Below are positions 1 to 64,000 of a stretch of DNA of 64,000 bases, piece by piece. The notes under the pieces were generated by a model. The model saw only the letters and a list, made by a program, of their open reading frames with translations, had not been told where the DNA came from and did not search any database. Numbering within the stretch: position 1 is the stretch's first letter; the number at the start of each line of letters is the position of its first letter. Where the stretch lies: assembly GCF_003991155.1 (NCBI RefSeq), contig NZ_CP031293.1; one strand, given 5' to 3'. A program made the translations under genes and the position numbers. The DNA comes from Escherichia coli (lineage in GTDB: Bacteria; Pseudomonadota; Gammaproteobacteria; Enterobacterales; Enterobacteriaceae).

Positions 1-668
1 ACTGGAGCCGTATCACCGCACCAGTTGATGGTCGCGTTGGTCTCAAGCAGGTTGATGTTGGTAACCAAATCTCCAGTGGTGATACCACCGGGATTGTGGT
101 GATCACCCAGACGCATCCTATCGATTTGCTCTTTACCCTGCCGGAAAGCGATATCGCTACCGTAGTACAGGCGCAAAAAACCGGAAAACCGCTGGTTGTT
201 GAAGCCTGGGATCGCACCAACTCGAAGAAATTAAGTGAAGGCACGCTGTTAAGTCTCGATAACCAAATCGATGCCACTACCGGTACGATTAAAGTGAAAG
301 CACGCTTTAATAATCAGGATGATGCGCTGTTTCCCAATCAGTTTGTTAACGCGCGTATGTTAGTCGACACCGAACAAAACGCCGTGGTGATCCCCACCGC
401 CGCCCTGCAAATGGGCAATGAAGGCCATTTTGTCTGGGTGCTGAATAGCGAAAACAAGGTCAGCAAACATCTGGTGACGCCGGGCATTCAGGACAGTCAG
501 AAAGTGGTGATCCGCGCAGGTATTTCTGCGGGCGATCGCGTGGTGACGGATGGCATTGATCGCCTGACCGAAGGGGCGAAAGTGGAAGTGGTGGAAGCCC
601 AGAGCGCCACCACTTCGGAAGAGAAAGCCACCAGCCGCGAATACGCGAAAAAAGGAGCACGCTCCTGA
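1..668 (+). CDS. mdtA: MdtA, RND multidrug efflux membrane-fusion protein (C-terminal part; gene starts upstream of window; first full codon at nt 3)
   Basis: ORF open from the window edge. The C-terminal beta-barrel/MP-domain-like sequence is followed by mdtBCD-baeSR in the canonical order. The stop TGA overlaps the mdtB ATG (ATGA at 666-670). Confidence 0.9.
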
Positions 669-3600
669 TGCAGGTGTTACCCCCGAGCAGCACAGGCGGC
701 CCGTCGCGCCTGTTTATTATGCGTCCTGTCGCCACCACGCTGCTGATGGTGGCGATCTTACTCGCCGGGATTATCGGTTATCGAGCCCTGCCCGTTTCGG
801 CGCTGCCGGAAGTGGACTATCCGACCATTCAGGTGGTCACGCTTTATCCAGGTGCGAGCCCGGATGTCATGACCTCTGCCGTTACCGCGCCGCTCGAACG
901 CCAGTTCGGGCAGATGTCTGGCCTGAAACAGATGTCGTCGCAAAGTTCCGGCGGTGCGTCAGTTATCACTTTACAGTTCCAGCTAACATTACCGCTCGAT
1001 GTCGCCGAGCAGGAAGTGCAGGCCGCGATTAACGCTGCGACCAACTTGTTGCCGAGCGATCTGCCTAACCCGCCGGTTTACAGCAAAGTGAATCCGGCAG
1101 ATCCGCCGATCATGACGCTCGCCGTCACCTCAACCGCCATGCCGATGACCCAGGTGGAAGATATGGTGGAAACCCGCGTCGCGCAGAAAATCTCGCAGAT
1201 TTCCGGCGTCGGCCTGGTGACGCTTTCCGGCGGTCAGCGTCCGGCTGTTCGTGTCAAACTTAACGCTCAGGCGATTGCCGCCCTCGGCCTGACCAGCGAA
1301 ACCGTGCGCACCGCCATTACCGGCGCGAACGTTAACTCAGCGAAAGGTAGCCTCGACGGCCCTTCCCGCGCGGTCACGCTTTCCGCGAACGACCAGATGC
1401 AATCCGCCGAAGAGTATCGCCAGCTAATCATCGCCTACCAGAACGGCGCGCCGATTCGTCTGGGCGATGTCGCAACCGTAGAGCAAGGAGCAGAAAACAG
1501 CTGGCTCGGCGCGTGGGCGAACAAAGAACAGGCCATTGTGATGAATGTTCAGCGCCAGCCCGGTGCTAACATTATCTCCACCGCCGACAGCATCCGGCAG
1601 ATGCTGCCACAACTCACCGAGAGTTTGCCGAAATCGGTGAAGGTGACAGTACTTTCTGACCGTACCACCAATATTCGCGCATCCGTCGATGATACTCAGT
1701 TTGAATTAATGATGGCTATCGCGCTGGTAGTCATGATTATCTACCTGTTTTTGCGCAATATTCCGGCGACCATTATTCCTGGCGTCGCAGTGCCGCTGTC
1801 GTTAATCGGCACCTTCGCAGTCATGGTGTTTCTCGATTTTTCGATCAATAACCTGACGCTGATGGCATTAACTATCGCCACCGGATTCGTGGTCGATGAC
1901 GCCATCGTGGTGATCGAGAACATTTCGCGCTATATCGAAAAAGGCGAAAAACCGCTGGCGGCGGCGCTCAAGGGCGCGGGTGAAATCGGTTTTACCATTA
2001 TCTCGCTGACCTTCTCGCTGATTGCAGTGCTGATCCCGCTACTGTTTATGGGCGATATCGTCGGGCGACTGTTCCGCGAGTTTGCCATTACCCTGGCGGT
2101 AGCAATTTTGATCTCCGCCGTGGTGTCGCTGACTCTGACGCCGATGATGTGCGCGCGGATGCTCAGCCAGGAGTCGCTGCGTAAACAGAATCGCTTCTCC
2201 CGAGCCTCGGAGAAAATGTTCGACAGGATAATCGCCGCCTATGGTCGTGGACTGGCGAAAGTGCTGAATCATCCGTGGCTGACCTTAAGCGTGGCGCTCA
2301 GCACGCTGCTGCTTAGCGTGCTGTTGTGGGTGTTCATTCCGAAAGGTTTCTTCCCGGTACAGGACAACGGCATTATTCAGGGCACTTTGCAGGCACCGCA
2401 ATCCAGCTCCTTTACCAATATGGCCCAGCGGCAACGCCAGGTCGCGGATGTGATTTTGCAGGATCCGGCAGTGCAAAGTATGACCTCGTTTGTTGGCGTT
2501 GATGGCACTAACCCGTCGCTGAACAGTGCGCGTTTACAAATCAACCTCAAACCGTTGGATGAACGTGATGACCGGGTGCAAAAAGTCATCGCCCGTCTGC
2601 AAACGGCGGTCGATAAAGTGCCGGGCGTCGATCTCTTCCTGCAACCAACGCAGGATCTGACTATCGATACTCAGGTCAGCCGCACCCAGTACCAGTTTAC
2701 CTTGCAGGCCACATCGCTGGATGCGCTCAGCACCTGGGTGCCGCAACTCGTGGAAAAACTCCAGCAGTTGCCACAGCTTTCTGATGTCTCCAGTGACTGG
2801 CAGGACAAAGGGCTGGTGGCGTATGTCAATGTTGATCGCGACAGCGCCAGCCGTCTGGGGATCAGCATGGCGGACGTCGATAACGCCCTGTACAACGCGT
2901 TTGGTCAGCGACTGATTTCCACTATTTATACTCAGGCTAACCAGTATCGCGTGGTGCTGGAACACAACACTGAAAATACCCCAGGCCTCGCGGCGCTGGA
3001 TACTATCCGCCTGACCAGCAGCGACGGTGGCGTGGTGCCGCTAAGCTCAATTGCCAAAATTGAGCAGCGTTTTGCGCCGCTCTCCATCAACCATCTGAAT
3101 CAGTTCCCGGTAACGACTATCTCCTTTAACGTGCCGGATAACTATTCGCTGGGCGATGCGGTGCAGGCGATTATGGACACCGAAAAAACGCTGAATCTGC
3201 CGGTGGATATCACCACGCAGTTCCAGGGTAGCACCCTCGCCTTCCAGTCGGCATTGGGCAGCACTGTCTGGCTGATTGTCGCGGCGGTGGTGGCGATGTA
3301 TATCGTGCTCGGTATTCTGTATGAAAGTTTTATTCACCCGATCACCATTCTCTCGACGTTGCCAACGGCAGGTGTTGGCGCACTGCTGGCGCTAATGATT
3401 GCCGGAAGTGAGCTGGATGTGATCGCCATCATCGGCATTATTTTGCTGATCGGTATTGTGAAGAAAAACGCCATCATGATGATCGACTTCGCGCTGGCTG
3501 CTGAGCGCGAGCAAGGCATGTCGCCGCGCGAAGCTATTTACCAGGCTTGTCTGTTGCGTTTTCGTCCGATCCTGATGACCACTCTGGCGGCTCTGCTTGG

Positions 3601-3790
3601 CTCGCTGCCGCTGATGTTGAGTACCGGGGTCGGCGCGGAACTACGTCGTCCGTTAGGTATCGGCATGGTCGGCGGTCTGATAGTCAGCCAGGTGCTGACG
3701 CTGTTTACCACGCCGGTGATTTATTTGCTATTCGACCGCCTGGCATTGTGGACCAAAAGCCGCTTTGCCCGTCATGAAGAGGAGGCGTAA
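668..3790 (+). CDS. mdtB: MdtB, RND inner-membrane multidrug transporter subunit (1040 aa)
   Basis: Full-length 12-TM RND protein with AcrB-like motifs. Length and N-terminus ([27 protein letters not shown]) match MdtB as I recall it. Confidence 0.97.
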
Positions 3791-6700
3791 GTGAAGTTTT
3801 TTGCCCTCTTCATTTACCGCCCGGTGGCGACGATTTTACTGTCGGTCGCCATTACCCTGTGCGGCATACTGGGTTTCCGTATGCTGCCAGTCGCCTCGCT
3901 GCCGCAGGTCGATTTTCCGGTGATCATGGTCAGCGCCTCGCTGCCCGGTGCGTCACCAGAAACAATGGCGTCTTCCGTTGCCACGCCGCTGGAGCGCTCA
4001 CTTGGGCGCATTGCCGGAGTCAGCGAAATGACCTCCAGCAGTTCGCTCGGCAGCACGCGCATTATTTTGCAGTTTGATTTTGACCGGGATATCAACGGCG
4101 CAGCGCGCGATGTGCAGGCGGCGATCAACGCCGCGCAAAGTCTGCTACCCAGCGGGATGCCCAGCCGTCCGACCTATCGCAAAGCGAACCCATCGGATGC
4201 GCCAATTATGATCCTCACGCTGACATCCGATACTTATTCGCAGGGTGAACTGTACGATTTCGCCTCGACACAGCTGGCTCCGACAATTTCGCAAATCGAC
4301 GGTGTCGGTGATGTCGATGTCGGCGGCAGCTCACTGCCCGCCGTACGCGTCGGGCTGAATCCGCAGGCGCTGTTTAATCAGGGCGTCTCGCTGGACGACG
4401 TACGCACTGCCATCAGCAATGCCAACGTGCGTAAACCGCAGGGCGCACTGGAAGATGGCACCCACCGCTGGCAGATCCAGACCAATGACGAACTGAAAAC
4501 TGCCGCTGAATATCAGCCGCTAATTATTCATTACAACAACGGCGGAGCGGTTCGTCTGGGCGATGTGGCGACGGTGACCGACTCAGTACAGGATGTGCGC
4601 AACGCCGGGATGACCAACGCCAAACCGGCTATTTTGCTGATGATCCGCAAGCTGCCGGAAGCCAATATTATCCAGACGGTAGACAGCATCCGCGCCCGTC
4701 TGCCGGAATTACAATCCACCATCCCGGCAGCAATTGATCTGCAAATTGCCCAGGATCGCTCCCCTACTATCCGCGCGTCGCTGGAAGAGGTTGAGCAGAC
4801 GCTGATTATCTCGGTGGCGCTGGTGATTCTGGTGGTGTTTTTATTCCTGCGCTCGGGTCGCGCCACTATTATTCCCGCCGTTGCGGTGCCGGTTTCGCTG
4901 ATTGGTACGTTTGCGGCGATGTACCTGTGCGGATTCAGTCTCAATAACCTTTCGTTAATGGCACTCACCATCGCTACTGGTTTCGTGGTGGATGACGCCA
5001 TCGTGGTGCTGGAAAACATTGCCCGTCATCTGGAAGCGGGGATGAAACCGCTACAGGCCGCGCTACAAGGTACTCGCGAAGTCGGCTTTACGGTGCTGTC
5101 GATGAGTCTGTCACTGGTGGCGGTGTTCCTGCCGCTGCTGTTGATGGGCGGATTGCCGGGTCGCCTGTTACGCGAGTTTGCCGTGACGCTTTCTGTCGCC
5201 ATTGGTATTTCGTTGCTGGTTTCCCTGACGTTAACGCCGATGATGTGCGGCTGGATGCTGAAAGCCAGCAAGCCGCGCGAGCAAAAGCGACTGCGTGGTT
5301 TTGGTCGCATGTTGGTAGCCCTGCAACAAGGCTATGGCAAGTCGCTGAAATGGGTGCTCAATCATACCCGTCTGGTGGGCGTGGTGCTGCTTGGCACCAT
5401 TGCGCTGAATATCTGGCTGTATATCTCGATCCCGAAAACCTTCTTCCCGGAGCAGGACACAGGCGTACTGATGGGCGGGATACAGGCTGACCAGAGTATT
5501 TCGTTTCAGGCGATGCGCGGCAAGTTGCAGGACTTCATGAAAATTATCCGTGACGATCCGGCGGTGGATAATGTCACCGGCTTTACTGGCGGTTCACGGG
5601 TGAACAGTGGAATGATGTTTATCACGCTTAAACCACGCGGCGAGCGGAGCGAAACGGCCCAGCAAATTATCGACCGTCTGCGGGTAAAGCTGGCGAAAGA
5701 GCCGGGGGCGAATCTGTTCCTGATGGCGGTACAGGATATTCGCGTTGGCGGACGTCAGTCGAACGCCAGCTATCAGTACACGTTACTGTCCGACGACCTG
5801 GCGGCACTGCGCGAATGGGAGCCGAAAATTCGCAAAAAACTGGCGACGTTGCCGGAACTGGCGGACGTGAACTCCGACCAGCAGGATAACGGCGCGGAAA
5901 TGAATCTGGTTTACGACCGCGACACCATGGCACGGCTGGGAATCGACGTGCAGGCCGCCAACAGCCTGTTAAATAACGCCTTCGGTCAGCGGCAAATCTC
6001 GACCATTTACCAGCCGATGAACCAGTATAAAGTGGTGATGGAAGTGGATCCGCGCTATACCCAGGACATCAGTGCGCTGGAAAAAATGTTCGTTATCAAT
6101 AACGAAGGAAAAGCGATCCCGCTGTCGTATTTCGCTAAATGGCAACCGGCGAATGCCCCACTATCGGTGAATCATCAGGGATTATCGGCGGCCTCGACCA
6201 TCTCGTTCAACCTGCCGACCGGGAAATCGCTCTCGGACGCCAGTGCGGCGATCGATCGCGCAATGACCCAGCTTGGTGTGCCTTCGACGGTGCGCGGCAG
6301 TTTTGCCGGCACGGCGCAGGTGTTCCAGGAGACGATGAACTCGCAGGTGATCCTGATTATCGCCGCCATCGCCACGGTGTATATCGTGCTGGGTATCCTT
6401 TACGAGAGTTACGTACATCCGCTGACGATCCTCTCCACCCTGCCCTCGGCGGGCGTTGGTGCGCTGCTGGCGCTGGAGCTGTTTAATGCCCCGTTCAGCC
6501 TAATCGCCCTGATAGGAATCATGCTATTAATCGGCATCGTGAAGAAAAACGCCATTATGATGGTCGATTTTGCGCTCGAAGCCCAACGGCACGGTAACCT
6601 GACGCCGCAGGAAGCTATTTTCCAGGCCTGTCTGCTGCGTTTTCGCCCGATTATGATGACTACCCTGGCGGCGCTGTTTGGCGCGCTGCCGCTGGTGTTG

Positions 6701-6868
6701 TCGGGCGGTGACGGCTCGGAGCTGCGGCAACCCCTGGGGATCACCATTGTCGGCGGTCTGGTAATGAGCCAGCTTCTGACGCTGTATACCACGCCGGTGG
6801 TGTATCTCTTTTTCGACCGTCTGCGGCTGCGTTTTTCGCGTAAACCTAAACAAACGATAACCGAGTAA
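3791..6868 (+). CDS. mdtC: MdtC, RND inner-membrane multidrug transporter subunit (1025 aa, GTG start)
   Basis: Paralogous RND protein immediately after mdtB. GTG start at 3791, one nt after the mdtB stop. Confidence 0.97.
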
Positions 6869-8284
6869 ATGACAGATCTTCCCGACAGCACCCGCTGGCA
6901 ATTGTGGATTGTGGCTTTCGGCTTCTTTATGCAGTCGCTGGACACCACCATCGTAAACACTGCCCTTCCCTCAATGGCGCAAAGCCTCGGGGAAAGTCCG
7001 TTGCATATGCACATGGTCATTGTCTCTTATGTGCTGACCGTGGCGGTGATGCTGCCCGCCAGCGGCTGGCTGGCGGACAAAGTCGGCGTGCGCAATATTT
7101 TCTTTACCGCCATCGTGCTGTTTACTCTCGGTTCACTGTTTTGCGCACTTTCCGGCACGCTGAACGAACTGTTGCTGGCACGCGCGTTACAGGGCGTTGG
7201 CGGTGCGATGATGGTGCCGGTCGGCAGGTTGACGGTGATGAAAATCGTACCGCGCGAGCAATATATGGCGGCGATGACCTTTGTCACGTTACCCGGTCAG
7301 GTCGGGCCGCTGCTCGGTCCGGCACTCGGCGGCCTGCTGGTGGAGTACGCCTCCTGGCACTGGATCTTTTTGATCAACATTCCGGTGGGGATTATCGGTG
7401 CGATCGCCACACTGATGTTAATGCCGAACTACACCATGCAGACGCGGCGCTTTGATCTCTCCGGCTTTTTATTGCTGGCGGTTGGCATGGCGGTATTAAC
7501 CCTGGCGCTGGACGGCAGTAAAGGTACAGGTTTATCGCCGCTGGCGATTGCTGGCCTGGTCACAGTTGGTGTGGTGGCACTGGTGCTTTATCTGCTGCAC
7601 GCCAGAAATAACAACCGCGCTCTTTTCAGTCTGAAACTGTTCCGCACTCGTACCTTTTCACTGGGCCTGGCGGGGAGCTTTGCCGGACGTATCGGTAGCG
7701 GCATGTTGCCCTTTATGACGCCGGTTTTCCTGCAAATTGGCCTCGGTTTCTCGCCTTTTCATGCCGGACTGATGATGATCCCGATGGTGCTTGGCAGCAT
7801 GGGAATGAAGCGAATTGTGGTACAGGTGGTGAATCGCTTTGGTTATCGTCGGGTACTGGTAGCGACCACGCTGGGTCTGTCGCTGGTCACCATGTTGTTT
7901 ATGACCACCGCGCTGCTGGGCTGGTACTACGTTTTACCGTTCGTCCTGTTTTTACAAGGAATGGTCAACTCAACGCGTTTCTCCTCCATGAACACCCTGA
8001 CGCTGAAAGATCTCCCGGACAATCTGGCGAGCAGCGGAAACAGCCTGCTGTCGATGATTATGCAATTGTCGATGAGTATCGGCGTCACTATCGCCGGGCT
8101 GTTGCTGGGACTTTTTGGTTCACAGCATGTCAGCGTCGACAGCGGCACCACACAAACCGTCTTTATGTACACCTGGCTTAGCATGGCGTTTATCATCGCC
8201 CTTCCGGCGTTCATCTTTGCCAGAGTGCCGAACGATACGCATCAAAATGTCGCTATTTCGCGGCGAAAAAGGAGCGCGCAATGA
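6869..8284 (+). CDS. mdtD: MdtD, MFS transporter (471 aa)
   Basis: 14-TM MFS-like sequence in operon position after mdtC. Abuts the mdtC stop. Confidence 0.95.
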
Positions 8285-9684
8285 AGTTCTGGCGACCCGG
8301 TATTACCGGCAAACTGTTTCTGGCGATTTTCGCCACCTGCATTGTCTTGCTGATCAGTATGCACTGGGCGGTGCGTATCAGTTTTGAGCGTGGCTTTATT
8401 GATTACATCAAGCATGGTAATGAACAACGGCTGCAAATGCTCGGCGATGCGCTTGGTGAGCAGTACGCCCAGCACGGGAACTGGCGCTTCCTGCGTAATA
8501 ACGATCGCTTTGTATTTCAGATCCTACGTTCGCTGGAGCATGATAACAACGAAGATAAGCCCGGCCCCGGTATGCCGCCACACGGCTGGCGCACGCAATT
8601 CTGGGTGGTTGATCAAAACAACAAAGTGCTGGTTGGCCCGCGAGCACCGATTCCACCAGACGGCACACGGCGGCCCATTATGGTCAATGGGGCGGAAGTG
8701 GGTGCGGTGATCGCCTCCCCTGTTGAACGACTGACCCGCAATACCGATATCAATTTTGACAGACAACAGAGGCAAACCAGTTGGCTGATTGTCGCTTTAT
8801 CTACCTTGTTAGCGGCGCTGGCGACATTCCCACTGGCGCGCGGTTTGCTGGCTCCGGTCAAACGACTGGTGGACGGTACACACAAACTGGCAGCGGGCGA
8901 TTTCACTACTCGCGTAGCCCCCACCAGCGAAGATGAGTTGGGCAGACTGGCAGAGGATTTCAATCAACTCGCCAGCACACTGGAGAAAAACCAGCAGATG
9001 CGCCGCGATTTTATGGCCGATATCTCCCACGAGCTGCGCACGCCTTTAGCGGTACTGCGCGGCGAACTGGAAGCTATTCAGGATGGCGTGCGTAAATTCA
9101 CGCCGGAGACGGTGGCTTCTTTACAGGCAGAGGTCGGTACACTGACCAAACTGGTGGATGATCTTCATCAATTGTCGATGTCTGATGAAGGCGCTCTCGC
9201 CTATCAAAAAGCACCGGTAGATTTGATCCCACTGCTGGAAGTGGCGGGCGGCGCATTTCGCGAACGATTCGCCAGCCGTGGCCTGAAACTGCAATTTTCC
9301 CTGCCAGACAGTATTACCGTATTTGGCGATCGCGACCGTTTAATGCAGTTATTCAATAACTTACTGGAAAACAGCCTGCGCTACACTGATAGCGGCGGTA
9401 GCCTGAAAATCTCTGCCGAGCAGCACGACAAAACGGTGCGCCTGACCTTTGCCGACAGTGCACCGGGCGTTAGTGACGATCAACTGGAAAAATTGTTTGA
9501 GCGTTTTTATCGCACCGAAGGTTCCCGCAACCGTGCCAGCGGCGGTTCCGGCTTGGGGCTGGCGATTTGTCTTAACATTGTTGAAGCACATAATGGTCGC
9601 ATTGTTGCCGCTCATTCGCCTTTTGGCGGGGTAAGCATTACAGTAGAGTTACCGCTGGAACGGGATTTACAGAGAGAAGTATGA
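8281..9684 (+). CDS. baeS: BaeS envelope-stress sensor histidine kinase (467 aa)
   Basis: HAMP region, H-box (SHELRTPL) and N/G1/G2 ATPase boxes (GGSGLGLAI). 4-nt overlap with mdtD. Confidence 0.95.
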
Positions 9685-10403
9685 CCGAGTTACCAATCGA
9701 CGAAAACACGCCACGTATTTTGATCGTGGAAGATGAACCGAAGCTGGGGCAGTTGCTTATTGATTATCTGCGTGCTGCGAGCTATGCGCCGACGCTTATC
9801 AGCCACGGCGATCAGGTACTGCCATATGTGCGCCAGACACCACCGGATCTGATCCTGTTGGATCTGATGCTCCCTGGCACCGATGGCCTGACGTTGTGTC
9901 GGGAGATTCGTCGTTTTTCTGACATTCCGATCGTGATGGTGACAGCAAAAATCGAAGAGATCGACCGCCTGCTCGGGCTGGAGATTGGCGCAGATGATTA
10001 TATCTGTAAGCCGTACAGCCCACGGGAAGTGGTAGCGCGCGTCAAAACCATTTTGCGCCGTTGCAAACCGCAGCGCGAGTTGCAGCAACAGGATGCTGAA
10101 AGCCCGTTGATTATCGACGAAGGTCGTTTTCAGGCTTCATGGCGCGGAAAAATGCTTGACCTGACGCCTGCGGAATTTCGTCTGCTGAAAACGCTCTCTC
10201 ATGAACCAGGAAAAGTGTTCTCCCGCGAGCAATTGCTCAATCATCTTTATGACGACTACCGCGTAGTAACCGACCGCACCATCGACAGCCACATTAAAAA
10301 CCTGCGCCGCAAGCTGGAATCTCTCGACGCCGAACAGTCATTTATCCGCGCCGTTTACGGCGTCGGTTACCGCTGGGAAGCCGACGCCTGCCGCATCGTT
10401 TAA
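9681..10403 (+). CDS. baeR: BaeR OmpR-family response regulator (240 aa)
   Basis: Receiver domain (ILIVEDE..DLMLPG) plus a winged-helix OmpR C-terminus. 4-nt overlap with baeS. Confidence 0.95.
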
Positions 10404-10411
10404 TATTTTTA

Positions 10412-10447
10412 CCTGCCGGAGAAGGCATTCACGCCGCATCCGGCAAC
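10412..10447 (-). repeat. REP (repetitive extragenic palindrome) element
   Basis: The reverse complement reads TTGCCGGATGCGGCGTGAATGCCTTCTCCGGCAGG, which is the canonical GCCGGATG...CCGGC REP architecture. Confidence 0.6.
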
Positions 10448-10582
10448 ATTATCCCATGCATTGTCGGCTATCTGACATTATCTCTCCGCCCTGGCAAGCA
10501 CCTGAAAATCGCTCATACTTTAATCGGCAAACAGTCCTTTTAGATGCTGTTTTCGATACGCAATTTCAATCAAGGAGTCATT

Positions 10583-10915
10583 ATGGCTGGTTGGTTTGAA
10601 CTCAGTAAGAGCAGTGATAATCAGTTCCGGTTTGTGCTAAAAGCGGGCAATGGTGAGACTATCCTCACCAGCGAGCTGTATACCTCAAAAGCCTCTGCGG
10701 AAAAGGGCATCGCGTCGGTACGTAGCAACAGCCCGCAAGAAGAACGCTATGAGAAAAAAACGGCAAGCAACGGCAAATTCTATTTCAATCTGAAAGCCGC
10801 CAATCATCAAATTATCGGCTCCAGCCAGATGTACGCCACCGCGCAATCTCGTGAAACCGGAATTGCCTCCGTTAAAGCCAATGGCACAAGCCAGACGGTA
10901 AAAGACAATACGTAA
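10583..10915 (+). CDS. yegP: YegP, tandem DUF1508 small protein (110 aa)
   Basis: Start MAGWFELSKSSDNQFRFVLKAGNGE preceded by AAGGAG. Internal duplication (..FRFVLKAGNGE.. / ..FYFNLKAANHQ..). Confidence 0.85.
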   Translation: MAGWFELSKSSDNQFRFVLKAGNGETILTSELYTSKASAEKGIASVRSNSPQEERYEKKTASNGKFYFNLKAANHQIIGSSQMYATAQSRETGIASVKANGTSQTVKDNT

Positions 10916-11168
10916 TTACGATGCCGGGCGTGGGTTGTTGGCGTCCGGCTTTATATCAAAACAACTCTTAGTTATTGATAATTAAGATTAACCTCCGCCA
11001 TTAAAATAGTGGGCACTGACGAGCACTCGTTGTGCTTTCTTTGTTTACCATCCCATACTTATCTTCCTGAACATGTTCATATGCCAAAATATCTTCTAAT
11101 ACTTTCGTGACGCTATCCGGTTTATGAAATACACTGATGTAAGATTTTTACTTACAGGCGGGTGTAAA

Positions 11169-11420
11169 ATGGCCAGAACGATGACGGTTGATCTCGGCGA
11201 TGAGTTGCGTGAATTTATCGAGTCCTTAATTGAATCCGGCGACTATCGCACCCAAAGCGAAGTGATCCGTGAGTCGCTGCGCTTACTTCGAGAAAAGCAA
11301 GCAGAGTCTCGCCTGCAAGCGTTACGTGACATGCTCGCTGAAGGGTTGAGTAGTGGTGAAGCTCAGCCGTGGGAAAAGGACGCGTTTTTACGGAAGGTGA
11401 AAGCAGGGATAAGGAAATAA
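11169..11420 (+). CDS. ParD-family (RHH) type II antitoxin (83 aa)
   Basis: MARTMTVDLGDELREFIESLIESGDYRTQSEVIRESLRLLREKQ is the typical ParD/COG3609 N-terminus. Stop lies 1 nt before the toxin start. Confidence 0.8.
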   Translation: MARTMTVDLGDELREFIESLIESGDYRTQSEVIRESLRLLREKQAESRLQALRDMLAEGLSSGEAQPWEKDAFLRKVKAGIRK

Positions 11421-11421
11421 T

Positions 11422-11718
11422 GTGCGTACTATAAAACTCATGCCAAAAGCCAATGAGGATTTAGAAGGCATCTGGTATTACAGCTATCACCATTTCGGCG
11501 AACCACAAGCCGACAGATATGTGGAACATCTTTCAGACGTTCTCCAGATTCTGAGTAACAATAATATAGGTACGCCCAGACCTGAATTAGGCGAAGGTAT
11601 TTTTGTTCTTCCTTTTGAACGCCACGTAATTTATTTCCTGCAATCGCCAGAGGAAATTATCGTCATTCGTATCCTTAACCAAAACCAGGACGCCTCCAGA
11701 CATTTACACTGGAGCTAA
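11422..11718 (+). CDS. ParE/RelE-superfamily type II toxin (98 aa, GTG start; ATG at 11440 is the alternative)
   Basis: ParE-like pattern (..A..DLEGIWYY.......A.RY...L......L......G.PR.EL..G......H.I.Y......I.I.RIL....D). Tightly coupled to the upstream ParD. Confidence 0.8.
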   Translation: MRTIKLMPKANEDLEGIWYYSYHHFGEPQADRYVEHLSDVLQILSNNNIGTPRPELGEGIFVLPFERHVIYFLQSPEEIIVIRILNQNQDASRHLHWS

Positions 11719-11820
11719 ACCCGCCGATTGCGCTACAATGCCCGCCCTTAAAGTGGGGGCACTCCCCTAACCGCTTCATCAGGTGAAGCGGATCTGACCT
11801 GTCATCAGAACGAGAGAATT

Positions 11821-13182
11821 ATGTTTAAACCGGAACTCCTTTCCCCGGCGGGAACGCTGAAAAATATGCGTTACGCTTTCGCTTATGGCGCAGATGCTGT
11901 TTATGCGGGCCAGCCGCGTTACTCCCTGCGTGTGCGCAACAACGAATTCAACCACGAAAATCTCCAGCTCGGCATCAATGAAGCCCACGCGCTGGGGAAA
12001 AAGTTTTATGTCGTGGTCAACATTGCACCGCACAACGCCAAGCTGAAAACCTTTATCCGTGACCTGAAACCGGTGGTGGAGATGGGGCCGGATGCGCTGA
12101 TTATGTCCGATCCAGGGCTGATTATGCTGGTGCGCGAGCACTTCCCTGAAATGCCGATCCACCTCTCGGTGCAGGCTAACGCCGTGAACTGGGCGACGGT
12201 GAAATTCTGGCAGCAAATGGGACTGACCCGCGTGATCCTCTCTCGCGAGCTGTCGCTGGAAGAGATTGAAGAGATCCGTAATCAGGTGCCGGATATGGAG
12301 ATCGAGATCTTCGTTCACGGTGCGCTGTGCATGGCCTACTCCGGTCGCTGCCTGCTCTCTGGCTATATCAACAAGCGCGACCCGAACCAGGGCACCTGCA
12401 CCAACGCCTGCCGCTGGGAGTACAACGTCCAGGAAGGGAAAGAAGATGACGTTGGCAACATCGTGCACAAGTACGAGCCGATTCCGGTGCAAAATGTTGA
12501 GCCGACGCTGGGCATCGGCGCGCCAACCGACAAAGTGTTTATGATCGAAGAAGCTCAGCGTCCGGGCGAGTATATGACTGCGTTTGAAGATGAGCACGGC
12601 ACTTACATCATGAACTCGAAAGATCTGCGCGCTATCGCCCACGTTGAACGCCTGACCAAAATGGGCGTGCATTCGCTGAAAATCGAAGGTCGTACAAAAT
12701 CTTTCTACTATTGCGCACGCACCGCGCAGGTTTACCGTAAAGCTATCGATGACGCAGCTGCGGGAAAACCATTCGATACCAGCCTGCTGGAAACTCTGGA
12801 AGGTCTGGCGCATCGTGGCTATACCGAAGGTTTCCTGCGTCGTCATACTCACGACGATTATCAGAACTACGAATACGGTTATTCAGTTTCTGACCGCCAG
12901 CAGTTTGTTGGTGAGTTTACCGGTGAGCGCAAGGGCGACCTCGCGGCGGTAGCGGTGAAAAATAAATTCTCCGTTGGCGACAGCCTTGAGCTGATGACGC
13001 CGCAAGGGAACATTAACTTTACCCTTGAGCATATGGAAAACGCCAAAGGCGAAGCAATGCCGGTCGCACCGGGCGATGGTTATACTGTGTGGATCCCGGT
13101 GCCGCAGGATCTTGAGCTAAATTACGCGCTGCTGATGCGTAATTTCTCCGGGGAAACCACGCGTAACCCCCACGGTAAGTGA
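11821..13182 (+). CDS. yegQ: YegQ (TrhP), U32-family peptidase-like protein (453 aa)
   Basis: Full-length U32 family sequence (MFKPELLSPAGTLKNMRYAFAYGADAVYAGQPRYSLR...). Confidence 0.9.
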   Translation: MFKPELLSPAGTLKNMRYAFAYGADAVYAGQPRYSLRVRNNEFNHENLQLGINEAHALGKKFYVVVNIAPHNAKLKTFIRDLKPVVEMGPDALIMSDPGLIMLVREHFPEMPIHLSVQANAVNWATVKFWQQMGLTRVILSRELSLEEIEEIRNQVPDMEIEIFVHGALCMAYSGRCLLSGYINKRDPNQGTCTNACRWEYNVQEGKEDDVGNIVHKYEPIPVQNVEPTLGIGAPTDKVFMIEEAQRPGEYMTAFEDEHGTYIMNSKDLRAIAHVERLTKMGVHSLKIEGRTKSFYYCARTAQVYRKAIDDAAAGKPFDTSLLETLEGLAHRGYTEGFLRRHTHDDYQNYEYGYSVSDRQQFVGEFTGERKGDLAAVAVKNKFSVGDSLELMTPQGNINFTLEHMENAKGEAMPVAPGDGYTVWIPVPQDLELNYALLMRNFSGETTRNPHGK

Positions 13183-13266
13183 TTAATTTCGATTATTTTT
13201 CCCGGATGGAAAATTCTTAGAAACCGATCACATACAGCTGCATTTATTAAGGTTATCATCCGTTTC

Positions 13267-13353
13267 GCTGAAAAACATAACCCATAAAATGCTAGCTGTA
13301 CCAGGAACCACCTCCTTAGCCTGTGTAATCTCCCTTACACGGGCTTATTTTTT
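13267..13353 (+). ncRNA. cyaR: CyaR (RyeE) Hfq-dependent sRNA
   Basis: GCTGAAAAACATAACCCATAAAATGCTAGCTGTACCAGGAACCACCTCCTTAGCCTGTGTAATCTCCCTTACACGGGCTTATTTTTT matches the CyaR sequence as I remember it, including the terminator hairpin and U-run. It has the expected position after yegQ. Confidence 0.85.
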
Positions 13354-13511
13354 ATGCATAAGCCCTATCTCTGGTAACCGTCTTCCATTGACCACATCGA
13401 TAGAATCTCCCTTCATAGCACGATGCCTTTCACTTATTGGCATCGTGCTCGCACAGGTTCCGGTTACGCACAGCCAGAACGCGCATGTTTGACGCTTACC
13501 AAAAAATATTC

Positions 13512-13829
13512 TCACTCTCCACATTTGAATGTCAGACGAGCGACGCCATGTAATCCTGCACCTTCTGTCTTCAATTTAACTATCTGCATTTTTTTGCCCT
13601 GTGTAACACAGAAATGAACTGCATCATTTTTTACTATATTTTCTGCACCAGATATTCTACCCCTGGCTAAAGAAGCTTCGGCTTCGGTGTAGTATTGGTT
13701 ATCGAGTTTACGCTGAATATTACTTTTATATGCAAGACCAAATTTACCGATACTTGTCTCATCATTATGTACAGCACACCCAGACATAAGAAAAACACTA
13801 ATTAATGATATAGCAGCTATCTTTTTCAT
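13512..13829 (-). CDS. yegR: YegR, small lipoprotein-like protein (105 aa)
   Basis: Start MKKIAAISLISVFLMSGC (lipobox) with GGGGAAGG RBS. The longer track ORF (to 13889) lacks an RBS. Confidence 0.75.
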   Translation of the reverse strand: MKKIAAISLISVFLMSGCAVHNDETSIGKFGLAYKSNIQRKLDNQYYTEAEASLARGRISGAENIVKNDAVHFCVTQGKKMQIVKLKTEGAGLHGVARLTFKCGE

Positions 13830-14244
13830 CTTACCTTCCCCCATTAAATACCAACGACACGCTCTGGTGTTTAAATATAATAATGGCATGATTATTATAA
13901 TTGAATAGGATTATAATAAATGTTCTGTACAACATTTCCTACATAAGTAGGAATTACATACACGGATGCCCTTCCGGGTAACCCCATGGGGGGGGGGTAA
14001 TATATTTTTAATAGTAGATTGAAGATGCCACTGTTTAGTTGAATATTAGGTATATGCTCTTTTTTGAAATTTATCGGTGGCTGCCGTTAATATTCGCTGT
14101 TCCCATTGCAAGCTCCTGGTGGTAACCACTGAATCCCCATACCTGAACTGACTTTTTATCCTCCGACTTTCATCCTGTTCTGACTCCACCTTTTCTTTTC
14201 TGCTCTACACTATCTACAGACCAATCATAAAGGCACATACGATC

Positions 14245-15144
14245 ATGGCAGAATTTCCCGCCAGCTTACTGATTCTTAATGGCAAAAGTACTGACAATCT
14301 ACCCTTGCGCGAAGCAATTATGCTGTTGCGTGAGGAAGGAATGACGATCCATGTGCGGGTCACCTGGGAGAAAGGCGATGCCGCACGATATGTAGAGGAG
14401 GCCCGGAAGTTGGGCGTCGCAACGGTGATTGCCGGTGGTGGCGATGGCACCATTAATGAAGTTTCTACGGCGTTGATTCAGTGTGAGGGGGATGACATAC
14501 CCGCGCTGGGAATTTTGCCATTAGGAACCGCCAATGATTTTGCCACCAGTGTAGGGATTCCTGAGGCACTGGATAAGGCGCTGAAACTGGCAATTGCCGG
14601 TAACGCCATTGCAATAGATATGGCGCAGGTCAACAAACAAACCTGTTTTATTAATATGGCGACAGGCGGATTTGGGACGCGTATTACCACAGAAACGCCG
14701 GAAAAATTAAAAGCCGCGCTGGGTGGCGTCTCTTACATCATTCATGGCTTAATGCGCATGGATACTCTGCAACCGGACCGTTGTGAAATCCGCGGTGAAA
14801 ACTTTCACTGGCAAGGTGACGCCCTGGTCATTGGTATTGGTAACGGGCGTCAGGCTGGTGGCGGTCAGCAATTGTGCCCGAACGCGTTAATTAACGATGG
14901 CTTGCTGCAACTGCGCATTTTTACCGGCGATGAAATTCTTCCGGCTCTCGTATCAACCTTAAAATCTGACGAAGATAACCCGAATATTATCGAAGGCGCT
15001 TCGTCGTGGTTTGATATACAAGCCCCACACGAAATCACTTTTAATCTTGATGGCGAACCGTTGAGCGGACAAAACTTTCATATTGAAATACTTCCGGCGG
15101 CGTTGCGTTGTCGATTACCACCGGATTGTCCATTATTGCGTTAA
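14245..15144 (+). CDS. yegS: YegS lipid kinase (DAGK catalytic-domain family, 299 aa)
   Basis: GGDGTINEV motif, and full-length similarity to YegS/BmrU lipid kinases. Confidence 0.9.
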
Positions 15145-15180
15145 TCAAACTATTCTCTCTTGAACCAGGGAAAATCCGTA

Positions 15181-15214
15181 ATGCCGGATGCGGTGTAAAC
15201 AACTTATCCGGCAT
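15181..15214 (+). repeat. REP element
   Basis: ATGCCGGATGCGGTGTAAACAACTTATCCGGCAT, an imperfect palindrome of REP type between convergent yegS and gatR. Confidence 0.55.
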
Positions 15215-15225
15215 ACAGAACAATA

Positions 15226-16005
15226 CTACACCGTAATTAATTTCACTCGTGTCTTCTGCAATGCCAGTTTATCCACCTCTGACACAGCATCGTCGGTAAT
15301 AATAATGTCAATTTTTTCGATTGGCAGTACCTGATTAAAACCGCGACGATTAAATTTCGATGAATCGAGAACGGCAATCACTTTATTTGCGGCTGTGACC
15401 ATCGCCCCGCTAATCGAATAGCCTTCATTAAAGGTCGTAATACCATTAACCGCATCAATACCATCAGCACCGACAAACATTAAATCGGCATTAATATCCT
15501 GCAATGAACGCTCAGCAATGGAGCCATGCATCGAGCGCGTTTTATGGCGGACCGTGCCACCGCAGACGACCAGAGTAATGTCTTTATTTTCGGAAAGGGC
15601 AAATGCTGCCGGGAGACTGTTGGTAATCACCGTGATATTTTTGGCGGTCATTAATCCTTCGGCGATAAGCATTGTCGTACTTCCGCTGTCGAGAATAACG
15701 GTCATCCCTTCGTGGATCATTTTGACTGCCGCCTGCGCTATTCTGTTTTTTGGCGCGCTGGCGAGCTGAAATCGCTCTTTAAACCCGACTTCCTGGGTCT
15801 CGGTTTCACTATTACCGGACATTATTTTCGCCGCACCGCCATGAAAGCGCGTAACCACGCCTTTTTGTTCGAGAAAGCGCAAATCGGCACGGATTGTCGC
15901 TTCCGAGGCAGCAAATACTCCCGCCAGATCCTGAACAAGCACGGTTCCCTGTTCATTCACTAATTGGATGATCTTATTCCTTCGCTCGAATGAATTCATC
16001 GTCAT
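15226..16005 (-). CDS. gatR: GatR, DeoR-family repressor of the galactitol operon (259 aa, uninterrupted)
   Basis: N-terminal DeoR HTH plus a C-terminal sugar-phosphate-binding domain. Adjacent to gatD. Confidence 0.9.
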   Translation of the reverse strand: MTMNSFERRNKIIQLVNEQGTVLVQDLAGVFAASEATIRADLRFLEQKGVVTRFHGGAAKIMSGNSETETQEVGFKERFQLASAPKNRIAQAAVKMIHEGMTVILDSGSTTMLIAEGLMTAKNITVITNSLPAAFALSENKDITLVVCGGTVRHKTRSMHGSIAERSLQDINADLMFVGADGIDAVNGITTFNEGYSISGAMVTAANKVIAVLDSSKFNRRGFNQVLPIEKIDIIITDDAVSEVDKLALQKTRVKLITV

Positions 16006-16104
16006 TTACCCATATTCAATTGTGGCTAGTGTAAACGAAGGGGGACCATTGGTGAATGATCTGTTTTGCACAATACCGGGCCAGCATCACGCTGGCCCGC
16101 GGTT

Positions 16105-17145
16105 TCAGGGAATGAGCAACACTTTGCCCGGCATAGCATTACGAGCGATGTCACGCACCGCCTGGGCGAAGCTTTCAAAGCTTCCACGGTGAGCGATTAA
16201 TGGCTCCAGGCTTAACTTACGTTCTGTCAGCAACCGACTCGCCGTTTCCCACTCCTGCCCCGGCCAAGGGCTGGAGTAGTTCATCCAACTGCCGATAACC
16301 GTCAGCTCTTTACGTAATATTTTGCCAAACGTTGTCGATGTTAAATGCAGATCCTGATGCAACGTGCCCACCAGCGTCAGCTGGGCATGAGGCCCGGCAA
16401 TCTCTACCGCCAGTTCGACGGTTTGCGGGACGCCAGCCGTCTCGAGGATAAGCTGATTAAAGCGCAGCTCGCGTAAAACGCCCTGCATTTGCGGCGCGCT
16501 CATTTCAAGGCTGTTAAATGTTTGCATCGCACCGAAAGATTTTGCCAGTGCCAGTTTTTCTGAGCTAATGTCGATTGCCGTCACACTCTTTGCTCCCAGC
16601 GCGACAGCGCACTGAATGGCCAGCAGGCCAATGGTTCCGGCACCAATAATAATAACGTTTTTATTCTCACATCCTTGCGCTAAATGGAACGCATGCAGGC
16701 CAACGGTAATCGGTTCAATAAAAGCGCCATCCTCAATAGGCATATCCGCAGGTAGTGCAAAGACATTGTTTCGCTTAACGACAATATATTCGGCAAATCC
16801 ACCATCACGCCGTGAGCCAATAAAATCATATTTTGCGCACTGGGAATAAAACCCTTTCAGACACTCTGGACAAGTAAAACAGGGTAATAACGGCACACAG
16901 GCAACCGCATCGCCGGGGTGTAAATCATCAACACCGGATCCCACCGCATCAATATAGCCGCTAAATTCATGGCCTAACGTTATTGGATAATAATGTGCAC
17001 CATTTTTAAATATCCTGGGTAAATCGGAACCACATAAGCCCGAGCTTGCAATTTTTACCCGCACCTCATCCTGATGTTTAATTTCAGGAATGACGCTTTC
17101 TGCAACGCGCACGATACCATCAGTATCATTCACCACTGATTTCAT
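16105..17145 (-). CDS. gatD: GatD galactitol-1-phosphate 5-dehydrogenase (346 aa)
   Basis: Zn-dependent MDR dehydrogenase motifs (GHEFSG, GAGTIG). Position in the gat operon. Confidence 0.95.
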   Translation of the reverse strand: MKSVVNDTDGIVRVAESVIPEIKHQDEVRVKIASSGLCGSDLPRIFKNGAHYYPITLGHEFSGYIDAVGSGVDDLHPGDAVACVPLLPCFTCPECLKGFYSQCAKYDFIGSRRDGGFAEYIVVKRNNVFALPADMPIEDGAFIEPITVGLHAFHLAQGCENKNVIIIGAGTIGLLAIQCAVALGAKSVTAIDISSEKLALAKSFGAMQTFNSLEMSAPQMQGVLRELRFNQLILETAGVPQTVELAVEIAGPHAQLTLVGTLHQDLHLTSTTFGKILRKELTVIGSWMNYSSPWPGQEWETASRLLTERKLSLEPLIAHRGSFESFAQAVRDIARNAMPGKVLLIP

Positions 17146-17192
17146 AAAAACTCCTGATTGTTAAGGGGGATTACCTCCCCCTCAGGTAAAAA

Positions 17193-18548
17193 TTATTCTG
17201 CGAGAACGGCTTTCTCTTGTTTAATAAAACCACGCGCTCTACGCCAGGTCATGAAAATACCGGTCAGATAAATTGCGCCGATAATAATGAAACCGGGAAT
17301 ATTTTGCGGGGAGAAAACCTGAATCAGTAACCAGGTAATGGGAGAACCGCCCTGATCCATTGAAGCCACCATACCCCCGGCTTTTAACGCGCCCGCATTA
17401 GCCGCCAGTTGGGTGTGCAAACCAATAGTTTGCGTAGCGATCCACAGGGTGATGCTCATAATGATGACACCCGAGATTAAGGTGCGGAACAGATTTCCAC
17501 GATGCACCGCGACCGCCATCGCCACAAAGAAGCCGATGGTGGCAAGGTCGCCAAACGGCAGCACCTGATTACCCGGCACACAAACAGCAATTAAAATGGT
17601 GAGCGGGATAAAAATCAGGCTTGCCGATACCACTGCCGTATGCCCCAGCAACAACGCCGGATCAAGGCCAATCAGGAACTCCTGACCGCCGAACTTCGCC
17701 TGTAAACGACTACGGGCCTGCTTAGCGATGGGCGTTAAACCATCCATGATAGGTTTAATCACCCGTGGCATCAGCAGCATAACTGCCGCCGTTTTTACCG
17801 CCAGCTGCAATACACCTTTGACATCGTAACCCGCAAGGATGCCGATAATCAGCCCCATCACAAAACCCACGGTGACCGGTTCGCCAAAAGGGCCAAATTT
17901 GCGCTGAATATCATCGGCGCTAAATTTAATTCGGTTAACGCCTGGGATTTTCTCGATGATAGCATCGACCAGCACCGCAATCGGCCCCATATACGCCGAC
18001 GTACCGTGCGGAATAGCAATGCCTTCCAGCTCAAAGAAATTTCGGGTATCGCGGGCAAACCAGTCGCCGAGCTTATAAACAAACGCCGCGTGAATTACCA
18101 CACCCGCCATCCCTATCATCCATGAACCGGTTGCCAGATGCAGCAACGCGCCGGTGAAGGTCATATGCCAGATATTCCAGATATCAACATTTACCACCCG
18201 CGTCATACGGGTCAGTAACATCGCCACGTTAACCAGAATCGCAATCGGAATCGCCACCAGCGCAATTTGCGACGCCCAGGTCATGGGTGAAGAGCCCGGC
18301 CAGCCGACATCGACCACATGCAGATTCAGGTCGAAATTTTCCGCCATCGCTTTCGCCGCCGGACCAATGGAATCCAGCATTAAGCCAATCACAAGGCCAA
18401 TGCCAACAAAGCCAATCCCGATATGCAGACCCGCTTTAAAGCAATCGCCTGCCTTCATGCCTAATATTTTAGAAAAAATAATGATGACAATCGGCAGCAT
18501 CACCGTAGGGCCGAGGTCGAGAATATAACGCATGACTTCTGAAAACAT
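17193..18548 (-). CDS. gatC: GatC PTS galactitol EIIC (451 aa)
   Basis: Polytopic membrane protein of the expected length, in operon order. Confidence 0.95.
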   Translation of the reverse strand: MFSEVMRYILDLGPTVMLPIVIIIFSKILGMKAGDCFKAGLHIGIGFVGIGLVIGLMLDSIGPAAKAMAENFDLNLHVVDVGWPGSSPMTWASQIALVAIPIAILVNVAMLLTRMTRVVNVDIWNIWHMTFTGALLHLATGSWMIGMAGVVIHAAFVYKLGDWFARDTRNFFELEGIAIPHGTSAYMGPIAVLVDAIIEKIPGVNRIKFSADDIQRKFGPFGEPVTVGFVMGLIIGILAGYDVKGVLQLAVKTAAVMLLMPRVIKPIMDGLTPIAKQARSRLQAKFGGQEFLIGLDPALLLGHTAVVSASLIFIPLTILIAVCVPGNQVLPFGDLATIGFFVAMAVAVHRGNLFRTLISGVIIMSITLWIATQTIGLHTQLAANAGALKAGGMVASMDQGGSPITWLLIQVFSPQNIPGFIIIGAIYLTGIFMTWRRARGFIKQEKAVLAE

Positions 18549-18551
18549 AGG

Positions 18552-18836
18552 TCACCCCTGTAAGATAGTCAGAATTTTATTTTGTAATGCTTCGATACCG
18601 ACACCAGAAACAAAAGGCATGCCGTGAACTAACGGAATATTGCCAAAACTACGATCTACCCTGGCAGTGGTGCATATCAAATGCACGCCATCCATATAGG
18701 TTTCTATTTCATTAACCCGACACTGGATTAATTCAACAGGAATATTATGACTCTGACACAACTCTTTAATTTCTTCCGCCGCCATCGTAGAGGTCGCAAC
18801 CGCACCTCCGCAAGCGACAATAATTTTGCGTTTCAT
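18552..18836 (-). CDS. gatB: GatB PTS galactitol EIIB (94 aa)
   Basis: [16 protein letters not shown] with the active-site Cys. Operon order. Confidence 0.95.
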
Positions 18837-18866
18837 AAATAGTCCTTTTTATTGTTACAGAGGGAT

Positions 18867-19319
18867 TTATTCGTCTGAATCTAAAACATACTTTGTGAAG
18901 TATTCCTTTAACTGGGTTTCAGGAAGAGTGATTAGTGTCTCGACGATATCGGGCTGTTGTAACTTGCCAAATAAACAGCGTAAAAGTTTCAATTGCTGCT
19001 GCGGATTTTCCACAATCAACGCAATAACCAACGATACCGCCACGTCGTTATCATCATCCGCTTGCTGAAAATGAACTTTATTTGTTGGCCTTAACAGATA
19101 AATGGCTGACGACTTAGCATGAATCGCCTCACAATGTGGTATTGCAATGGCGTGCTGCTCAAGCATTATCCCGGTAGGGAATTCTGCTTCTCTGGCAATT
19201 AATGCCTGTGGCCAGGTATCATGAACCACACCTTTCGCGAGCATCTCATTACCGATATGGGTTAAAACTTCGCTACGATCGACAAAAGAAATTCCGCTAC
19301 GAACAAACAGGTTAGTCAT
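18867..19319 (-). CDS. gatA: GatA PTS galactitol EIIA (150 aa)
   Basis: EIIA(Mtl/Fru)-type sequence with AIPH motif. Operon order. Confidence 0.95.
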   Translation of the reverse strand: MTNLFVRSGISFVDRSEVLTHIGNEMLAKGVVHDTWPQALIAREAEFPTGIMLEQHAIAIPHCEAIHAKSSAIYLLRPTNKVHFQQADDDNDVAVSLVIALIVENPQQQLKLLRCLFGKLQQPDIVETLITLPETQLKEYFTKYVLDSDE

Positions 19320-19328
19320 ATACCGTCC

Positions 19329-21528
<2,200 letters not shown>

Positions 21529-21701
21529 TTAAATGTCGAGATAACGATCACAAAAACGACAATTCGAAAATTAATCAGAATGACAGGCAAAAAAACGGCC
21601 TCCCGATAGGGAAGCCGTAGCAAAGTGCGCGTGTTTTTATGCCGGATGCGACGTAAACGCCTTTTCCGTTATACGGGGTAGTGCTGTTCGTATAAGGCGT
21701 A

Positions 21702-22754
21702 TCAGGCGATAGTAATTTTGCTATCGAGATAAACGTCCTGCACGGCGTTAATCAGTTTCACGCCGTCAGCCATCGATTTCTTGAACGCCTTACGTCCAAG
21801 AATCAGCCCCATTCCGCCAGCGCGTTTGTTGATAACCGCAGTACGCACTGCATCGCTGAGGTCAGTTTCACCGCCCGCAGCACCGCCGGAGTTTATCAAC
21901 CCAGCCCGGCCCATATAGCAGTTAGCTAACTGATAACGCACCAGATCAATCGGGTTTTCGCTGGTCAATTTGCTGTAAACACGATCGTCGGTATAACCGT
22001 AATTAATCGCTTTATAGCCGCCGTTATTTTCCGCCATTTTTTGTTTGACGATATCCGCACCTATGGTCGCCGCCAGATGGTTCGCCTGACCAGTCAGGTC
22101 GGCGGAAACATGGTAATCAACGCCATCTTTCTTAAAGGCGGAGTTACGCAAATAGGCCCACAGCACTGTCACCATGCCCAGCTCGTGCGCACGTTCAAAA
22201 GCCGCAGAAATTTCTTCAATCTGGCGACGTGACTCTTCCGAGCCAAAATAGATAGTCGCACCAACCGCCACCGCGCCCATATTGAACGCCTGCTCCACGC
22301 TGGCATACAGCGTTTGATCGTAGGTATTCGGGTAACTTAGCGTCTCGTTGTGATTAAGTTTGACGAGGAATGGAATGCGATGCGCGTAACGCCGCGATAC
22401 CGATGCCAGCACGCCGTAAGTTGACGCCACACAGTTACAGCCCGCTTCGATCGCCAGTTCAACAATGTTTTTCGGGTCAAAGTAGAGCGGGTTAGCGGCA
22501 AATGAAGCTCCGGCAGAGTGCTCAACGCCCTGGTCAACCGGCAGAATAGAAAGATATCCTGTGCCAGCCAGACGCCCGGTGTTGTACAACGTCTGCATAT
22601 TACGTAACACCGCTGGCGGGCGATTATTGTCAATCATCACGCGGTCTACGTAGTCATGTCCGGGGAGATAAAGCTGGTCAGAAGGAATAGTCATACAACG
22701 GTGCTGTAAAAGGTTGTCGGCGTCTTTGCCAAGCAACTGCGCAATATCTGTCAT
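21702..22754 (-). CDS. fbaB: FbaB class I fructose-bisphosphate aldolase (350 aa)
   Basis: [24 protein letters not shown] start (internal Met of the 374-aa track ORF). DhnA-type aldolase. Confidence 0.92.
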
Positions 22755-23010
22755 TACTATGCTCCCGTAAATTCCGATTGGATATCGGCTATGGATTGTC
22801 CTGGCCCGCCTTTTGCGGGCAATCATAATCCTGGTCGTTACGGGCGAGTTTTTCCATCTTTTGGATGTTTTTTCAGCGTTTTCTGTTGGCTCGATTCATC
22901 AGAAAAAATGTTACAGCGGTCAAGCTTTCACCGCAAAGGTATTTAAAAGGTATTATTAAGTGGTATTGTCATCGCGTACCTTACATTACCTGTCATGAAG
23001 GAATTAAAAG

Positions 23011-24288
23011 ATGAAAACAACAGCAAAGCTGTCGTTCATGATGTTTGTTGAATGGTTTATCTGGGGCGCGTGGTTTGTGCCATTGTGGTTGTGGTTAAGT
23101 AAAAGCGGTTTTAGTGCCGGAGAAATTGGCTGGTCGTATGCCTGTACCGCCATTGCGGCGATCCTGTCGCCGATTCTGGTTGGCTCCATCACTGACCGCT
23201 TTTTCTCGGCACAGAAAGTGCTGGCGGTATTGATGTTCGCTGGTGCGGTGCTGATGTATTTCGCCGCGCAACAGACCACTTTTGCCGGGTTCTTCCCGTT
23301 ACTGCTGGCCTACTCGCTAACCTATATGCCGACCATTGCGCTGACTAACAGTATCGCTTTTGCCAACGTGCCGGATGTGGAGCGTGATTTCCCGCGCATT
23401 CGTGTGATGGGGACTATCGGCTGGATTGCCTCTGGTCTGGCATGTGGATTCTTGCCGCAAATGCTGGGTTATGCCGATATCTCACCGACGAACATCCCGC
23501 TGCTGATTACTGCCGGAAGTTCTGCTCTGCTTGGTGTGTTTGCGTTTTTTCTGCCCGACACGCCACCAAAAAGCACCGGCAAAATGGATATTAAAGTCAT
23601 GCTCGGCCTGGATGCGCTGATCCTGCTGCGCGATAAGAACTTCCTCGTCTTTTTCTTCTGTTCATTCCTGTTTGCGATGCCACTGGCGTTCTATTACATC
23701 TTTGCCAACGGTTATCTGACCGAAGTTGGCATGAAAAACGCCACTGGCTGGATGACGCTCGGCCAGTTCTCTGAAATCTTCTTTATGCTGGCATTGCCGT
23801 TTTTCACTAAACGCTTTGGTATCAAAAAGGTATTGTTGCTTGGTCTGGTCACCGCTGCGATCCGCTATGGCTTCTTTATTTACGGTAGTGCGGATGAATA
23901 TTTCACCTACGCGTTACTGTTCCTCGGTATTTTGCTGCACGGCGTAAGTTACGATTTTTACTACGTTACCGCATACATCTATGTCGATAAAAAAGCCCCC
24001 GTGCATATGCGTACCGCCGCGCAGGGGCTGATCACGCTCTGCTGCCAGGGCTTCGGCAGTTTGCTCGGCTATCGTCTTGGCGGTGTGATGATGGAAAAGA
24101 TGTTCGCTTATCAGGAACCGGTAAACGGACTGACTTTCAACTGGGCCGGGATGTGGACTTTCGGCGCGGTGATGATTGCCATTATCGCCGTGCTGTTCAT
24201 GATTTTTTTCCGCGAATCCGACAACGAAATTACGGCTATCAAGGTCGATGATCGCGATATTGCGTTGACACAAGGGGAAGTTAAATGA
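23011..24288 (+). CDS. yegT: YegT MFS nucleoside-transporter-family protein (425 aa)
   Basis: 12-TM NHS-family (NupG/XapB-like) sequence. Confidence 0.9.
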   Translation: MKTTAKLSFMMFVEWFIWGAWFVPLWLWLSKSGFSAGEIGWSYACTAIAAILSPILVGSITDRFFSAQKVLAVLMFAGAVLMYFAAQQTTFAGFFPLLLAYSLTYMPTIALTNSIAFANVPDVERDFPRIRVMGTIGWIASGLACGFLPQMLGYADISPTNIPLLITAGSSALLGVFAFFLPDTPPKSTGKMDIKVMLGLDALILLRDKNFLVFFFCSFLFAMPLAFYYIFANGYLTEVGMKNATGWMTLGQFSEIFFMLALPFFTKRFGIKKVLLLGLVTAAIRYGFFIYGSADEYFTYALLFLGILLHGVSYDFYYVTAYIYVDKKAPVHMRTAAQGLITLCCQGFGSLLGYRLGGVMMEKMFAYQEPVNGLTFNWAGMWTFGAVMIAIIAVLFMIFFRESDNEITAIKVDDRDIALTQGEVK

Positions 24289-25289
24289 AAACAGAACGTA
24301 TTCTCGGTGCTCTTTATGGGCAGGCGTTAGGGGATGCGATGGGGATGCCCTCCGAGCTTTGGCCACGCAGCCGCGTTAAAGCACACTTTGGCTGGATTGA
24401 CCATTTTCTGCCTGGACCAAAGGAGAATAACGCAGCCTGTTATTTTAACCGCGCCGAATTCACCGACGATACCTCGATGGCGCTGTGTCTGGCGGATGCG
24501 TTACTGGAACGTGAAGGCGAGATCGATCCGGATCTGATTGGGCGTAATATTCTCGACTGGGCGCTGCGTTTCGACGCCTTTAACAAAAACGTACTAGGTC
24601 CGACCTCGAAGATTGCGCTTAACGCCATTCGCGACGGTAAACCCGTTGCTGAACTGGAAAATAACGGCGTGACCAACGGCGCAGCGATGCGCGTCTCGCC
24701 ATTAGGTTGTTTGCTTCCGGCGCGTGATGTTGATTCCTTTATTGATGATGTGGCGCTGGCCTCCAGCCCGACCCATAAATCCGATCTGGCAGTTGCAGGT
24801 GCGGTAGTCATCGCATGGGCGATTTCTCGTGCCATTGACGGAGAAAGCTGGTCAGCGATTGTTGATTCACTGCCTTCAATTGCGCGACATGCACAGCAAA
24901 AACGCATCACTACCTTCAGCGCCTCACTGGCAGCACGTCTGGAGATTGCGCTGAAAATTGTGCGCAATGCCGACGGCACCGAATCCGCCAGCGAACAGCT
25001 GTATCAGGTCGTTGGCGCAGGTACCAGCACTATTGAGTCCGTTCCGTGCGCCATTGCGCTGGTTGAACTGGCACAAACCGACCCGAATCGCTGCGCCGTC
25101 CTGTGCGCTAACCTTGGCGGCGACACAGACACCATAGGTGCTATGGCGACGGCAATTTGCGGCGCGTTGCATGGCGTTAACGCTATCGATCCTGCGTTAA
25201 AGGCGGAACTGGATGCGGTAAATCAGCTTGATTTCAACCGCTATGCCACAGCGCTGGCGAAGTATCGCCAACAACGGGAGGCGGTATGA
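24285..25289 (+). CDS. yegU: YegU ADP-ribosylglycohydrolase-family protein (334 aa)
   Basis: ARH family motifs (GALYGQALGDAMGMP; GGDTDTIGAM). 4-nt overlap with yegT. Confidence 0.9.
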   Translation: MKTERILGALYGQALGDAMGMPSELWPRSRVKAHFGWIDHFLPGPKENNAACYFNRAEFTDDTSMALCLADALLEREGEIDPDLIGRNILDWALRFDAFNKNVLGPTSKIALNAIRDGKPVAELENNGVTNGAAMRVSPLGCLLPARDVDSFIDDVALASSPTHKSDLAVAGAVVIAWAISRAIDGESWSAIVDSLPSIARHAQQKRITTFSASLAARLEIALKIVRNADGTESASEQLYQVVGAGTSTIESVPCAIALVELAQTDPNRCAVLCANLGGDTDTIGAMATAICGALHGVNAIDPALKAELDAVNQLDFNRYATALAKYRQQREAV

Positions 25290-26251
25290 GCAGCGCTCGA
25301 TTACACACGCTGCTGCCTGAATTAACCACGCGTCAGCCAGTGATGGTCGTCGGCGCGGCGGTCATTGATGTGATCGCCGACGCTTATGCCCTCCCCTGGC
25401 GTGGGTGCGATATCGAACTGAAACAGCAGAGCGTTAACGTTGGCGGCTGTGCACTGAATATTGCCGTGGCATTAAAGCGCCTCGGCATCGAAGCGGGTAA
25501 TGCCTTGCCGCTCGGTCAGGGGGTGTGGGCGGAGATTATTCGCAACCGGATGGCAAAAGAGGACTTAATCAGCCTGATCGATAACGCCGAAGGTGATAAC
25601 GGCTGGTGTCTGGCGCTGGTTGAGCCGGATGGCGAACGCACTTTTATGTCATTCAGCGGTGTGGAAAATCAGTGGAATCGCCAATGGCTGGCACGATTAA
25701 CCGTTGCGCCTGGCAGCCTGCTCTATTTTTCCGGTTATCAACTGGCCTCGCCCTGCGGCGAATTGTTAGTGGAATGGCTGGAAGAGCTGCAAGACGTGAC
25801 GCCATTTATCGATTTTGGCCCACGTATTGGCGATATCCCGGATGCATTACTGGCGCGGATCATGGCCTGTCGACCTTTAGTGTCACTCAATCGTCAAGAG
25901 GCTGAGATTGCCGCCGAACGTTTTGCTCTATCCGCAGAGATAACAACACTAGGCAAGCAATGGCAGGAGAAATTTGCCGCGCCGTTGATCGTTCGTCTCG
26001 ATAAAGAGGGCGCATGGTATTTCAGCAACGACGCTTCTGGCTGCATTCCGGCATTTCCAACGCAAGTTGTAGACACCATTGGGGCGGGCGACAGTCATGC
26101 CGGCGGCGTACTTGCCGGGCTGGCCTCTGGTCTGCCACTGGCGGATGCCGTATTACTGGGCAATGCAGTGGCGTCGTGGGTTGTCGGGCATCGGGGCGGT
26201 GATTGTGCGCCAACGCGCGAGGAACTACTCCTCGCACACAAAAACGTATAG
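25286..26251 (+). CDS. yegV: YegV PfkB-family sugar/nucleoside kinase (321 aa)
   Basis: PfkB signature (DTIGAGDSHAGG). 4-nt overlap with yegU. Confidence 0.9.
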   Translation: MSSARLHTLLPELTTRQPVMVVGAAVIDVIADAYALPWRGCDIELKQQSVNVGGCALNIAVALKRLGIEAGNALPLGQGVWAEIIRNRMAKEDLISLIDNAEGDNGWCLALVEPDGERTFMSFSGVENQWNRQWLARLTVAPGSLLYFSGYQLASPCGELLVEWLEELQDVTPFIDFGPRIGDIPDALLARIMACRPLVSLNRQEAEIAAERFALSAEITTLGKQWQEKFAAPLIVRLDKEGAWYFSNDASGCIPAFPTQVVDTIGAGDSHAGGVLAGLASGLPLADAVLLGNAVASWVVGHRGGDCAPTREELLLAHKNV

Positions 26252-26971
26252 ATCGCTGCGACAGTGGCTGATGCTGTACTCAATAGGCCGTTGCTGTTGG
26301 TCAAGCGCCACTTGCTTGATCACCAGCACCGGTATTTTGCTATCTAACTGAATATGTGACTGAAACTCGGCATCCGGCATCCGGGCGCTAACGCGGGAAC
26401 GCGTACGTTGTGGGTAAATGTGCTGGCTGCGGAAGTAGTCATAAAGAGAAATCCCGATGGCATCAACATCATGAATTAAATGTGCCGGAACCCACGATTC
26501 CTCAATCGATACCGCTTCTTCATCGACATAGCGAATACGCTTAAGCAAAAAGACATCACTTCCCGCTTCGACCGCCAGCTGCTGCGCAACTTCTTCGGGA
26601 CATTTCACGACACGCTTGTTAACCCATAGCGTATCGGGCTTTTTCCCGCGCAATACCACCTGCTGAGAAAAACCTCGCGCTTCTTTCAACGAGTATTCGA
26701 AGATGTTGTTGATCTGCGTACCGTAACCACGCGAACGCGTCACCACGCCCTCTTCTTCCAGCGCCTGCATCGCCTTGCGCACCGTAATGCGCGAAACGCC
26801 GGTTAACTGACTTAAATCACGCTCACCGGGCAAAATATTGCCATGCTCCAGCACCCCGCTGCGCACGGCATTTTTTACCGTTTCGGCAAACTTAATATAA
26901 AGCGGCGTGTTATCCGCCGCTAAAATACGTTCGTTCAGTTGGGCAATCAGCTGGGTATGCGCTTGTTCCAT
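26225..26971 (-). CDS. yegW: YegW GntR/HutC-family transcriptional regulator (248 aa)
   Basis: GntR wHTH (LPGERDLSQLTGVSRITVRKAMQALE) plus a UTRA domain. Its 3' end overlaps the yegV 3' end by 27 nt. Confidence 0.9.
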   Translation of the reverse strand: MEQAHTQLIAQLNERILAADNTPLYIKFAETVKNAVRSGVLEHGNILPGERDLSQLTGVSRITVRKAMQALEEEGVVTRSRGYGTQINNIFEYSLKEARGFSQQVVLRGKKPDTLWVNKRVVKCPEEVAQQLAVEAGSDVFLLKRIRYVDEEAVSIEESWVPAHLIHDVDAIGISLYDYFRSQHIYPQRTRSRVSARMPDAEFQSHIQLDSKIPVLVIKQVALDQQQRPIEYSISHCRSDLYVFVCEE

Positions 26972-27022
26972 TTGTCTTTTTCCTGCCGGGGAGTCTGGTG
27001 GGAGTATATCACTGCTTCTTAT

Positions 27023-27841
27023 TTAAGGCGTTTCTTTAATCCCATCAACGAATCCCTGCAACTCCTCCTCTGTGCCATTAAACACATTAAAATCCACCGG
27101 ACCATTAATGCCATCTACCTGCCCACGGTCGGAATGCTGCCAGAAGCGCCAGGCCATGCCGTCATTGTCCGGACGACGTTGATAGTAGTGAGCCACCCAC
27201 CACGGATATTCATTGAAATAGCCCGCCAGATTCGTGTGATAAAAAACGGCTCCTGAGTAAATAATCGGCTTTTTCCCCGTACTTTTTTCGACCATTTTTA
27301 GCCACTGACTTACCCGCTTGCGTAATTCTTTTGCCGATAATTTTCCCCGTTCTTCTACGTCCAGCACGGCAGGGAAATCGCCTTGTGAGAAATCCACCGT
27401 TTGCAGAAATAATCTCGCCTGAACTGAAGCGGATACCGACGGGGAAAAATAATGATACGCCCCGCGCAGCAGGCCATTTTCGCGGCTTAGTTGCCAGTTA
27501 CGCGAAAAATAGGGGTCCACCAGCTTTTCGCCTTCCGTCGCCTTAATAAAGGCAAATTGTAAGCGAATACCGTTATCGCGCATTTTTGCCACCCGCTGCC
27601 AGTCGATTCGCTCCTGCCAGCGTGAAACATCAATACCATGAATGGTGTAACTGGCAGGAATGCGAATAGCAAAAGATTTGACCGGGCGATAACCGTAGAA
27701 GTGGATGTAGTCTTTAATCTGAATTGCTGTCGAATAGAAAAAATTCACCGTCTGACGCGGATAAATTGCAACGATGGAAATTAGCCCAAGAGCGCATAAT
27801 AAAGCGGTGAATTTTTTTCGACTGGTGATTCTCAGCTGCAT
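27023..27841 (-). CDS. yegX: YegX glycoside hydrolase family 25 (lysozyme-like) protein (272 aa; track ORF extends to 27850)
   Basis: GH25 motifs (GIDVSRWQ..IDW; FAFIKATEG). N-terminal membrane anchor or signal. Confidence 0.85.
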   Translation of the reverse strand: MQLRITSRKKFTALLCALGLISIVAIYPRQTVNFFYSTAIQIKDYIHFYGYRPVKSFAIRIPASYTIHGIDVSRWQERIDWQRVAKMRDNGIRLQFAFIKATEGEKLVDPYFSRNWQLSRENGLLRGAYHYFSPSVSASVQARLFLQTVDFSQGDFPAVLDVEERGKLSAKELRKRVSQWLKMVEKSTGKKPIIYSGAVFYHTNLAGYFNEYPWWVAHYYQRRPDNDGMAWRFWQHSDRGQVDGINGPVDFNVFNGTEEELQGFVDGIKETP

Positions 27842-27905
27842 TGGTTTCATCCCTGAATGTCAGCGCCAAAGGCTGACAATAACCAAAGCAGCTATAGTAC
27901 GGTGC

Positions 27906-28706
27906 TCACCACCAGGCGTGGAAGTGGTGAACCGGACCAATACCGTGACCAACTTCCAGCGTGTCGGCCTGGGCTAACGCCGATGAAAGCCAGCTTTTTG
28001 CCTCCTGTACGGTGTCAGCCCAGTTTGTATGGCGCGGGCGCAGTGCAGCCAACGCCGCAGAGAGCGTACAACCAGTGCCGTGAGTGTTTTTGGTCATAAT
28101 GCGCGGTGCGGTAAACCGTTGTTCACCCTCGCGGGTAAACAGCCAGTCCGGGCTTTGCTCATCATCCAGATGACCACCTTTCATTAGCACTGCGCCACAG
28201 CCCATCGCCAACAGCGATCGCCCTTGTTCCAGCATTTCCTGTTCGGTGCGCGCGTGTGGCGCGTCGAGCAAGGCGGCTGCTTCGGGCAAGTTTGGCGTTA
28301 TTAATGAAACATGTGGCAATAATCGACTGCGTAGCGTGGCAACTGCCGAAGGTGAAAGCAGCGGGTCGCCGCTTTTTGCCAGCATAACGGTGTCGAGTAC
28401 CACGTTTTGGATCTGATAACGTTGCAACCGTTCTGCCACCGCTTCAACAATATCGGTTTCCGCCAACATACCGATTTTAGTGGTGTCGATTCGCACATCA
28501 CTGAACACCGAATCGAGCTGGGCGGCGACAAAATCAGGCTCAATGCGATACACCGACTGTACGCCACGGGTATTTTGCGCCACCAGTGCAGTAATCACTG
28601 AGCAACCATAAGCGCCAAGTGCCGAGAAGGTTTTAAGATCGGCCTGAATCCCCGCACCACCACTCGGATCAGTACCGGCAATCGTCAGAGCGTTAATTCG
28701 TTTCAT
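27906..28706 (-). CDS. thiD: ThiD hydroxymethylpyrimidine/phosphomethylpyrimidine kinase (266 aa)
   Basis: MKRINALTIAGTDPSGGAGIQADLKTFSALGAYG is the canonical ThiD N-terminus. Confidence 0.96.
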   Translation of the reverse strand: MKRINALTIAGTDPSGGAGIQADLKTFSALGAYGCSVITALVAQNTRGVQSVYRIEPDFVAAQLDSVFSDVRIDTTKIGMLAETDIVEAVAERLQRYQIQNVVLDTVMLAKSGDPLLSPSAVATLRSRLLPHVSLITPNLPEAAALLDAPHARTEQEMLEQGRSLLAMGCGAVLMKGGHLDDEQSPDWLFTREGEQRFTAPRIMTKNTHGTGCTLSAALAALRPRHTNWADTVQEAKSWLSSALAQADTLEVGHGIGPVHHFHAWW

Positions 28707-28729
28707 GCCTGCACCTCCTGCGTCAATTG

Positions 28730-29491
28730 TCAGAGCGCATCAAGGAAATGTGGAACAAAACTGCCTGGCCCCTCGCTTCTGGCAACTGCGCGTTCTCCGG
28801 CTTGTTTCATCCAGTGACAGGCAGATGCGATATTTTCCAGCGTATCGCCTGGTAGCGCACAACAGGCAGCGACAACCGCCGATAATGCACAGCCAGTTCC
28901 TACCACTTTGGTCATTAGCGGATCGCCACCGTGAATGCCAACGATACGATGTCCATCGGTAACATAATCCACCTCGCCAGTGACCACGACGATTGCGCCA
29001 GTTTCCCGTGCCAGTGTTTGTGCAGCAGGTATCGCGTTAGCTGCGGCATCAGTGGTATCCACTCCCCGTCCGCCATTAGCAACGCCAGCTAATGCCATGA
29101 TTTCCGAAGCATTACCACGTATGGCGGTTGGCTTATGAGACAGAAGTTCCAGACAAAAACGGCGGCGATAATCGAGTGCACCCACCGCTACTGGATCAAG
29201 CGTCCAGGGTGTTTGAGAGCGTTTTGCCTGTTCAACGGCGGCACGCATCGCCTGTGCGCGTGGCTGCGTCAGCGTGCCAACGTTAATCAGCAACGCACTG
29301 GCGATTGCCGCAAACTGACTGGCCTCTTCGGTTTCGATGACCATCGCTGGCGATGCACCGAGCGCCAGTAAGGTATTGGCAGTAAAGGTTTGCACCACAT
29401 CATTGGTCATACAGTGCACAAGGGGGGAATGTTTGTGAAAAAGATGTAACGCGTGCGCAGATTGCGCGGAACTCAGCAGGTCGACTTGCAT
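28730..29491 (-). CDS. thiM: ThiM hydroxyethylthiazole kinase (253 aa; ends at an in-frame TGA 27 nt before the thiD-overlapping stop)
   Basis: [39 protein letters not shown]... The riboswitch lies directly upstream. Confidence 0.93.
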
Positions 29492-29625
29492 AGTTTGCTC
29501 CTGCCATAACGTGAAGAAGCAATGACCTGGTGGTCCGTGACTTCCCTACGCTGGCATTATCCAGATCAGGTGATACGGGTATTTCTCAGCCTTCACGCAG
29601 AAGGGCACCCCGAGTCGTTTGGTTG
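29492..29625 (-). promoter_or_regulatory. thiM TPP (thi-box) riboswitch: aptamer plus SD-sequestering expression platform
   Basis: The minus strand reads ..AACCAAACGACUCGGGGUGCCCUUCUGCGUGAAGGCUGAGAAAUACCCGUAUCACCUGAUCUGGAUAAUGCCAGCGUAGGGAAGUCACGGACCACCAGGUCAUUGCUUCUUCACGUUAUGGCAGGAGCAAACUAUG. This is the well-studied E. coli thiM riboswitch sequence. Confidence 0.93.
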
Positions 29626-29837
29626 AATCTCTATATTTTGTGCCAGCTTAGGGGAAGTGGCTTGCAGATGCAAGCTCGCCTCCATTAATTGCTTCTTCTC
29701 TGTGTACCCCATTTTGTACCCCATATCAGAAATGAAAAAGAAACATTTAACATCTATCATTCAGATGATAAAAACTATTGATTATCTTAATTTGCTAATT
29801 TATATTATTTATCTAAATTTGATAGGTGAGATAAAAA

Positions 29838-30077
29838 ATGACAGAAACCCAGATCTACGAGAACATTAAGCAAGCCATTAGCAGCGCACCACGAAATAGC
29901 CAAACGATGGAAATGCACCTCCAGATGATCAAATATGCTGACCATCTGAAAAAGGTTACGGCAAAAGAGTTTTGTGAAGGTGTAGGACTTAAAGCCAGCT
30001 TTGGTACAGAGTTCAGCAAAATGAGAAATCTTACCGAGCGACTCAAAGCTGCTGGACTTGACACCACGAAGTTATAA
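29838..30077 (+). CDS. Hypothetical small protein (79 aa), island-borne
   Basis: ORF preceded by an AT-rich promoter-like region and GGTGAGATAAAAAATG. No family recognised. Confidence 0.5.
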   Translation: MTETQIYENIKQAISSAPRNSQTMEMHLQMIKYADHLKKVTAKEFCEGVGLKASFGTEFSKMRNLTERLKAAGLDTTKL

Positions 30078-30242
30078 AAAACAAATCATCAATATATTAT
30101 TTTTGTTTTCCAGACTTACTTGCATATGTTTCTACGAGCATAAAAAACAACAACCACCACATAGCTATTACCATAATAATGTTTTCCTTTTATATTAAAC
30201 AGAGAAATAGAATTAGAGCGTGGAATAGATGAATTCTATTTT

Positions 30243-30488
30243 CTATAACTTCTTGAGGTTGAATGTAGAAAAAGACAGCTCTTTCATTTCAATAACACCG
30301 AAATTTGATAGCTGTTTCAGCCAGAATTTTAAACCTGACTCAGAGCAACCTGCTCGATGTAACACATCGCTATATTTTAGCGGTGTTGGCTTTCCTTTAT
30401 AGAGGTAAACAAGCGTTTCGTAGGTGTGTTTTCCGGTGTCGTTACACTGAATGCGGTCTACTTGATTTTTTACTAAATATTGGATCAT
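30243..30488 (-). CDS. Hypothetical small protein, possible winged-helix DNA-binding protein (81 aa)
   Basis: ORF starts 12 nt downstream of the stop of the 239-aa gene, with an AGGAGGA RBS. wHTH-like segment (YSDVLHRAGCSESGLKFWLKQLSNFGVI). Confidence 0.5.
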   Translation of the reverse strand: MIQYLVKNQVDRIQCNDTGKHTYETLVYLYKGKPTPLKYSDVLHRAGCSESGLKFWLKQLSNFGVIEMKELSFSTFNLKKL

Positions 30489-30499
30489 AGTCCTCCTTA

Positions 30500-31219
30500 T
30501 TAAAATGGAATGTCAAAATCGTCCTCTTCTGTCTCAGGTATCGTGTATATATGTTCTCTTCCTGTAAATTCAGAAACCACTATTGAAATTAGCCTGTATG
30601 CCTCTATTTTATCGCCCTGCGTTTCAGCTAAAGCCCACTCAAGGGCTGCTTCTGTTGGCTGTCCATTCGGTTTGCAAATAGTGACACCGCCCCAAGGAAG
30701 CTCTGTTTTTTCCTGCTGAATAGAGCGTGTTGTTTCTAGTGTTTTTTTATCTTCCGTAGGGGGAAGCTGTTCAGGAACAGCTTTAACAGTAGATACTTGC
30801 TCTGTCTGTGGCTTTTCTGCATTTACAGAGGCTTTCGCTTCTCTTGGTGCTGTAATATGTGCATCTGTAAAGGGTAATGCTTTATAGAGTGATGTTTGAC
30901 CGTGGCGTGCCTCTACAGAAAGAACTCCCATATCAACAAACATATTTATAATATTGCGTACCTGACGATCACTAACCATTCCAATATTAGCTAATGTTTT
31001 TTGAGTAGCGTAACATTCTTGCCCTTGTTCATTGAATCCAGCTATATAGCTATAGATTTCAACGGCTGGCAGTGTAGCGGTGTATTCATTACCAGATGGT
31101 GAGTACCATTTTTTAAACATCTTCAACCATTGCTCAACAACTACATATTTTTGTTTACCATCTTTCTGATTTAGACATTTGGCTTTCGCTTCGGCAATTG
31201 TTTTGATATTTTTGATCAT
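30500..31219 (-). CDS. wHTH replication-initiator-like protein with a Pro/Glu/Lys/Thr-rich (likely disordered) linker and an SSB-tip-like C-terminus (239 aa)
   Basis: HTH segment ATQKTLANIGMVSDRQVRNIINMFVDMGVL, typical of phage/plasmid O/DnaD-like N-terminal wHTH proteins. The C-terminus is ...ETEEDDFDIPF. Confidence 0.6.
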   Translation of the reverse strand: MIKNIKTIAEAKAKCLNQKDGKQKYVVVEQWLKMFKKWYSPSGNEYTATLPAVEIYSYIAGFNEQGQECYATQKTLANIGMVSDRQVRNIINMFVDMGVLSVEARHGQTSLYKALPFTDAHITAPREAKASVNAEKPQTEQVSTVKAVPEQLPPTEDKKTLETTRSIQQEKTELPWGGVTICKPNGQPTEAALEWALAETQGDKIEAYRLISIVVSEFTGREHIYTIPETEEDDFDIPF

Positions 31220-31343
31220 TTAGTTCCTCCTTTGTAAGGACTGTAATTAGTAGTTCATTAACAAGTTTTGGAATTGATTTCCCTTCTGCCTTTGCGCGAT
31301 TTAACAACGCGTTATAAGTTGCAGAGTCAAAATTAATATTCAT
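31155..31343 (-). CDS. Ribbon-helix-helix (Arc/CopG-like) small protein (62 aa)
   Basis: MNINFDSATYNALLNRAKAEGKSIPKLVNELL is an RHH-like pattern. GGAGAGGAGAA RBS lies 7 nt upstream of ATG 31343. The 3' end overlaps the next gene by 65 nt, so the exact extent is uncertain. Confidence 0.5.
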   Translation of the reverse strand: MNINFDSATYNALLNRAKAEGKSIPKLVNELLITVLTKEELNDQKYQNNCRSESQMSKSERW

Positions 31344-31365
31344 TTGGTTTTCTCCTCTCCTGTTA

Positions 31366-31548
31366 TTATTCTTTCTCTGCTTCTGCCTTACGCAGTTCAT
31401 CAATAATCTTGAGTGCATCGTCAAAGCATTTTTCACGCTCTGGATAACCTCGACTCCTTGCCATATTACGATTCATTACTACTTGATGTCGTGTTAACTC
31501 ACCTTTTTTAAATGCCTCTACGACGTGTTCCGGTATAAACCATTTCAT
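31366..31548 (-). CDS. Hypothetical small protein (60 aa), first gene of the leftward island operon
   Basis: AAGGAG RBS 7 nt upstream. Candidate promoter TTGACA-N17-AATAAT on the minus strand at 31687-31659. Confidence 0.5.
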   Translation of the reverse strand: MKWFIPEHVVEAFKKGELTRHQVVMNRNMARSRGYPEREKCFDDALKIIDELRKAEAEKE

Positions 31549-33312
31549 AAAAAACTCCTTATTCAGTTAAAAGAAAAACACCTTGCAAGCCTGACGGCTT
31601 CAAAGTGCATTGATTTTGATTATTTAGAGAAGAATGTTTTTCTGTCCCTCTAGTACCTATTATTACATATAAATAAACATTTGTCAATATCTTTTCATAA
31701 AAAATCAGAACCTTTTCATGCACTTACATTTTTTCTTAGCGATTCGTGCTCTCCTGTGTAGTGCTATTCTTCATTACCAGCTAAAACGCTCTAAAACGCG
31801 TTCTAACGAAGTTTTGATAAAAGCAATACATTCTCTTATGTAATGGCTGTTTAGCTCGCCAGAGGCTTATTTAAGTGGCTTATTTTGTATTTGTTAGATG
31901 ATGATAGATATAAAACAGAGAGTTCTTAGATTAGTTACTTTATAAAACGCTCTGTAAAGCCCTGTAGTGAGTTTATATATGTAGGCAAAGCGGTTTCCAT
32001 TCTCTACCCTGCTTAATGCTGTTAGAGAAGCATTTAGACCCCTTATTTTTAATTACCTAAAGTATCCTCTATACATCTCTGTTATGAAACACCTCTGAAT
32101 CCTTCATAAAACACATTATGACGCAAAGAACACTTTTCTAAGGTGATTCCCTTCCTGAACTCTGTTTCTTGCGTCAGAGAGCTACACAGAGAGCTTATAA
32201 AGCTATTATTAATAATAAAGTAGATAAAGTAAGTAAGATAAGTAAGAAGATTAACTAAGATAGATAAGATTAATAAGATCAGAATTCTCTTTCGGTGTCG
32301 CCTCTGGCTTTTCCACCGAAAACAATTACACGACTACAGAATGTAGGAAGTGAAATTGTATTGAGGCTTAGTGAAATTACACGAGGAAAGCAGAGTGTAA
32401 TTGAGCTTTAGCCGCTCTCTCTTCGAGTAATTACACAACTACAGAGAATAACAGAGTTATTAAATGTAGGAGGGTAATTAAGAGTTAGAGAGAGTTAACA
32501 CGTAAGCAATCAGATGATTGGTTAGGTGATTACTCTTACTGCGCACAGCGCAATAGTATTCCTTCGTGGGCGTTACCGCCAACGATAGTTACACGAAGAA
32601 AGTAACGCTTTGCTTTCGGTGTGAGCGGAACGGGCCAGCCACAAAGCCCGAAAGGTAGCGGAGTAAGGCTGCTTGCCAGAGAGTGGAGCTAACGCCGGAA
32701 GGCAAAAGATCATATATATAGTATAAAGAATATTATTTAATTATAGTATTGGTGGAACTCATTACCTAAGGTAAACCGGAGACCACTTCCAACGGTTAGG
32801 CAACCACTTCCAATTGTGTTATTTCCCCTTTTACCCTAAGTAAATTTTAGCCTTTCGTTACATCCATTTATCACATAGCACTTACCCTGTGTAAATCATA
32901 GAATAATGCTCTCTATTCCCTGTGTAATTCCATACTAAAAAATTCAATGAAAAGTAGTTTAAAAGTGCAATGTTAGCTTTCTTCACTTTTACATCACTTT
33001 CGCTGCGCCTTGTGTAATGCGGCTTACAGAGCACTATCAGAAATTATTGATCAAAAATCAACCTATTATTTGTCGAACAAGTTTTCTTTAATGCAACAAA
33101 AATTATTTTTTCAAAATAAACACACAATTTAATAGCTTGCTAATTTTACCAAAATGTAACTACATGATTCTCATGCAAGAAGTGTAGTGATAAGGCAGGC
33201 TAAATCACCACACTAAAAAACTTCGAATTTCGTAGTGAAAAAAGTACTTTACACACCTAATCAACACGCCCAATAATCACTACACACAAATCAATACAGA
33301 AGAAAAAAGAAG
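31549..33312. other. 1.76-kb ORF-free, motif-dense region: candidate replication origin and/or structured ncRNA locus
   Basis: No ORF of 60 aa or more in any frame. ATTACAC/GTGTAAT heptamers occur in both orientations (32325, 32376, 32430 / 32395, 32922, 33012, and variant 32889). There is a C-poor TAAG-rich tract (32211-32280), a GC-richer hairpin-rich core (about 32520-32700) and a pure AT stretch (32711-32750). Confidence 0.5.
33182..33213. promoter_or_regulatory. Candidate recombinase binding (res-like) site: GTGTAGTGAT-N12-ATCACCACAC
   Basis: 10-bp inverted half-sites (1 mismatch) lie 100 bp upstream of the serine recombinase gene. Further half-site copies are at 33230 (+) and 33276 (-). 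Confidence 0.4.
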
Positions 33313-33864
33313 ATGGCTAATATTGGATACATTAGGGTATCGACTGTGCAACAAAACACAGACCGTCAATTAGCAGGAGTAACTCTTGATAAAGTCTTTG
33401 AAGATAAAGCGTCAGGCAAGAACACTCAGCGCCCACAGTTTGAGGCAATGATGAACTATGTGCGGGAGGGTGACGTGTTACACGTCCATAGTATTGATCG
33501 CCTTTGTCGTAATACAGCCGACCTTCTGGCAACTGTAGAGCAATTAACAAAGCGCGGCGTGTCTGTGCATTTCCATAAAGAAGACTTTAAGACAGGAAAG
33601 AACTCTCCCGCAGGGAATATGATGCTCACAGTTCTTGCAGCAGTGGCACAAATGGAACGTGAAATGATGCTTGAGCGTCAACGTGAAGGGATCGCCGCAG
33701 CCAAGGCCGCTGGACGTATAGCAAAACGTGGTAATGGAAAAGCAATTGATCGAGCGGGAATTGCTGCCGCTCTCGCGAATGGTGGCTCAATTCGGAGCGT
33801 AGCAAAAGATTTCAGTGTCAGCACGCAGACGGTGCAACGTATCAAGAAAGAGCAGGTGGCGTAA
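33313..33864 (+). CDS. Small serine recombinase (resolvase/invertase family, 183 aa)
   Basis: MANIGYIRVSTVQQNTDRQ catalytic-Ser motif, the D..HVHSIDRL.R motif, and a C-terminal HTH (SIRSVAKDFSVSTQTVQRI). Confidence 0.88.
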   Translation: MANIGYIRVSTVQQNTDRQLAGVTLDKVFEDKASGKNTQRPQFEAMMNYVREGDVLHVHSIDRLCRNTADLLATVEQLTKRGVSVHFHKEDFKTGKNSPAGNMMLTVLAAVAQMEREMMLERQREGIAAAKAAGRIAKRGNGKAIDRAGIAAALANGGSIRSVAKDFSVSTQTVQRIKKEQVA

Positions 33865-34030
33865 TGCCTCCTTGATATTTGACAGGGACGGTCGGCAAAA
33901 ATCGGGGCTTGCTGATCTCAGCGTTGAGCGGTTCTTGCAATGGTGCCTAGGTGCTCGCTTGTATTCCCCTTCGATAATCACCACTAAGCCACTTATTGCC
34001 TTGTGGAGTGGCCCGAAAATTACTGATATC

Positions 34031-34495
34031 TTATTGATTCAGTCGATCCCATTTAACCGCAGATACAATTCCCCAATTACCACTAGCATTAGGCCTACGC
34101 CACTTCGCGGTTTCCATTCCACGAAGGTATTCGAGAGCTTCATTGAACGAACTGAAACGTTTCTGGGCTGATTTTTCCCCTACTCTAAACGAACCATCGC
34201 GAGTACTTGCCAATCCTGGATGAAAACACGACCCATCTGCAGCATAAGGAACAAGTACCTCCTGATCATCAGGTTTCCTTGAATCAGAAGCCAGTAACTG
34301 CCAAGGCTCAATACGCAAAGCGTCAGCCAGAACCTCAATTGCATCAAGAGATGCATTAGAGCAACCACGCTCAATTCGACTCATATAACTACGTGCAAAA
34401 CCACACCGATCTGCAAAGGCCTCTTGGCTTAAGCCAATAGCTATACGGAACTCTTTTACTCGTTGTCCAAAAAGGTATCTCAGATTCTTTCGCAT
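34031..34495 (-). CDS. XRE-family HTH regulator with an uncharacterised C-terminal domain (154 aa from MRKNL)
   Basis: HTH_3 pattern (LFGQRVKEFRIAIGLSQEAFADRCGFARSYMSRIERGCSNASLDAIEVLADAL), then about 85 aa with no recognised family. Confidence 0.75.
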   Translation of the reverse strand: MRKNLRYLFGQRVKEFRIAIGLSQEAFADRCGFARSYMSRIERGCSNASLDAIEVLADALRIEPWQLLASDSRKPDDQEVLVPYAADGSCFHPGLASTRDGSFRVGEKSAQKRFSSFNEALEYLRGMETAKWRRPNASGNWGIVSAVKWDRLNQ

Positions 34496-34605
34496 GGCAC
34501 AAAGATGCAATTTGACGCACCAATTAACCACGCACTAATCGTGACATTTTGAATCAATCATGTATTATTAGCATCACCATCCATTTGACACACCAAGGGA
34601 GACAA

Positions 34606-34953
34606 ATGAAAAAACTAGTATTTGCCGCTTTGTTAATTCCAGTGATGGGCCACGCCACAACCTTTTCCTGTAAAGCAATACAGGAAGGTCATATTGACTC
34701 GGGAAGTCAGAAAGTTTCTGTAGATTCAACTTTTGATATACAAGATAAAAAAATGACCATAAATCTTGGCGGTAAAACTTGGAGACTTGATTTGGTAGGT
34801 CAAAAAAGCATCGCAAAGATGTATGCTACACCTGACGGAGGGGTTGCAGCCACATACATTGACAATGGCAGTATACCGATATTTGTATTACGCCCTTCTA
34901 ATCCCGATGGGGAGATGGCTGTTTACACATTGAGTATGTGTTCTGAAGTATGA
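34606..34953 (+). CDS. Small secreted protein of unknown function (115 aa)
   Basis: Signal peptide MKKLVFAALLIPVMGHA/TT, AAGGGAG RBS, and a terminator directly downstream. Confidence 0.6.
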   Translation: MKKLVFAALLIPVMGHATTFSCKAIQEGHIDSGSQKVSVDSTFDIQDKKMTINLGGKTWRLDLVGQKSIAKMYATPDGGVAATYIDNGSIPIFVLRPSNPDGEMAVYTLSMCSEV

Positions 34954-34959
34954 TTGATC

Positions 34960-34983
34960 GGCGTGATATTCACGCCGTTTTTG
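34960..34983 (+). terminator. Rho-independent terminator
   Basis: GGCGTGA-TAT-TCACGCC followed by GTTTTT. Confidence 0.7.
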
Positions 34984-35030
34984 GGGAAATTTGTATATTG
35001 AAAAATATAGAAATAGAACTTTTATCAAGC

Positions 35031-35756
35031 CTATTTATTAACAGGTAGTAATGTCAGATCGCCATAATGGGCTTGTCTATGGCAATTAGGACATAATGCA
35101 ATAGCATTTTCCACAGAGTCCTCCCCCCCCTTTGAAAGCCACTCAATATGATGAACTTCTAGAAATGGAGTACCATCTTCCTTTAGAAAAGGAGCATCTC
35201 GCTTACAATATTGACATTTTCCATTTGCACTCAAAAGAACTTCAGCAACTACATATGGGCTTCGTTTATAAACTCGTGTTGTTACTTCGATTAGTTCCGG
35301 GATTTTACTTTCTGTCGCTAAAATTTGCTTTCGTTCCACTGAAGATAATTTTGCAGCCGTCTCAACAGCTTCTTCGAAAACCGATTTTACTTGACGATAA
35401 CGCCACATCCCTTCTAAATCCTGGTATAATTCCCAAATACCGTGCACAGATGGTTGATAGATTTCAAAAATATTTCCACGCTTGAACAATCGGTCATACT
35501 TATGATGCCGATGAGTTACATCATCAGTTCGTCGGGCAGTTTTGTTGAAACTCCAGTAGCTCCGCTTACAATTAACTGTATTAGCAATTAAATTGAGCCA
35601 AGTATTATCTTTATAAGATGGAAATAGCTTTCTAAGATAATCATCTACCTGCTTAGCCGTTGCAGCCCCACCAAACTGATTAGCAATTATCTGTATGGTA
35701 ATAGCTCTTATCGGTTGATCGCCATACTTGTATTTTTTGCCTAAATTTTTAACCAT
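35031..35756 (-). CDS. HNH nuclease with a roughly 160-aa uncharacterised N-terminal domain (241 aa); candidate type IV-like restriction/defence nuclease
   Basis: C-terminal HNH: CQYC...FLEVHHIEWLSKGGEDSVENAIALCPNCHRQAH (McrA-like beta-beta-alpha-Me with CxxC...CxxC). The N-terminal region is not recognisable. Confidence 0.75.
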   Translation of the reverse strand: MVKNLGKKYKYGDQPIRAITIQIIANQFGGAATAKQVDDYLRKLFPSYKDNTWLNLIANTVNCKRSYWSFNKTARRTDDVTHRHHKYDRLFKRGNIFEIYQPSVHGIWELYQDLEGMWRYRQVKSVFEEAVETAAKLSSVERKQILATESKIPELIEVTTRVYKRSPYVVAEVLLSANGKCQYCKRDAPFLKEDGTPFLEVHHIEWLSKGGEDSVENAIALCPNCHRQAHYGDLTLLPVNK

Positions 35757-35884
35757 AGAAGACTCACTAAGCCTAAATTCATCTTAAGTTATTATTGTAA
35801 ATTAGTTGTGAAAATTTTTGATCTCAGACAATAAAAATCTACAAATTATTAGCTGGTTATACACTAAGAAGGATACACGAATAA

Positions 35885-37192
35885 CTAAGTCTCCCAACAA
35901 AGACCATCGATCACATAACAAACGGTGGAAAGTGGGAATGTGTGCAGATAACGCTGGGTAATCCCTACTCCACTCTTTTCATGACCTACCACCTGTTGCA
36001 GATGCGCCAAATTACTCACCCAACCAGCTAAACAAGTAGAAATCATAGTATGCCGGAAACTATGCACCAAGCGCCGCTGCCCATAATCATCAAGATAAGG
36101 AATATCAAGCTGATCACGAACATCTGAAAGAACTTTACCTATCTTTGACATATTTCGACCTGAGACTTCCGAAAAGATTTTCTCTTTCCATTGGCGGTTA
36201 ACAAAATCCAGAAACCCCCACTCAATCAGTTTGGGATGAATCACTACCTGTCTTGTAGCATTCTCAGTTTTACCCAGCCTTCTTTCCGCGATCAGAAGAT
36301 AGTGCCGCTGGCTATCTTCATCAAATTTGATCTGCGACTTCTCCAGTTTAGCAATCTCACCTCTTCTGGCTCCTGTGTACGCCAACAACAAAGTGATCCA
36401 CTTCTGCCATCCATCAGGCTGCTTTAGTGCCCATCCTACAAATTTTTTCATTTCTGCTGCACTGTATGCACCAAACCTAGCTTTGGATGGTGCCGCTACT
36501 ATTCCATCAGTCGGAGACTTAGATAGAATATCTTTGTTTTCAGTCAGAAATGTTTTGAATAACGATTTGTAGATTTTAAGGTGCTTATGTACAGCCTCAG
36601 CACCAACTAAATCCTCTGGCAGCACATCATCACATTCGATTAGTTGCTGAATAGTCATTGACCTATACGGTTGCACTACACGCTTTGGTAAGTTTTCGAC
36701 AGTTTCCATTACTCGCTTAATATCTTGTTTGGTGATTGCCGTTACGTCTGTTTCTTTTCCCAAGACAACAAGCAATACCTCCATATAACGCTCATTTGCC
36801 ATTGAGATCGATTTTGTCCAATTTCGACCTCTTTCCTCCTTGTACATAGCCCACGCATCAGCAAGTGTTAGCACCTTTTCCGGTTTGGCTGGTGGTTGAA
36901 GCTGCAAAACTTCTTTAGAAATATTGTTCAATTGCTGAGGGAGTGGCAACGGAATCATTACGTTACGTGACGAAGCGATCAAGTTTGAAACAAACTTATT
37001 AAATTGTGGCAACGGAGTAGCGAGTGATTTAACGAAAGGAATGTGCGGAGTAAGGCCAATCATCAACGCCGATGCTTCGCGATAACTGTCAGTAAAAAGT
37101 GATTTTTTGTATATCCGACCATCCGAAAGCCGGATTTGTAGATAGTAATTACCGTTTCGCTGAAATGTGTATGGGAGAGTTCTTGACCTCAT
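35885..37192 (-). CDS. Tyrosine recombinase / phage-type integrase (435 aa from MRSRTLPYTF)
   Basis: Catalytic region ...TGARRGEI...HSFRHT...GHEKSGVGITQRYLH (R-H-R-Y). AGGGGG RBS before ATG 37192. Adjacent to the right att repeat. Confidence 0.9.
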   Translation of the reverse strand: MRSRTLPYTFQRNGNYYLQIRLSDGRIYKKSLFTDSYREASALMIGLTPHIPFVKSLATPLPQFNKFVSNLIASSRNVMIPLPLPQQLNNISKEVLQLQPPAKPEKVLTLADAWAMYKEERGRNWTKSISMANERYMEVLLVVLGKETDVTAITKQDIKRVMETVENLPKRVVQPYRSMTIQQLIECDDVLPEDLVGAEAVHKHLKIYKSLFKTFLTENKDILSKSPTDGIVAAPSKARFGAYSAAEMKKFVGWALKQPDGWQKWITLLLAYTGARRGEIAKLEKSQIKFDEDSQRHYLLIAERRLGKTENATRQVVIHPKLIEWGFLDFVNRQWKEKIFSEVSGRNMSKIGKVLSDVRDQLDIPYLDDYGQRRLVHSFRHTMISTCLAGWVSNLAHLQQVVGHEKSGVGITQRYLHTFPLSTVCYVIDGLCWET

Positions 37193-37275
37193 AAACGCCC
37201 CCTTTTTGTACCTTAACAGCATGATTTATGGTCAAAAAGAGATACAACCACATAATTTTCAAGACTATTTTGGCC

Positions 37276-37357
37276 CCCTACGCTGGCATTATCCAGATCA
37301 GGTGATACGGGTATTTCTCAGCCTTCACGCAGAAGGGCACCCCGAGTCGTTTGGTTG
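37276..37357 (-). promoter_or_regulatory. Second (orphan) copy of the thiM TPP aptamer, on the native promoter side of the island
   Basis: 100% identical to 29544-29625. It lacks the ..AAGUCACGG.. continuation and the expression platform, and is followed 83 nt later by the integrase start codon. Confidence 0.85.
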
Positions 37358-37445
37358 CGATGATAAATCGCAAAGGAGGATGGTAATGTCCAGCGCACGC
37401 GTTGTAAACGAGGAAAAACGGCAGTTTTACAATCGCGTTAATAAA

Positions 37446-37718
37446 TTATTTGATATATGAATCCAGCACCTTCAGAACGACATCCAGATCTTCTTCACGT
37501 TTTAGCTCATCCCCCTGGTGAACGATGTGTTCCGTCAGATGACCTTTAATCACTTCCCGCATCAGACCGTTTACCGCGCCACGGATAGCAGCAATCTGTT
37601 GTAAAACTGCAGCGCATTCGTGCGGCTCGTCGAGCATTTTCTTGAGCGCCACGACCTGGCCCTGAATCTTACTGGCACGCGCTTTCAGTTTCTGTTTATC
37701 ACGGATGGTATGAGACAT
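37446..37718 (-). CDS. rcnR: RcnR Ni/Co-responsive repressor (CsoR/RcnR family, 90 aa)
   Basis: [48 protein letters not shown], canonical RcnR. Confidence 0.95.
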
Positions 37719-37765
37719 GGCAACACCTGGTTAACAAGAATATGAAAAATCATAGCACTATTAAT

Positions 37766-37800
37766 CTACTGGGGGGTAGTATCAGGTACTGGGGGGGAGT
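37766..37800. promoter_or_regulatory. RcnR operator: two TACT-G6/7-N-AGTA sites
   Basis: TACTGGGGGGTAGTA (37766-37780) and TACTGGGGGGGAGTA (37786-37800) in the rcnR-rcnA divergent intergenic region. They match the published G-tract operator architecture. Confidence 0.85.
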
Positions 37801-37838
37801 AGAATCAGATTGCCGAATTAATACTAAGAATTATTATC

Positions 37839-38648
<810 letters not shown>

Positions 38649-38866
38649 CTCAATCCTTTAGGCTTGCATGTTATCTTCAGCCCAGGATGATTCTTAAATC
38701 AGCTATTTCCGCTGACTCTCTGCTCGCTAAGGATGCTTTTAGGGCATCCTTTCATTTACACTTTTTACGAAATCATGGGATCACTAACAAAATATCGCTT
38801 GTCAGTTATATTGTATGGCAGGAAAGATATGCGACTGATATTACAGATCCCCAAAGTGGAGAGTTT

Positions 38867-39205
38867 ATGACCATTAAAAATAAGATGTTGCTGGGTGCGC
38901 TTTTGCTGGTTACCAGTGCCGCCTGGGCCGCACCAGCCACCGCGGGTTCGACCAATACCTCGGGAATTTCTAAGTATGAGTTAAGCAGTTTCATTGCTGA
39001 CTTTAAGCATTTCAAACCAGGTGACACCGTACCAGAAATGTACCGTACCGATGAGTACAACATTAAGCAGTGGCAGTTACGTAACCTGCCCGCGCCTGAT
39101 GCCGGGACGCACTGGACCTATATGGGTGGCGCGTACGTGTTGATCAGCGACACCGACGGTAAAATCATTAAAGCCTACGACGGTGAGATTTTTTATCATC
39201 GCTAA
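38867..39205 (+). CDS. rcnB: RcnB (YohN) periplasmic Ni/Co homeostasis protein (112 aa)
   Basis: MTIKNKMLLGALLLVTSAAWA signal peptide. Internal Met of the 172-aa track ORF, with a GTGGAGAG RBS. Confidence 0.88.
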   Translation: MTIKNKMLLGALLLVTSAAWAAPATAGSTNTSGISKYELSSFIADFKHFKPGDTVPEMYRTDEYNIKQWQLRNLPAPDAGTHWTYMGGAYVLISDTDGKIIKAYDGEIFYHR

Positions 39206-39230
39206 AAAAAGCCCCCTCGGAGAGAGGGGG
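39204..39230 (-). terminator. Rho-independent terminator of yehA (the hairpin may also stop rcnB)
   Basis: CCCCCTC-GGAGA-GAGGGGG hairpin. A run of 7 A on the plus strand gives a U-run on the minus strand. Confidence 0.7.
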
Positions 39231-39286
39231 AAATGCAAACACCTTGTTATTTTTTATTATTAGCCACTTGCTCGTCTTGCTTATTA

Positions 39287-40321
39287 TTAGTCGTATTTCA
39301 CATTGATTAATGCGGTTGCCTCCAGTGCGCCAGATTTAACTTTGTTTGTATCGTAAACGTAGTAACTGGCCGTTATCGGAATTGAAACCGTTGTATCTGT
39401 AAGTTTTGACTTTGCCGCAATTTCTTTTAAATTTGTATATCCTTTACTGCTGTTAGTGATATTTAAAAGTGTGACTGGCGTACCATTACTTTCAAGAATA
39501 AATCCTACGCCATTATCTTCCGCACCTTTCAGGATCGTGTTGCTGTTGGTTAACAAGTCAGAACTTGATAAATACACCTGCATTTTCCGTGATGTTTGAT
39601 TTTGTTGACCTAATAAGTTTTTACAACGCAGAACAATATCCCCTTTGTTACTATTTATTGTTGCTTTGTTACCTGTAGCTGGTAATTGTGAAACGGGAAT
39701 ACTCTCTAACGTAATTAATAAATCGTCCGGTTTGCAGGTTGTGGTTATCGGGTTGTATGACAATGTCAGATTAAAGGAATAGACACCTGCATTTTGTGCC
39801 AATGCATTTCTGTAGCTATTTACACATGCATCCCATGACTTGCCACCGAATAAACACAGTAAAAATTGTACTGCAGCACTCCCGCGTGTCGATGATGAAG
39901 CACTGGATAATGTCGCAACACCATTAATCATCACTGAACCGCCGCCCCCCGCAGAAACATTCACTTTTGCATTACTGGCCGCAGGTGTCACCGTTACCGA
40001 ATAACCACTGGTGAAACTGGTCTGAGTATTTGACAACGTGATGTTGTTTTTATTGGTCCATTCAAAATGTAAATTTAATTTAATGGTATCGTTATAAAGT
40101 CCAACAATAATATCCGACGGGCTCATAGGGGTGATAGTATTTGTACTCACGCATGACGAATCATTAAAATTATGCTCATATGTCGCCATTTGTGTTTGAG
40201 TAAGTGCAAAATCCCCCTGAACAACCAAATTGTGCTGAACAGATAACTCACTATAACATGCTGCATAGCTCACAGGCATAACCATCATTATTAATATAAA
40301 TAGCATTATGCGAATTTCCAT
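39287..40321 (-). CDS. yehA: YehA fimbrial adhesin-like tip protein (344 aa)
   Basis: Signal peptide, two-domain fimbrial-like protein. Last gene of yehDCBA. Confidence 0.85.
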   Translation of the reverse strand: MEIRIMLFILIMMVMPVSYAACYSELSVQHNLVVQGDFALTQTQMATYEHNFNDSSCVSTNTITPMSPSDIIVGLYNDTIKLNLHFEWTNKNNITLSNTQTSFTSGYSVTVTPAASNAKVNVSAGGGGSVMINGVATLSSASSSTRGSAAVQFLLCLFGGKSWDACVNSYRNALAQNAGVYSFNLTLSYNPITTTCKPDDLLITLESIPVSQLPATGNKATINSNKGDIVLRCKNLLGQQNQTSRKMQVYLSSSDLLTNSNTILKGAEDNGVGFILESNGTPVTLLNITNSSKGYTNLKEIAAKSKLTDTTVSIPITASYYVYDTNKVKSGALEATALINVKYD

Positions 40322-40336
40322 AGAACCACCTGACTA

Positions 40337-42817
40337 TTACTGGCAAATATAATTTTTACTTTCATCAATCTCTTTACCGAAGGTGATTGTGCATGAAAGC
40401 CCTTGTTGCTTATCAATTGCCACATTAACCGATGGCGGTACTTCATTGGTGCGAATAAATAACTGGCTTCCCTGGCCGACAACACCAATATTATGACCAT
40501 GGATATCATTGACTTCATAACCAAACGTTAATGGTTGCCCATCCGCTCTTAATGCTTTTATAAACCATGGCTTGCGCTGATCGGTATCAAAATTAACCAG
40601 TACAACCGCGCCGCGATAAGGGGCGGCAATTTTCCGGTTGCCACGTAATTCTGCTTCGCTATCGCTTTGTGACACATCCAACATCAGGTAATTTTCCCGA
40701 TAAGGTGTCATTCCGTCGTATACCACCACTCCATTACGGTTTGTTGTGCGATATTTTTGCCCATTGACATAAGCATCTTTAATTCCTGGCGCATTCATCA
40801 CAGCAAACGTTTCAGAAAGACGGTTTGCCAGATTAACGCCACCCGACCAGGCGACAATGCCCCCTGAAACACTGGCTCCAGCCTGTCGATAAGCACTCGA
40901 CTGACTATAACTGCCATTCACTGTCGCAACCGGCGCGTTCCAGGTTAAATTCGCCCCAGCTGTCGTTTCATTTCCCTGATACTGATAACTCAGGTTGACC
41001 CCATAGTTAAACTGATCCCGGCTTCCAACGGTTCCTGATAATCCCGTATTATTTGAGGCAACCCCCTGATCATCAAACGTCGTTGAGTTAGACATATATA
41101 TTTGCCGACGAGGCGTCGTAACGTCATCACCCCAATCAAAGGGAATCGATATAAAAATATTAAAACGTTTCTCTTCATGATGATTCTCGTCATAAGCCTG
41201 GCTTGCCGCGAGGGTATAGCTTATCCGTCGCAGGTTGTTGGAATAACTCAACTGATAATCCTTACTACTGCCGCTACGCCCCCAGTAATCTCGCCATAAC
41301 GTACTTAATGACACAGAACCCCAGCCTTCTGGCAATGACTGGCTCATATTAGCAGAAAAGCTATTTTTACGGCCAAAATCGTTCTGGTAATAATCGGCAA
41401 TGTCATAGATATCGTTTTCATCACGGCGATAATTATCTTTATTGTTTGCCCAAACGTGATCGTTAAATGTCCGGTAATCACGCGACGAATAACGCCAGGC
41501 TGCCAGACCAAAACGCGTCGACGTTTGGCTCACAAATTTGTTGTAGGCAATTTGATAACTTTGCCCGTCAAACACATCGCCGTTGTCTTGTTTACTATGC
41601 GACTTCGTGGCATCGACGGAAATGGCACCAATGCGTGTATTCCAGCCAGTCCCCAAAGTGAACGCGTAATAATTATTCGCGACCATCGATCCGCCATACA
41701 GCGTCAATAAGTTATTAAAACCATACTGATAACCCGCCTGAACAAAATCACTTTGTTTGCTCGCCCCTTCAATATGGCTACGACCTGCCGCAAAATCATA
41801 TTTCGACACGCCGGGTTGCAGCATATTCGGCACTGCTGCATAAGGCACCAGATAGGTGGTTACCGAACCGTCCGCCTCTTTCACGCTGACATCAAGATCT
41901 GCTCCACCACCGGCCAACTGCAAATCTGTAATCGCAAACGGGCCAGGAGGAACCTCTTTCTGATAAACCACAAAACCGTTCTGTTCAATAGTTACCAGCG
42001 CGTTACTCTGAGCAATCCCCTGCACCCGTGGCGTAAAATTCTGTTTCGAGTTAGGCAACATCTGCATATCACGAAACAACCGCACACCGCTGAAGCGAAC
42101 AGAATCAAAAATATCGCTTGATGTGTACATATCACCCACGCGAAGCGTGCCGAGAAGTTGGGCAAATCCACGTTCCAGATACAGGGTATTGCTTTTCCAC
42201 ACCCCTGGATTGCTATTTGTTTTACTGAAACTGGCATCAGAATGCAGTTGCCACCCCAGTAAGTTTAACCCGCTGTTAAAACGTACATATGTACTCTTGC
42301 TATTACCCGACGCTTTATAGTCGCTGTAATACTGACTCACATAATAAGAGGTATAAAACGCATTAATACCCCGCTCCCAGTTTTCCGGTGGAACATAGCC
42401 ACTTTCCAGTTCTTCCACCCACGCCTGCGGGACACTGAAATCGAGACGAAAAACTCCGATATCCCAGGTATAGCTCCCACCCTGAACAAGTTGCTCAAAT
42501 GTTAAACATTGCTTACCGCTGGCAAAGTTATCGGTATTAATGCCTAACCGCTTGATAATTTCCCTTGATAAACATGTTTCTTGCGGGTTGTCTTTAACAA
42601 TAATCTCATATTTCCCGCGCCATTGCTTATTGACATAAATATCGATGTCATACTGCCCCGGCAAGGGTTGATTATCATCAAGACGAATATTTGCAACCTG
42701 CTGGTCTTTCATTCCACCTATCATAAAATGGGTATCAAAGGTTTCTTCAGCTGCATAAGCTTCAATGCCGAGCAATAACGCTACGATTGCTGATGCAAGT
42801 GGGGTCATTCTCAACAT
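40337..42817 (-). CDS. yehB: YehB outer-membrane fimbrial usher (826 aa from MLRMTPL)
   Basis: PapC/FimD-family usher of the expected length and motifs. Confidence 0.92.
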   Translation of the reverse strand: MLRMTPLASAIVALLLGIEAYAAEETFDTHFMIGGMKDQQVANIRLDDNQPLPGQYDIDIYVNKQWRGKYEIIVKDNPQETCLSREIIKRLGINTDNFASGKQCLTFEQLVQGGSYTWDIGVFRLDFSVPQAWVEELESGYVPPENWERGINAFYTSYYVSQYYSDYKASGNSKSTYVRFNSGLNLLGWQLHSDASFSKTNSNPGVWKSNTLYLERGFAQLLGTLRVGDMYTSSDIFDSVRFSGVRLFRDMQMLPNSKQNFTPRVQGIAQSNALVTIEQNGFVVYQKEVPPGPFAITDLQLAGGGADLDVSVKEADGSVTTYLVPYAAVPNMLQPGVSKYDFAAGRSHIEGASKQSDFVQAGYQYGFNNLLTLYGGSMVANNYYAFTLGTGWNTRIGAISVDATKSHSKQDNGDVFDGQSYQIAYNKFVSQTSTRFGLAAWRYSSRDYRTFNDHVWANNKDNYRRDENDIYDIADYYQNDFGRKNSFSANMSQSLPEGWGSVSLSTLWRDYWGRSGSSKDYQLSYSNNLRRISYTLAASQAYDENHHEEKRFNIFISIPFDWGDDVTTPRRQIYMSNSTTFDDQGVASNNTGLSGTVGSRDQFNYGVNLSYQYQGNETTAGANLTWNAPVATVNGSYSQSSAYRQAGASVSGGIVAWSGGVNLANRLSETFAVMNAPGIKDAYVNGQKYRTTNRNGVVVYDGMTPYRENYLMLDVSQSDSEAELRGNRKIAAPYRGAVVLVNFDTDQRKPWFIKALRADGQPLTFGYEVNDIHGHNIGVVGQGSQLFIRTNEVPPSVNVAIDKQQGLSCTITFGKEIDESKNYICQ

Positions 42818-42832
42818 AGGCAGCTCCTGCAA

Positions 42833-43507
42833 TTAAATTTTGTCACTAATATAGTTGCCATGGTCATCGATAATGGTCAGATGCCAGTTATTCGCATTAT
42901 TACTTTTGACATTAATACTCTGACTTTCTAAGGGGGCAATCATAATAGTTTCATAATTGACTTTGACATTATTAGCTTTGACATCCGAAATCGTCACCCA
43001 ATTTGCTGAGTCATTTTTTATCACCAATCCATTGCCACTGCGATTTACCCGTAACTTTTTAAATGTCGCTTTATTTACCGGTGCAATACCCGCAGGCCGG
43101 TAAAACAATTTGATTCTGTTTTGCATTGCAAATTTCAGTGCATTCTTGCCCTCTTGCTCTGGACTATTTGGTGGAATATCCAGAACATTCAGATAAAAAA
43201 TGCTCTCTTTATTAGTGGGCAGTTTATTCGGCATAATTTTGATTTTTACTTGCTGCCCGGAATTTGCCCCTATTTTTGCCACTGGTGGCGTTAACATGAA
43301 AGGAACCTGAATTTTTTCTGGTGGTAACGACGTATCACCATCATCAATCCACGCCTGCAGCAGCGAAGAACGGTTTCCCTGATTCATCAACTGCACCATC
43401 ACTTCTTTATTTTCTGCCGGGTAAATAATACGCGTCCCGTAGATAACAATACCGGCATGTGCAGGAAGGACCATAGAAGAAATGAGTAAAGCAAATAATC
43501 CTTTCAT
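42833..43507 (-). CDS. yehC: YehC periplasmic fimbrial chaperone (224 aa)
   Basis: PapD-like chaperone (GIVIYGTRIIYP...). Abuts yehB. Confidence 0.92.
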   Translation of the reverse strand: MKGLFALLISSMVLPAHAGIVIYGTRIIYPAENKEVMVQLMNQGNRSSLLQAWIDDGDTSLPPEKIQVPFMLTPPVAKIGANSGQQVKIKIMPNKLPTNKESIFYLNVLDIPPNSPEQEGKNALKFAMQNRIKLFYRPAGIAPVNKATFKKLRVNRSGNGLVIKNDSANWVTISDVKANNVKVNYETIMIAPLESQSINVKSNNANNWHLTIIDDHGNYISDKI

Positions 43508-43587
43508 CTTAATGCCTCTTAAATTAAAAGGCCGCCATGGGGATAGCGGCCATGTTTATTACCTGGAGAAACTTGAAATTTTATTTA

Positions 43588-44130
43588 TTAATCCTGCGCC
43601 ACACGCATAACCAGAGAAGATAACACATCACCTGATTGCACTGAATTATCTGTCAGCTTCAGGTATTTTGCTTTAAACGGAATAGCATATTGACCTTCCG
43701 CTGTTTTATAACTCTCAATGTTAAAAGGTGCAGAAACATCCAGGACATCGCTGTTATCACCTAAATAGAGATAGTACCCCACGGTATCGTTGCTACTGGC
43801 TATCGCCTTATCGTTTCCGGTTATTTTATCGTTGGTAATCAACGAGAGTTTTACACCAGCAACTTCTTTCGGACAGCTAATTTTTAACATGCTGCTGGTT
43901 ACACCGACTGCATCATCATAGGTCGAGTATTTAGCTTTACCTTCAAAGACAGTGGTTGGTACAGTTGGCATATTAATACTTACTGAATCGCCACCCGCTT
44001 CGAATTTACACGGAGATTCTGCAATATTCCCTTTAATGGTTAATGTTCCGGTATCAACGTCTGCGGCAAATACCCCAGCGCTCATAAAAAAAGAAGAAAA
44101 GACAGCGGCAGCAATAATTGAACGTTTCAT
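43588..44130 (-). CDS. yehD: YehD major fimbrial subunit (180 aa)
   Basis: Type 1 pilin-like protein with a signal peptide and a conserved Cys pair. Confidence 0.9.
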   Translation of the reverse strand: MKRSIIAAAVFSSFFMSAGVFAADVDTGTLTIKGNIAESPCKFEAGGDSVSINMPTVPTTVFEGKAKYSTYDDAVGVTSSMLKISCPKEVAGVKLSLITNDKITGNDKAIASSNDTVGYYLYLGDNSDVLDVSAPFNIESYKTAEGQYAIPFKAKYLKLTDNSVQSGDVLSSLVMRVAQD

Positions 44131-44425
44131 AATATGTTCCTTAATAAAATTTATTTTTTGGTTGTTAAGAGTCTGTATCTCTTAGAAACAAATTTCTCAC
44201 ATCAAAAAAGTTGCCGCAATGTAAACATATTGTTTTATTGATTTAAAGCAAATTAACTATTGCAATATAAATACAACAAATACTTAAGCATATTAAATAT
44301 TTATCACATCTATTAATTAATGCAGATTTTTGTAAATGGTATTATTTATATCAATAAAAAAGCTAAAATCATTCACACGAATGATTTCAGCTTTCTAAAT
44401 CCGATTAAAAAACCAGGGTGGCAAA

Positions 44426-44707
44426 TTAATCGTAGCGATTTAACACGATTCGACGTTTGCTATCGCTACCTGCAACAACCACTTCTGTCGTTACACCTTT
44501 GACTGGCGAAGAAACCTGATGACGGGTATCAACATCATACGTTAACTGACCACAATGCTGTTGAGGTTGTCCATTAACCATAGCCATACTGCATGTTGGG
44601 GGACTGATCCTGCCATTAATCGTTAATGTGGCAGTCTGTGAAGAGAACGCGGGAGAAGCCATTCCATAGGCAAGAAAAATAATTCCTGACAGCCAGTACT
44701 TATTCAT
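44426..44707 (-). CDS. yehE: YehE small secreted protein (93 aa)
   Basis: Signal peptide MNKYWLSGIIFLAYGMASPAFS. Terminator hairpin (AAATCATTC..GAATGATTT plus U-run, minus strand) around 44355-44395. Confidence 0.8.
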   Translation of the reverse strand: MNKYWLSGIIFLAYGMASPAFSSQTATLTINGRISPPTCSMAMVNGQPQQHCGQLTYDVDTRHQVSSPVKGVTTEVVVAGSDSKRRIVLNRYD

Positions 44708-44969
44708 TGAACGTTATCCCTGTAGTAAAGGTTATGCCTGGATAGAATGAGTGCATAACAAACTATAGCTGTACATCCACTACACAGCCACGAAGGATGA
44801 TAATGAAGCATTGCCTGTACGATCAATCGACTTTATAGAGTTTCGGACGAAGGTCCGCAGAATATTTGCAGCATTAAATAAGTGTTCATTAATGCGGCAA
44901 AAACAAATACACCGCATCAATGTAACATCTCTGCGGTGTATGAAAAGCAACCAAAAAGGTTTATACGCG

Positions 44970-46079
44970 TTAGACCGCGCGGAAGGAAATCTCGCCAGGA
45001 ATGACTTCTCCCTGCCAATAAAGCTGGGCTGCAACGCGGTCAGCCAGCTGGCGGTAGATAGCGGTAAATTCGCTCTCCGGACGGCTGATAACCGTTGGCG
45101 TGCCTTTATCGAGATCTTCACGTAAGGAGATGTGTAACGGCATCTGCCCCAGCAACTGCGTGTGGTATTTCTCGGCCAGTTTCTCTGCACCACCGGTACC
45201 GAAAATCGGTTCATGGTGACCACAGTTACTGCAAATATGCACACTCATGTTCTCGACAATACCGAGCACCGGAACCTCGACTTTCTCGAACATCACAATG
45301 CCTTTTTTCGCATCGATCAACGCAATGTCCTGCGGGGTGGTGACCACTACCGCGCCAGTTACTGGAATGTTCTGTGCCAGTGTCAATTGAATGTCACCGG
45401 TGCCTGGCGGCATATCAAGCACCAGATAGTCGAGATCCGGCCACAAGGTTTCCTGCAACATTTGCATTAACGCCTTGCTCGCCATCGGACCACGCCACAC
45501 CATCGCATTGTCGTCAGTGACCAGATAACCAATTGAATTGGTTGCAAGGCCATGAGACATAATCGGTGCCATGTGGGTACCGTCCGGCGAAGTTGGACGC
45601 TGATTTTCTGCGCCCAGCATGGTGGGGATTGATGGGCCGTAGATATCGGCGTCCAGAATGCCGACTTTCGCCCCTTCCGCCGCCAGTGCCAGCGCCAGGT
45701 TTACCGCCGTGGAGGATTTACCCACGCCGCCTTTACCGGAGCTGACCGCAATGATGTTCTTCACGCCGTTAATTCCCGGCTGATTCTTCACGCGTTTTAA
45801 GGTGGCGATATTGTGCGACAGTTTCCAGTCGATAGCTTTCGCCCCGGTGATACGCAGCAGTTCGGCGCTACATTGCTCTTTTAACTCTTCGAACGCGCTA
45901 TGCCAGACGAATGGCATAACCAGTTCCACATGCAACGTGTCGTCCATCCAGGCGACATGGTGCAACGCTTTCAGCGTGGTGAGGTTATGCTTCAGGGTTG
46001 GGTGCTGAAAATTGGCCAGTGTCCCGGCGACCATTGCGCGCAAGGCTTCTGGTGATTTGGCCTGGGATTGTTCGTTCAT
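44970..46079 (-). CDS. mrp: Mrp/ApbC Fe-S cluster carrier ATPase (369 aa from MNEQSQAK)
   Basis: Deviant Walker A (SGKGGVGKSS) and CxxC (CSNCGHHE). Divergent from metG. Confidence 0.95.
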   Translation of the reverse strand: MNEQSQAKSPEALRAMVAGTLANFQHPTLKHNLTTLKALHHVAWMDDTLHVELVMPFVWHSAFEELKEQCSAELLRITGAKAIDWKLSHNIATLKRVKNQPGINGVKNIIAVSSGKGGVGKSSTAVNLALALAAEGAKVGILDADIYGPSIPTMLGAENQRPTSPDGTHMAPIMSHGLATNSIGYLVTDDNAMVWRGPMASKALMQMLQETLWPDLDYLVLDMPPGTGDIQLTLAQNIPVTGAVVVTTPQDIALIDAKKGIVMFEKVEVPVLGIVENMSVHICSNCGHHEPIFGTGGAEKLAEKYHTQLLGQMPLHISLREDLDKGTPTVISRPESEFTAIYRQLADRVAAQLYWQGEVIPGEISFRAV

Positions 46080-46210
46080 CCCGACTCCTTTTTTGTATAG
46101 ATAAACCATCAGCTGATAGTTTACCTGAAGAATATAGAGAAGTACTTACTTAACATTTTCCCATTTGGTACTATCTAACCCCTTTTCACTATTAAGAAGT
46201 AATGCCTACT

Positions 46211-48244
46211 ATGACTCAAGTCGCGAAGAAAATTCTGGTGACGTGCGCACTGCCGTACGCTAACGGCTCAATCCACCTCGGCCATATGCTGGAGCACATC
46301 CAGGCTGATGTCTGGGTCCGTTACCAGCGAATGCGCGGCCACGAGGTCAACTTCATCTGCGCCGACGATGCCCACGGCACACCGATCATGCTGAAAGCTC
46401 AGCAGCTCGGTATCACCCCGGAGCAGATGATTGGCGAAATGAGTCAGGAGCATCAGACTGATTTCGCAGGCTTTAACATCAGCTATGACAACTATCACTC
46501 GACGCACAGCGAAGAGAACCGCCAGTTGTCAGAACTTATCTACTCTCGCCTGAAAGAAAACGGTTTTATTAAAAACCGCACTATTTCTCAGCTGTACGAT
46601 CCGGAAAAAGGCATGTTCCTGCCGGACCGTTTTGTGAAAGGCACCTGCCCGAAATGTAAATCCCCGGATCAATACGGCGATAACTGCGAAGTCTGCGGCG
46701 CGACCTACAGCCCGACTGAATTGATCGAGCCGAAATCGGTGGTTTCTGGCGCTACGCCGGTAATGCGTGATTCTGAACACTTCTTCTTTGATCTGCCCTC
46801 TTTCAGCGAAATGTTGCAGGCATGGACCCGCAGCGGTGCGTTGCAGGAGCAGGTGGCAAATAAAATGCAGGAGTGGTTTGAATCCGGCCTGCAACAGTGG
46901 GATATCTCCCGCGACGCCCCTTATTTCGGTTTTGAAATTCCGAACGCGCCGGGCAAATATTTCTATGTCTGGCTGGACGCACCGATTGGCTATATGGGCT
47001 CTTTCAAGAATCTGTGTGATAAGCGCGGCGACAGCGTAAGCTTCGATGAATACTGGAAGAAAGATTCCACTGCCGAGCTGTATCACTTCATCGGTAAAGA
47101 TATCGTTTACTTCCACAGCCTGTTCTGGCCAGCAATGCTGGAAGGCAGCAACTTCCGCAAGCCGACCAACCTGTTTGTTCATGGCTATGTGACGGTGAAC
47201 GGCGCGAAGATGTCTAAGTCTCGCGGTACCTTTATTAAGGCCAGCACCTGGCTGAATCATTTTGACGCCGACAGCCTGCGTTACTACTACACTGCGAAAC
47301 TCTCTTCGCGCATTGATGATATCGATCTCAACCTGGAAGATTTCGTTCAGCGCGTGAATGCCGATATCGTTAACAAAGTGGTTAACCTGGCCTCCCGTAA
47401 TGCAGGCTTTATCAACAAACGTTTTGACGGCGTGCTGGCAAGCGAACTGGCTGACCCGCAGTTGTACAAAACCTTCACTGATGCCGCTGAAGTGATTGGT
47501 GAAGCGTGGGAAAGCCGCGAATTTGGTAAAGCAGTGCGCGAAATCATGGCGCTGGCTGATCTGGCTAACCGCTATGTCGATGAACAGGCTCCGTGGGTGG
47601 TGGCAAAACAGGAAGGCCGCGATGCCGACCTGCAGGCAATTTGCTCAATGGGCATAAACCTGTTCCGCGTGCTGATGACTTACCTGAAGCCGGTACTGCC
47701 GAAACTGACCGAGCGCGCAGAAGCATTCCTCAATACAGAACTGACCTGGGATGGTATCCAGCAACCGCTGCTGGGCCACAAAGTGAATCCGTTCAAAGCG
47801 CTGTATAACCGCATCGATATGAAGCAGGTTGAAGCACTGGTGGAAGCGTCTAAAGAAGAAGTGAAAGCAGCTGCCGCGCCAGTTACTGGCCCACTGGCAG
47901 ATGATCCGATTCAGGAAACCATCACCTTTGACGACTTCGCCAAAGTTGACCTGCGCGTGGCGCTGATCGAAAACGCAGAGTTTGTTGAAGGTTCTGACAA
48001 ACTGCTGCGCCTGACGCTGGATCTCGGCGGTGAAAAACGCAATGTCTTCTCCGGCATTCGTTCTGCTTACCCGGATCCGCAGGCACTGATTGGTCGTCAC
48101 ACCATTATGGTGGCTAACCTGGCACCACGTAAAATGCGCTTCGGTATCTCCGAAGGCATGGTGATGGCTGCCGGTCCTGGCGGGAAAGATATTTTCCTGC
48201 TAAGTCCGGATGCTGGTGCTAAACCGGGTCATCAGGTGAAATAA
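46211..48244 (+). CDS. metG: Methionyl-tRNA synthetase (677 aa from [10 protein letters not shown])
   Basis: HIGH (HLGH) and KMSKS motifs, Zn knuckle CPKC...CEVC, and a C-terminal EMAPII-like domain. Confidence 0.98.
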
Positions 48245-48254
48245 TCTCCTTTCA

Positions 48255-48283
48255 AGGCGCTGTATCGACAGCGCCTTTTCTTT
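48255..48283 (+). terminator. metG rho-independent terminator
   Basis: AGGCGCTGT-ATCG-ACAGCGCCT followed by TTTTCTTT. Confidence 0.8.
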
Positions 48284-48384
48284 ATAAATTCCTAAAGTTG
48301 TTTTCTTGCGATTTTGTCTCTCTCTAACCCGCATAAATACTGGTAGCATCTGCATTCAACTGGATAAAATTACAGGGATGCAGA

Positions 48385-51300
48385 ATGAGACACTTTATCT
48401 ATCAGGACAAAAAATCACATAAATTCTGGGCGGTGGAGCAGCAAGGCAACGAGTTACATATCAGTTGGGGCAAAGTCGGCACTAACGGGCAAAACCAGGT
48501 AAAAAGCTTTGCTGATGCTGCGGCAGCGGCAAAAGCGGAGCTTAAGCTGATCGCGGAGAAAACGAAAAAAGGCTATGTGGAAAATGCTTCAGCAAACGTG
48601 CATATCCCCCCCATCACCAAAGCCACTCCTGAAGTTAAAACTCCCCCTGTGAGTCAAAATAAACACCCATGGCTGGCTGATGATGCAGTCATTCCTGTCA
48701 CTGACGATATTAATCGATTTGCTTTTCCACATCGCTCTCGCCCCAGAGAGATCAATTATCTGCACAAAGATGGTCAAATATGGCAGCGCATTGCGAATAA
48801 CACCAGGGCATATGACCCCGACAATAATTACCGCTCTTATCCTGAAAACTGGCAGCAAGCGTTTGCCGAGTTACAAAGTCGAATTCTGGACAATCAACAA
48901 ACAGGGAGTGCGCAATCTGATGCGGCATTGCTCTGGAGTTTTTGGAACTCTTACTCTGCAGATGAACTGGTCGATGACTTAGTCATTCGCTGTGGTCTGG
49001 AAAGTGCCGTTGAAATCGCCCTTTTTGCTCTTCAACTCAAATATAAACCAGTAAAAGGCGCAGTCACCACCATCATTCCACCTGGTCACAAAGCAGAATC
49101 GCTACCGAGTTGGCATCAACGTCTATGTCATCATCTTTCACTCGCTTCAGAAGATGAGTGGCAACGCTGTGTGAATAAAGTGCTTACTGCTATTCCGACG
49201 CTATCCCCAGCACGGCAACCTTTTGCGGCGTTACTGCTCCCTGAACGCCCGGATATTGCCAATGCTATGGCTCTACGTTACGCAGACCAAAACGTTCCGG
49301 CGATGACCTGGTTAAGACTGGTAGTAACCGATGATGCCGCTCTGACTGCAGCAGAAAAATACGACTTCCCACCGTTATATCGTGATTTTCGCGCTTATCT
49401 GGCAATGTTGCTGGCAAATAATGGGGTGAGCGGTGTAAGCCGGATACTTACTGAGTTTGTGGAAGAGCATTCTGACAATCCCACTTATCTCTTCGAGCGC
49501 ATCAGCGAGACTGAAGATCTTGTCAAATGGTTATGGAAAACGAATCACCCGGATGCGATTCAAATTCTGATCCTCGGTGTAATTGGCAAGAAAAAGCACC
49601 TGGAATACTTAAGCAAAGCCTGTCAAAAACATCCCGCTGCGGCTATTGCCGCTTATGCAACTTTGCTGGCAATACATGAAGATGCACAGTGGCGCAACGC
49701 GCTTGTCAAACTGGTTACCGTCACGCCAGAGTTGGTATGTGACGTCATTCCCTGGGTTAATGCTAAAGCGGCAGGCATCTTATCTGAATGTCGTCCGCAG
49801 CCAGTAGCTGAAGAATGTGAATATGCCACTGTGGATATGTTGCCGGAGCTGTTTGTTTCGCCGCCCTGGATGACCAAAGAGAAAAAGAAAAATACGCCTG
49901 TGTTTGATCTTCCAGTGCTTCCAGTTCCTTCTGTTTCTGATGTCACTCCCGAGATTGCCAAAAGACTAACCCGTACTTACCTTGTCACCCGCTTCCAGCA
50001 AATAGCCCAACAGCAGGCGACAAAACAAACATTGTTTACCGACCTGCCGCCGATAAAAAAAGCAAGCTGGGAGAAACACTTAATACCGCTTACACCGGAG
50101 CAACAAATACTGTGGCATCTTGGTTTTGAAAAATGGCGGGAAAGCGGAGAAAAAATCTACGAAAAAATTCCGGCGCCACAAAGCGCCGTTGATGCCCTGC
50201 TACGCTTCGATTTTCCAGCACTCAATGCTGAATTTGTGCAATACCATAACAATGCATACAAAAGCTGGAATCTCATTGCCCTCTGTTACCTGCCTGGTCA
50301 ACAGGCCATTTCTTTTCTTAACCAGATAGTCAAAGAAGATAACTACTCTGATGAGGGAAATATTCTGGCAATTTTTGGTAGCGCCGCCATACCTGCATTT
50401 ATGACCTGCCTGCAACGTGATCCACGACGTCTGTGCTTCTTCCCCTTTTTCCTCGGTGTCAGTGACCTGGCCTTACCGATGGCGCAACAATTACAGAAAA
50501 AAATGTCTTATGACGATGCGCGAAACTGGCTGACTGATTACCCGCGCCATGCCGCCGCCGGACTGCTTCCTGTAGCACTGGGTAAACACTGCCAAAATCG
50601 GGAATATGCCCGCCAGGCGCTCCGCCTGCTGGTGAATTTAAACCAACGAGAAACGATTGAGGAAATCGCCCGGGGGTATAACCAACCAGATGTTTTAGCT
50701 GCGCTGGCAACATTGTTCGATAGCGACCCACTGGAAGAATATCCTGCAAAAATCGCCCCATTGCCCGGCTTTTATCAGTTCACCTTATGGCGCAGACCAC
50801 GGCTTAAAAGTAACAATCTGCCTCTGTCCGATGACGCTATGCGCCACCTGGGCACTATGTTGAGCTTCCCTCGCGACATTACCGCCTACGCTGGACTGGA
50901 TATCATTAGAGAAATCTTCACCCGGGAATCACTGGCTGACTTTGGCTGGGATCTCTACACGGCATGGATGGAATCTGGCGCGCCCGCAAAAGAAAACTGG
51001 GCATTTACCTCGCTGGGGATTTTAGGCAATAACGACACCGCGCGTAAACTAACCCCGCTTATCCGGGCCTGGCCGGGTGAATCCCAGCATAAACGCGCGG
51101 TTTCTGGGCTCGATGTGTTAGCCAGTATCGGTAGCGATATTGCGCTGATGCTGCTTAATGGCATTGCACAAAAAATTAAATTCAAAGCATTGCAGGAACA
51201 TGCCCGCGACAAAATCAATATGGTCGCCGAAAATCGCGGATTGACAATGGCCGAACTGGAAGACCGCCTGGCTCCAGATTTAGGGCTTGATATCAACGGC

Positions 51301-52185
51301 TCGCTGATACTTGATTTCGGCCCACGTCAATTCACCGTTGGTTTTGACGAAACCTTAAAACCTGTAGTGCGCGATGCAAACGGCAAGGTCCTGAAAGATT
51401 TACCCAAACCAAATCAGAGCGATGATAAAACACTGGCAACTGACGCCGTTAACCTCTTTAAACAATTGAAGAAAGATGTTCGTGCTATCGCCAGCCAGCA
51501 AATTACCCGTCTGGAACAGGCTATGTGCCAGCGCAGACGCTGGACGACAGAGCAGTTCCGCCTGTTCATGGTGGAGCACCCACTGGTACGTCACTTAACC
51601 CGACGACTGTTATGGGGGGTATATACTGAGGAAAACACGCTGATTGCCTGCTTCCGGGTCGCAGAAGACAGCACTTACAGCGATATGCAGGATGAGCTAT
51701 TCACGCTACCAGCAGGAAACATCGGTATTCCGCATATGCTGGAAATCCCCCCTGAATCTGCCGCTGCATTCAGGCAAATTTACGCTGATTACGAACTGCT
51801 CCCCCCCTTCCAACAGCTCGATCGTGGTAGTTATCGTCTTGCTGATAATGAACGGAATACCCACGAACTGACACGCTGGAGCGGACGCCTTTGCCAGGCA
51901 GGGCGCATTGTCGGGCTAGAGCGCCGAGGTTGGCAACGTCTGGAAGAAAGCGGCAGCGTCTATGCGATGCGCAAATCTACTCCTTATGGCGATCTCGAAC
52001 TTGAAACAGAACATTTTTCATTAATTTATGGCGAAACAGGTTATGGCGACCTGTTACCTGTTGAAAGCGTAAAAATCACCTCGCCAGATGATCGCTACGG
52101 TAAACAACCTTTACTTACTTTTTCCATGCTCGACGACATCACCGCCAGCGAGCTGATTAACGACATTGAATCATTGTTTGATTAA
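48385..52185 (+). CDS. WGR-domain plus DUF4132 large protein, paralog 1 (1266 aa; YehH/MolR family)
   Basis: N-terminal WGR (KFWAVEQQGNELHISWGKVGTNGQ..KGY). C-terminal block FGPRQFTV..HPLVRHLTRRLLWGVY..ADYELLPPFQQLDR is typical of DUF4132 as found in YehI/MolR. Confidence 0.85.
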   Translation: MRHFIYQDKKSHKFWAVEQQGNELHISWGKVGTNGQNQVKSFADAAAAAKAELKLIAEKTKKGYVENASANVHIPPITKATPEVKTPPVSQNKHPWLADDAVIPVTDDINRFAFPHRSRPREINYLHKDGQIWQRIANNTRAYDPDNNYRSYPENWQQAFAELQSRILDNQQTGSAQSDAALLWSFWNSYSADELVDDLVIRCGLESAVEIALFALQLKYKPVKGAVTTIIPPGHKAESLPSWHQRLCHHLSLASEDEWQRCVNKVLTAIPTLSPARQPFAALLLPERPDIANAMALRYADQNVPAMTWLRLVVTDDAALTAAEKYDFPPLYRDFRAYLAMLLANNGVSGVSRILTEFVEEHSDNPTYLFERISETEDLVKWLWKTNHPDAIQILILGVIGKKKHLEYLSKACQKHPAAAIAAYATLLAIHEDAQWRNALVKLVTVTPELVCDVIPWVNAKAAGILSECRPQPVAEECEYATVDMLPELFVSPPWMTKEKKKNTPVFDLPVLPVPSVSDVTPEIAKRLTRTYLVTRFQQIAQQQATKQTLFTDLPPIKKASWEKHLIPLTPEQQILWHLGFEKWRESGEKIYEKIPAPQSAVDALLRFDFPALNAEFVQYHNNAYKSWNLIALCYLPGQQAISFLNQIVKEDNYSDEGNILAIFGSAAIPAFMTCLQRDPRRLCFFPFFLGVSDLALPMAQQLQKKMSYDDARNWLTDYPRHAAAGLLPVALGKHCQNREYARQALRLLVNLNQRETIEEIARGYNQPDVLAALATLFDSDPLEEYPAKIAPLPGFYQFTLWRRPRLKSNNLPLSDDAMRHLGTMLSFPRDITAYAGLDIIREIFTRESLADFGWDLYTAWMESGAPAKENWAFTSLGILGNNDTARKLTPLIRAWPGESQHKRAVSGLDVLASIGSDIALMLLNGIAQKIKFKALQEHARDKINMVAENRGLTMAELEDRLAPDLGLDINGSLILDFGPRQFTVGFDETLKPVVRDANGKVLKDLPKPNQSDDKTLATDAVNLFKQLKKDVRAIASQQITRLEQAMCQRRRWTTEQFRLFMVEHPLVRHLTRRLLWGVYTEENTLIACFRVAEDSTYSDMQDELFTLPAGNIGIPHMLEIPPESAAAFRQIYADYELLPPFQQLDRGSYRLADNERNTHELTRWSGRLCQAGRIVGLERRGWQRLEESGSVYAMRKSTPYGDLELETEHFSLIYGETGYGDLLPVESVKITSPDDRYGKQPLLTFSMLDDITASELINDIESLFD

Positions 52186-52197
52186 AAGGATTTAGCA

Positions 52198-55100
52198 ATG
52201 AAAACCTATATTTATCAGGACGAAAAATCACATAAATTCTGGGCAGTGGAGCAACAGGGAAACGAGCTGCATATTAGTTGGGGCAAAGTCAGTACCAACG
52301 GGCAAAGCCAGGTAAAAAGCTTTGCTGATGCTGCGGCGGCGGAAAAAGCGGAACTGAGGCTGATTGCGGAGAAGATGAAGAAGGGGTATGTGGAGCAAGC
52401 GAAGGATAATTCTTTGCAACCTTCCCAAACGGTAACGGATTCTCTCAAGGTAGCGGCCTTATCCACCATTATTCAGGAACAACCCTTTTGCGTAGCAGAA
52501 GCCCGTGTGGCTGACAAAAATACAGATGATGTTTTACCGTGGCTGGCGAAAGATATTGCTGTCGTTTTTCCGCCCGAAGTTGTACACACCACGTTAAGCC
52601 ATCGCCGCTTTCCCGGAGTTCCTGTTCAGCAAGCAGACAACTTGACCCAGTTACGTCGCTTAGCCTGTAGCGTGTCGCAACGGGATAATAAAACAGCCAC
52701 ATTTGACTTCAGCGCCTGTTCTTTAGTATGGCAAAACACCGTCGCCCAGGCGATCAGTCAGATCGACTGCCTGAAAACAACACAGTTACCATCACCAGTA
52801 ATGGCTGTACTCACGGCACTTGAAATGAAATGCACAAGATATAAAGTGCGTGAGGATGTTATGGATCAGATCATTCAGGAAGGCGGTCTGGAATATGCTA
52901 CTGATGTAATAATACACCTTCAACAGATTGATATTGAATGGAATTATGCGAATAATATCATTATTATTCTGCCGTCTGGCATTGCACCTGATAACTTGCA
53001 GCAATATTCCAGTTTTGAATTACGCCTACGGAAACATTTATCACTGGCGGAAGAGTCTCTCTGGCAAAAATGTGCACAAAAACTTATTGCCGCAATTCCA
53101 CATATTCCAGAATGGCGGCAACCATTAATTGCTTTGTTATTACCCGAAAAACCAGAAATTGCACATGAAATTGCCCAGCGTCTACTGGGGAAAAAAAAAT
53201 TACCCTCGCTTGAGTGGCTAAAAATAGTGGCGACTGATGAGCACATTCTTGCCTCATTAGAAAAATATCACGAGCCATATGCCATTTTTGATGATTACTA
53301 TTGTGGTGCGATATGGTCAGCCACCGTATTACAGGAGCAAGGTGTTGCAGCCCTGCCCCGATTTGCTCCCTATGCCGCAAGTGACTACTGCGCCGATGTG
53401 TTGCGTCATATCAATCATCCGTTCGCATTAACACTGCTTATACGTGTAGCCGGGCATACTAAACGCTGTCACGATCGAATGACGAAAGCCTGCGCTGCGT
53501 TCCCACACGCAGCACTGGCAGCACTGGCGGAACTTCTAGTGCAAAAAGAAGAGAATAGTTGGCGCATTATGCTAATGACGATGCTTATCTCGCAACCAGC
53601 ACTGGCAGAACAGGTCATTCCCTGGCTTTCGACACCCGCAGCTGCAGTGCTGAAATCATGCCAGCAACAACTGACACAGCCATCAAACCATGCCAGCACC
53701 GATCTACTGCCGGCCATAGTAGTCTCCCCACCATGGCTTTCGAAAAAGAAAAAATCGTCGATTCCGGTGCTTGATTTAGCACCATTAGGCATTGAGCCAA
53801 TCAGTTATCTGACAGAAGAAATCAGTAATCAACTTTTGGCGAAATATATCTGGTATTCAAAACACATCACGGTTAGTCATGAAGAAAGTACTGCCAATCT
53901 GTTGGCAAGGATGGGTTTTCAACGACGGATCGCTGGTACATATATTAAAGCTCCCGAAGCGGTAGTTGAGGCATGGCTAAATGAAGATTATTCAACCTTA
54001 ATAAGTGAATTTAAGGTGTTTCATTCACCTACCGGGCATTATTGGCATTTGGGGATTTTGACAACATTGCCGCTGGAGAAAGCAATAAGAGCATGGAATG
54101 CCCTTACTCTATCTCCGCATACCGATACCGAATACGCCATGTTACATTTTGGACTCAAAGGATTACCTGGGTTAGTAAACTCACTTGCACGTTATCCACA
54201 GGAAGCCTTGCCCATAACGAATTACTTCGCAGCGAGTGAGCTGGCTCCTGCCGTCGCCCGCGCCTTCAACAAACTCAAAACCCTACGACAAGACGCCCGC
54301 ACCTGGCTGCTGAAATACCCGGAACACGCCATTACCGGCCTGCTACCTTCGGCGCTCGGCAAAGCCGGTGAAGCACAGGATAACGCCCGCGCTGCCTTGC
54401 GTATGCTTATCGAAAACGATCATCAGCCATTACTGCAAGAAATCGCCCGGCGTTATAACCAGCCGGAAGTAACAGATGCGGTGAACGCTATGCTTGCGCT
54501 CGATCCCTTAGATAATCACCCGACAAAAATCCCCACTCTTCCGGCCTTTTATCAGCCATCGATCTGGACCCGCCCGGTATTAAAAGCAAATGCCCAATCA
54601 CTGCCAGATAACGCCCTCCTCCACCTCGGTGAAATGCTCCGCTTCCCTCAGGAAGAGGCTCTGTATCCGGGATTATTGCAGGTGAAAGATGCCTGTACCG
54701 CCGACTCACTGGCTGAATTTGCCTGGGATCTGTTTACCGCCTGGCAGACCGCTGGCGCACCGTCGAAAGAAAGTTGGGCGTTCACTGCGTTAGGCGTTCT
54801 CGGTAACGATGACACCGCCCGCAAACTGACGCCATTAATCCGCGCCTGGCCTGGCGAATCTCAGCATAAACGTGCCACCGTTGGGTTGGATATTCTCGCT
54901 GCTATCGGCAGCGATATCGCCCTGATGCAGCTTAACGGCATCGCCCAGAAACTGAAATTCAAAGCATTACAGGAGCGAGCAAAAGAAAAAATTGCCGACA
55001 TTGCCGAAAGCCGCGAACTCACAGTGGCAGAACTTGAAGATCGGTTAGCACCGGATCTCGGTCTGGATGATAACGGTTCGCTGCTGCTGGATTTCGGGCC

Positions 55101-55992
55101 ACGGCAGTTCACCGTCAGCTTTGATGAAACCTTAAAACCGTTTGTGCGTGATGCTTCCGGCAGCCGCCTGAAAGACTTGCCTAAACCGAACAAAAGCGAT
55201 GATGAAACCCAAGCGAACGATGCAGTTAACCGCTACAAACTGTTGAAAAAAGATGCGCGTACCGTTGCCGCCCAGCAGGTAGCAAGGCTGGAATCCGCCA
55301 TGTGCCTACGCCGCCGCTGGTCGCCGGAAAACTTCCAGCTATTCCTGGTTGAGCATCCGCTGGTTCGCCACTTAACCCGCCGTCTGATTTGGGGCGTTTA
55401 TAGCACCGAAAACGAGCTACTGGCCTGTTTCCGGGTGGCAGAAGATAACAGCTACAGCACCGCTGACGATGATCTTTTCACCCTGCCGGAAGGCGATATC
55501 TCTATTGGTATTCCTCACGTTCTGGAAATATCACCGACGGATGCCGCCGCCTTTGGTCAGCTTTTTGCCGACTACGAACTTTTACCGCCGTTCCGTCAGC
55601 TCGACCGCAACAGTTATGCCCTGACTGAAGTCGAACGCAACGCCAGCGAACTAACCCGCTGGGCAGGCAGAAAATGCCCGAGCGGTCGGGTTATGGGGCT
55701 GTCGAATAAAGGCTGGGTGCGTGGTGAACCGCAGGACGGTGGCTGGATCGGCTGGATGATCAAACCTCTGGGCCGCTGGTCATTAATCATGGAAATCGAT
55801 GAAGGATTTGCAGTTGGTATGTCGCCAGCCGAACTCAGTGCCGAGCAACTCTTAAGCAAGCTGTGGCTATGGGAAGGCAAAGCAGAAAGCTATGGCTGGG
55901 GGAGTCATTCAACACAGGAAGCGCAGTTCTCCGCACTCGATGACATCACCGCCAGCGAGTTGATTAACGATATTGAAGCCCTGTTTGAATAA
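52198..55992 (+). CDS. WGR-domain plus DUF4132 large protein, paralog 2 (1264 aa; YehH/MolR family)
   Basis: Same architecture as paralog 1. Begins 12 nt after its stop. The N-terminal about 70 aa and the last about 20 aa are near-identical to paralog 1. Confidence 0.85.
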   Translation: MKTYIYQDEKSHKFWAVEQQGNELHISWGKVSTNGQSQVKSFADAAAAEKAELRLIAEKMKKGYVEQAKDNSLQPSQTVTDSLKVAALSTIIQEQPFCVAEARVADKNTDDVLPWLAKDIAVVFPPEVVHTTLSHRRFPGVPVQQADNLTQLRRLACSVSQRDNKTATFDFSACSLVWQNTVAQAISQIDCLKTTQLPSPVMAVLTALEMKCTRYKVREDVMDQIIQEGGLEYATDVIIHLQQIDIEWNYANNIIIILPSGIAPDNLQQYSSFELRLRKHLSLAEESLWQKCAQKLIAAIPHIPEWRQPLIALLLPEKPEIAHEIAQRLLGKKKLPSLEWLKIVATDEHILASLEKYHEPYAIFDDYYCGAIWSATVLQEQGVAALPRFAPYAASDYCADVLRHINHPFALTLLIRVAGHTKRCHDRMTKACAAFPHAALAALAELLVQKEENSWRIMLMTMLISQPALAEQVIPWLSTPAAAVLKSCQQQLTQPSNHASTDLLPAIVVSPPWLSKKKKSSIPVLDLAPLGIEPISYLTEEISNQLLAKYIWYSKHITVSHEESTANLLARMGFQRRIAGTYIKAPEAVVEAWLNEDYSTLISEFKVFHSPTGHYWHLGILTTLPLEKAIRAWNALTLSPHTDTEYAMLHFGLKGLPGLVNSLARYPQEALPITNYFAASELAPAVARAFNKLKTLRQDARTWLLKYPEHAITGLLPSALGKAGEAQDNARAALRMLIENDHQPLLQEIARRYNQPEVTDAVNAMLALDPLDNHPTKIPTLPAFYQPSIWTRPVLKANAQSLPDNALLHLGEMLRFPQEEALYPGLLQVKDACTADSLAEFAWDLFTAWQTAGAPSKESWAFTALGVLGNDDTARKLTPLIRAWPGESQHKRATVGLDILAAIGSDIALMQLNGIAQKLKFKALQERAKEKIADIAESRELTVAELEDRLAPDLGLDDNGSLLLDFGPRQFTVSFDETLKPFVRDASGSRLKDLPKPNKSDDETQANDAVNRYKLLKKDARTVAAQQVARLESAMCLRRRWSPENFQLFLVEHPLVRHLTRRLIWGVYSTENELLACFRVAEDNSYSTADDDLFTLPEGDISIGIPHVLEISPTDAAAFGQLFADYELLPPFRQLDRNSYALTEVERNASELTRWAGRKCPSGRVMGLSNKGWVRGEPQDGGWIGWMIKPLGRWSLIMEIDEGFAVGMSPAELSAEQLLSKLWLWEGKAESYGWGSHSTQEAQFSALDDITASELINDIEALFE

Positions 55993-56001
55993 GGAAAGAA
56001 C

Positions 56002-59000
56002 ATGGACAAGGAATTACCGTGGCTGGCGGATAACGCCCAACTGGAACTGAAATATAAAAAAGGCAAAACACCACTCAGCCATCGCAATTGGCCGGGAGAA
56101 CCGGTGCCTGTTATCACTGAAAGCCTCATCCAGACACTGGGTGATAAATTGCTACACATTGCTGAGAAGAAAAAAAACATTGTCTGGCGTTATGAAAATT
56201 TTTCACTGGAATGGCAGTCCGCCATCACGCAGGCCATCAACTTGATCGGCGAGCACAAACCCTCAGTTCCGGCCCGGACAATGGCGGCGCTAGCCTGTAT
56301 CGCGCAAAATGACAGCCAACAGTTGCTCGACGAAATCGTCCAACAAGAGGGACTGGAATATGCGACTGAGGTGGTGATTGCACGCCAGTTTATTGCACAG
56401 TGTTATGAGAGTGATCCTCTGCTAGTGACATTGCAGTATCAGAACGAGGATTATGGCTATGGTTATCGCTCAGAAACCTATAACGAATTCGATCTCCGAC
56501 TGCGTAAGCATCTCTCTCTGGCAGAGGAAAGCTGCTGGCAGCGTTGCGCCGACAAACTCATTGCCGCACTGCCAGGACTACCCCAAGTTCGCCGTCCTTT
56601 TATTGCGCTGATCCTCCCGGAAAAACCAGAAATCGCCAATGAGTTGGTAGGCCTTGAATGCCCGTGGACTCATTTTCATTCTAAGGAGTGGTTAAAAGTT
56701 GTTGCTACTGACCACAGGGCAGTGGGAAAACTCGAACGCTACTGGAGCCAGGATATATTTAGCGATCGCGAAGCCAGCTACATGTCGCATGAAAACCACT
56801 TCGGCTACGCGGCCTGCGCCGCCCTTTTGCGCGAACAAGGAATTGCAGCCGTTCCACGCCTCGCGATGTATGCCCATAAAGAAGATTGCGGCAGTCTGCT
56901 GGTACAAATTAACCATCCGCAGGTCATCCGTACCCTGCTGTTAGTTGCTGATAAAAATAAACCCAGCCTGCAACGTGTGGCTAAATACAGTAAAAACTTC
57001 CCCCATGCGACGCTTGCCGCACTGGCAGAGCTTCTGGCGTTAAAAGAACCGCCTGCACGCCCTGGTTATCCAATCATCGAAGACAAAAAGCTGCCTGCAC
57101 AGCAAAAAGCTCGAGATGAATACTGGCGTACGCTGTTACAAACGCTGATGGCATCGCAGCCACAACTGGCAGAAGAGGTGATGCCGTGGTTAAGTACTCA
57201 AGCCCAGGCAGTGCTGAATAGTTATTTATCGGCACCGCCCAAAACGGTTATTGATAGCACCGATAACATCCAAATGCCTGAAATCCTCGTTTCACCACCG
57301 TGGCGTAGTAAGAAAAAAATGACAGTTCCACGTCTTGATTTGGCACCGTTCGAATTAACGCCGCAAGTTTACTGGCAACCAGGCGAACGAGAGAGGCTTG
57401 CCGCCACTGAGTCTGCCCGTTATTTCAGCACGGAATCTCTTGCGGAACGCATGGAACAAAAAAGTGGACGAGTTGTATTACAGGAGCTGGGTTTTGGAGA
57501 TGATGTATGGCTGTTTTTGAATTATATACTCCCCGGAAAACTGGATGCTGCACGCAATTCACTCATTGTTCAGTGGCATTACTACCCAGGGCGGGTTGAA
57601 GAGATCATGAATGGCTGGAGCTCCCCGGAAGCTCAATTAGCAGAACAGGCGCTTCGCAACGGTCACGTAGAAGTGTTAATTAACATATGGGAAAATGACA
57701 GCTACTCACGCTATCGTCGGGAAAAGAGTATCTGGAACCTGTATTTATTGGCGCAGTTGCCGCGTGAGATGGCTTTGACTTTCTGGCTACGTATCAATGA
57801 GAAAAAGCATCTGTCTGCGGGTGAGGACTATTTTCTCAGTATCTTCGGATTGGATGCTCTACCAGGTCTGCTGTTGGCTTTTTCACATCGTCCAAAAGAA
57901 ACATTTCCATTAATTTTAAATTTCGGCGCAACAGAACTGGCCCTGCCCGTTGCCCGCGTCTGGCGACGTTTCGCGGCGCAGCGTGATCTGGCTCGCCAGT
58001 GGATTTTACATTGGCCGGAACATACAGCTACTGCACTTATCCCTCTTGTCTTCACCAAATCCAGCGATAATAGCGAAGCTGCATTACTTGCCCTGCGTTT
58101 ACTTTACGAACAGGGACATGGCGAATTACTGCAAACCGTGGCAAACCGCTGGCAGCATACAGATGTATGGCCTGCCCTGGAGCAATTACTTAAACAGGGT
58201 CCAATGGACATTTACCCGGCACGCATTCCCAAAGCCCCTGATTTCTGGCATCCGACAATGTGGTCCAGACCGAGACTTATCACGAATAATCAGCCTGTTA
58301 CCGATGATGCTCTGGAAATTATCGGCGACATGCTGCGCTTTACCCAGGGCGGACGTTTTTATTGCGGGCTGGAACAACTGAAAACGTTCTGCCAGCCACA
58401 AACGCTGGCAGCTTTTGCCTGGGATCTCTTCACCGCGTGGCAACAAGTTGGCGCCCCCGCAAAAGACAACTGGGCATTTCTGGCGTTAAGTCTCTTCGGT
58501 GACGAAAGCACGGCTCGGGATCTGACAACACAGATCCTCGCCTGGCCACAGGAAGGCAAATCTGCCCGTGCCGTCAGTGGCCTGAACATACTTACTCAGA
58601 TGAATAATGATATGGCGCTGATACAGCTGCATCATATATCGCAACGGGCGAAATCCCGCCCCTTACGTGATAACGCGGCGGAATTTCTTCAGGTGGTCGC
58701 AGAAAATCGTAGGCTAAGCCAGGAACAGTTAGCGGACAGATTAGTCCCAACACTGGGTCTTGATGATCCGCAGGCGTTGAGTTTTGATTTTGGTCCACGG
58801 CAATTTACCGTTCGCTTTGATGAAAACCTTAACCCGGTTATCTTTGATCAGCAAAACGTTCGCCAGAAAAGCGTTCCCCGGTTGCGCGCCGATGACGATC
58901 AACTGAAAGCGCCCGAGGCACTGGCCCGACTAAAAGGGCTAAAAAAAGATGCGACTCAGGTGAGCAAAAACCTGCTCCCGCGTCTTGAAACGGCCCTACG

Positions 59001-59634
59001 CACCACCCGACGCTGGTCGCTGGCAGATTTTCATACTCTGTTTGTTAATCATCCCTTTACCCGCCTGGTTACTCAGCGATTAATATGGGGCGTGTATCCG
59101 GCAAATGAACCGCGTCGTTTACTCAACGCCTTTCGTGTGGCCGCAGAGGGGGAGTTCTGCAATGCACAAGATGAGCCCATTGACCTGCCTGCGGATGCTT
59201 TGATTGGCATTGCCCACCCGTTAGAAATGACAGCAGAAATGCGCAGTGAATTTGCACAGCTTTTTGCCGATTACGAAATTATGCCGCCTTTTCGCCAGTT
59301 GACGAGGCGCACAGTGCTGCTCACGCCTGACGAGTCAGCCAGTAACAGCCTGACTCGCTGGGAAGGTAAATCCGCTACCGTTGGGCAACTTATGGGAATG
59401 CGATACAAAGGCTGGGAGTCAGGCTATGAGGACGCATTTGTCTATGACCTGGGCGAGTACCGGCTGGTCCTTAAGTTTTCATCCGGTTTTAACCACTACA
59501 ATGTTGATAGCAAAGCGCTAATGAGCTTCCGTTCTCTTCATGTATACCGTGACAATAAATCTGTCACTTTTGCCGAACTTGATGTGTTTGATTTGAGTGA
59601 AGCGTTAAGCGCACCCGACGTCATTTTCCATTAA
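56002..59634 (+). CDS. yehI: YehI, DUF4132 large protein lacking the WGR domain (1210 aa)
   Basis: Third paralog, starting at the LPWLA motif that follows WGR plus linker in paralogs 1 and 2. Its length equals K-12 YehI as I recall. Confidence 0.85.
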   Translation: MDKELPWLADNAQLELKYKKGKTPLSHRNWPGEPVPVITESLIQTLGDKLLHIAEKKKNIVWRYENFSLEWQSAITQAINLIGEHKPSVPARTMAALACIAQNDSQQLLDEIVQQEGLEYATEVVIARQFIAQCYESDPLLVTLQYQNEDYGYGYRSETYNEFDLRLRKHLSLAEESCWQRCADKLIAALPGLPQVRRPFIALILPEKPEIANELVGLECPWTHFHSKEWLKVVATDHRAVGKLERYWSQDIFSDREASYMSHENHFGYAACAALLREQGIAAVPRLAMYAHKEDCGSLLVQINHPQVIRTLLLVADKNKPSLQRVAKYSKNFPHATLAALAELLALKEPPARPGYPIIEDKKLPAQQKARDEYWRTLLQTLMASQPQLAEEVMPWLSTQAQAVLNSYLSAPPKTVIDSTDNIQMPEILVSPPWRSKKKMTVPRLDLAPFELTPQVYWQPGERERLAATESARYFSTESLAERMEQKSGRVVLQELGFGDDVWLFLNYILPGKLDAARNSLIVQWHYYPGRVEEIMNGWSSPEAQLAEQALRNGHVEVLINIWENDSYSRYRREKSIWNLYLLAQLPREMALTFWLRINEKKHLSAGEDYFLSIFGLDALPGLLLAFSHRPKETFPLILNFGATELALPVARVWRRFAAQRDLARQWILHWPEHTATALIPLVFTKSSDNSEAALLALRLLYEQGHGELLQTVANRWQHTDVWPALEQLLKQGPMDIYPARIPKAPDFWHPTMWSRPRLITNNQPVTDDALEIIGDMLRFTQGGRFYCGLEQLKTFCQPQTLAAFAWDLFTAWQQVGAPAKDNWAFLALSLFGDESTARDLTTQILAWPQEGKSARAVSGLNILTQMNNDMALIQLHHISQRAKSRPLRDNAAEFLQVVAENRRLSQEQLADRLVPTLGLDDPQALSFDFGPRQFTVRFDENLNPVIFDQQNVRQKSVPRLRADDDQLKAPEALARLKGLKKDATQVSKNLLPRLETALRTTRRWSLADFHTLFVNHPFTRLVTQRLIWGVYPANEPRRLLNAFRVAAEGEFCNAQDEPIDLPADALIGIAHPLEMTAEMRSEFAQLFADYEIMPPFRQLTRRTVLLTPDESASNSLTRWEGKSATVGQLMGMRYKGWESGYEDAFVYDLGEYRLVLKFSSGFNHYNVDSKALMSFRSLHVYRDNKSVTFAELDVFDLSEALSAPDVIFH

Positions 59635-59694
59635 ACCACAGCGGGCAGTGATGCGACTGCCCGTTATTAACACGACCTGCCACCGGGAAAAGCG

Positions 59695-60015
59695 ATGATC
59701 GTGCAAAAAGAGCTGGTCGCTATTTATGATTATGAAGTCCCTGTACCTGAAGATCCGTTTTCCTTCAGACTTGAGATCCATAAATGCTCTGAATTATTTA
59801 CAGGTTCCATCTACCGGCTGGAGCGATTCCGGCTACATCCAACATTTCATCAACGTGATCGAGAGGATATCGACCCGCTAATAAATGATGCGTTGATTTA
59901 TATAAGAGATGAGTTTATTGATGAGCGAAAATTACGGGGCGAATCACCAGAAATGGTAATAGCCATTTTTAATCGTGAACTACAGAATATATTCAACCAA
60001 GAAATAGAAAAATAG
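59695..60015 (+). CDS. yehK: YehK small protein of unknown function (106 aa)
   Basis: ORF in the conserved position after yehI. A weak hairpin (59642-59668) precedes it. Confidence 0.7.
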   Translation: MIVQKELVAIYDYEVPVPEDPFSFRLEIHKCSELFTGSIYRLERFRLHPTFHQRDREDIDPLINDALIYIRDEFIDERKLRGESPEMVIAIFNRELQNIFNQEIEK

Positions 60016-60068
60016 CTTTATTAAAGAGGGAGACGGTATTCCCCCTTAGATGCGTTTCAATTTGCCCG

Positions 60069-60158
60069 TTACTTCAACAAATCAATCAACCGTAACAGAG
60101 CCACTAATAACTCCAGTACGGCAATGAGCACAGTTAACTTTTGTGTCAGCGTGTCCAT
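60069..60158 (-). CDS. zorO: ZorO-type type I toxin, 29-aa hydrophobic peptide MDTLTQKLTVLIAVLELLVALLRLIDLLK
   Basis: Not in the ORF track because it is too short. AAGGAGAG SD lies 4 nt upstream of ATG 60158. The single-TM amphipathic peptide matches the ZorO toxin sequence as I recall it. A roughly 175-nt 5' UTR runs from a consensus promoter. Confidence 0.75.
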   Translation of the reverse strand: MDTLTQKLTVLIAVLELLVALLRLIDLLK

Positions 60159-60339
60159 CCGCTCTCCTTATTAAGGAGCGCAACACCAGCACCTTACCCT
60201 TACACTGCCTGTCGATACTGGTTTACGTATGTTGGACCACGATGTTGCACTCCGGATCAGGGCACTACCTGCGGCACCACCCGTCCGGTAGCCATGACTT
60301 GAAATGGGTTCGATCCGGCGCAACGTCCCAACAGTCAGG

Positions 60340-60390
60340 ATTATAAATCTCATTATCTTAATTGCAACGGGGTCCACCGATGGTTATAAT
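60340..60390. promoter_or_regulatory. Back-to-back sigma70 promoters sharing one palindromic -35 (TTGCAA, 60362-60367)
   Basis: Plus strand: TTGCAA-N17-TATAAT (60385-60390), driving the sRNA. Minus strand: TTGCAA-N16-TATAAT (60345-60340), driving the toxin mRNA. Confidence 0.7.
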
Positions 60391-60396
60391 TCGTTC

Positions 60397-60479
60397 GTTG
60401 GAACACGATGTTGCACAGGCTGCGGCGTTGGGCCTGAAAATAGTAAATAAAAGAACCTGCCTCACCAGCAGGTTTTTTT
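60397..60479 (+). ncRNA. orzO: Orz-type antitoxin sRNA (about 83 nt)
   Basis: Consensus promoter upstream. Terminator AACCTGC-CTCACCA-GCAGGTT plus T7 at 60454-60479. The 5' 20 nt (GTTGGAACACGATGTTGCAC) repeat the plus-strand sequence at 60231-60250 with 1 mismatch, so they are complementary to the toxin 5' UTR. Confidence 0.72.
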
Positions 60480-60590
60480 ATTTACTGTGATCTGCTTTCC
60501 AGATATTTTCCGCTCAAACAACTAATGCGCCAAACATTTATTGCGCGTAAAATATCGTTTATTTCATTAATACATTTCAGGGATGAATAT

Positions 60591-61679
60591 ATGTCACCGC
60601 AGAATAATCATCTGCAGCGTCCGCCTGCCGCTGTGTTATACGCCGATGAACTGGCAAAATTAAAACAAAATGATCACGCACCTTGCCCGCCCGGTTGGCA
60701 GTTAAGTTTGCCTGCGGCCCGTGCTTTTATCCTTGGCGACGAAGCGCAAAATATTAGCCGTAAAGTCGTGATCAGTCCCTCCGCTGTCGAACGCATGTTA
60801 GTCACTCTCGCTACCGGGCGCGGTTTGATGTTGGTGGGGGAACCTGGCACCGCAAAATCGCTCCTGTCTGAATTACTGGCAACCGCTATTAGCGGCGATG
60901 CCGGGTTAACCATCCAGGGCGGCGCATCTACCACCGAAGATCAAATCAAGTACGGCTGGAACTACGCTCTGCTTATCAATCATGGTCCATCAACGGAAGC
61001 GCTGGTCCCTGCCCCGCTTTACCAGGGAATGCGCGACGGCAAAATCGTCCGTTTTGAAGAAATAACGCGTACACCGCTGGAAGTGCAGGACTGTCTGTTA
61101 GGTATGCTTTCTGACAGGGTGATGACGGTGCCGGAACTCACCGGTGAAGCCAGTCAGCTCTATGCGCGGGAAGGCTTTAATATTATTGCCACTGCCAATA
61201 CCCGCGATCGCGGCGTCAATGAAATGAGTGCTGCGCTAAAGCGTCGTTTCGATTTTGAAACTGTCTTTCCGATTATGGATTTCGCTCAGGAGCTGGAGCT
61301 TGTCGCCAGTGCTTCGGCGCGTTTGCTGGCCCATAGCGGTATTCCGCATAAAGTGCCTGACGCGGTACTGGAGTTACTGGTCCGCACCTTCCGCGATCTG
61401 CGTGCCAACGGCGAAAAGAAAACGTCAATGGATACACTAACAGCGATTATGTCCACCGCTGAAGCCGTGAACGTGGCCCACGCTGTGGGCGTCCGCGCCT
61501 GGTTTTTAGCGAATCGCGCAGGTGAGCCAGCCGATCTGGTGGACTGTATTGCCGGAACCATCGTCAAAGATAACGAAGAAGATCGCGCTCGTCTGCGCCG
61601 TTACTTCGAACAGCGAGTCGCCACACATAAAGAAGCTCACTGGCAGGCTTATTATCAAGCCCGCCACCGCCTGCCGTGA
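60591..61679 (+). CDS. yehL: YehL, MoxR-like AAA+ ATPase (362 aa from MSPQNN)
   Basis: Walker A GEPGTAKS, Walker B-like VRFEEITR, and sensor/arginine-finger regions typical of the MoxR/RavA clade. Confidence 0.9.
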   Translation: MSPQNNHLQRPPAAVLYADELAKLKQNDHAPCPPGWQLSLPAARAFILGDEAQNISRKVVISPSAVERMLVTLATGRGLMLVGEPGTAKSLLSELLATAISGDAGLTIQGGASTTEDQIKYGWNYALLINHGPSTEALVPAPLYQGMRDGKIVRFEEITRTPLEVQDCLLGMLSDRVMTVPELTGEASQLYAREGFNIIATANTRDRGVNEMSAALKRRFDFETVFPIMDFAQELELVASASARLLAHSGIPHKVPDAVLELLVRTFRDLRANGEKKTSMDTLTAIMSTAEAVNVAHAVGVRAWFLANRAGEPADLVDCIAGTIVKDNEEDRARLRRYFEQRVATHKEAHWQAYYQARHRLP

Positions 61680-61689
61680 GGAAAGATGC

Positions 61690-63969
61690 ATGAGCGAGCC
61701 GTTAATTGTCGGCATCCGGCATCATAGCCCGGCCTGCGCCCGGCTGGTGAAATCGTTAATCGAAAGCCAGCGGCCACGATACGTGTTGATTGAAGGCCCG
61801 GCTGATTTTAATGACCGGGTAGACGAACTGTTTTTAGCCCACCAGCTTCCGGTAGCTATTTACAGTTATTGCCAGTATCAGGACGGTACGGCCCCCGGGC
61901 GCGGTGCCTGGACGCCATTTGCTGAATTTTCACCGGAGTGGCAGGCGCTACAAGCCGCACGTCGTATTCAGGCACAAACTTACTTCATCGATTTACCTTG
62001 CTGGGCGCAGAGTGAAGAAGATGACGATTCGCCTGATACGCAAGAGGAAAGCCAGACCTTGCTGCTGCGTGCCACCCGCATGGATAACAGCGACACCCTG
62101 TGGGATCACTTGTTCGAAGATGAAAGCCAGCAAACTGCATTACCCTCTGCGCTGGCGCACTATTTTGCACAACTGCGGGGCGATTCCCCCGGAGATGCTC
62201 TCAATCGTCAGCGCGAAGCCTTTATGGCCCGCTGGATTGCATGGGCGATGCAGCAAAACAATGGCGACGTGTTAGTCGTCTGCGGCGGCTGGCATGCTCC
62301 GGCACTGGCAAAGATGTGGCGCGAATACACGCAGGAAATTAACACGCCGGAATTGCCCTCGCTGGCAGATGTCGTTACAGGTTGTTATCTCACCCCCTAC
62401 AGTGAAAAGCGCCTTGATGTGCTGGCAGGATACCTTTCCGGTATGCCTGCCCCGGTCTGGCAAAACTGGTGCTGGCGGTGGGGCTTGCAGCAGGCAGGTG
62501 AACAACTGCTGAAAACGGTTCTTACCCGTTTGCGCCAGCACCACTTGCCTGCTTCAACAGCGGATATGGCTGCCGCTCATCTGCATGCGATGGCACTGGC
62601 ACAGTTGCGCGGTCATACACTACCGTTACGCACTGACTGGCTGGATGCCATAGCAGGCTCGCTGATTAAAGAAGCCCTGAATGCGCCGTTGCCGTGGAGC
62701 TATCGCGGCGTTATTCATCCCGATACCGATCCGATTCTGCTAACGTTGATAGACACATTAGCGGGTGACGGATTCGGTAAACTTGCCCCTTCTACGCCAC
62801 AACCGCCTCTGCCAAAAGATGTCACCTGCGAACTGGAACGTACCGCAATCTCTCTTCCGGCGGAGCTTACCTTAAATCGCTTTAACCCCAATGGACTAGC
62901 GCAAAGTCAGGTGTTACATCGGCTGGCAATACTGGAGATCCCAGGGATTGTACGCCAGCAGGGAAGCACACTGACACTTGCAGGCAACGGTGAAGAACGC
63001 TGGAAATTAACCCGCCCGCTTAGCCAGCATGCGGCATTGATTGAGGCCGCCTGCTTTGGTGCAACACTCCAGGAAGCCGCACGCCATAAATTAGAAGCCG
63101 ATATGCTGGACGCGGGTGGAATCGGCAGTATCACCACATGTCTTAGCCAGGCGGCGTTAGCGGGTCTGGCGTCCTTCAGTCAGCAATTACTGGAACAACT
63201 CACATTATTAATCGCCCAAGAAAATCAGTTTGCCGAAATGGGCCAGGCGCTGGAAGTGCTTTACGCCTTGTGGCAGCTCGATGAAATCAGCGGTATGCAA
63301 GGCGCGCAGATATTACAAACGACGTTATGCGCGGCTATCGATCGCACGCTGTGGCTGTGTGAATCTAACGGCAGACCGGATGAAAAGGAGTTTCACGCTC
63401 ACCTGCATAGCTGGCAAGCGCTTTGCCATATCCTGCGCGATCTACATAGCGGCGTTAATTTACCCGGCGTTTCTCTTTCTGCGGCGGTAGCCTTACTGGA
63501 GCGACGCAGTCAGGCGATTCATGCCCCGGCGCTGGATCGCGGCGCGGCTCTTGGCGCACTAATGCGTCTGGAACATCCCAACGCCAGTGCCGAAGCGGCG
63601 CTGACGATGCTGGCGCAGTTATCCCCGGCACAATCCGGCGAGGCGCTGCACGGTTTGCTGGCGCTGGCCCGCCATCAACTGGCCTGTCAGCTGGCATTTA
63701 TCGCCGGTTTCAGTAGTCATTTAAATCAACTGAGTGACGACGATTTTATTAACGCCCTGCCCGATTTACGCGCGGCGATGGCCTGGCTACCACCACGAGA
63801 ACGCGGGACGCTGGCGCATCAGGTGCTTGAGCATTACCAGCTCGCACAGCTTCCCATTTCAGCGCTGCAAATGCCGTTGCATTGTCCACCGCAAGCCATT
63901 GCACATCATCAACAACTCGAACAGCAGGCACTGGCATCGCTGCAACACTGGGGAGTTTTCCATGTCTGA
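61690..63969 (+). CDS. yehM: YehM, large protein of unknown function (759 aa from MSEPLIVGIRHHSPA)
   Basis: Conserved partner of yehL. The start lies 8 nt after the yehL stop, and the track ORF start at 61522 is inside yehL. Confidence 0.88.
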   Translation: MSEPLIVGIRHHSPACARLVKSLIESQRPRYVLIEGPADFNDRVDELFLAHQLPVAIYSYCQYQDGTAPGRGAWTPFAEFSPEWQALQAARRIQAQTYFIDLPCWAQSEEDDDSPDTQEESQTLLLRATRMDNSDTLWDHLFEDESQQTALPSALAHYFAQLRGDSPGDALNRQREAFMARWIAWAMQQNNGDVLVVCGGWHAPALAKMWREYTQEINTPELPSLADVVTGCYLTPYSEKRLDVLAGYLSGMPAPVWQNWCWRWGLQQAGEQLLKTVLTRLRQHHLPASTADMAAAHLHAMALAQLRGHTLPLRTDWLDAIAGSLIKEALNAPLPWSYRGVIHPDTDPILLTLIDTLAGDGFGKLAPSTPQPPLPKDVTCELERTAISLPAELTLNRFNPNGLAQSQVLHRLAILEIPGIVRQQGSTLTLAGNGEERWKLTRPLSQHAALIEAACFGATLQEAARHKLEADMLDAGGIGSITTCLSQAALAGLASFSQQLLEQLTLLIAQENQFAEMGQALEVLYALWQLDEISGMQGAQILQTTLCAAIDRTLWLCESNGRPDEKEFHAHLHSWQALCHILRDLHSGVNLPGVSLSAAVALLERRSQAIHAPALDRGAALGALMRLEHPNASAEAALTMLAQLSPAQSGEALHGLLALARHQLACQLAFIAGFSSHLNQLSDDDFINALPDLRAAMAWLPPRERGTLAHQVLEHYQLAQLPISALQMPLHCPPQAIAHHQQLEQQALASLQHWGVFHV

Positions 63970-64000
63970 ACTGAACGATCTTCTGACCACCTGTGAGCTA
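63962..64000 (+). CDS. yehP: YehP (VWA-domain protein), first 13 codons only
   Basis: ATG 63962 overlaps the yehM stop (ATGTCTGA). MSELNDLLTT matches the YehP N-terminus as I recall. The VWA domain itself lies outside the window. Confidence 0.6.
   Translation, partial: MSELNDLLTTCEL

Follow-up and report, generated by a model that had tools for sequence, protein, structure and literature searches.

Organization of the thiM-rcnR region

The window analyzed in this study is a 64,000-nucleotide stretch of the Escherichia coli chromosome (assembly GCF_003991155.1, contig NZ_CP031293.1), in which the gene order is yegX-thiD-thiM ... rcnR-rcnA. A repeat search of the window identified an 82-nt direct repeat, 100% identical between positions 29544-29625 and 37276-37357, and the DNA between the two copies measures 7,650 bp (the 7.65-kb island, 29626-37275). 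The GC content of this bracketed DNA is 34–45%, compared with approximately 50–55% in the flanks. The repeat corresponds to a TPP aptamer without the 3′ strand of P1: the Rfam TPP model RF00059 matched the minus strand at 29622-29526 (copy 1, 71.2 bits) and at 37354-37259 (copy 2, 61.3 bits, E = 1.4e-09), and both scores exceed the gathering score of 54.3 bits. The features from thiD to the integrase gene are as follows.

28706-27906, minus strand: thiD, an ORF annotated in an identical island locus (thiMD span, 27906..29491)
29491-28730, minus strand: thiM, an ORF that in this strain is cut short by a premature stop at codon 254 (translation compared with K-12)
29492..29543, minus strand: native 3′ strand of P1 and the expression platform that sequesters the Shine-Dalgarno (SD) sequence of thiM, identical to K-12
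29544..29625, minus strand: thiM-proximal TPP aptamer, copy 1 (attL-side repeat)
29645..29675, minus strand: candidate island-borne thiM-type promoter TTGCAT-N17-TAAGCT (29673-29645), overlapping the palindrome GCTTGCATCTGCAAGC (29675-29660)
29703..29722, minus strand: two GGGGTACA direct repeats, candidate arm-type integrase sites
29838..30077, plus strand: gene of a small HTH_73 protein (PF24718, 9.9e-31), located at the left end of the island and divergent from its outward promoter
30500..31219, minus strand: replication-initiator-like protein, O-like or DnaD-like (HTH_36; Pfam and PHROG profiles)
31550..33310, no strand assigned: 1.7-kb segment without ORFs (none of ≥60 aa), containing AT-rich tracts and ATTACAC-type repeats
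33313..33864, plus strand: small serine recombinase, DNA invertase-like (PF00239, 1.1e-38; phrog_125 DNA invertase, 2.2e-61)
34031..34495, minus strand: cI/Cro-type HTH regulator (HTH_31/HTH_3; PHROG repressor families)
35031..35756, minus strand: HNH endonuclease, type IV methyl-directed restriction-like, in the variable slot beside int (PF01844, 1.2e-12; PADLOC mREase_IV, 1.9e-23)
35885..37192, minus strand: int, a tyrosine integrase of 435 aa (PF00589, 29.5 bits; phrog_1 integrase, 1.2e-26)

When the empty site of K-12 was aligned with the window, a clean insertion was seen: the rcnR-side flank runs into copy 2, and copy 1 retains AAGTCACGG.., followed by the SD-sequestering platform and thiM. 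The locus has the features of an integrative island, namely direct target repeats at both ends, an uninterrupted target in related genomes, and a gene with a catalytic Phage_integrase domain (PF00589, phrog_1) at one island end. Judging from these sequences, the 253-nt region at 37193-37445 is probably the attR junction of a 7.65-kb integrative island, and the DNA of the thiM TPP-riboswitch aptamer is likely to be the attachment site of its tyrosine integrase. The island is not an artefact, because the same island was found at a coverage of at least 80% in 80 of 5,426 complete E. coli genomes, and because PGAP annotates both riboswitch copies.

The slot that holds the HNH gene in the window is occupied in other islands by DUF262/GmrSD, SIR2, TIR+NACHT, DUF1837+helicase, or AIPR genes (RefSeq product names); that is, variable anti-phage cargo is carried at a fixed position beside int, as in a defense island. 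Int, the cI-like HTH regulator, and the rep-like protein are encoded alongside several small ORFs without a match. A PICI- or P4-like phage satellite would in addition have genes for hijacking helper capsids or packaging; profile searches found no capsid, terS, or packaging-related family in the island, and no excisionase was identified in it. In the phage collection, no phage or satellite record contained the island, and only short fragments of the rep gene were matched. The HTH_73 protein is 92–94% identical in islands of other genera. The ORF-less 1.7-kb segment is 87–92% conserved at other loci in many E. coli genomes, and our working guess is that it is a replication origin; as a candidate for a known RNA, it gave only sub-threshold Rfam noise.

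Some integrase of the thiM-island family occurs in 224 of the 5,426 E. coli genomes, and 538 integrase homologues, 64–84% identical, were found across Enterobacterales. At about 30 loci from about 18 Enterobacterales genera, the same integrase lineage occupies the same target in the order aptamer-int-cargo-aptamer-thiM. For nearly all fetched homologues, a TPP aptamer ends approximately 85 nt upstream of int on the same strand, and a second aptamer and then thiM follow wherever the fetched locus reaches far enough. Tandem arrays were also seen: one contig of Enterobacter nematophilus holds two integrases separated by 13.5 kb, and the left end of another island lies ahead of several int-proximal aptamers. 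The integrases of marine Gammaproteobacteria are distant relatives (∼30% identity), and in 14 of the 16 loci scanned they lie 51–61 nt downstream of rnpB and are co-oriented with it; essentially no tRNA genes were found beside these distant integrases, and at one rnpB-associated locus part of rnpB is repeated 3.2 kb further along. These relatives suggest that the geometry of a structured RNA, a short spacer, and int was inherited from a clade that targets RNA genes.

Island left end and the control region of thiMD

Copy 1 is a complete aptamer with P1 and the thiM platform, and the sequence from the aptamer to the AUG is identical to that of K-12. The flanks upstream of all aptamer copies sorted into native promoters and a few types of island left end. 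Toward thiM, the L1 type has the order of GGGGTACA repeats, the palindrome GCTTGC-N4-GCAAGC, and the hexamers TTGCnn-N17-TAA(G/T)CT. Two or three copies of GGGGTACA / GAGGTACA are present in all L1-type left ends, and the hexamers end 28–29 nt ahead of the aptamer in every L1 variant, both in E. coli and in other genera. The L1 lineages of E. coli are only 72–87% identical in this region, and the position of the hexamers is nonetheless constant. Native thiM promoters with a matching architecture (TTGCTT-N17-TAtnCT) occur in Pantoea, Atlantibacter, Dryocola, and others. By consensus, the L1 promoter is weak (6–7 of 12) and lies below the threshold of the promoter scan. The L2 left ends have TTGAGT-N17-CATGAT or TTTACA-N17-TACTAT (9/12), the latter being a near-copy of the native promoter of E. 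coli and Pseudenterobacter (TTTACA-N17-TACCAT in E. coli). L2 was found in both Erwiniaceae and Enterobacteriaceae, always on the thiM side of the island, which suggests that it travels with the element.

The hexamers TTGCAT-N17-TAAGCT had already been proposed as the island-side promoter in the first-pass annotation of this sequence; the comparative data favor them, with the position corrected from 29674-29646 to 29673-29645. The same annotation described thiMD as left behind island DNA. Island DNA does lie upstream of the operon, but the operon is not simply left there, given that all islands of this family have, at the far end, a putative thiM-type promoter conserved in position, a leader, and a full 5′ portion of the aptamer.

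The contribution of the island to the riboswitch itself can be seen in mosaic aptamers. Four E. coli genomes with canonical type A islands have an int-proximal aptamer wholly of the E. coli type; their thiM-proximal aptamer has the island leader CAATCTTCAT and a foreign P3 helix, beyond which it is of the E. coli type. The four genomes have three alleles of the foreign P3 (TTCTTTGTGAA, CATCAATGATG, and TTCTACGTGAA), and PGAP still annotates these chimeric aptamers as TPP riboswitches; the foreign P3 indicates that island-borne sequence forms part of the riboswitch controlling thiMD. Other loci also point to a host origin for the 5′ part of the int-proximal copy. This part is divergent in Rahnella and in a Serratia MAG, where we take it to be host-type, and two Pantoea loci with different island types share the int-proximal signature GAGAAAAACCCG, which was seen in no other locus. 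The pattern is not the same everywhere, however: an A′ island (L064) has the foreign P3 on the int side. Identical, homogenized aptamer copies are found in many loci, including the window. A crossover at the 3′ end of the aptamer, as suggested by the Serratia- and Pantoea-type int-proximal copies and by the type B inverted repeat GCCAG-CGTAGTC-CTGGC, misfits some loci, and so does a crossover at the 5′ end, as suggested by BL21, in which the island leader is combined with an E. coli P3. Neither model fits all loci, because the switch would fall 3′ of P3 in the canonical type A islands of E. coli and 5′ of P3 in L064. Host and island polymorphisms place the crossover within the aptamer, at a position that may differ among subtypes or be blurred by gene conversion.

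Natural deletions bear on the function of the left end. The native thiM promoter segment, the 88 bp that separate rcnR from the aptamer, was found in 5,024 of the 5,426 E. coli genomes and was absent from about 400. In the latter, which include O157:H7 and BL21(DE3), only island-derived DNA is present upstream of thiMD. The island left end was found in 557 of the 5,426. O157:H7 has lost int, copy 2, and the native promoter and retains the left end, the riboswitch, and thiMD. The O157:H7 sequence is identical to the window at 76 of the last 80 nt ahead of the aptamer and at 139 of 166 positions further upstream; one GGGGTACA repeat is deleted, and the promoter hexamers are intact. In BL21(DE3), an IS1-bounded deletion took int, copy 2, the native promoter, and rcnRAB, so that a related left end abuts the riboswitch. 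The suggestion that thiMD had become dependent on an island promoter consequently appears stronger than originally claimed, with the conserved left-end hexamers and the two remnants both pointing to promoter activity there.

A different source of thiMD transcripts would be the interior of the island. A strong promoter candidate at 31687-31659 (TTGACA-N17-AATAAT, 11/12, with a TG extension) lies on the thiM strand, and no terminator was predicted on that strand from this site down to thiM, so the operon might be transcribed mainly by read-through via the rep-like operon instead of from the left end. We regard this as a doubtful explanation: the convergent HTH_73 gene (29838-30077, plus strand) lies between the internal promoter and thiM, and the hexamer positions of the left end are conserved in all lineages. 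Furthermore, the island remnant of O157:H7 corresponds to no more than the first ∼890 bp and so lacks the internal promoter, yet its riboswitch, thiM, and thiD are annotated as intact.

It is less likely still that the insertion merely disables or weakens thiMD, that this is tolerated because the gut supplies thiamine, and that the left end is conserved only as the arm sites of attP. The weak −10 hexamer of the left end and the nonsense codon at position 254 of thiM in the window would fit this explanation, as would the GGGGTACA repeats and the palindrome, which suit recombination or regulatory sites; the conservation of the 75 nt beside attL could indeed reflect recombination sites and not a promoter. 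Against it, the hexamers and the leader are intact in the O157:H7 remnant although int is gone and one GGGGTACA repeat is deleted, and the L2 ends contain a near-copy of the native promoter. The islands also carry a complete and structurally valid 5′ portion of the aptamer, including compensated P3 variants, which is needed only for a working riboswitch. Finally, de novo synthesis of thiamine depends on thiD, and BL21(DE3) and O157:H7 presumably grow without added thiamine. Based on the conservation of the left end, the natural deletions, and this growth, we infer that the left-end hexamers serve as the working thiMD promoter. Given the stop at codon 254, selection on thiM may be relaxed in the strain of the window.

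Integrase gene downstream of the native thiM promoter

The features on the rcnR side of int are as follows.

37193..37275, minus strand: right end of the island with the int leader, of a diverged type A form that lacks the GGCCGAAATTCGGCC hairpin of its relatives (right-end comparison, consensus fold)
37200..37241, minus strand: predicted helix CUCUUUUUGACC / GGUACAAAAAGGG over the int SD sequence (MFE fold; kept in 13 of 13 type A leaders)
37276..37357, minus strand: int-proximal TPP aptamer, copy 2 (attR-side repeat), with the P1 5′ strand and P2–P5
37380..37408, minus strand: native thiM promoter, with the −35 hexamer TTTACA (37408-37403), a 17-nt spacer, and the −10 hexamer TACCAT (37385-37380)

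The native promoter scored 9/12 in the promoter scan. Its sequence, TTTACA-N17-TACCAT on the minus strand, is the one given by the first-pass annotation, which had placed it at approximately 37395-37367; the correct position is 37408-37380. In the published numbering of the thiM leader, the RBS mutation is G142, the start-codon mutation is U152, and in vitro transcription was initiated with CUGC (Bastet et al., PMC5499598). Counting from the C of CUGCG in K-12 leads exactly to U152 and places a G at 142 inside GGAG, and on this numbering the native thiM transcription start site (TSS) corresponds to window position 37373, 6 nt past the −10 hexamer and 16 nt ahead of the repeat. The first 16 nt of the native leader form a small hairpin. 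The promoter, these 16 nt, and the aptamer up to GUAGGG are now joined to the int end of the island. The K-12 alignment, the promoter scan, and the recomputed TSS therefore bear out the proposal that the native promoter and a platform-less aptamer stand ahead of int on the same strand. The island separates the promoter from thiMD, and copy 2 has no downstream gene of its own.

Copy 2 stops at ..GCGTAGGG and then reads GGCCAAAATAGTC in place of the native sequence, so that the P1 3′ strand and the SD-sequestering platform are missing, exactly as had been claimed. The exact 82-nt repeat, the RF00059 scores, and the K-12 alignment likewise agree with the view that the aptamer helices were duplicated without an expression platform at int. 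In the cmscan alignment, the native 3′ strand of P1, AAGUC, is replaced by GGCCA, and two of the five pairs are non-canonical. Copy 2 thus scores as a TPP aptamer and lacks a proper P1 helix closing the three-way junction. The int start codon at 37192, 83 nt past the repeat, was read correctly at the outset, as PGAP uses the same start in an identical island and the homologues also start there.

No sigma-70 promoter for int itself was found in the 83-nt right end by the promoter scan; by eye, this segment holds only TTGACC-N19-TACAAA. No terminator was predicted between the native thiM promoter and int. Transcripts from the thiM promoter could plausibly extend into int, most of all in the window, where the hairpin found right after the aptamer in its relatives is missing. 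That hairpin (GGCCGAAAUUCGGCC) belongs to the consensus fold of 13 type A int leaders and is supported by three compensations of G-C to A-U. In the same fold, the helix CUCUUUUUGUC / GACAAAAAGGG covers the int SD sequence and UCAUG pairs with the start codon, all inside island sequence; the UCAUG/CAUGR pairing over the int AUG is likewise kept in 13 of 13 type A leaders. CUCUUUUUG is an arm of the predicted masking fold. The z-scores of the MFE folds of the int leader and the native thiM leader were −0.5, 0.0, and −0.9, no different from those of shuffled sequences. The conserved pairings suggest that the translation of int would be held down by the SD- and AUG-masking fold of its own leader and not by TPP. 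None of the masking helices of the 13 int leaders has a partner in the aptamer, and copy 2 accordingly lacks an expression platform.

These observations bear on the suggestion that integrase expression is coupled to thiamine. Copy 2 would then be a working sensor between a thiM-type promoter and int, behind the host promoter when the island is integrated and behind the island's own promoter in a circular form; TPP binding would alter int synthesis, so that integration, excision, and the stability of the element would track thiamine status. If this were true, a mobile element would read a host metabolite via a borrowed riboswitch. Copy 2 does reach 61.3 bits as a TPP aptamer and, in transcripts that start at the thiM promoter, would form part of the int 5′ UTR, with no intervening terminator predicted, and the aptamer up to GCGTAG is retained beside int in all island types, although the right ends beyond it are unrelated. 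In the window, AGUC, 9 nt past the repeat, can also pair with the P1 5′ strand. This substitute P1 (AGUC × GACU in the MFE fold) was rejected as a chance or lineage-specific feature, since AGUC is missing from all other type A right ends, which have UUGGCCUAC or UCGGCCUAC instead. Neither the substitute strand nor any pairing between the aptamer and the int SD sequence is conserved, the masking fold lies entirely in island sequence, the int-proximal copy is mutated where int is degraded (L023, L053, and L054), and the rnpB-associated relatives share the geometry of an RNA gene followed by int with no ligand sensor at all; we therefore consider control of the integrase by thiamine, in each of these forms, highly improbable, and this part of the first-pass annotation was not upheld.

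Proposed restoration of the target and comparison with known systems

The reading we prefer is that of a riboswitch-targeting defense island with two-sided restoration of its target, and we consider it a likely variant of the islands that target RNA genes. Because the target is a leader and not a free-standing RNA gene, integration would cut the promoter from thiMD. At the int-proximal end, the island would keep the aptamer up to ..GCGTAGGG, so that int would be preceded, at a distance of 83 nt, by the host promoter, the leader, and an aptamer that has neither the P1 3′ strand nor a platform, and transcripts from the thiM promoter would read into int. At the far end, the island would bring in a thiM-type promoter with a leader and the 5′ portion of the aptamer, along with the candidate arm-type repeats and an operator-like palindrome, and the aptamer portion would fuse with the P1 3′ strand and platform of the host to rebuild a complete riboswitch before thiMD. 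At the sequence level, the island does supply a promoter-like element together with the leader and the 5′ portion of the aptamer. The target is an element of an mRNA leader, and a stand-alone RNA gene, rnpB, is the target only in the distant relatives.

If this reading is correct, a riboswitch aptamer joins tRNA, tmRNA, and other stand-alone RNA genes on the list of integrase targets, and a leader can be targeted without killing the operon when the element carries a promoter, a leader, and a mimic of half the aptamer. Parts of a riboswitch, such as the P3 helix, would be replaceable horizontally by the copies on mobile elements. In approximately one-tenth of sequenced E. coli, including BL21(DE3) and the O157:H7 lineage, the control region of thiMD appears to be partly or wholly island-derived, which matters wherever the thiM riboswitch or promoter of K-12 serves as a model or part. 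The rcnR-thiM interval is a site of defense cargo that had been recorded earlier without a mobile-element assignment. The integrase is also a candidate engineering tool, with an attB conserved across Enterobacterales. In full-text literature searches of incomplete coverage, neither thiM nor a TPP riboswitch was found described as an attachment site, and a prior description is possible.

Restoration of the split gene is known from genomic islands and prophages whose integration site is a tRNA or tmRNA gene (Islander-type; PMC4383910), and phage integration into ffs, the 4.5S RNA gene, has been reported (PMC12540744). As in the Islander-type islands, the tyrosine integrase of the thiM island adjoins a structured-RNA target and is co-oriented with it, attL and attR are direct repeats of the target, the element carries target sequence so that function would survive, and tandem arrays form at one site. 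Unlike those islands, the target of the thiM island is a cis-regulatory riboswitch aptamer in an mRNA leader, the promoter is separated from its operon, and the restoration would be two-sided, with the int-proximal copy left truncated. The thiM TPP riboswitch of E. coli acts by translational control through SD sequestration, with linked Rho-dependent termination (PMC5499598). Copy 1 of the window and the segment 29492-29543 are identical to this riboswitch in K-12, whereas the promoter and leader of copy 1 are island-derived, as is P3 in some E. coli genomes.

In a survey of E. coli defense islands, supplementary file 4 lists an “rcnR-thiM” region of 7,956 bp with eight genes and RM_type_IV in strain 789, with the mobile-element type “None” and no numbered hotspot (PMC10121019). 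Like the E. coli defense hotspots of that survey, the thiM islands have a slot for type IV restriction, GmrSD, SIR2, TIR-NACHT, or DUF1837-helicase genes, here adjacent to int. The survey does not describe the riboswitch target, the integrase, or the promoter swap.

The arrangement of promoters can also be compared with control of the ICEclc type, where int is driven across attP from the far end of the element, and only once the element has been excised as a circle. By analogy, the left-end promoter and aptamer of the thiM island would face int across attP in a circular form, and after integration another promoter, that of the host thiM, faces int. The thiM island differs from the ICEclc type in that both of the candidate promoters are of the thiM type.

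Islands and island remnants at the thiM site

At the thiM aptamer site, at least two islands of differing subtypes were found in tandem, with a copy of the aptamer between each. The comparison loci of other genomes with this arrangement are as follows.

Tandem-island loci
L020 and L009 (one contig, NZ_JAPKNE010000002.1)
L007, L011, L013, L028 and L033

Reduced forms of the island were detected in two well-known lineages. In BL21(DE3) (L057/L058, NZ_CP053602.1, 2084300-2089000), a deletion bounded by an IS1 element has removed the island integrase, the second (int-proximal) TPP aptamer, the native thiM promoter, rcnR, rcnA and rcnB, together with the yeh fimbrial genes as far as a truncated yehE-like gene, and only an island remnant is present upstream of thiMD. 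In the O157:H7 lineage, the position of the island is occupied by a remnant of ∼2.2 kb (L003, O157:H7 SS17, 11993-14267), which consists of the HTH_73 gene and two unrelated small genes, one of which is annotated as an outer membrane protein; the integrase and the native thiM promoter are absent from this locus.

The thiM gene of the window is cut short by a nonsense codon at position 254 (28730-28732), with the loss of nine residues, and its product ends in ...FLDAL* versus ...FLDALWQLTQEVQA in K-12. The thiM stop normally overlaps the thiD start and is here shifted 27 nt from it. NZ_CP029747, the island locus of which is otherwise identical to that of the window, has a full-length thiM.

Island segments shared with other replicons and loci

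A 1.7-kb segment of the island (31550-33310) has no ORF of ≥ 60 aa. Repeats of the ATTACAC type occur in it on both strands, alongside AT-rich (AAGTAAGAT)n tracts. No match of this segment to an Rfam family was found. Across hundreds of E. coli genomes, it is 87–92% conserved at other chromosomal loci, where a small serine recombinase gene adjoins the conserved copies. Our guess is that the segment is an origin of replication.

Two parts of the replication-initiator-like gene region (30752-31124 and 31191-31356) share 97–100% identity with short stretches of virulent Escherichia phages of ∼146–151 kb (inny, muut, Mt1B1_P17 and PaulScherrer), a hint that the island and these phages may recently have exchanged sequence or interfered with one another. 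The left end of the island (query 29626-29840, the HTH_73 gene region) matched E. coli plasmids in eight places, so the HTH_73 module also occurs away from the thiM site.

Other features of the window

The rcnR-rcnA intergenic region (37767-37801) contains two copies of TACTGGGGGG(T/G)AGTA, 20 nt apart, which match RcnR G-tract operator sites and are an ordinary feature. Two Rfam matches were also recorded, both of which are expected as usual E. coli features.

Rfam matches in the window
13265-13350, sRNA CyaR, 100.7 bits
60404-60479, OrzO-P antitoxin RNA, 102.8 bits

Distant integrases at rnpB

Among the marine gammaproteobacterial loci scanned (L034-L050), the RNase P RNA gene, rnpB, lay 51–61 nt upstream of an integrase gene, in the same orientation, in 14 of 16. 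These integrases share ∼30% identity with that of the window.

Example rnpB-integrase loci
L035, 9566-9915
L040, 13140-13342

At one such locus, a partial rnpB repeat occurs 3.2 kb beyond. Because the integrases lie directly downstream of rnpB and are co-oriented with it, and because of this partial repeat, rnpB seems to be an attachment site of this distant integrase clade.

Follow-up and report, generated by a model that had tools for sequence, protein, structure and literature searches.

A candidate MoxR-VWA remodelling system with DUF4132 proteins and a putative hydrolase in the Escherichia coli core genome

Do the giant DUF4132 proteins of Escherichia coli belong to one system with the MoxR-type AAA+ ATPase and the VWA protein encoded beside them, and what might such a system do? 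We examined these genes at the end of a 64,000-nt stretch of contig NZ_CP031293.1 (assembly GCF_003991155.1; hereafter the window). A first-pass annotation, made from the letters of the sequence, had proposed an uncharacterised, possibly NTP-dependent sensing or conflict system of no defined function, and the literature that we searched likewise describes none for the cluster.

Open reading frames bear out the gene order given by that annotation, with two WGR-DUF4132 genes (D1 and D2), yehI, yehK, yehL, yehM and yehP all on the same strand (Table 1). The start of yehP overlaps the stop of yehM by 8 nt. The genome of E. coli 2016C-3878 is 100% identical to the window and has the same genes in its RefSeq annotation; there, yehP and yehQ run on downstream. 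The VWA domain of YehP is a strong Pfam match (VWA_CoxE, E = 4e-72), and yehQ, which had been expected past the window, encodes a SWIM finger (E = 4e-7).

Table 1. Features of the DUF4132-yehLMPQ region in window coordinates.
Feature	Position	Strand	Details
SOS (LexA) box AACTGGATAAAATTACAGGG, CTG-N10-CAG	48358..48377	.	sequence; ends 8 nt before D1 start codon
D1 (WGR-DUF4132)	48385..52185	+	1266 aa; ORF, Pfam
D2 (WGR-DUF4132)	52198..55992	+	1264 aa; ORF, Pfam
yehI (DUF4132, without WGR)	56002..59634	+	1210 aa; ORF, Pfam
yehK	59695..60015	+	106 aa; no family match
zorO type I toxin ORF	60069..60158	-	29 aa
OrzO antitoxin sRNA	60404..60479	+	Rfam RF02083, 102.8 bits, E=1.5e-16
yehL (MoxR-type AAA+ ATPase, AAA_5)	60591..61679	+	Pfam; Walker A 60837-60860
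yehM (DUF5682)	61690..63969	+	759 aa; Pfam E=4e-98
yehP start (VWA_CoxE with MIDAS)	63962..64000	+	cut by window end

Two genes or elements within this region stand apart from the rest. The type I toxin-antitoxin pair, noted earlier as an insertion, was recovered as an Rfam match to OrzO together with a ZorO reading frame on the opposite strand, at a location that agrees with PMC2887945. This zor-orz element parts the DUF4132 genes from yehLMPQ, and is an inserted element outside the machine discussed below. When the proteins of 79 loci were searched with HMMs and phmmer, the sole match to yehK was yehK itself, with no relative in any other module locus.

If the remaining genes work together, they should travel together, and the first-pass annotation had staked its reading on an association of DUF4132 with MoxR/VWA genes outside Enterobacteriaceae. 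That association is present. In a sample of 77 loci from other phyla, each anchored on a DUF4132 gene, all four YehL, YehM, YehP and YehQ homologues were found in 54, and some of the partners in 7 more before the locus ended; 8 were true DUF4132 orphans. DUF4132 and its partners were adjacent in about 88% of informative loci, and every partner ORF (237/237) lay on the same strand as the DUF4132 anchor. Within the operon, the stop codon of one gene often overlaps the start codon of the next. Linkage was seen in Pseudomonadota, Actinomycetota, Acidobacteriota and Bacillota, and probably in Myxococcota (a partial module, locus L127, in a 'delta proteobacterium' MAG). In Burkholderia and Sinorhizobium the genes stand in permuted orders, among them one with a DUF4132 gene inserted between YehM and YehP, and in Proteus the whole arrangement is kept at just 28% YehM identity. 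Among the DUF4132-bearing records of PLSDB, 24 of 29 contained the module. The five families (YehL, YehM, YehP, YehQ and 1-5 DUF4132 proteins) are inherited together on one strand in at least five phyla; a sixth has a cut-down variant, and no other neighbour recurs beside the module in the flanks from 40 genera. In E. coli the cluster belongs to the conserved backbone, as had been suggested, with yehL-yehM present in 5333/5426 complete genomes.

The engine of this group is its most uniform part. YehL (AAA_5, E = 1.6e-34), the type member of one of seven MoxR subfamilies (PMC3893208), has the Walker A, Walker B, sensor 1 and arginine finger of a MoxR AAA+ ATPase; its Walker A motif (GEPGTAKS, aa 83-90), E156-E157, N203 and R218-R219 are at least 95% conserved among 59 sequences. 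In YehP, the DxSxS...T...D pattern of VWA/MIDAS adaptors is formed by D222-Q-S224-G-S226, T249 or T256, and D307, all of them (both threonines included) at least 95% conserved among 55 sequences. Both proteins occur in 54/54 complete-module loci. YehQ homologues carry the SWIM motif CxCx5-6CRH in 55/56 cases. Mean pairwise identity over 52 genomes was 70.7% for YehL and 66.3% for YehP, followed by YehM (49.7%), DUF4132 (42.1%) and YehQ (39.3%); conservation is thus much higher in YehL and YehP than in DUF4132 and YehQ. Relative to K-12, dN/dS was 0.023 for yehL and 0.041 for yehP, reached its maximum at the locus in yehI (0.19), and stayed below 0.2 in every component. Thus, the cross-phylum linkage and the invariant ATPase and MIDAS motifs uphold the part of the first-pass proposal that saw an NTP-dependent system, and point to one functional unit around the NTPase.

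What might this engine act through? A predicted structure of YehM (pLDDT 83.9) divides it into an N-terminal domain of about 240 aa (61690-62409) with a TIKI/TraB/Ere/ChaN-like fold and a C-terminal half (about 63022-63969) that forms a HEAT-like helical solenoid. The best structural matches to the N-terminus were members of the ChaN, HopBA1, Bcr135, PMT and RRSP superfamily, with which it shares the common parallel beta-sheet core. Five residues (H11, E35, R175, E176 and H202), invariant in 62 sequences, follow the order of the superfamily signature (GxxH, a Glu about 24 residues on, R-E-x-x-M, GxxH) and would correspond to its active site of two His, two Glu and a basic residue. At the level of sequence profiles (Pfam, hhalign, PDB profile) the N-terminus had no significant similarity to any superfamily member family: Erythro_esteras (E = 0.06) and ChaN (E = 0.063) matched weakly in 2/25 YehM members each, comparison with the YbaP/TraB profile was negative (hhalign probability 0.4%), a profile search of the PDB gave no match, and Foldseek against the PDB no significant one. 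On the strength of the modelled fold and the invariant residues, YehM is probably a previously unrecognised putative hydrolase, and the system would then probably have a hydrolase output. Compared with RRSP, HopBA1, PMT, Bcr135 and EreC of the TIKI/TraB/PrgY/GumN/erythromycin esterase/ChaN superfamily, the YehM domain is fused to a helical scaffold of about 500 aa; its cytoplasmic setting and operon linkage to an AAA+ ATPase are a context not described for the TIKI superfamily in the literature searched.

The DUF4132 proteins are the variable part. D1 consists of a WGR domain (aa 5-69, E = 9e-19), a long central region and a DUF4132 domain (aa 1000-1183, E = 2e-51); D2 is similar (WGR E = 2e-15, DUF4132 E = 1e-50), and Pfam detected DUF4132 (E = 2e-47) and no WGR in YehI. 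The WGR motif of D1 and D2 reads W-G-K. With 33-44% protein identity to one another, the three paralogues are old duplicates. D1 and D2 occur together in only 824/5426 complete E. coli genomes, K-12 is without D1, and D1 is an accessory extra paralogue. D2 is the orthologue of K-12 molR (yehF plus the yehH pseudogene; 94.3% nucleotide identity over the region), a WGR paralogue that is broken in K-12, for which we found no resulting defect reported in the literature. A locus carries between 1 and 5 copies, and E. coli genomes also differ in this number. Most DUF4132 proteins begin with a WGR domain; many paralogues, YehI among them, do not. Structural comparison of the DUF4132 domain gave no informative relative. 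The WGR domain of PARP is a DNA-break sensor, and D1 and D2 likewise begin with a Pfam WGR, a putative nucleic-acid-binding domain, in an operon whose first gene is regulated by DNA damage; unlike PARP, they have no PARP catalytic domain, and many of their paralogues lack WGR.

The regulation of these genes links them to DNA damage in some lineages. The D1 promoter contains a LexA box (CTG-N10-CAG) 25 nt upstream of the gene, and a CTGGATAAAA..ACAG box is also found at -24 in three Klebsiella species. Damage induction is reported for the D1/molR promoter: PMC6590174 (Table 1) lists molR as a LexA target whose SOS box is known. Among the lineages examined, the box is confined to Escherichia and Klebsiella, with no LexA-type motif seen upstream of Serratia and beta-proteobacterial loci and no GAAC-N4-GTTC LexA motif upstream of actinobacterial loci. 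In Deinococcus, DRA0166 (DUF4132) and DR2173 (WGR) are induced by mitomycin C via IrrE/DdrO. The yehLMPQ genes, which the zor-orz insertion divides from those under SOS control, have their own promoter, which is silenced by H-NS, and yehL and yehM are themselves H-NS-silenced. The first-pass annotation had been silent on the damage regulation reported in the literature and on the hydrolase-like domain of YehM.

Several known machines resemble parts of this arrangement. In MoxR-VWA pairs, an AAA+ ring works with one VWA adaptor, which binds the target at an acidic residue through its MIDAS, and ATP hydrolysis remodels the target (PMC9976466). NorQ/NorD, CbbQ/CbbO, CoxD/CoxE and RavA/ViaA are AAA+ and VWA pairs like YehL/YehP, and YehP is a CoxE-type VWA. 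Pairs of the NorQ/NorD type, however, are encoded beside the enzyme that they serve, but the module has no linked client gene, and these maturation pairs lack DUF5682, DUF4132 and SWIM partners. Midasin/Rea1, the best solved-structure match to YehL (AAA_5 modules, E = 7e-10), combines in one chain the AAA_5 modules, long helical linker and MIDAS that are here split over YehL, YehM and YehP. It differs in that the present system has separate genes, a ring of single-module subunits, and an added hydrolase-like head and DNA-binding-type modules; Midasin/Rea1 is a eukaryotic ribosome-assembly remodeller, and ribosome association is not in evidence here.

We tentatively propose, as a reading that may be right but falls short of even confidence, that the cluster is the E. 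coli copy of a widespread five-family, nucleic-acid-coupled MoxR-VWA remodelling machine with a hydrolase output and DUF4132 inputs. YehL, YehP, YehM, YehQ and DUF4132 would form one ATP-driven machine comparable with NorQ/NorD, CbbQ/CbbO and Midasin, in which the YehP MIDAS would hold an acidic residue of a partner while the YehL ring pulls. Because nothing else is conserved beside the operon, the partners remodelled would most likely be large subunits of the system itself. DUF4132 proteins may serve as exchangeable input or adaptor subunits, with WGR coupling the machine to nucleic acid, as the invariant SWIM finger of YehQ may likewise do, and YehM would be the output, a peptidase or esterase released by remodelling. 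Since the first DUF4132 gene lies behind an SOS box, an input subunit would be supplied upon DNA damage in Escherichia and Klebsiella. A more specific version, which we regard as doubtful, has SOS-induced WGR-DUF4132 and the SWIM protein sense broken, protein-adducted or foreign DNA, upon which YehL/YehP would license a YehM TIKI protease; if true, it would be an undescribed class of MoxR-VWA surveillance machine in the E. coli core genome and would amount to a bacterial counterpart of AAA+-assisted DNA-protein crosslink repair, or to a new protease-based abortive-infection immunity.

Could the parts mean less than this? Databases and a review (PMC7824862) class these proteins as transcription factors of MolR type that bind DNA through WGR, which would make adjacency to yehLMPQ meaningless. 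The orphans in our sample, together with one DUF4132 orphan on a Rhodococcus plasmid, suit such regulators, but the adjacency to partners in most informative loci, even in permuted orders, does not, nor does a length of 1200-1400 aa of mostly non-DNA-binding sequence (with a HEAT repeat match in one), nor a WGR-free YehI. The linkage statistics strongly disfavour this account, and we give it very little credence. A chaperone devoted to maturing a remote client or inserting its cofactor, perhaps molybdate-linked, with the ChaN-like domain of YehM binding the cofactor, would be in keeping with the role of most studied MoxR-VWA pairs (PMC3893208; PMC9976466), with the CoxE-type VWA of YehP and with ChaN, a top structural match that binds haem; molR was also named, as later papers cite it, for a molybdate-utilisation phenotype. 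Against it, known pairs adjoin their client genes, and across 40 genera the module has no recurrent enzyme gene next to it; nor would one expect a metallo-enzyme chaperone to come with WGR, SWIM and an SOS box. Moreover, the full invariant His/Glu/Arg/Glu/His set would suit catalysis more than mere binding, the original study of molR used a K-12 background, in which the gene is disrupted, and in Deinococcus no co-variation linked molybdenum genes to the DUF4132 gene. We consider it improbable.

The remaining account is anti-phage or anti-plasmid immunity, in which WGR-DUF4132 would sense foreign nucleic acid or a protein of the invader and the MoxR-VWA pair would then free a TIKI-type YehM protease to cut a target in host or invader, possibly causing abortive infection. 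In its favour is the likeness to the VMAP, iSTAND and beta-propeller MoxR-vWA ternary systems (Kaur et al. 2020, PMC7159879), which likewise combine MoxR and vWA as chaperone and co-chaperone with a conserved third protein. They too include extra components that evolve fast, and are common among actinobacteria and other bacteria with large genomes; in VMAP, as in the YehM model, a peptidase-type domain at the N-terminus precedes a helical region. The resemblance is not identity. Ternary systems comprise three families rather than five, the peptidase-like head here would be of TIKI type rather than a trypsin or caspase, YehP has no C-terminal effector array, YehL scored 18.4 bits against bpMoxR (cut-off 27), no VMAP or iSTAND family was matched among the cluster proteins, and PMC7159879 does not mention SWIM, WGR, YehL, MolR or DUF4132. 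Circumstantial features also favour immunity: input subunits that evolve fast and vary in copy number, a patchy taxonomic distribution, plasmid and megaplasmid copies (one, in Iodobacter, adjoining a type I restriction-modification system, a PDDEXK nuclease and IS elements), H-NS silencing of yehL and yehM, and toxins or effectors such as RRSP and HopBA1 within the TIKI superfamily. In contrast, none of the eight proteins matched PADLOC-DB v2 at E <= 0.01, and no enrichment of defence genes was seen among the 121 nearest flanking proteins of 40 genera, where at most 9, several of them weak, matched a PADLOC family (raw counts in a small sample) and ordinary transport, signalling and metabolic genes were found by Pfam. 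Phage copies are essentially absent: 50,697 phage records contained no match to DUF4132 and a single, doubtful one to YehM, and IMG/VR gave one match. The displacement of variable effector domains that Kaur et al. take as a hallmark of conflict systems (PMC7159879) was not seen here, dN/dS is low throughout, and the locus is fixed in E. coli, where 98% of complete genomes carry it. The 'conflict system' label of the first-pass annotation is not supported by these results, and immunity of the ternary type seems to us somewhat unlikely. Within the remodelling-machine reading, we lean towards a role in DNA damage or genome surveillance over classical phage defence.

The window is a piece of E. 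coli chromosome that matches strain 2016C-3878 at 100% identity, and the ORFs named in the first-pass annotation lie where it had placed them, on the + strand and in agreement with the RefSeq annotation of that strain. Its domain calls were all borne out by Pfam, and yehQ, which it expected past the window end, is present downstream in the 2016C-3878 annotation. An NCBIfam scan of the cluster proteins returned nothing informative. The genes are closely packed, with gaps of 12 nt (D1-D2), 9 nt (D2-yehI) and 10 nt (yehL-yehM) and an 8-nt overlap of yehM and yehP, and this spacing suggests translational coupling. The GC content of the cluster (47-56%) is not clearly anomalous and gives no compositional sign of recent transfer into E. 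coli.

Features of the metG-yeh region, with window coordinates and the evidence for each
Feature	Coordinates	Strand	Evidence
metG		+	ORF, RefSeq annotation
D1 (WGR-DUF4132)	48385-52185	+	ORF, RefSeq, Pfam
D2 (WGR-DUF4132)	52198-55992	+	ORF, RefSeq, Pfam
yehI (DUF4132)	56002-59634	+	ORF, RefSeq, Pfam
yehK	59695-60015	+	ORF, RefSeq
ZorO ORF, 29 aa	60069-60158	-	ORF
OrzO sRNA	60404-60479	+	Rfam, 102.8 bits
yehL	60591-61679	+	ORF, RefSeq, Pfam
yehM	61690-63969	+	ORF, RefSeq, Pfam
yehP	first 39 nt inside window	+	ORF, RefSeq, Pfam

The inserted type I TA recognized earlier is a single zor-orz copy between yehK and yehL, the place described by Fozo et al.; MG1655 has none here and O157:H7 has a tandem pair (PMC2887945). 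This copy divides a cluster that forms one operon in other genera.

To follow DUF4132 beyond E. coli, we searched 1.84 billion cluster representatives with the C-terminal DUF4132 region of D1 and recovered 4913 clusters at E ≤ 1e-3 and 1167 at E ≤ 1e-30; the domain is nearly always C-terminal, in proteins of 900-1400 aa. A metagenome scan anchored on YehM gave E. coli contigs only and was of no use for diversity, so a consensus of 116 DUF4132 domains, chosen against dominance of any one lineage, was used to spread the genome scan over phyla. In a one-genome-per-species collection this anchor found 77 loci, spanning beta-, gamma- and alpha-Pseudomonadota, Myxococcota, Desulfuromonadaceae, Holophagales and many Actinomycetota; it represents the core DUF4132 subfamily, and more divergent members may lack the linkage, as does an orphan on a Rhodococcus plasmid. 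All flanking ORFs were then searched with HMMs built from the E. coli and Luteimonas partner proteins. The linkage, which the first-pass annotation had staked on genomes outside Enterobacteriaceae, holds there: homologues of YehL (MoxR AAA+ ATPase), YehM (DUF5682), YehP (VWA protein) and YehQ (SWIM zinc finger) are all four present in 54 of the 77 loci. Seven more carry a partial set before the locus ends, and 16 have no partner (8 true orphans and 8 uninformative loci, with a short contig or a flank occupied by a DUF4132 array). Every partner ORF (237/237) is on the strand of the anchor.

PLSDB, listed in full, served as an independent sample and gave a similar picture: the module adjoins DUF4132 in 24 of the 29 records with that domain, and its copies include one on a Bacillus mycoides plasmid (Bacillota). 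Gene order varies, being YehL-YehM-YehP-YehQ then DUF4132 in Burkholderia and Pseudomarimonas and YehL-YehM-DUF4132-YehP-YehQ in Sinorhizobium, while the Proteus version keeps all five positions at only 28% YehM identity. When flanking ORFs were clustered in search of a sixth conserved gene, only lineage-specific synteny emerged, with no recurrent gene, and an HMM search of the flanks found no yehK in other module loci. Thus, the 54 complete loci, the plasmid records, the permuted orders and the lack of a sixth gene place the DUF4132-YehLMPQ linkage far beyond chance and mark the module as self-contained. The persistence of one five-family module in at least five phyla points to a single conserved activity.

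A Hymenobacter plasmid (L162, 5183-13422) carries a YehL-YehM-YehP trio in which DUF4132 and SWIM are replaced by a DUF5691 protein and an unknown protein of 203 aa. The trio may thus be an ancestral core that takes alternative large partners.

The motifs expected of a MoxR-VWA engine are conserved. YehL, whose closest solved relative is a Midasin AAA module, keeps Walker A (GEPGTAKS), E156-E157, sensor N203 and R218-R219, and YehP keeps the MIDAS motif D222-x-S-x-S226, a conserved Thr (T249 or T256) and D307. DUF4132 proteins consist of a WGR domain, a long central region, which matches HEAT_2 in the Proteus homologue, and a C-terminal alpha+beta domain; WGR is found in D1, D2 and most relatives and is absent from YehI. 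The model of the C-terminal domain (pLDDT 84.5) had no informative structural relatives, and PDB sequence searches with YehM, YehI and YehQ gave no match. The SWIM motif CxCx5-6CRH is retained in 55 of 56 YehQ homologues, even though YehQ is the least conserved component.

Rates of evolution separate the engine from its partners. Mean pairwise identity over 52 genomes, followed by dN/dS between the window strain and K-12, was 70.7% and 0.023 for YehL, 66.3% and 0.041 for YehP, 49.7% and 0.13 for YehM, 42.1% and 0.19 (yehI) for DUF4132, and 39.3% and 0.096 for YehQ; dN/dS was 0.13 for yehK and about 0.01 for the flanking metG and btsS. The high identity and low dN/dS of YehL and YehP show that the engine is strongly constrained. 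The large partners are also under purifying selection, but their rates are 5-15 times those of the flanking genes. The YehL average, taken from Pseudomonadota to Actinomycetota (52 module loci, L083-L159), stands out as unusually high among accessory AAA+ proteins, pointing either to very tight constraint or to recent transfer between phyla.

YehM is annotated only as DUF5682, a family mentioned in no paper of the literature searched. In an alignment of 25 sequences its invariant residues are G-x-R-H11, E35 (in VLIEGP), R175-E176 and C-G-G-x-H202, a pattern reminiscent of the GxxH...E...R...GxxH signature in TraB/Tiki proteins; H11, E35, R175, E176 and H202 are kept across 62 sequences from Pseudomonadota to Actinomycetota. 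A structural study of RRSP names PMT, HopBA1, Bcr135 and ChaN as TIKI superfamily members and describes the active site as 2His/2Glu plus a conserved basic residue (PMC6254334). From the AlphaFold2 model (pLDDT 83.9, pTM 0.75), we are fairly confident that the N-terminus of YehM has a TIKI-type fold. Profile evidence is sparse: among 12 sub-threshold Pfam families over the 25 members, Erythro_esteras and ChaN (E ~0.06, 2/25 members each) tie with CBM46 as the most recurrent after DUF5682. Comparison of the YehM profile with the PDB gave only spurious coiled coils, Foldseek of the model against the PDB gave only non-significant helical-solenoid matches, and hhalign of the N-domain against a YbaP/TraB profile gave a probability of 0.4%, both profiles being of low diversity. 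The five residues form a candidate catalytic centre, and the chances that YehM is catalytically competent are about even. These residues, like the Walker and MIDAS motifs, offer precise targets for point mutants.

One input gene is reported to be under damage control. molR, the K-12 orthologue of D2, is among the LexA-regulated genes having a known SOS box (PMC6590174), and in the window the box AACTGGATAAAATTACAGGG lies at 48358-48377; the same box occurs at -24 in three Klebsiella species. Upstream of WGR genes across all loci, LexA-type boxes were confined to Escherichia and Klebsiella, and a relaxed pattern elsewhere gave background. The box left no trace in Serratia, beta-proteobacteria or actinobacteria, nor was the actinobacterial GAAC-N4-GTTC motif found; SOS control is therefore not proposed as universal. 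Independent evidence for a damage link comes from another phylum: mitomycin C induces DRA0166 (DUF4132) and DR2173 (WGR) of Deinococcus radiodurans via IrrE/DdrO (PMC8533742). With the LexA box of molR, this is suggestive of two unrelated damage regulons converging, not universally, on DUF4132/WGR families. The molR promoter is also activated by BglJ-RcsB, with no H-NS repression (PMC3950696), and loss of hns and stpA de-represses yehL and yehM, whose upstream intergenic region is occupied by H-NS (PMC3686432). No support was found for the molybdate-regulator role behind the name molR, a gene that is disrupted in K-12. Elsewhere in the window, a perfect CTGT-N8-ACAG palindrome, CTGTAAAGCAATACAG, sits at 34668-34683 inside an ORF of an apparent integrated element (resolvase, 33313-33864; XRE-like, 34031-34531, - strand; HNH-like, 35031-35756, - strand).

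Beyond the linkage, motifs and SOS box, which are observed, and the predicted TIKI fold, we infer complex formation, nucleic-acid binding, hydrolase activity and a biological role. The module would be a MoxR-VWA machine that remodels its own large subunits, with DUF4132 proteins as exchangeable inputs coupled to nucleic acid and YehM as a putative hydrolase that provides the output; SOS control would govern the supply of the input in Escherichia and Klebsiella. As a whole, this mechanism is tentative, and we would put it somewhat short of an even chance. A chaperone acting on an unlinked client is improbable by comparison, and a plain transcription factor very improbable.

An immunity system is the strongest competitor, although we consider it unlikely. 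In its favour, the layout resembles that of the MoxR-vWA ternary systems, in which VMAP, the third component, combines a peptidase at the N-terminus with a helical middle region (PMC7159879). Some TIKI-family proteins are bacterial toxins, the inputs evolve fast and vary in copy number, and plasmid copies exist, one adjoining a restriction-modification system. However, PADLOC matched no component, and among the 121 nearest neighbours (40 genera) there were at most nine PADLOC family matches and otherwise ordinary Pfam content. IMG/VR gave one match, DUF4132 occurs in none of 50,697 phage records, the sole YehM-like 'phage' record has bacterial gene content, and the cluster is fixed and near-universal in E. 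coli. The earlier interpretation is thus supported in part: the conserved linkage stands, and the conflict-system label gets no backing from PADLOC or from the neighbouring genes. The ternary-system paper mentions neither SWIM, WGR, YehL nor DUF4132 (PMC7159879), so it does not cover this module, a multi-component MoxR-VWA system whose set of components is described in no paper of the literature searched.

A MoxR-VWA operon in E. coli is in itself not surprising. What is noteworthy is that the E. coli core genome holds a five-family module, conserved in at least five phyla, whose input is SOS-controlled and whose candidate catalytic site is open to direct testing; the cluster comprises seven or eight genes of long-standing unknown function in the best-studied bacterium, one of them in the SOS regulon. 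If the DNA-damage or the immunity reading is true, the module would be a new protease-coupled branch of MoxR-VWA systems and the LexA control of molR would be explained. If neither is, it is still a well-defined MoxR-VWA engine whose clients are apparently its own partner proteins.

The one 'phage' record in question (L170, MT835988.1, 'UNVERIFIED Bacteriophage sp.') is the only entry of the phage collection with a YehM-like gene. It carries the YehL-YehM-YehP trio beside bacterial-looking genes (MgsA/RarA, polysaccharide deacetylase, DUF5717, DUF5716, TPR); judged by this content it is probably not a phage, and a phage origin of the module was rejected.

Within E. coli, the cluster belongs to the conserved backbone, as had been proposed: yehL-yehM is present in 5333 of 5426 complete genomes. 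DUF4132 copy number, which ranges from 1 to 5 across taxa, varies here too. D1 and D2 occur together in only 824 of the 5426 genomes, D1 being an accessory extra paralogue; most genomes hold a single gene, the D2 orthologue with a D1-type promoter and 5' end, which in K-12 is disrupted (yehF plus the yehH pseudogene). The first 197 nt of D1 and D2 are 86% identical, a plausible recombination substrate. Across the yeh cluster (56002-64000 against K-12, L166), dS is 0.12-0.27, two to four times the 0.05-0.07 of the downstream yehR to mlrA flank, and this excess suggests older allelic lineages or recombination at the locus. In ST131 sublineage L1a, the blaCTX-M-15 transposon TnMB1860 is inserted in the metG/DUF4132/yeh region, at about 48245-59634 of the window (PMC9334617), and some genomes, e.g. 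H28, carry IS insertions there; the DUF4132 genes therefore tolerate disruption. Finally, yehP (27578-28714 of locus L001, past the window end) has been reported as a +1 ribosomal frameshift hotspot in K-12, where the frameshifted product was detected by mass spectrometry (PMC2790909).

Follow-up and report, generated by a model that had tools for sequence, protein, structure and literature searches.

The zor-orz type I toxin-antitoxin system has been known since 2010, from work in which a repeat family 'between yehI and yehL' was described in Escherichia coli O157:H7, the starts of both RNAs were mapped, sRNAs of ~85 nt were detected, and single or tandem copies were reported for most E. coli, Shigella and E. 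fergusonii (PMC2887945). A 2024 survey, which took in >2,000 E. coli genomes, reports that one copy is present in 25% of genomes and that 72.5% of all zor ORFs encode ZorO (PMC11264685).

The closest described relatives of the locus considered here are two pairs from O157:H7, i.e. zorO-orzO (z3289/sRNA-1), which is the experimentally characterised pair, and zorP-orzP of EDL933/Sakai (z3290/sRNA-2; Fozo 2010, Wen 2014, Shore 2024). Specificity is set by V1, comprising Orz +9 to +11, which is GAA in OrzO and ACG in OrzP; 17 discontinuous pairs suffice for repression, and a 6(1)11 mutant of OrzO, mismatched at +7, still represses fully (PMC3919570). A peptide variant with the A20S change is termed ZorQ (Shore 2024). 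The toxicity of ZorO, the peptide of which is identical to that found here, has been published, as have RNA expression and rescue with OrzO, OrzP and OrzPmg (PMC2887945, PMC11264685); in the portions of the literature available as text, repression of zorP by OrzP is deduced from complementarity and from O-type mutants.

We have analysed a 64,000-nt stretch of E. coli DNA (from contig NZ_CP031293.1; hereafter the window), following up a first-pass annotation made from its sequence. Our results indicate, with a probability that we put at roughly 0.93, that the yehK-yehL gap in the window holds one intact zor-orz type I toxin-antitoxin copy of the zorP-orzP pairing type.

Results

Identity and anatomy of the locus

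The first-pass annotation had proposed that a type I locus of the ZorO/Orz family lies hidden between yehK and yehL, a proposal borne out by an Rfam match, by the peptide and by the position. The OrzO-P family of Rfam (RF02083) matches 60404-60479 (+) with 102.8 bits (gathering score 60; E = 6e-16 when the whole window is searched); the match takes in all model positions from 1 to 76, the model itself spanning only Orz +8 to +83. The peptide encoded on the minus strand, MDTLTQKLTVLIAVLELLVALLRLIDLLK, is letter for letter the published ZorO (PMC6669753) and is the same as that of the O copy of Sakai. E. coli 2016C-3878 and SMS-3-5 have the 575-nt gap without a single difference. In 2016C-3878 the gene order is yehI-yehK-yehL-yehM-yehP-yehQ, with the locus between yehK and yehL in a gap that carries no annotation; the yehI/yehK-yehL position agrees with the annotation of 2016C-3878, with that of Sakai and with the published location. 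Compared with other strains, the window lacks a ~56-nt segment past the yehK stop, and its YehK, at 106 aa, is one residue longer.

The ORF, the Shine-Dalgarno sequence, both promoters, the terminator and the repeat are all where the earlier reading had placed them (Table 1). These include the 29-aa minus-strand peptide with its strong Shine-Dalgarno sequence (AAGGAG, 5 nt ahead of the zor ATG), the long UTR of ~174 nt, and the plus-strand transcript of ~83 nt ending in a canonical terminator, for which the sequence elements are present (hairpin 60454-60474, T7 at 60473-60479) together with the Rfam match. Rfam and a 13-mer search found a single zor/orz copy, with no tandem partner, in the 64-kb window. 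A candidate second tandem copy, a minus-strand OrzO-P match at 60449-60559 of 25.2 bits, was rejected as the palindromic terminator read backwards.

Table 1. Coordinates (in the window) of the elements of the zor-orz locus and the basis of each assignment
Feature	Coordinates	Strand	Basis
Terminator-like hairpin downstream of zor, GGGGGAATACCGTCTCC + U-rich tail	60029..60045	-	Terminator scan
zor toxin ORF, 29 aa + stop, MDTLTQKLTVLIAVLELLVALLRLIDLLK	60069..60158	-	ORF listing
zor 5' UTR, 174 nt; TSS inferred at 60332; delta-28 processed end would be 60304	60159..60332	-	Published landmarks
RBS hairpin; anti-SD CUCCUU (60178..60173) pairs with SD AAGGAG (60169..60164)	60161..60182	-	MFE and partition-function folds
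Orz target in zor UTR, 73-92 nt upstream of ATG	60231..60250	-	Direct repeat of Orz 5' end, 19/20
zor mRNA 5' leader (+1..+22), GUUGGGACGUUGCGCCGGAUCG, predicted cis pairing with EAP/Orz site	60311..60332	-	Duplex energy, MFE fold
zor promoter -10, TATAAT	60340..60345	-	Promoter scan; invariant in 10/10 copies
Palindromic TTGCAA, -35 of both promoters; spacers 16 nt (zor) and 17 nt (orz)	60362..60367	.	Promoter scan
orz promoter -10, TATAAT	60385..60390	+	Promoter scan; invariant in 10/10 copies
Orz antitoxin sRNA, ~83 nt, P-type; pairing region +1..+20 = 60397-60416	60397..60479	+	Rfam RF02083
Orz intrinsic terminator, stem AACCTGC/GCAGGTT, 7-nt loop, T7 tail	60454..60479	+	Terminator scan, Rfam structure line, inverted repeat

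With the inferred TSS, the published landmarks of the zor UTR fit exactly in silico, not only its length of 174 nt but also the RBS at +164 to +169 (60169..60164) and EAP at +73 to +102 (60260..60231) (PMC5397157). A GGAGUG standby-like motif, described as conserved (PMC11264685), is present at 60253..60248 (-). In predicted folds the Shine-Dalgarno sequence is unpaired with a probability of 0.07 (full-length mRNA) or 0.11 (delta-28 form), and this sequestration of the RBS agrees with published structure probing (PMC5397157). A transcript running to the terminator-like hairpin beyond zor would be ~310 nt long, in keeping with the ~280 and ~310 nt published for zorO.

The 5' leader of the zor mRNA is predicted to pair in cis with EAP, the duplex having an energy of -26.8 kcal/mol compared with a shuffle mean of -16.5 (z = -3.3; 1 of 500 shuffles was as strong), and z ranging from -3.2 to -5.0 across the other copies. 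The MFE fold of the full-length mRNA contains the same pairing, of the first ~22 nt with the EAP/Orz site; in the predicted cis structure the part of the target opposite V1 sits in an internal loop. Removal of 28 nt leads to a modest gain in EAP accessibility in the in-silico fold, from 0.29 to 0.38. The leader sequence GUUGGGACGUUGCGCC resembles the Orz 5' end, as is to be understood from both RNAs binding one site. Because the longest exact seed is only 5 nt, this similarity was judged by duplex energy against shuffles; the repeat search did not report an inverted similarity of the zor leader to Orz.

At 60423, 60426 and 60430 the Orz allele in the window reads C, C and G, as against T, T and A in canonical OrzP (Sakai, K-12). 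Each of these changes is predicted to strengthen the same 10-bp hairpin, of +10 to +19 with +25 to +34, for which the energy is -0.1 kcal/mol in canonical OrzP, -6.0 in E. whittamii and -11.5 in the window. The stabilised hairpin is predicted to bury +10 to +19, two V1 nucleotides included, and it could, on these modelled folds, slow target recognition. The exact 83-nt allele occurs in 333 E. coli records, in single copy every time.

The divergent promoters

Scanning of positions 59500-61000 gave exactly two sigma-70-like sites, one per strand, a result that is not significant on its own (2 found versus 2.7 expected). The arrangement ATTATA-16-TTGCAA-17-TATAAT is, however, invariant in 10 of 10 copies located by a pattern that requires the hexamers, with every expected copy in those loci recovered, whereas 18 of 33 spacer columns vary; the copies, from O, P and third-type loci, represent five strains or species and three species (E. 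coli, E. whittamii and Escherichia sp.). The published survey table likewise gives zor and orz one and the same -35, TTGCAA, the conservation figures being identical, and lists the zor -10 as 100% conserved (PMC11264685). The view that one self-complementary TTGCAA acts as the -35 of both promoters is thus upheld, the hexamer being both present and conserved in all ten copies. Within the searchable text of the literature, i.e. with figures excluded, we found no discussion of a shared -35, of bidirectional promoters or of the similarity between Orz and the zor leader.

The footprint of RNA polymerase on a promoter extends from approximately -55 to +20. Since the zor and orz starts are 65 bp apart, polymerase bound at one of the promoters would cover the -35 of the other and reach its -10, and it is a reasonable inference from footprint and spacing that occupancy of the two promoters is mutually exclusive.

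The Orz pairing site and the +7 mismatch

The distance of the target site from the zor ATG is as published (73-92 nt; PMC2887945). The segments 60231-60250 and 60397-60416 constitute a 20-nt repeat, the sole difference being C60237 versus A60403, and the repeat search extends it to 25 nt at 88%; the repeat is more than chance, because the 13-mer CACGATGTTGCAC has exactly two occurrences in 64 kb, both of them at the zor-orz locus. Complementarity over 20 nt with one mismatch, leaving 13 + 6 pairs, had been claimed from the outset and is seen as 6(1)13; these 19 pairs exceed the discontinuous 17-pair threshold (PMC3919570).

The +7 mismatch is the fixed, canonical state of zorP-orzP. All P-type copies examined (Sakai, C8, O55:H7, SMS-3-5, E. 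whittamii and MOD1-EC7003) have A opposite G at +7. Among 5,426 complete E. coli genomes, the native target was found in 2,802 and the native sRNA end in 4,681, whereas a repaired +7, on the target or the sRNA side, was found in 0 of 5,426 by megablast with 42-43-nt queries centred on +7, the 28-nt word of which demands the exact variant, such that a repaired variant with further SNPs within ~15 nt would escape it. The candidate explanation of a strain-specific mismatch is ruled out by the same state in the other P copies and by the count of 0 for repaired forms. In the third pairing type, that of E2348/69 (Orz GTTGGGGCGCCATG..., V1 = GCC), +7 is also unpaired, as G:A.

The predicted duplex energy of the cognate pair is -34.0 kcal/mol, compared with -31.3 for the validated O pair and -18.9 (OrzP on the zorO target) and -24.4 for the cross pairs. 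The mismatch is predicted to cost ~4.3 kcal/mol (-34.0 versus -38.3). With respect to the suggestion that it may affect the specificity or strength of repression, the mismatch is canonical and is of a kind tolerated in the 6(1)11 mutant. A is present at +7 in both OrzO and OrzP, so the mismatch cannot help to tell the two antitoxins apart.

Pairing type

With +1 at G60397, V1 in the window is ACG (60405-60407). The comparison was made with the type locus of Sakai O157:H7 (L005:33166-34405), where zor and orz are unannotated too. The target, GTTGGACCACGATGTTGCAC, and the sRNA 5' end, GTTGGAACACGATGTTGCAC, are those of the yehL-proximal zorP/orzP copy of Sakai, whereas the yehK-proximal zorO/orzO copy differs from the window at +6 and at +9 to +11; between the target in the window and that of zorO there are 7 differences in 20 nt, and V1 is not the GAA that characterises zorO-orzO. 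With respect to the 29 robust O/P-diagnostic sites, defined from the O and P copies of both Sakai and E. whittamii, 28 are P in the window. The earlier identification of the locus as zorO-orzO is therefore replaced by zorP-orzP, the peptide alone being ZorO.

The peptide requires separate comment. It has T3 and not the T3S change used as a marker of ZorP, and T3 is also present in the P copy of E. whittamii and in the single P copies of O55:H7 and MOD1-EC7003, which makes S3 unreliable as a P-type marker. The window peptide is the same as ZorO because T3 is the ancestral state. It has A20, not the S20 of ZorQ, and the divergent E2348/69 type is clearly different from the window.

Distribution and polarity

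Part of the gap was matched in 5,232 of 5,426 E. coli genomes (96%), and at least 80% of it in 3,392, figures that are in line with a published split of 3% of genomes with no locus, 30% with orz only and 67% with the full locus (PMC11264685). In E. whittamii the module is at the same place, as a tandem of O and P. An exact-pattern scan of species-representative genomes gave matches in Escherichia only; E. fergusonii, for which the system was reported in 2010, was not recovered in that scan, as the exact 34-nt pattern may explain.

Alignment to the O157:H7 (Sakai) locus and to a K-12-like gap, which the first-pass annotation had recommended, matched the P copy of the former and revealed a partial locus in the latter. 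In the K-12-like strain the gap is 306 nt long and retains an entire orz, the -35 common to both promoters, the -10 of zor and ~28 nt of the zor UTR; at its junction, TTCAA|ATTGG, the zor remnant is joined to sequence from just past yehK. MG1655 expresses that sRNA, as OrzPmg (PMC11264685). Thus, the locus is not absent from K-12, as had been stated, since the zor promoter, ~28 nt of UTR and an intact, expressed orz remain. Nor was the claim of an insertion into the yeh cluster sustained: as the locus is at the same position in 96% of E. coli and in E. whittamii, it is the strains without it that carry deletions, rather than the others an insertion. Judged by sequence comparison, the locus is ancestral to a genus-level clade and K-12 carries a deletion.

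Discussion

The zor-orz system in the window is one already known in detail, and its presence there is a real but ordinary find. A single-copy P-type pair that encodes the commonest Zor protein fits the published figures of 72.5% for ZorO and 25% for one-copy genomes. The novelties are small: an Orz allele particular to this lineage, in which the 5' hairpin is stabilised, and the ~56-nt deletion at the yehK stop.

Of the known systems, zorP-orzP of O157:H7 EDL933/Sakai is the closest, with Orz +1 to +26, the 20-nt target and the +7 A:G opposition being identical, and with Sakai zorP-orzP also alike in promoter hexamers and spacing, UTR length, RBS hairpin and yehL-proximal position. The differences are that the window has a single copy without a zorO-orzO partner, that T3 replaces the S3 of Sakai, that the Orz body substitutions at 60423, 60426 and 60430 stabilise the 5' hairpin in the window, and that further differences occur in the orz promoter spacer (four), in the UTR (a few private changes) and at the yehK stop (the deletion). 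With zorO-orzO the locus has in common the toxin peptide and the architecture, and the same mechanism is presumed (174-nt UTR, delta-28 processing, EAP standby, 5'-end Orz pairing and RNase III), but the pairing region differs at +6 and +9 to +11 (V1 is GAA there and ACG here), differences which imply that the O and P types do not cross-react; zorO-orzO pairs over 18 nt with one G:U, whereas the window pair is 6(1)13. The OrzPmg locus of K-12 MG1655 (orz-only; Shore 2024) is similar in position, in its divergent promoter module, in the Orz 5' end and in the terminator; K-12 has, however, lost the zor ORF, the RBS, the target and most of the UTR, in contrast with the complete locus of the window. 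At other standby-site toxin loci a divergent sRNA pairs over 18-21 nt by its 5' end, far upstream of a sequestered RBS, and 5' processing activates the toxin mRNA by a ribosome standby logic (PMC5397157), as is proposed here, although their sequences and toxins are unrelated to zor-orz; a single -35 common to both promoters is not described in the parts of their published accounts available to us.

We infer that the window allele behaves like the O157:H7 loci. The anatomy, family, subtype, conservation and predicted energetics were computed here, and toxicity, sRNA rescue, the involvement of RNase III, processing and EAP exposure come from the O157:H7 literature. On that basis, the minus strand would yield an mRNA of ~310 nt with a 174-nt 5' UTR, encoding the toxin, a hydrophobic inner-membrane peptide of 29 aa with the ZorO sequence. 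Translation of the primary transcript would be poor, its RBS being locked in the CUCCUU/AAGGAG hairpin and its first ~22-28 nt paired with the EAP region. Loss of the first 28 nt would bare EAP, a site resembling a ribosome standby site and carrying the GGAGUG motif, and so increase translation. The first 20 nt of Orz would pair with +83 to +102 of the mRNA in the 6(1)13 pattern, blocking the standby site, and the pairing would lead to RNase III-dependent decay, such that the toxin is kept off.

Several other readings of the locus have to be weighed. One, which we consider possible but doubtful, is that Orz has a further role, e.g. in trans regulation of other mRNAs, with the toxin being secondary: orz-only strains retain a 100%-conserved, expressed OrzP (PMC11264685), and the P-type Orz 5' end is present in 4,681 genomes as against only 2,802 for the P-type target, although no other target of Orz is known and its retention without the toxin may be cost-free. 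A further role for Orz is compatible with its antitoxin role.

It is very unlikely that the locus is an O/P recombinant, i.e. a tandem pair collapsed by unequal crossover such that a zorO ORF is joined to a zorP UTR and orzP. Taken with Sakai alone, the ORF might suggest so, as it matches O at 89 of 90 positions and P at 86 of 90, with the sequence being P-like from the target site rightwards. With the E. whittamii O and P copies as outgroups, however, the ORF and 3' flank contain no robust O/P-separating site, and at 60102, 60110 and 60120 it is the Sakai-P/O55 lineage that has derived bases; in MOD1-EC7003, too, the only copy is P-type and encodes this peptide. The O/P mosaic was rejected for this reason: the outgroup copies reveal the ORF differences to be lineage-derived states, not O/P markers.

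The likelihood that the locus is a decaying remnant, comparable to the orz-only loci of K-12, from which the toxin is no longer made or controlled, is slight. We find intact the ORF, the Shine-Dalgarno and anti-Shine-Dalgarno sequences, the target, EAP, the two promoters and the two terminators, and neither the exact Orz allele, present in 333 records, nor the identity of the entire gap in SMS-3-5 is as would be anticipated for such a remnant, even though zor has been lost in ~30% of E. coli genomes (PMC11264685) and the window has its own ~56-nt deletion beside the zor terminator and an altered Orz hairpin. The idea that this is a zorO-orzO locus in which the A/C difference is a strain-specific mutation in the pairing window can be set aside as having almost no chance of being correct, given that, despite a peptide identical to ZorO (T3, A20) and an ORF nearer to the O than to the P copy of Sakai at four sites, it is already refuted by V1 being ACG and not GAA, the target and sRNA 5' end are those of Sakai zorP/orzP with the +7 mismatch included, 28 of the 29 diagnostic sites are P, the apparently O-like ORF bases are ancestral ones common to the P copies of E. 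whittamii and MOD1-EC7003, and OrzP would bind the zorO target with merely -18.9 kcal/mol.

An intact zorP-orzP-type copy thus remains the preferred reading. A more elaborate model can be built on it, which we offer tentatively and think improbable as a whole, wherein the promoter region is a quasi-palindromic switch, Orz is a trans copy of the cis-inhibitory leader of the zor mRNA, the unpaired +7 is selected and antitoxin potency is tuned by a hairpin. In such a model, each A/T-rich -10 would lie at approximately -53 to -58 of the other promoter, and bound polymerase would occlude the other site; both transcripts would start with GUUGG, and both leaders would compete for +83 to +102 on the toxin mRNA. 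The unpaired +7, fixed in the P type and recurrent in the third type, would reflect selection and not drift, and antitoxin potency in the SMS-3-5 lineage would be tuned by its more stable Orz hairpin.

As a discovery the zor-orz locus of the window carries little weight: the system, its position, promoters, pairing rules and population spread are published, and an Rfam family exists. Its worth is with respect to annotation. We saw no annotation of zor or orz by the NCBI pipeline in any genome inspected, and searching with the Zor peptide gave no Pfam or NCBIfam family. Because the pipeline annotates neither gene, and Pfam and NCBIfam have no model of the toxin, both the toxic gene and its sRNA go unseen in ~96% of E. 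coli genomes.

The Orz allele of the window

Relative to the canonical OrzP of Sakai and K-12, the P-type antitoxin of the window carries three substitutions (60423 T>C, 60426 T>C and 60430 A>G) within Orz +21..+40. Each of them makes a single hairpin, in which Orz +10..+19 is paired, more stable: its energy is -11.5 kcal/mol for the window allele versus -0.1 kcal/mol for canonical OrzP. With respect to this hairpin, E. whittamii lies in between the two, and the window allele itself was found in 333 E. coli records.

Other pairing types and copy order

There are further pairing types. One is present in E2348/69, the Orz of which (GTTGGGGCGCCATGTTGCAT) again leaves position +7, i.e. that unpaired in P-type pairs, without a partner in its cognate target. 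In GPEC1210 the yehK-proximal copy has Orz GTTGAGATGCCATGTTGCAC and an O-type copy adjoins yehL; the order of the copies is thus unlike that in O157:H7.

Deletions in the yehK-yehL gap

The orz-only locus of K-12-like strains is the product of a deletion, with the junction TTCAA|ATTGG, that lies between imperfect short repeats (TTCAA versus TTGAA/TTAAA). The zor UTR stub that is left is about the same length as the 28-nt fragment cut off by processing at intact loci.

At the yehK end, a segment of ~56 nt with inverted ends (TATACTC...GAGTATA), located 3' of the yehK stop codon in other strains, is missing from the window lineage and from SMS-3-5. The deletion alters the yehK stop from TAA to AAA-TAG, so that YehK has 106 rather than 105 residues, and also places yehK at most 13 nt from the zor terminator hairpin.

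Annotation of the locus

RefSeq annotates neither zor nor orz in the eight E. coli genomes that were compared (the window gap at 60016-60590 and the equivalent gaps; records L001-L005 and L010-L012), among them that of O157:H7 Sakai, where zor-orz was defined, and the Zor toxin has no model in Pfam or NCBIfam. A weak, below-threshold minus-strand match to the Rfam OrzO-P family (25.2 bits, E = 0.23) was rejected as a second gene, because it reflects the near-palindromic Orz terminator read backwards.

Coordinates of the features described (window positions unless a record is named)
Feature	Position	Strand
Orz +21..+40	60417-60436	+
Weak OrzO-P match	60449-60559	-
Site of missing ~56-nt segment	60010-60030	
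Same site, Sakai (also compared: L002, another E. coli genome, and K-12-like L004)	L005:33160-33225	
orz-only locus, K-12-like strain	L004:2987-3293	
Further pairing type, E2348/69	L010, around 1125-1250	
Two-copy gap, GPEC1210	L011:926-2073	
CyaR/RyeE sRNA	13265-13350	+
DUF4132 gene	about 52200-55990 (L001:1-1977)	
Sakai counterpart of DUF4132 gene	L005:22340-29147	
Perfect 82-nt direct repeat	29544-29625 and 37276-37357	
Phage-integrase-family ORF, 445 aa	35885..37222	-
Apparent island	roughly 29626-37275	

Other features of the window

The CyaR/RyeE sRNA (Rfam RF00112, 100.7 bits) is ordinary and expected in E. coli. Upstream of yehI, the annotation of this strain has the DUF4132 gene as an intact CDS; its Sakai counterpart, a molR-family region, is a 6.8-kb pseudogene.

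The minus strand has two TPP riboswitch matches (Rfam RF00059; 71.2 and 61.3 bits), which have the direct repeat in common. One copy lies upstream of thiM/thiD-like ORFs and the other directly upstream of the integrase-family ORF, with an HTH protein, a resolvase and an HNH endonuclease encoded between them. The intervening sequence appears to be an integrative island of ~7.7 kb with the thiM TPP riboswitch for an attachment site, which it duplicates.
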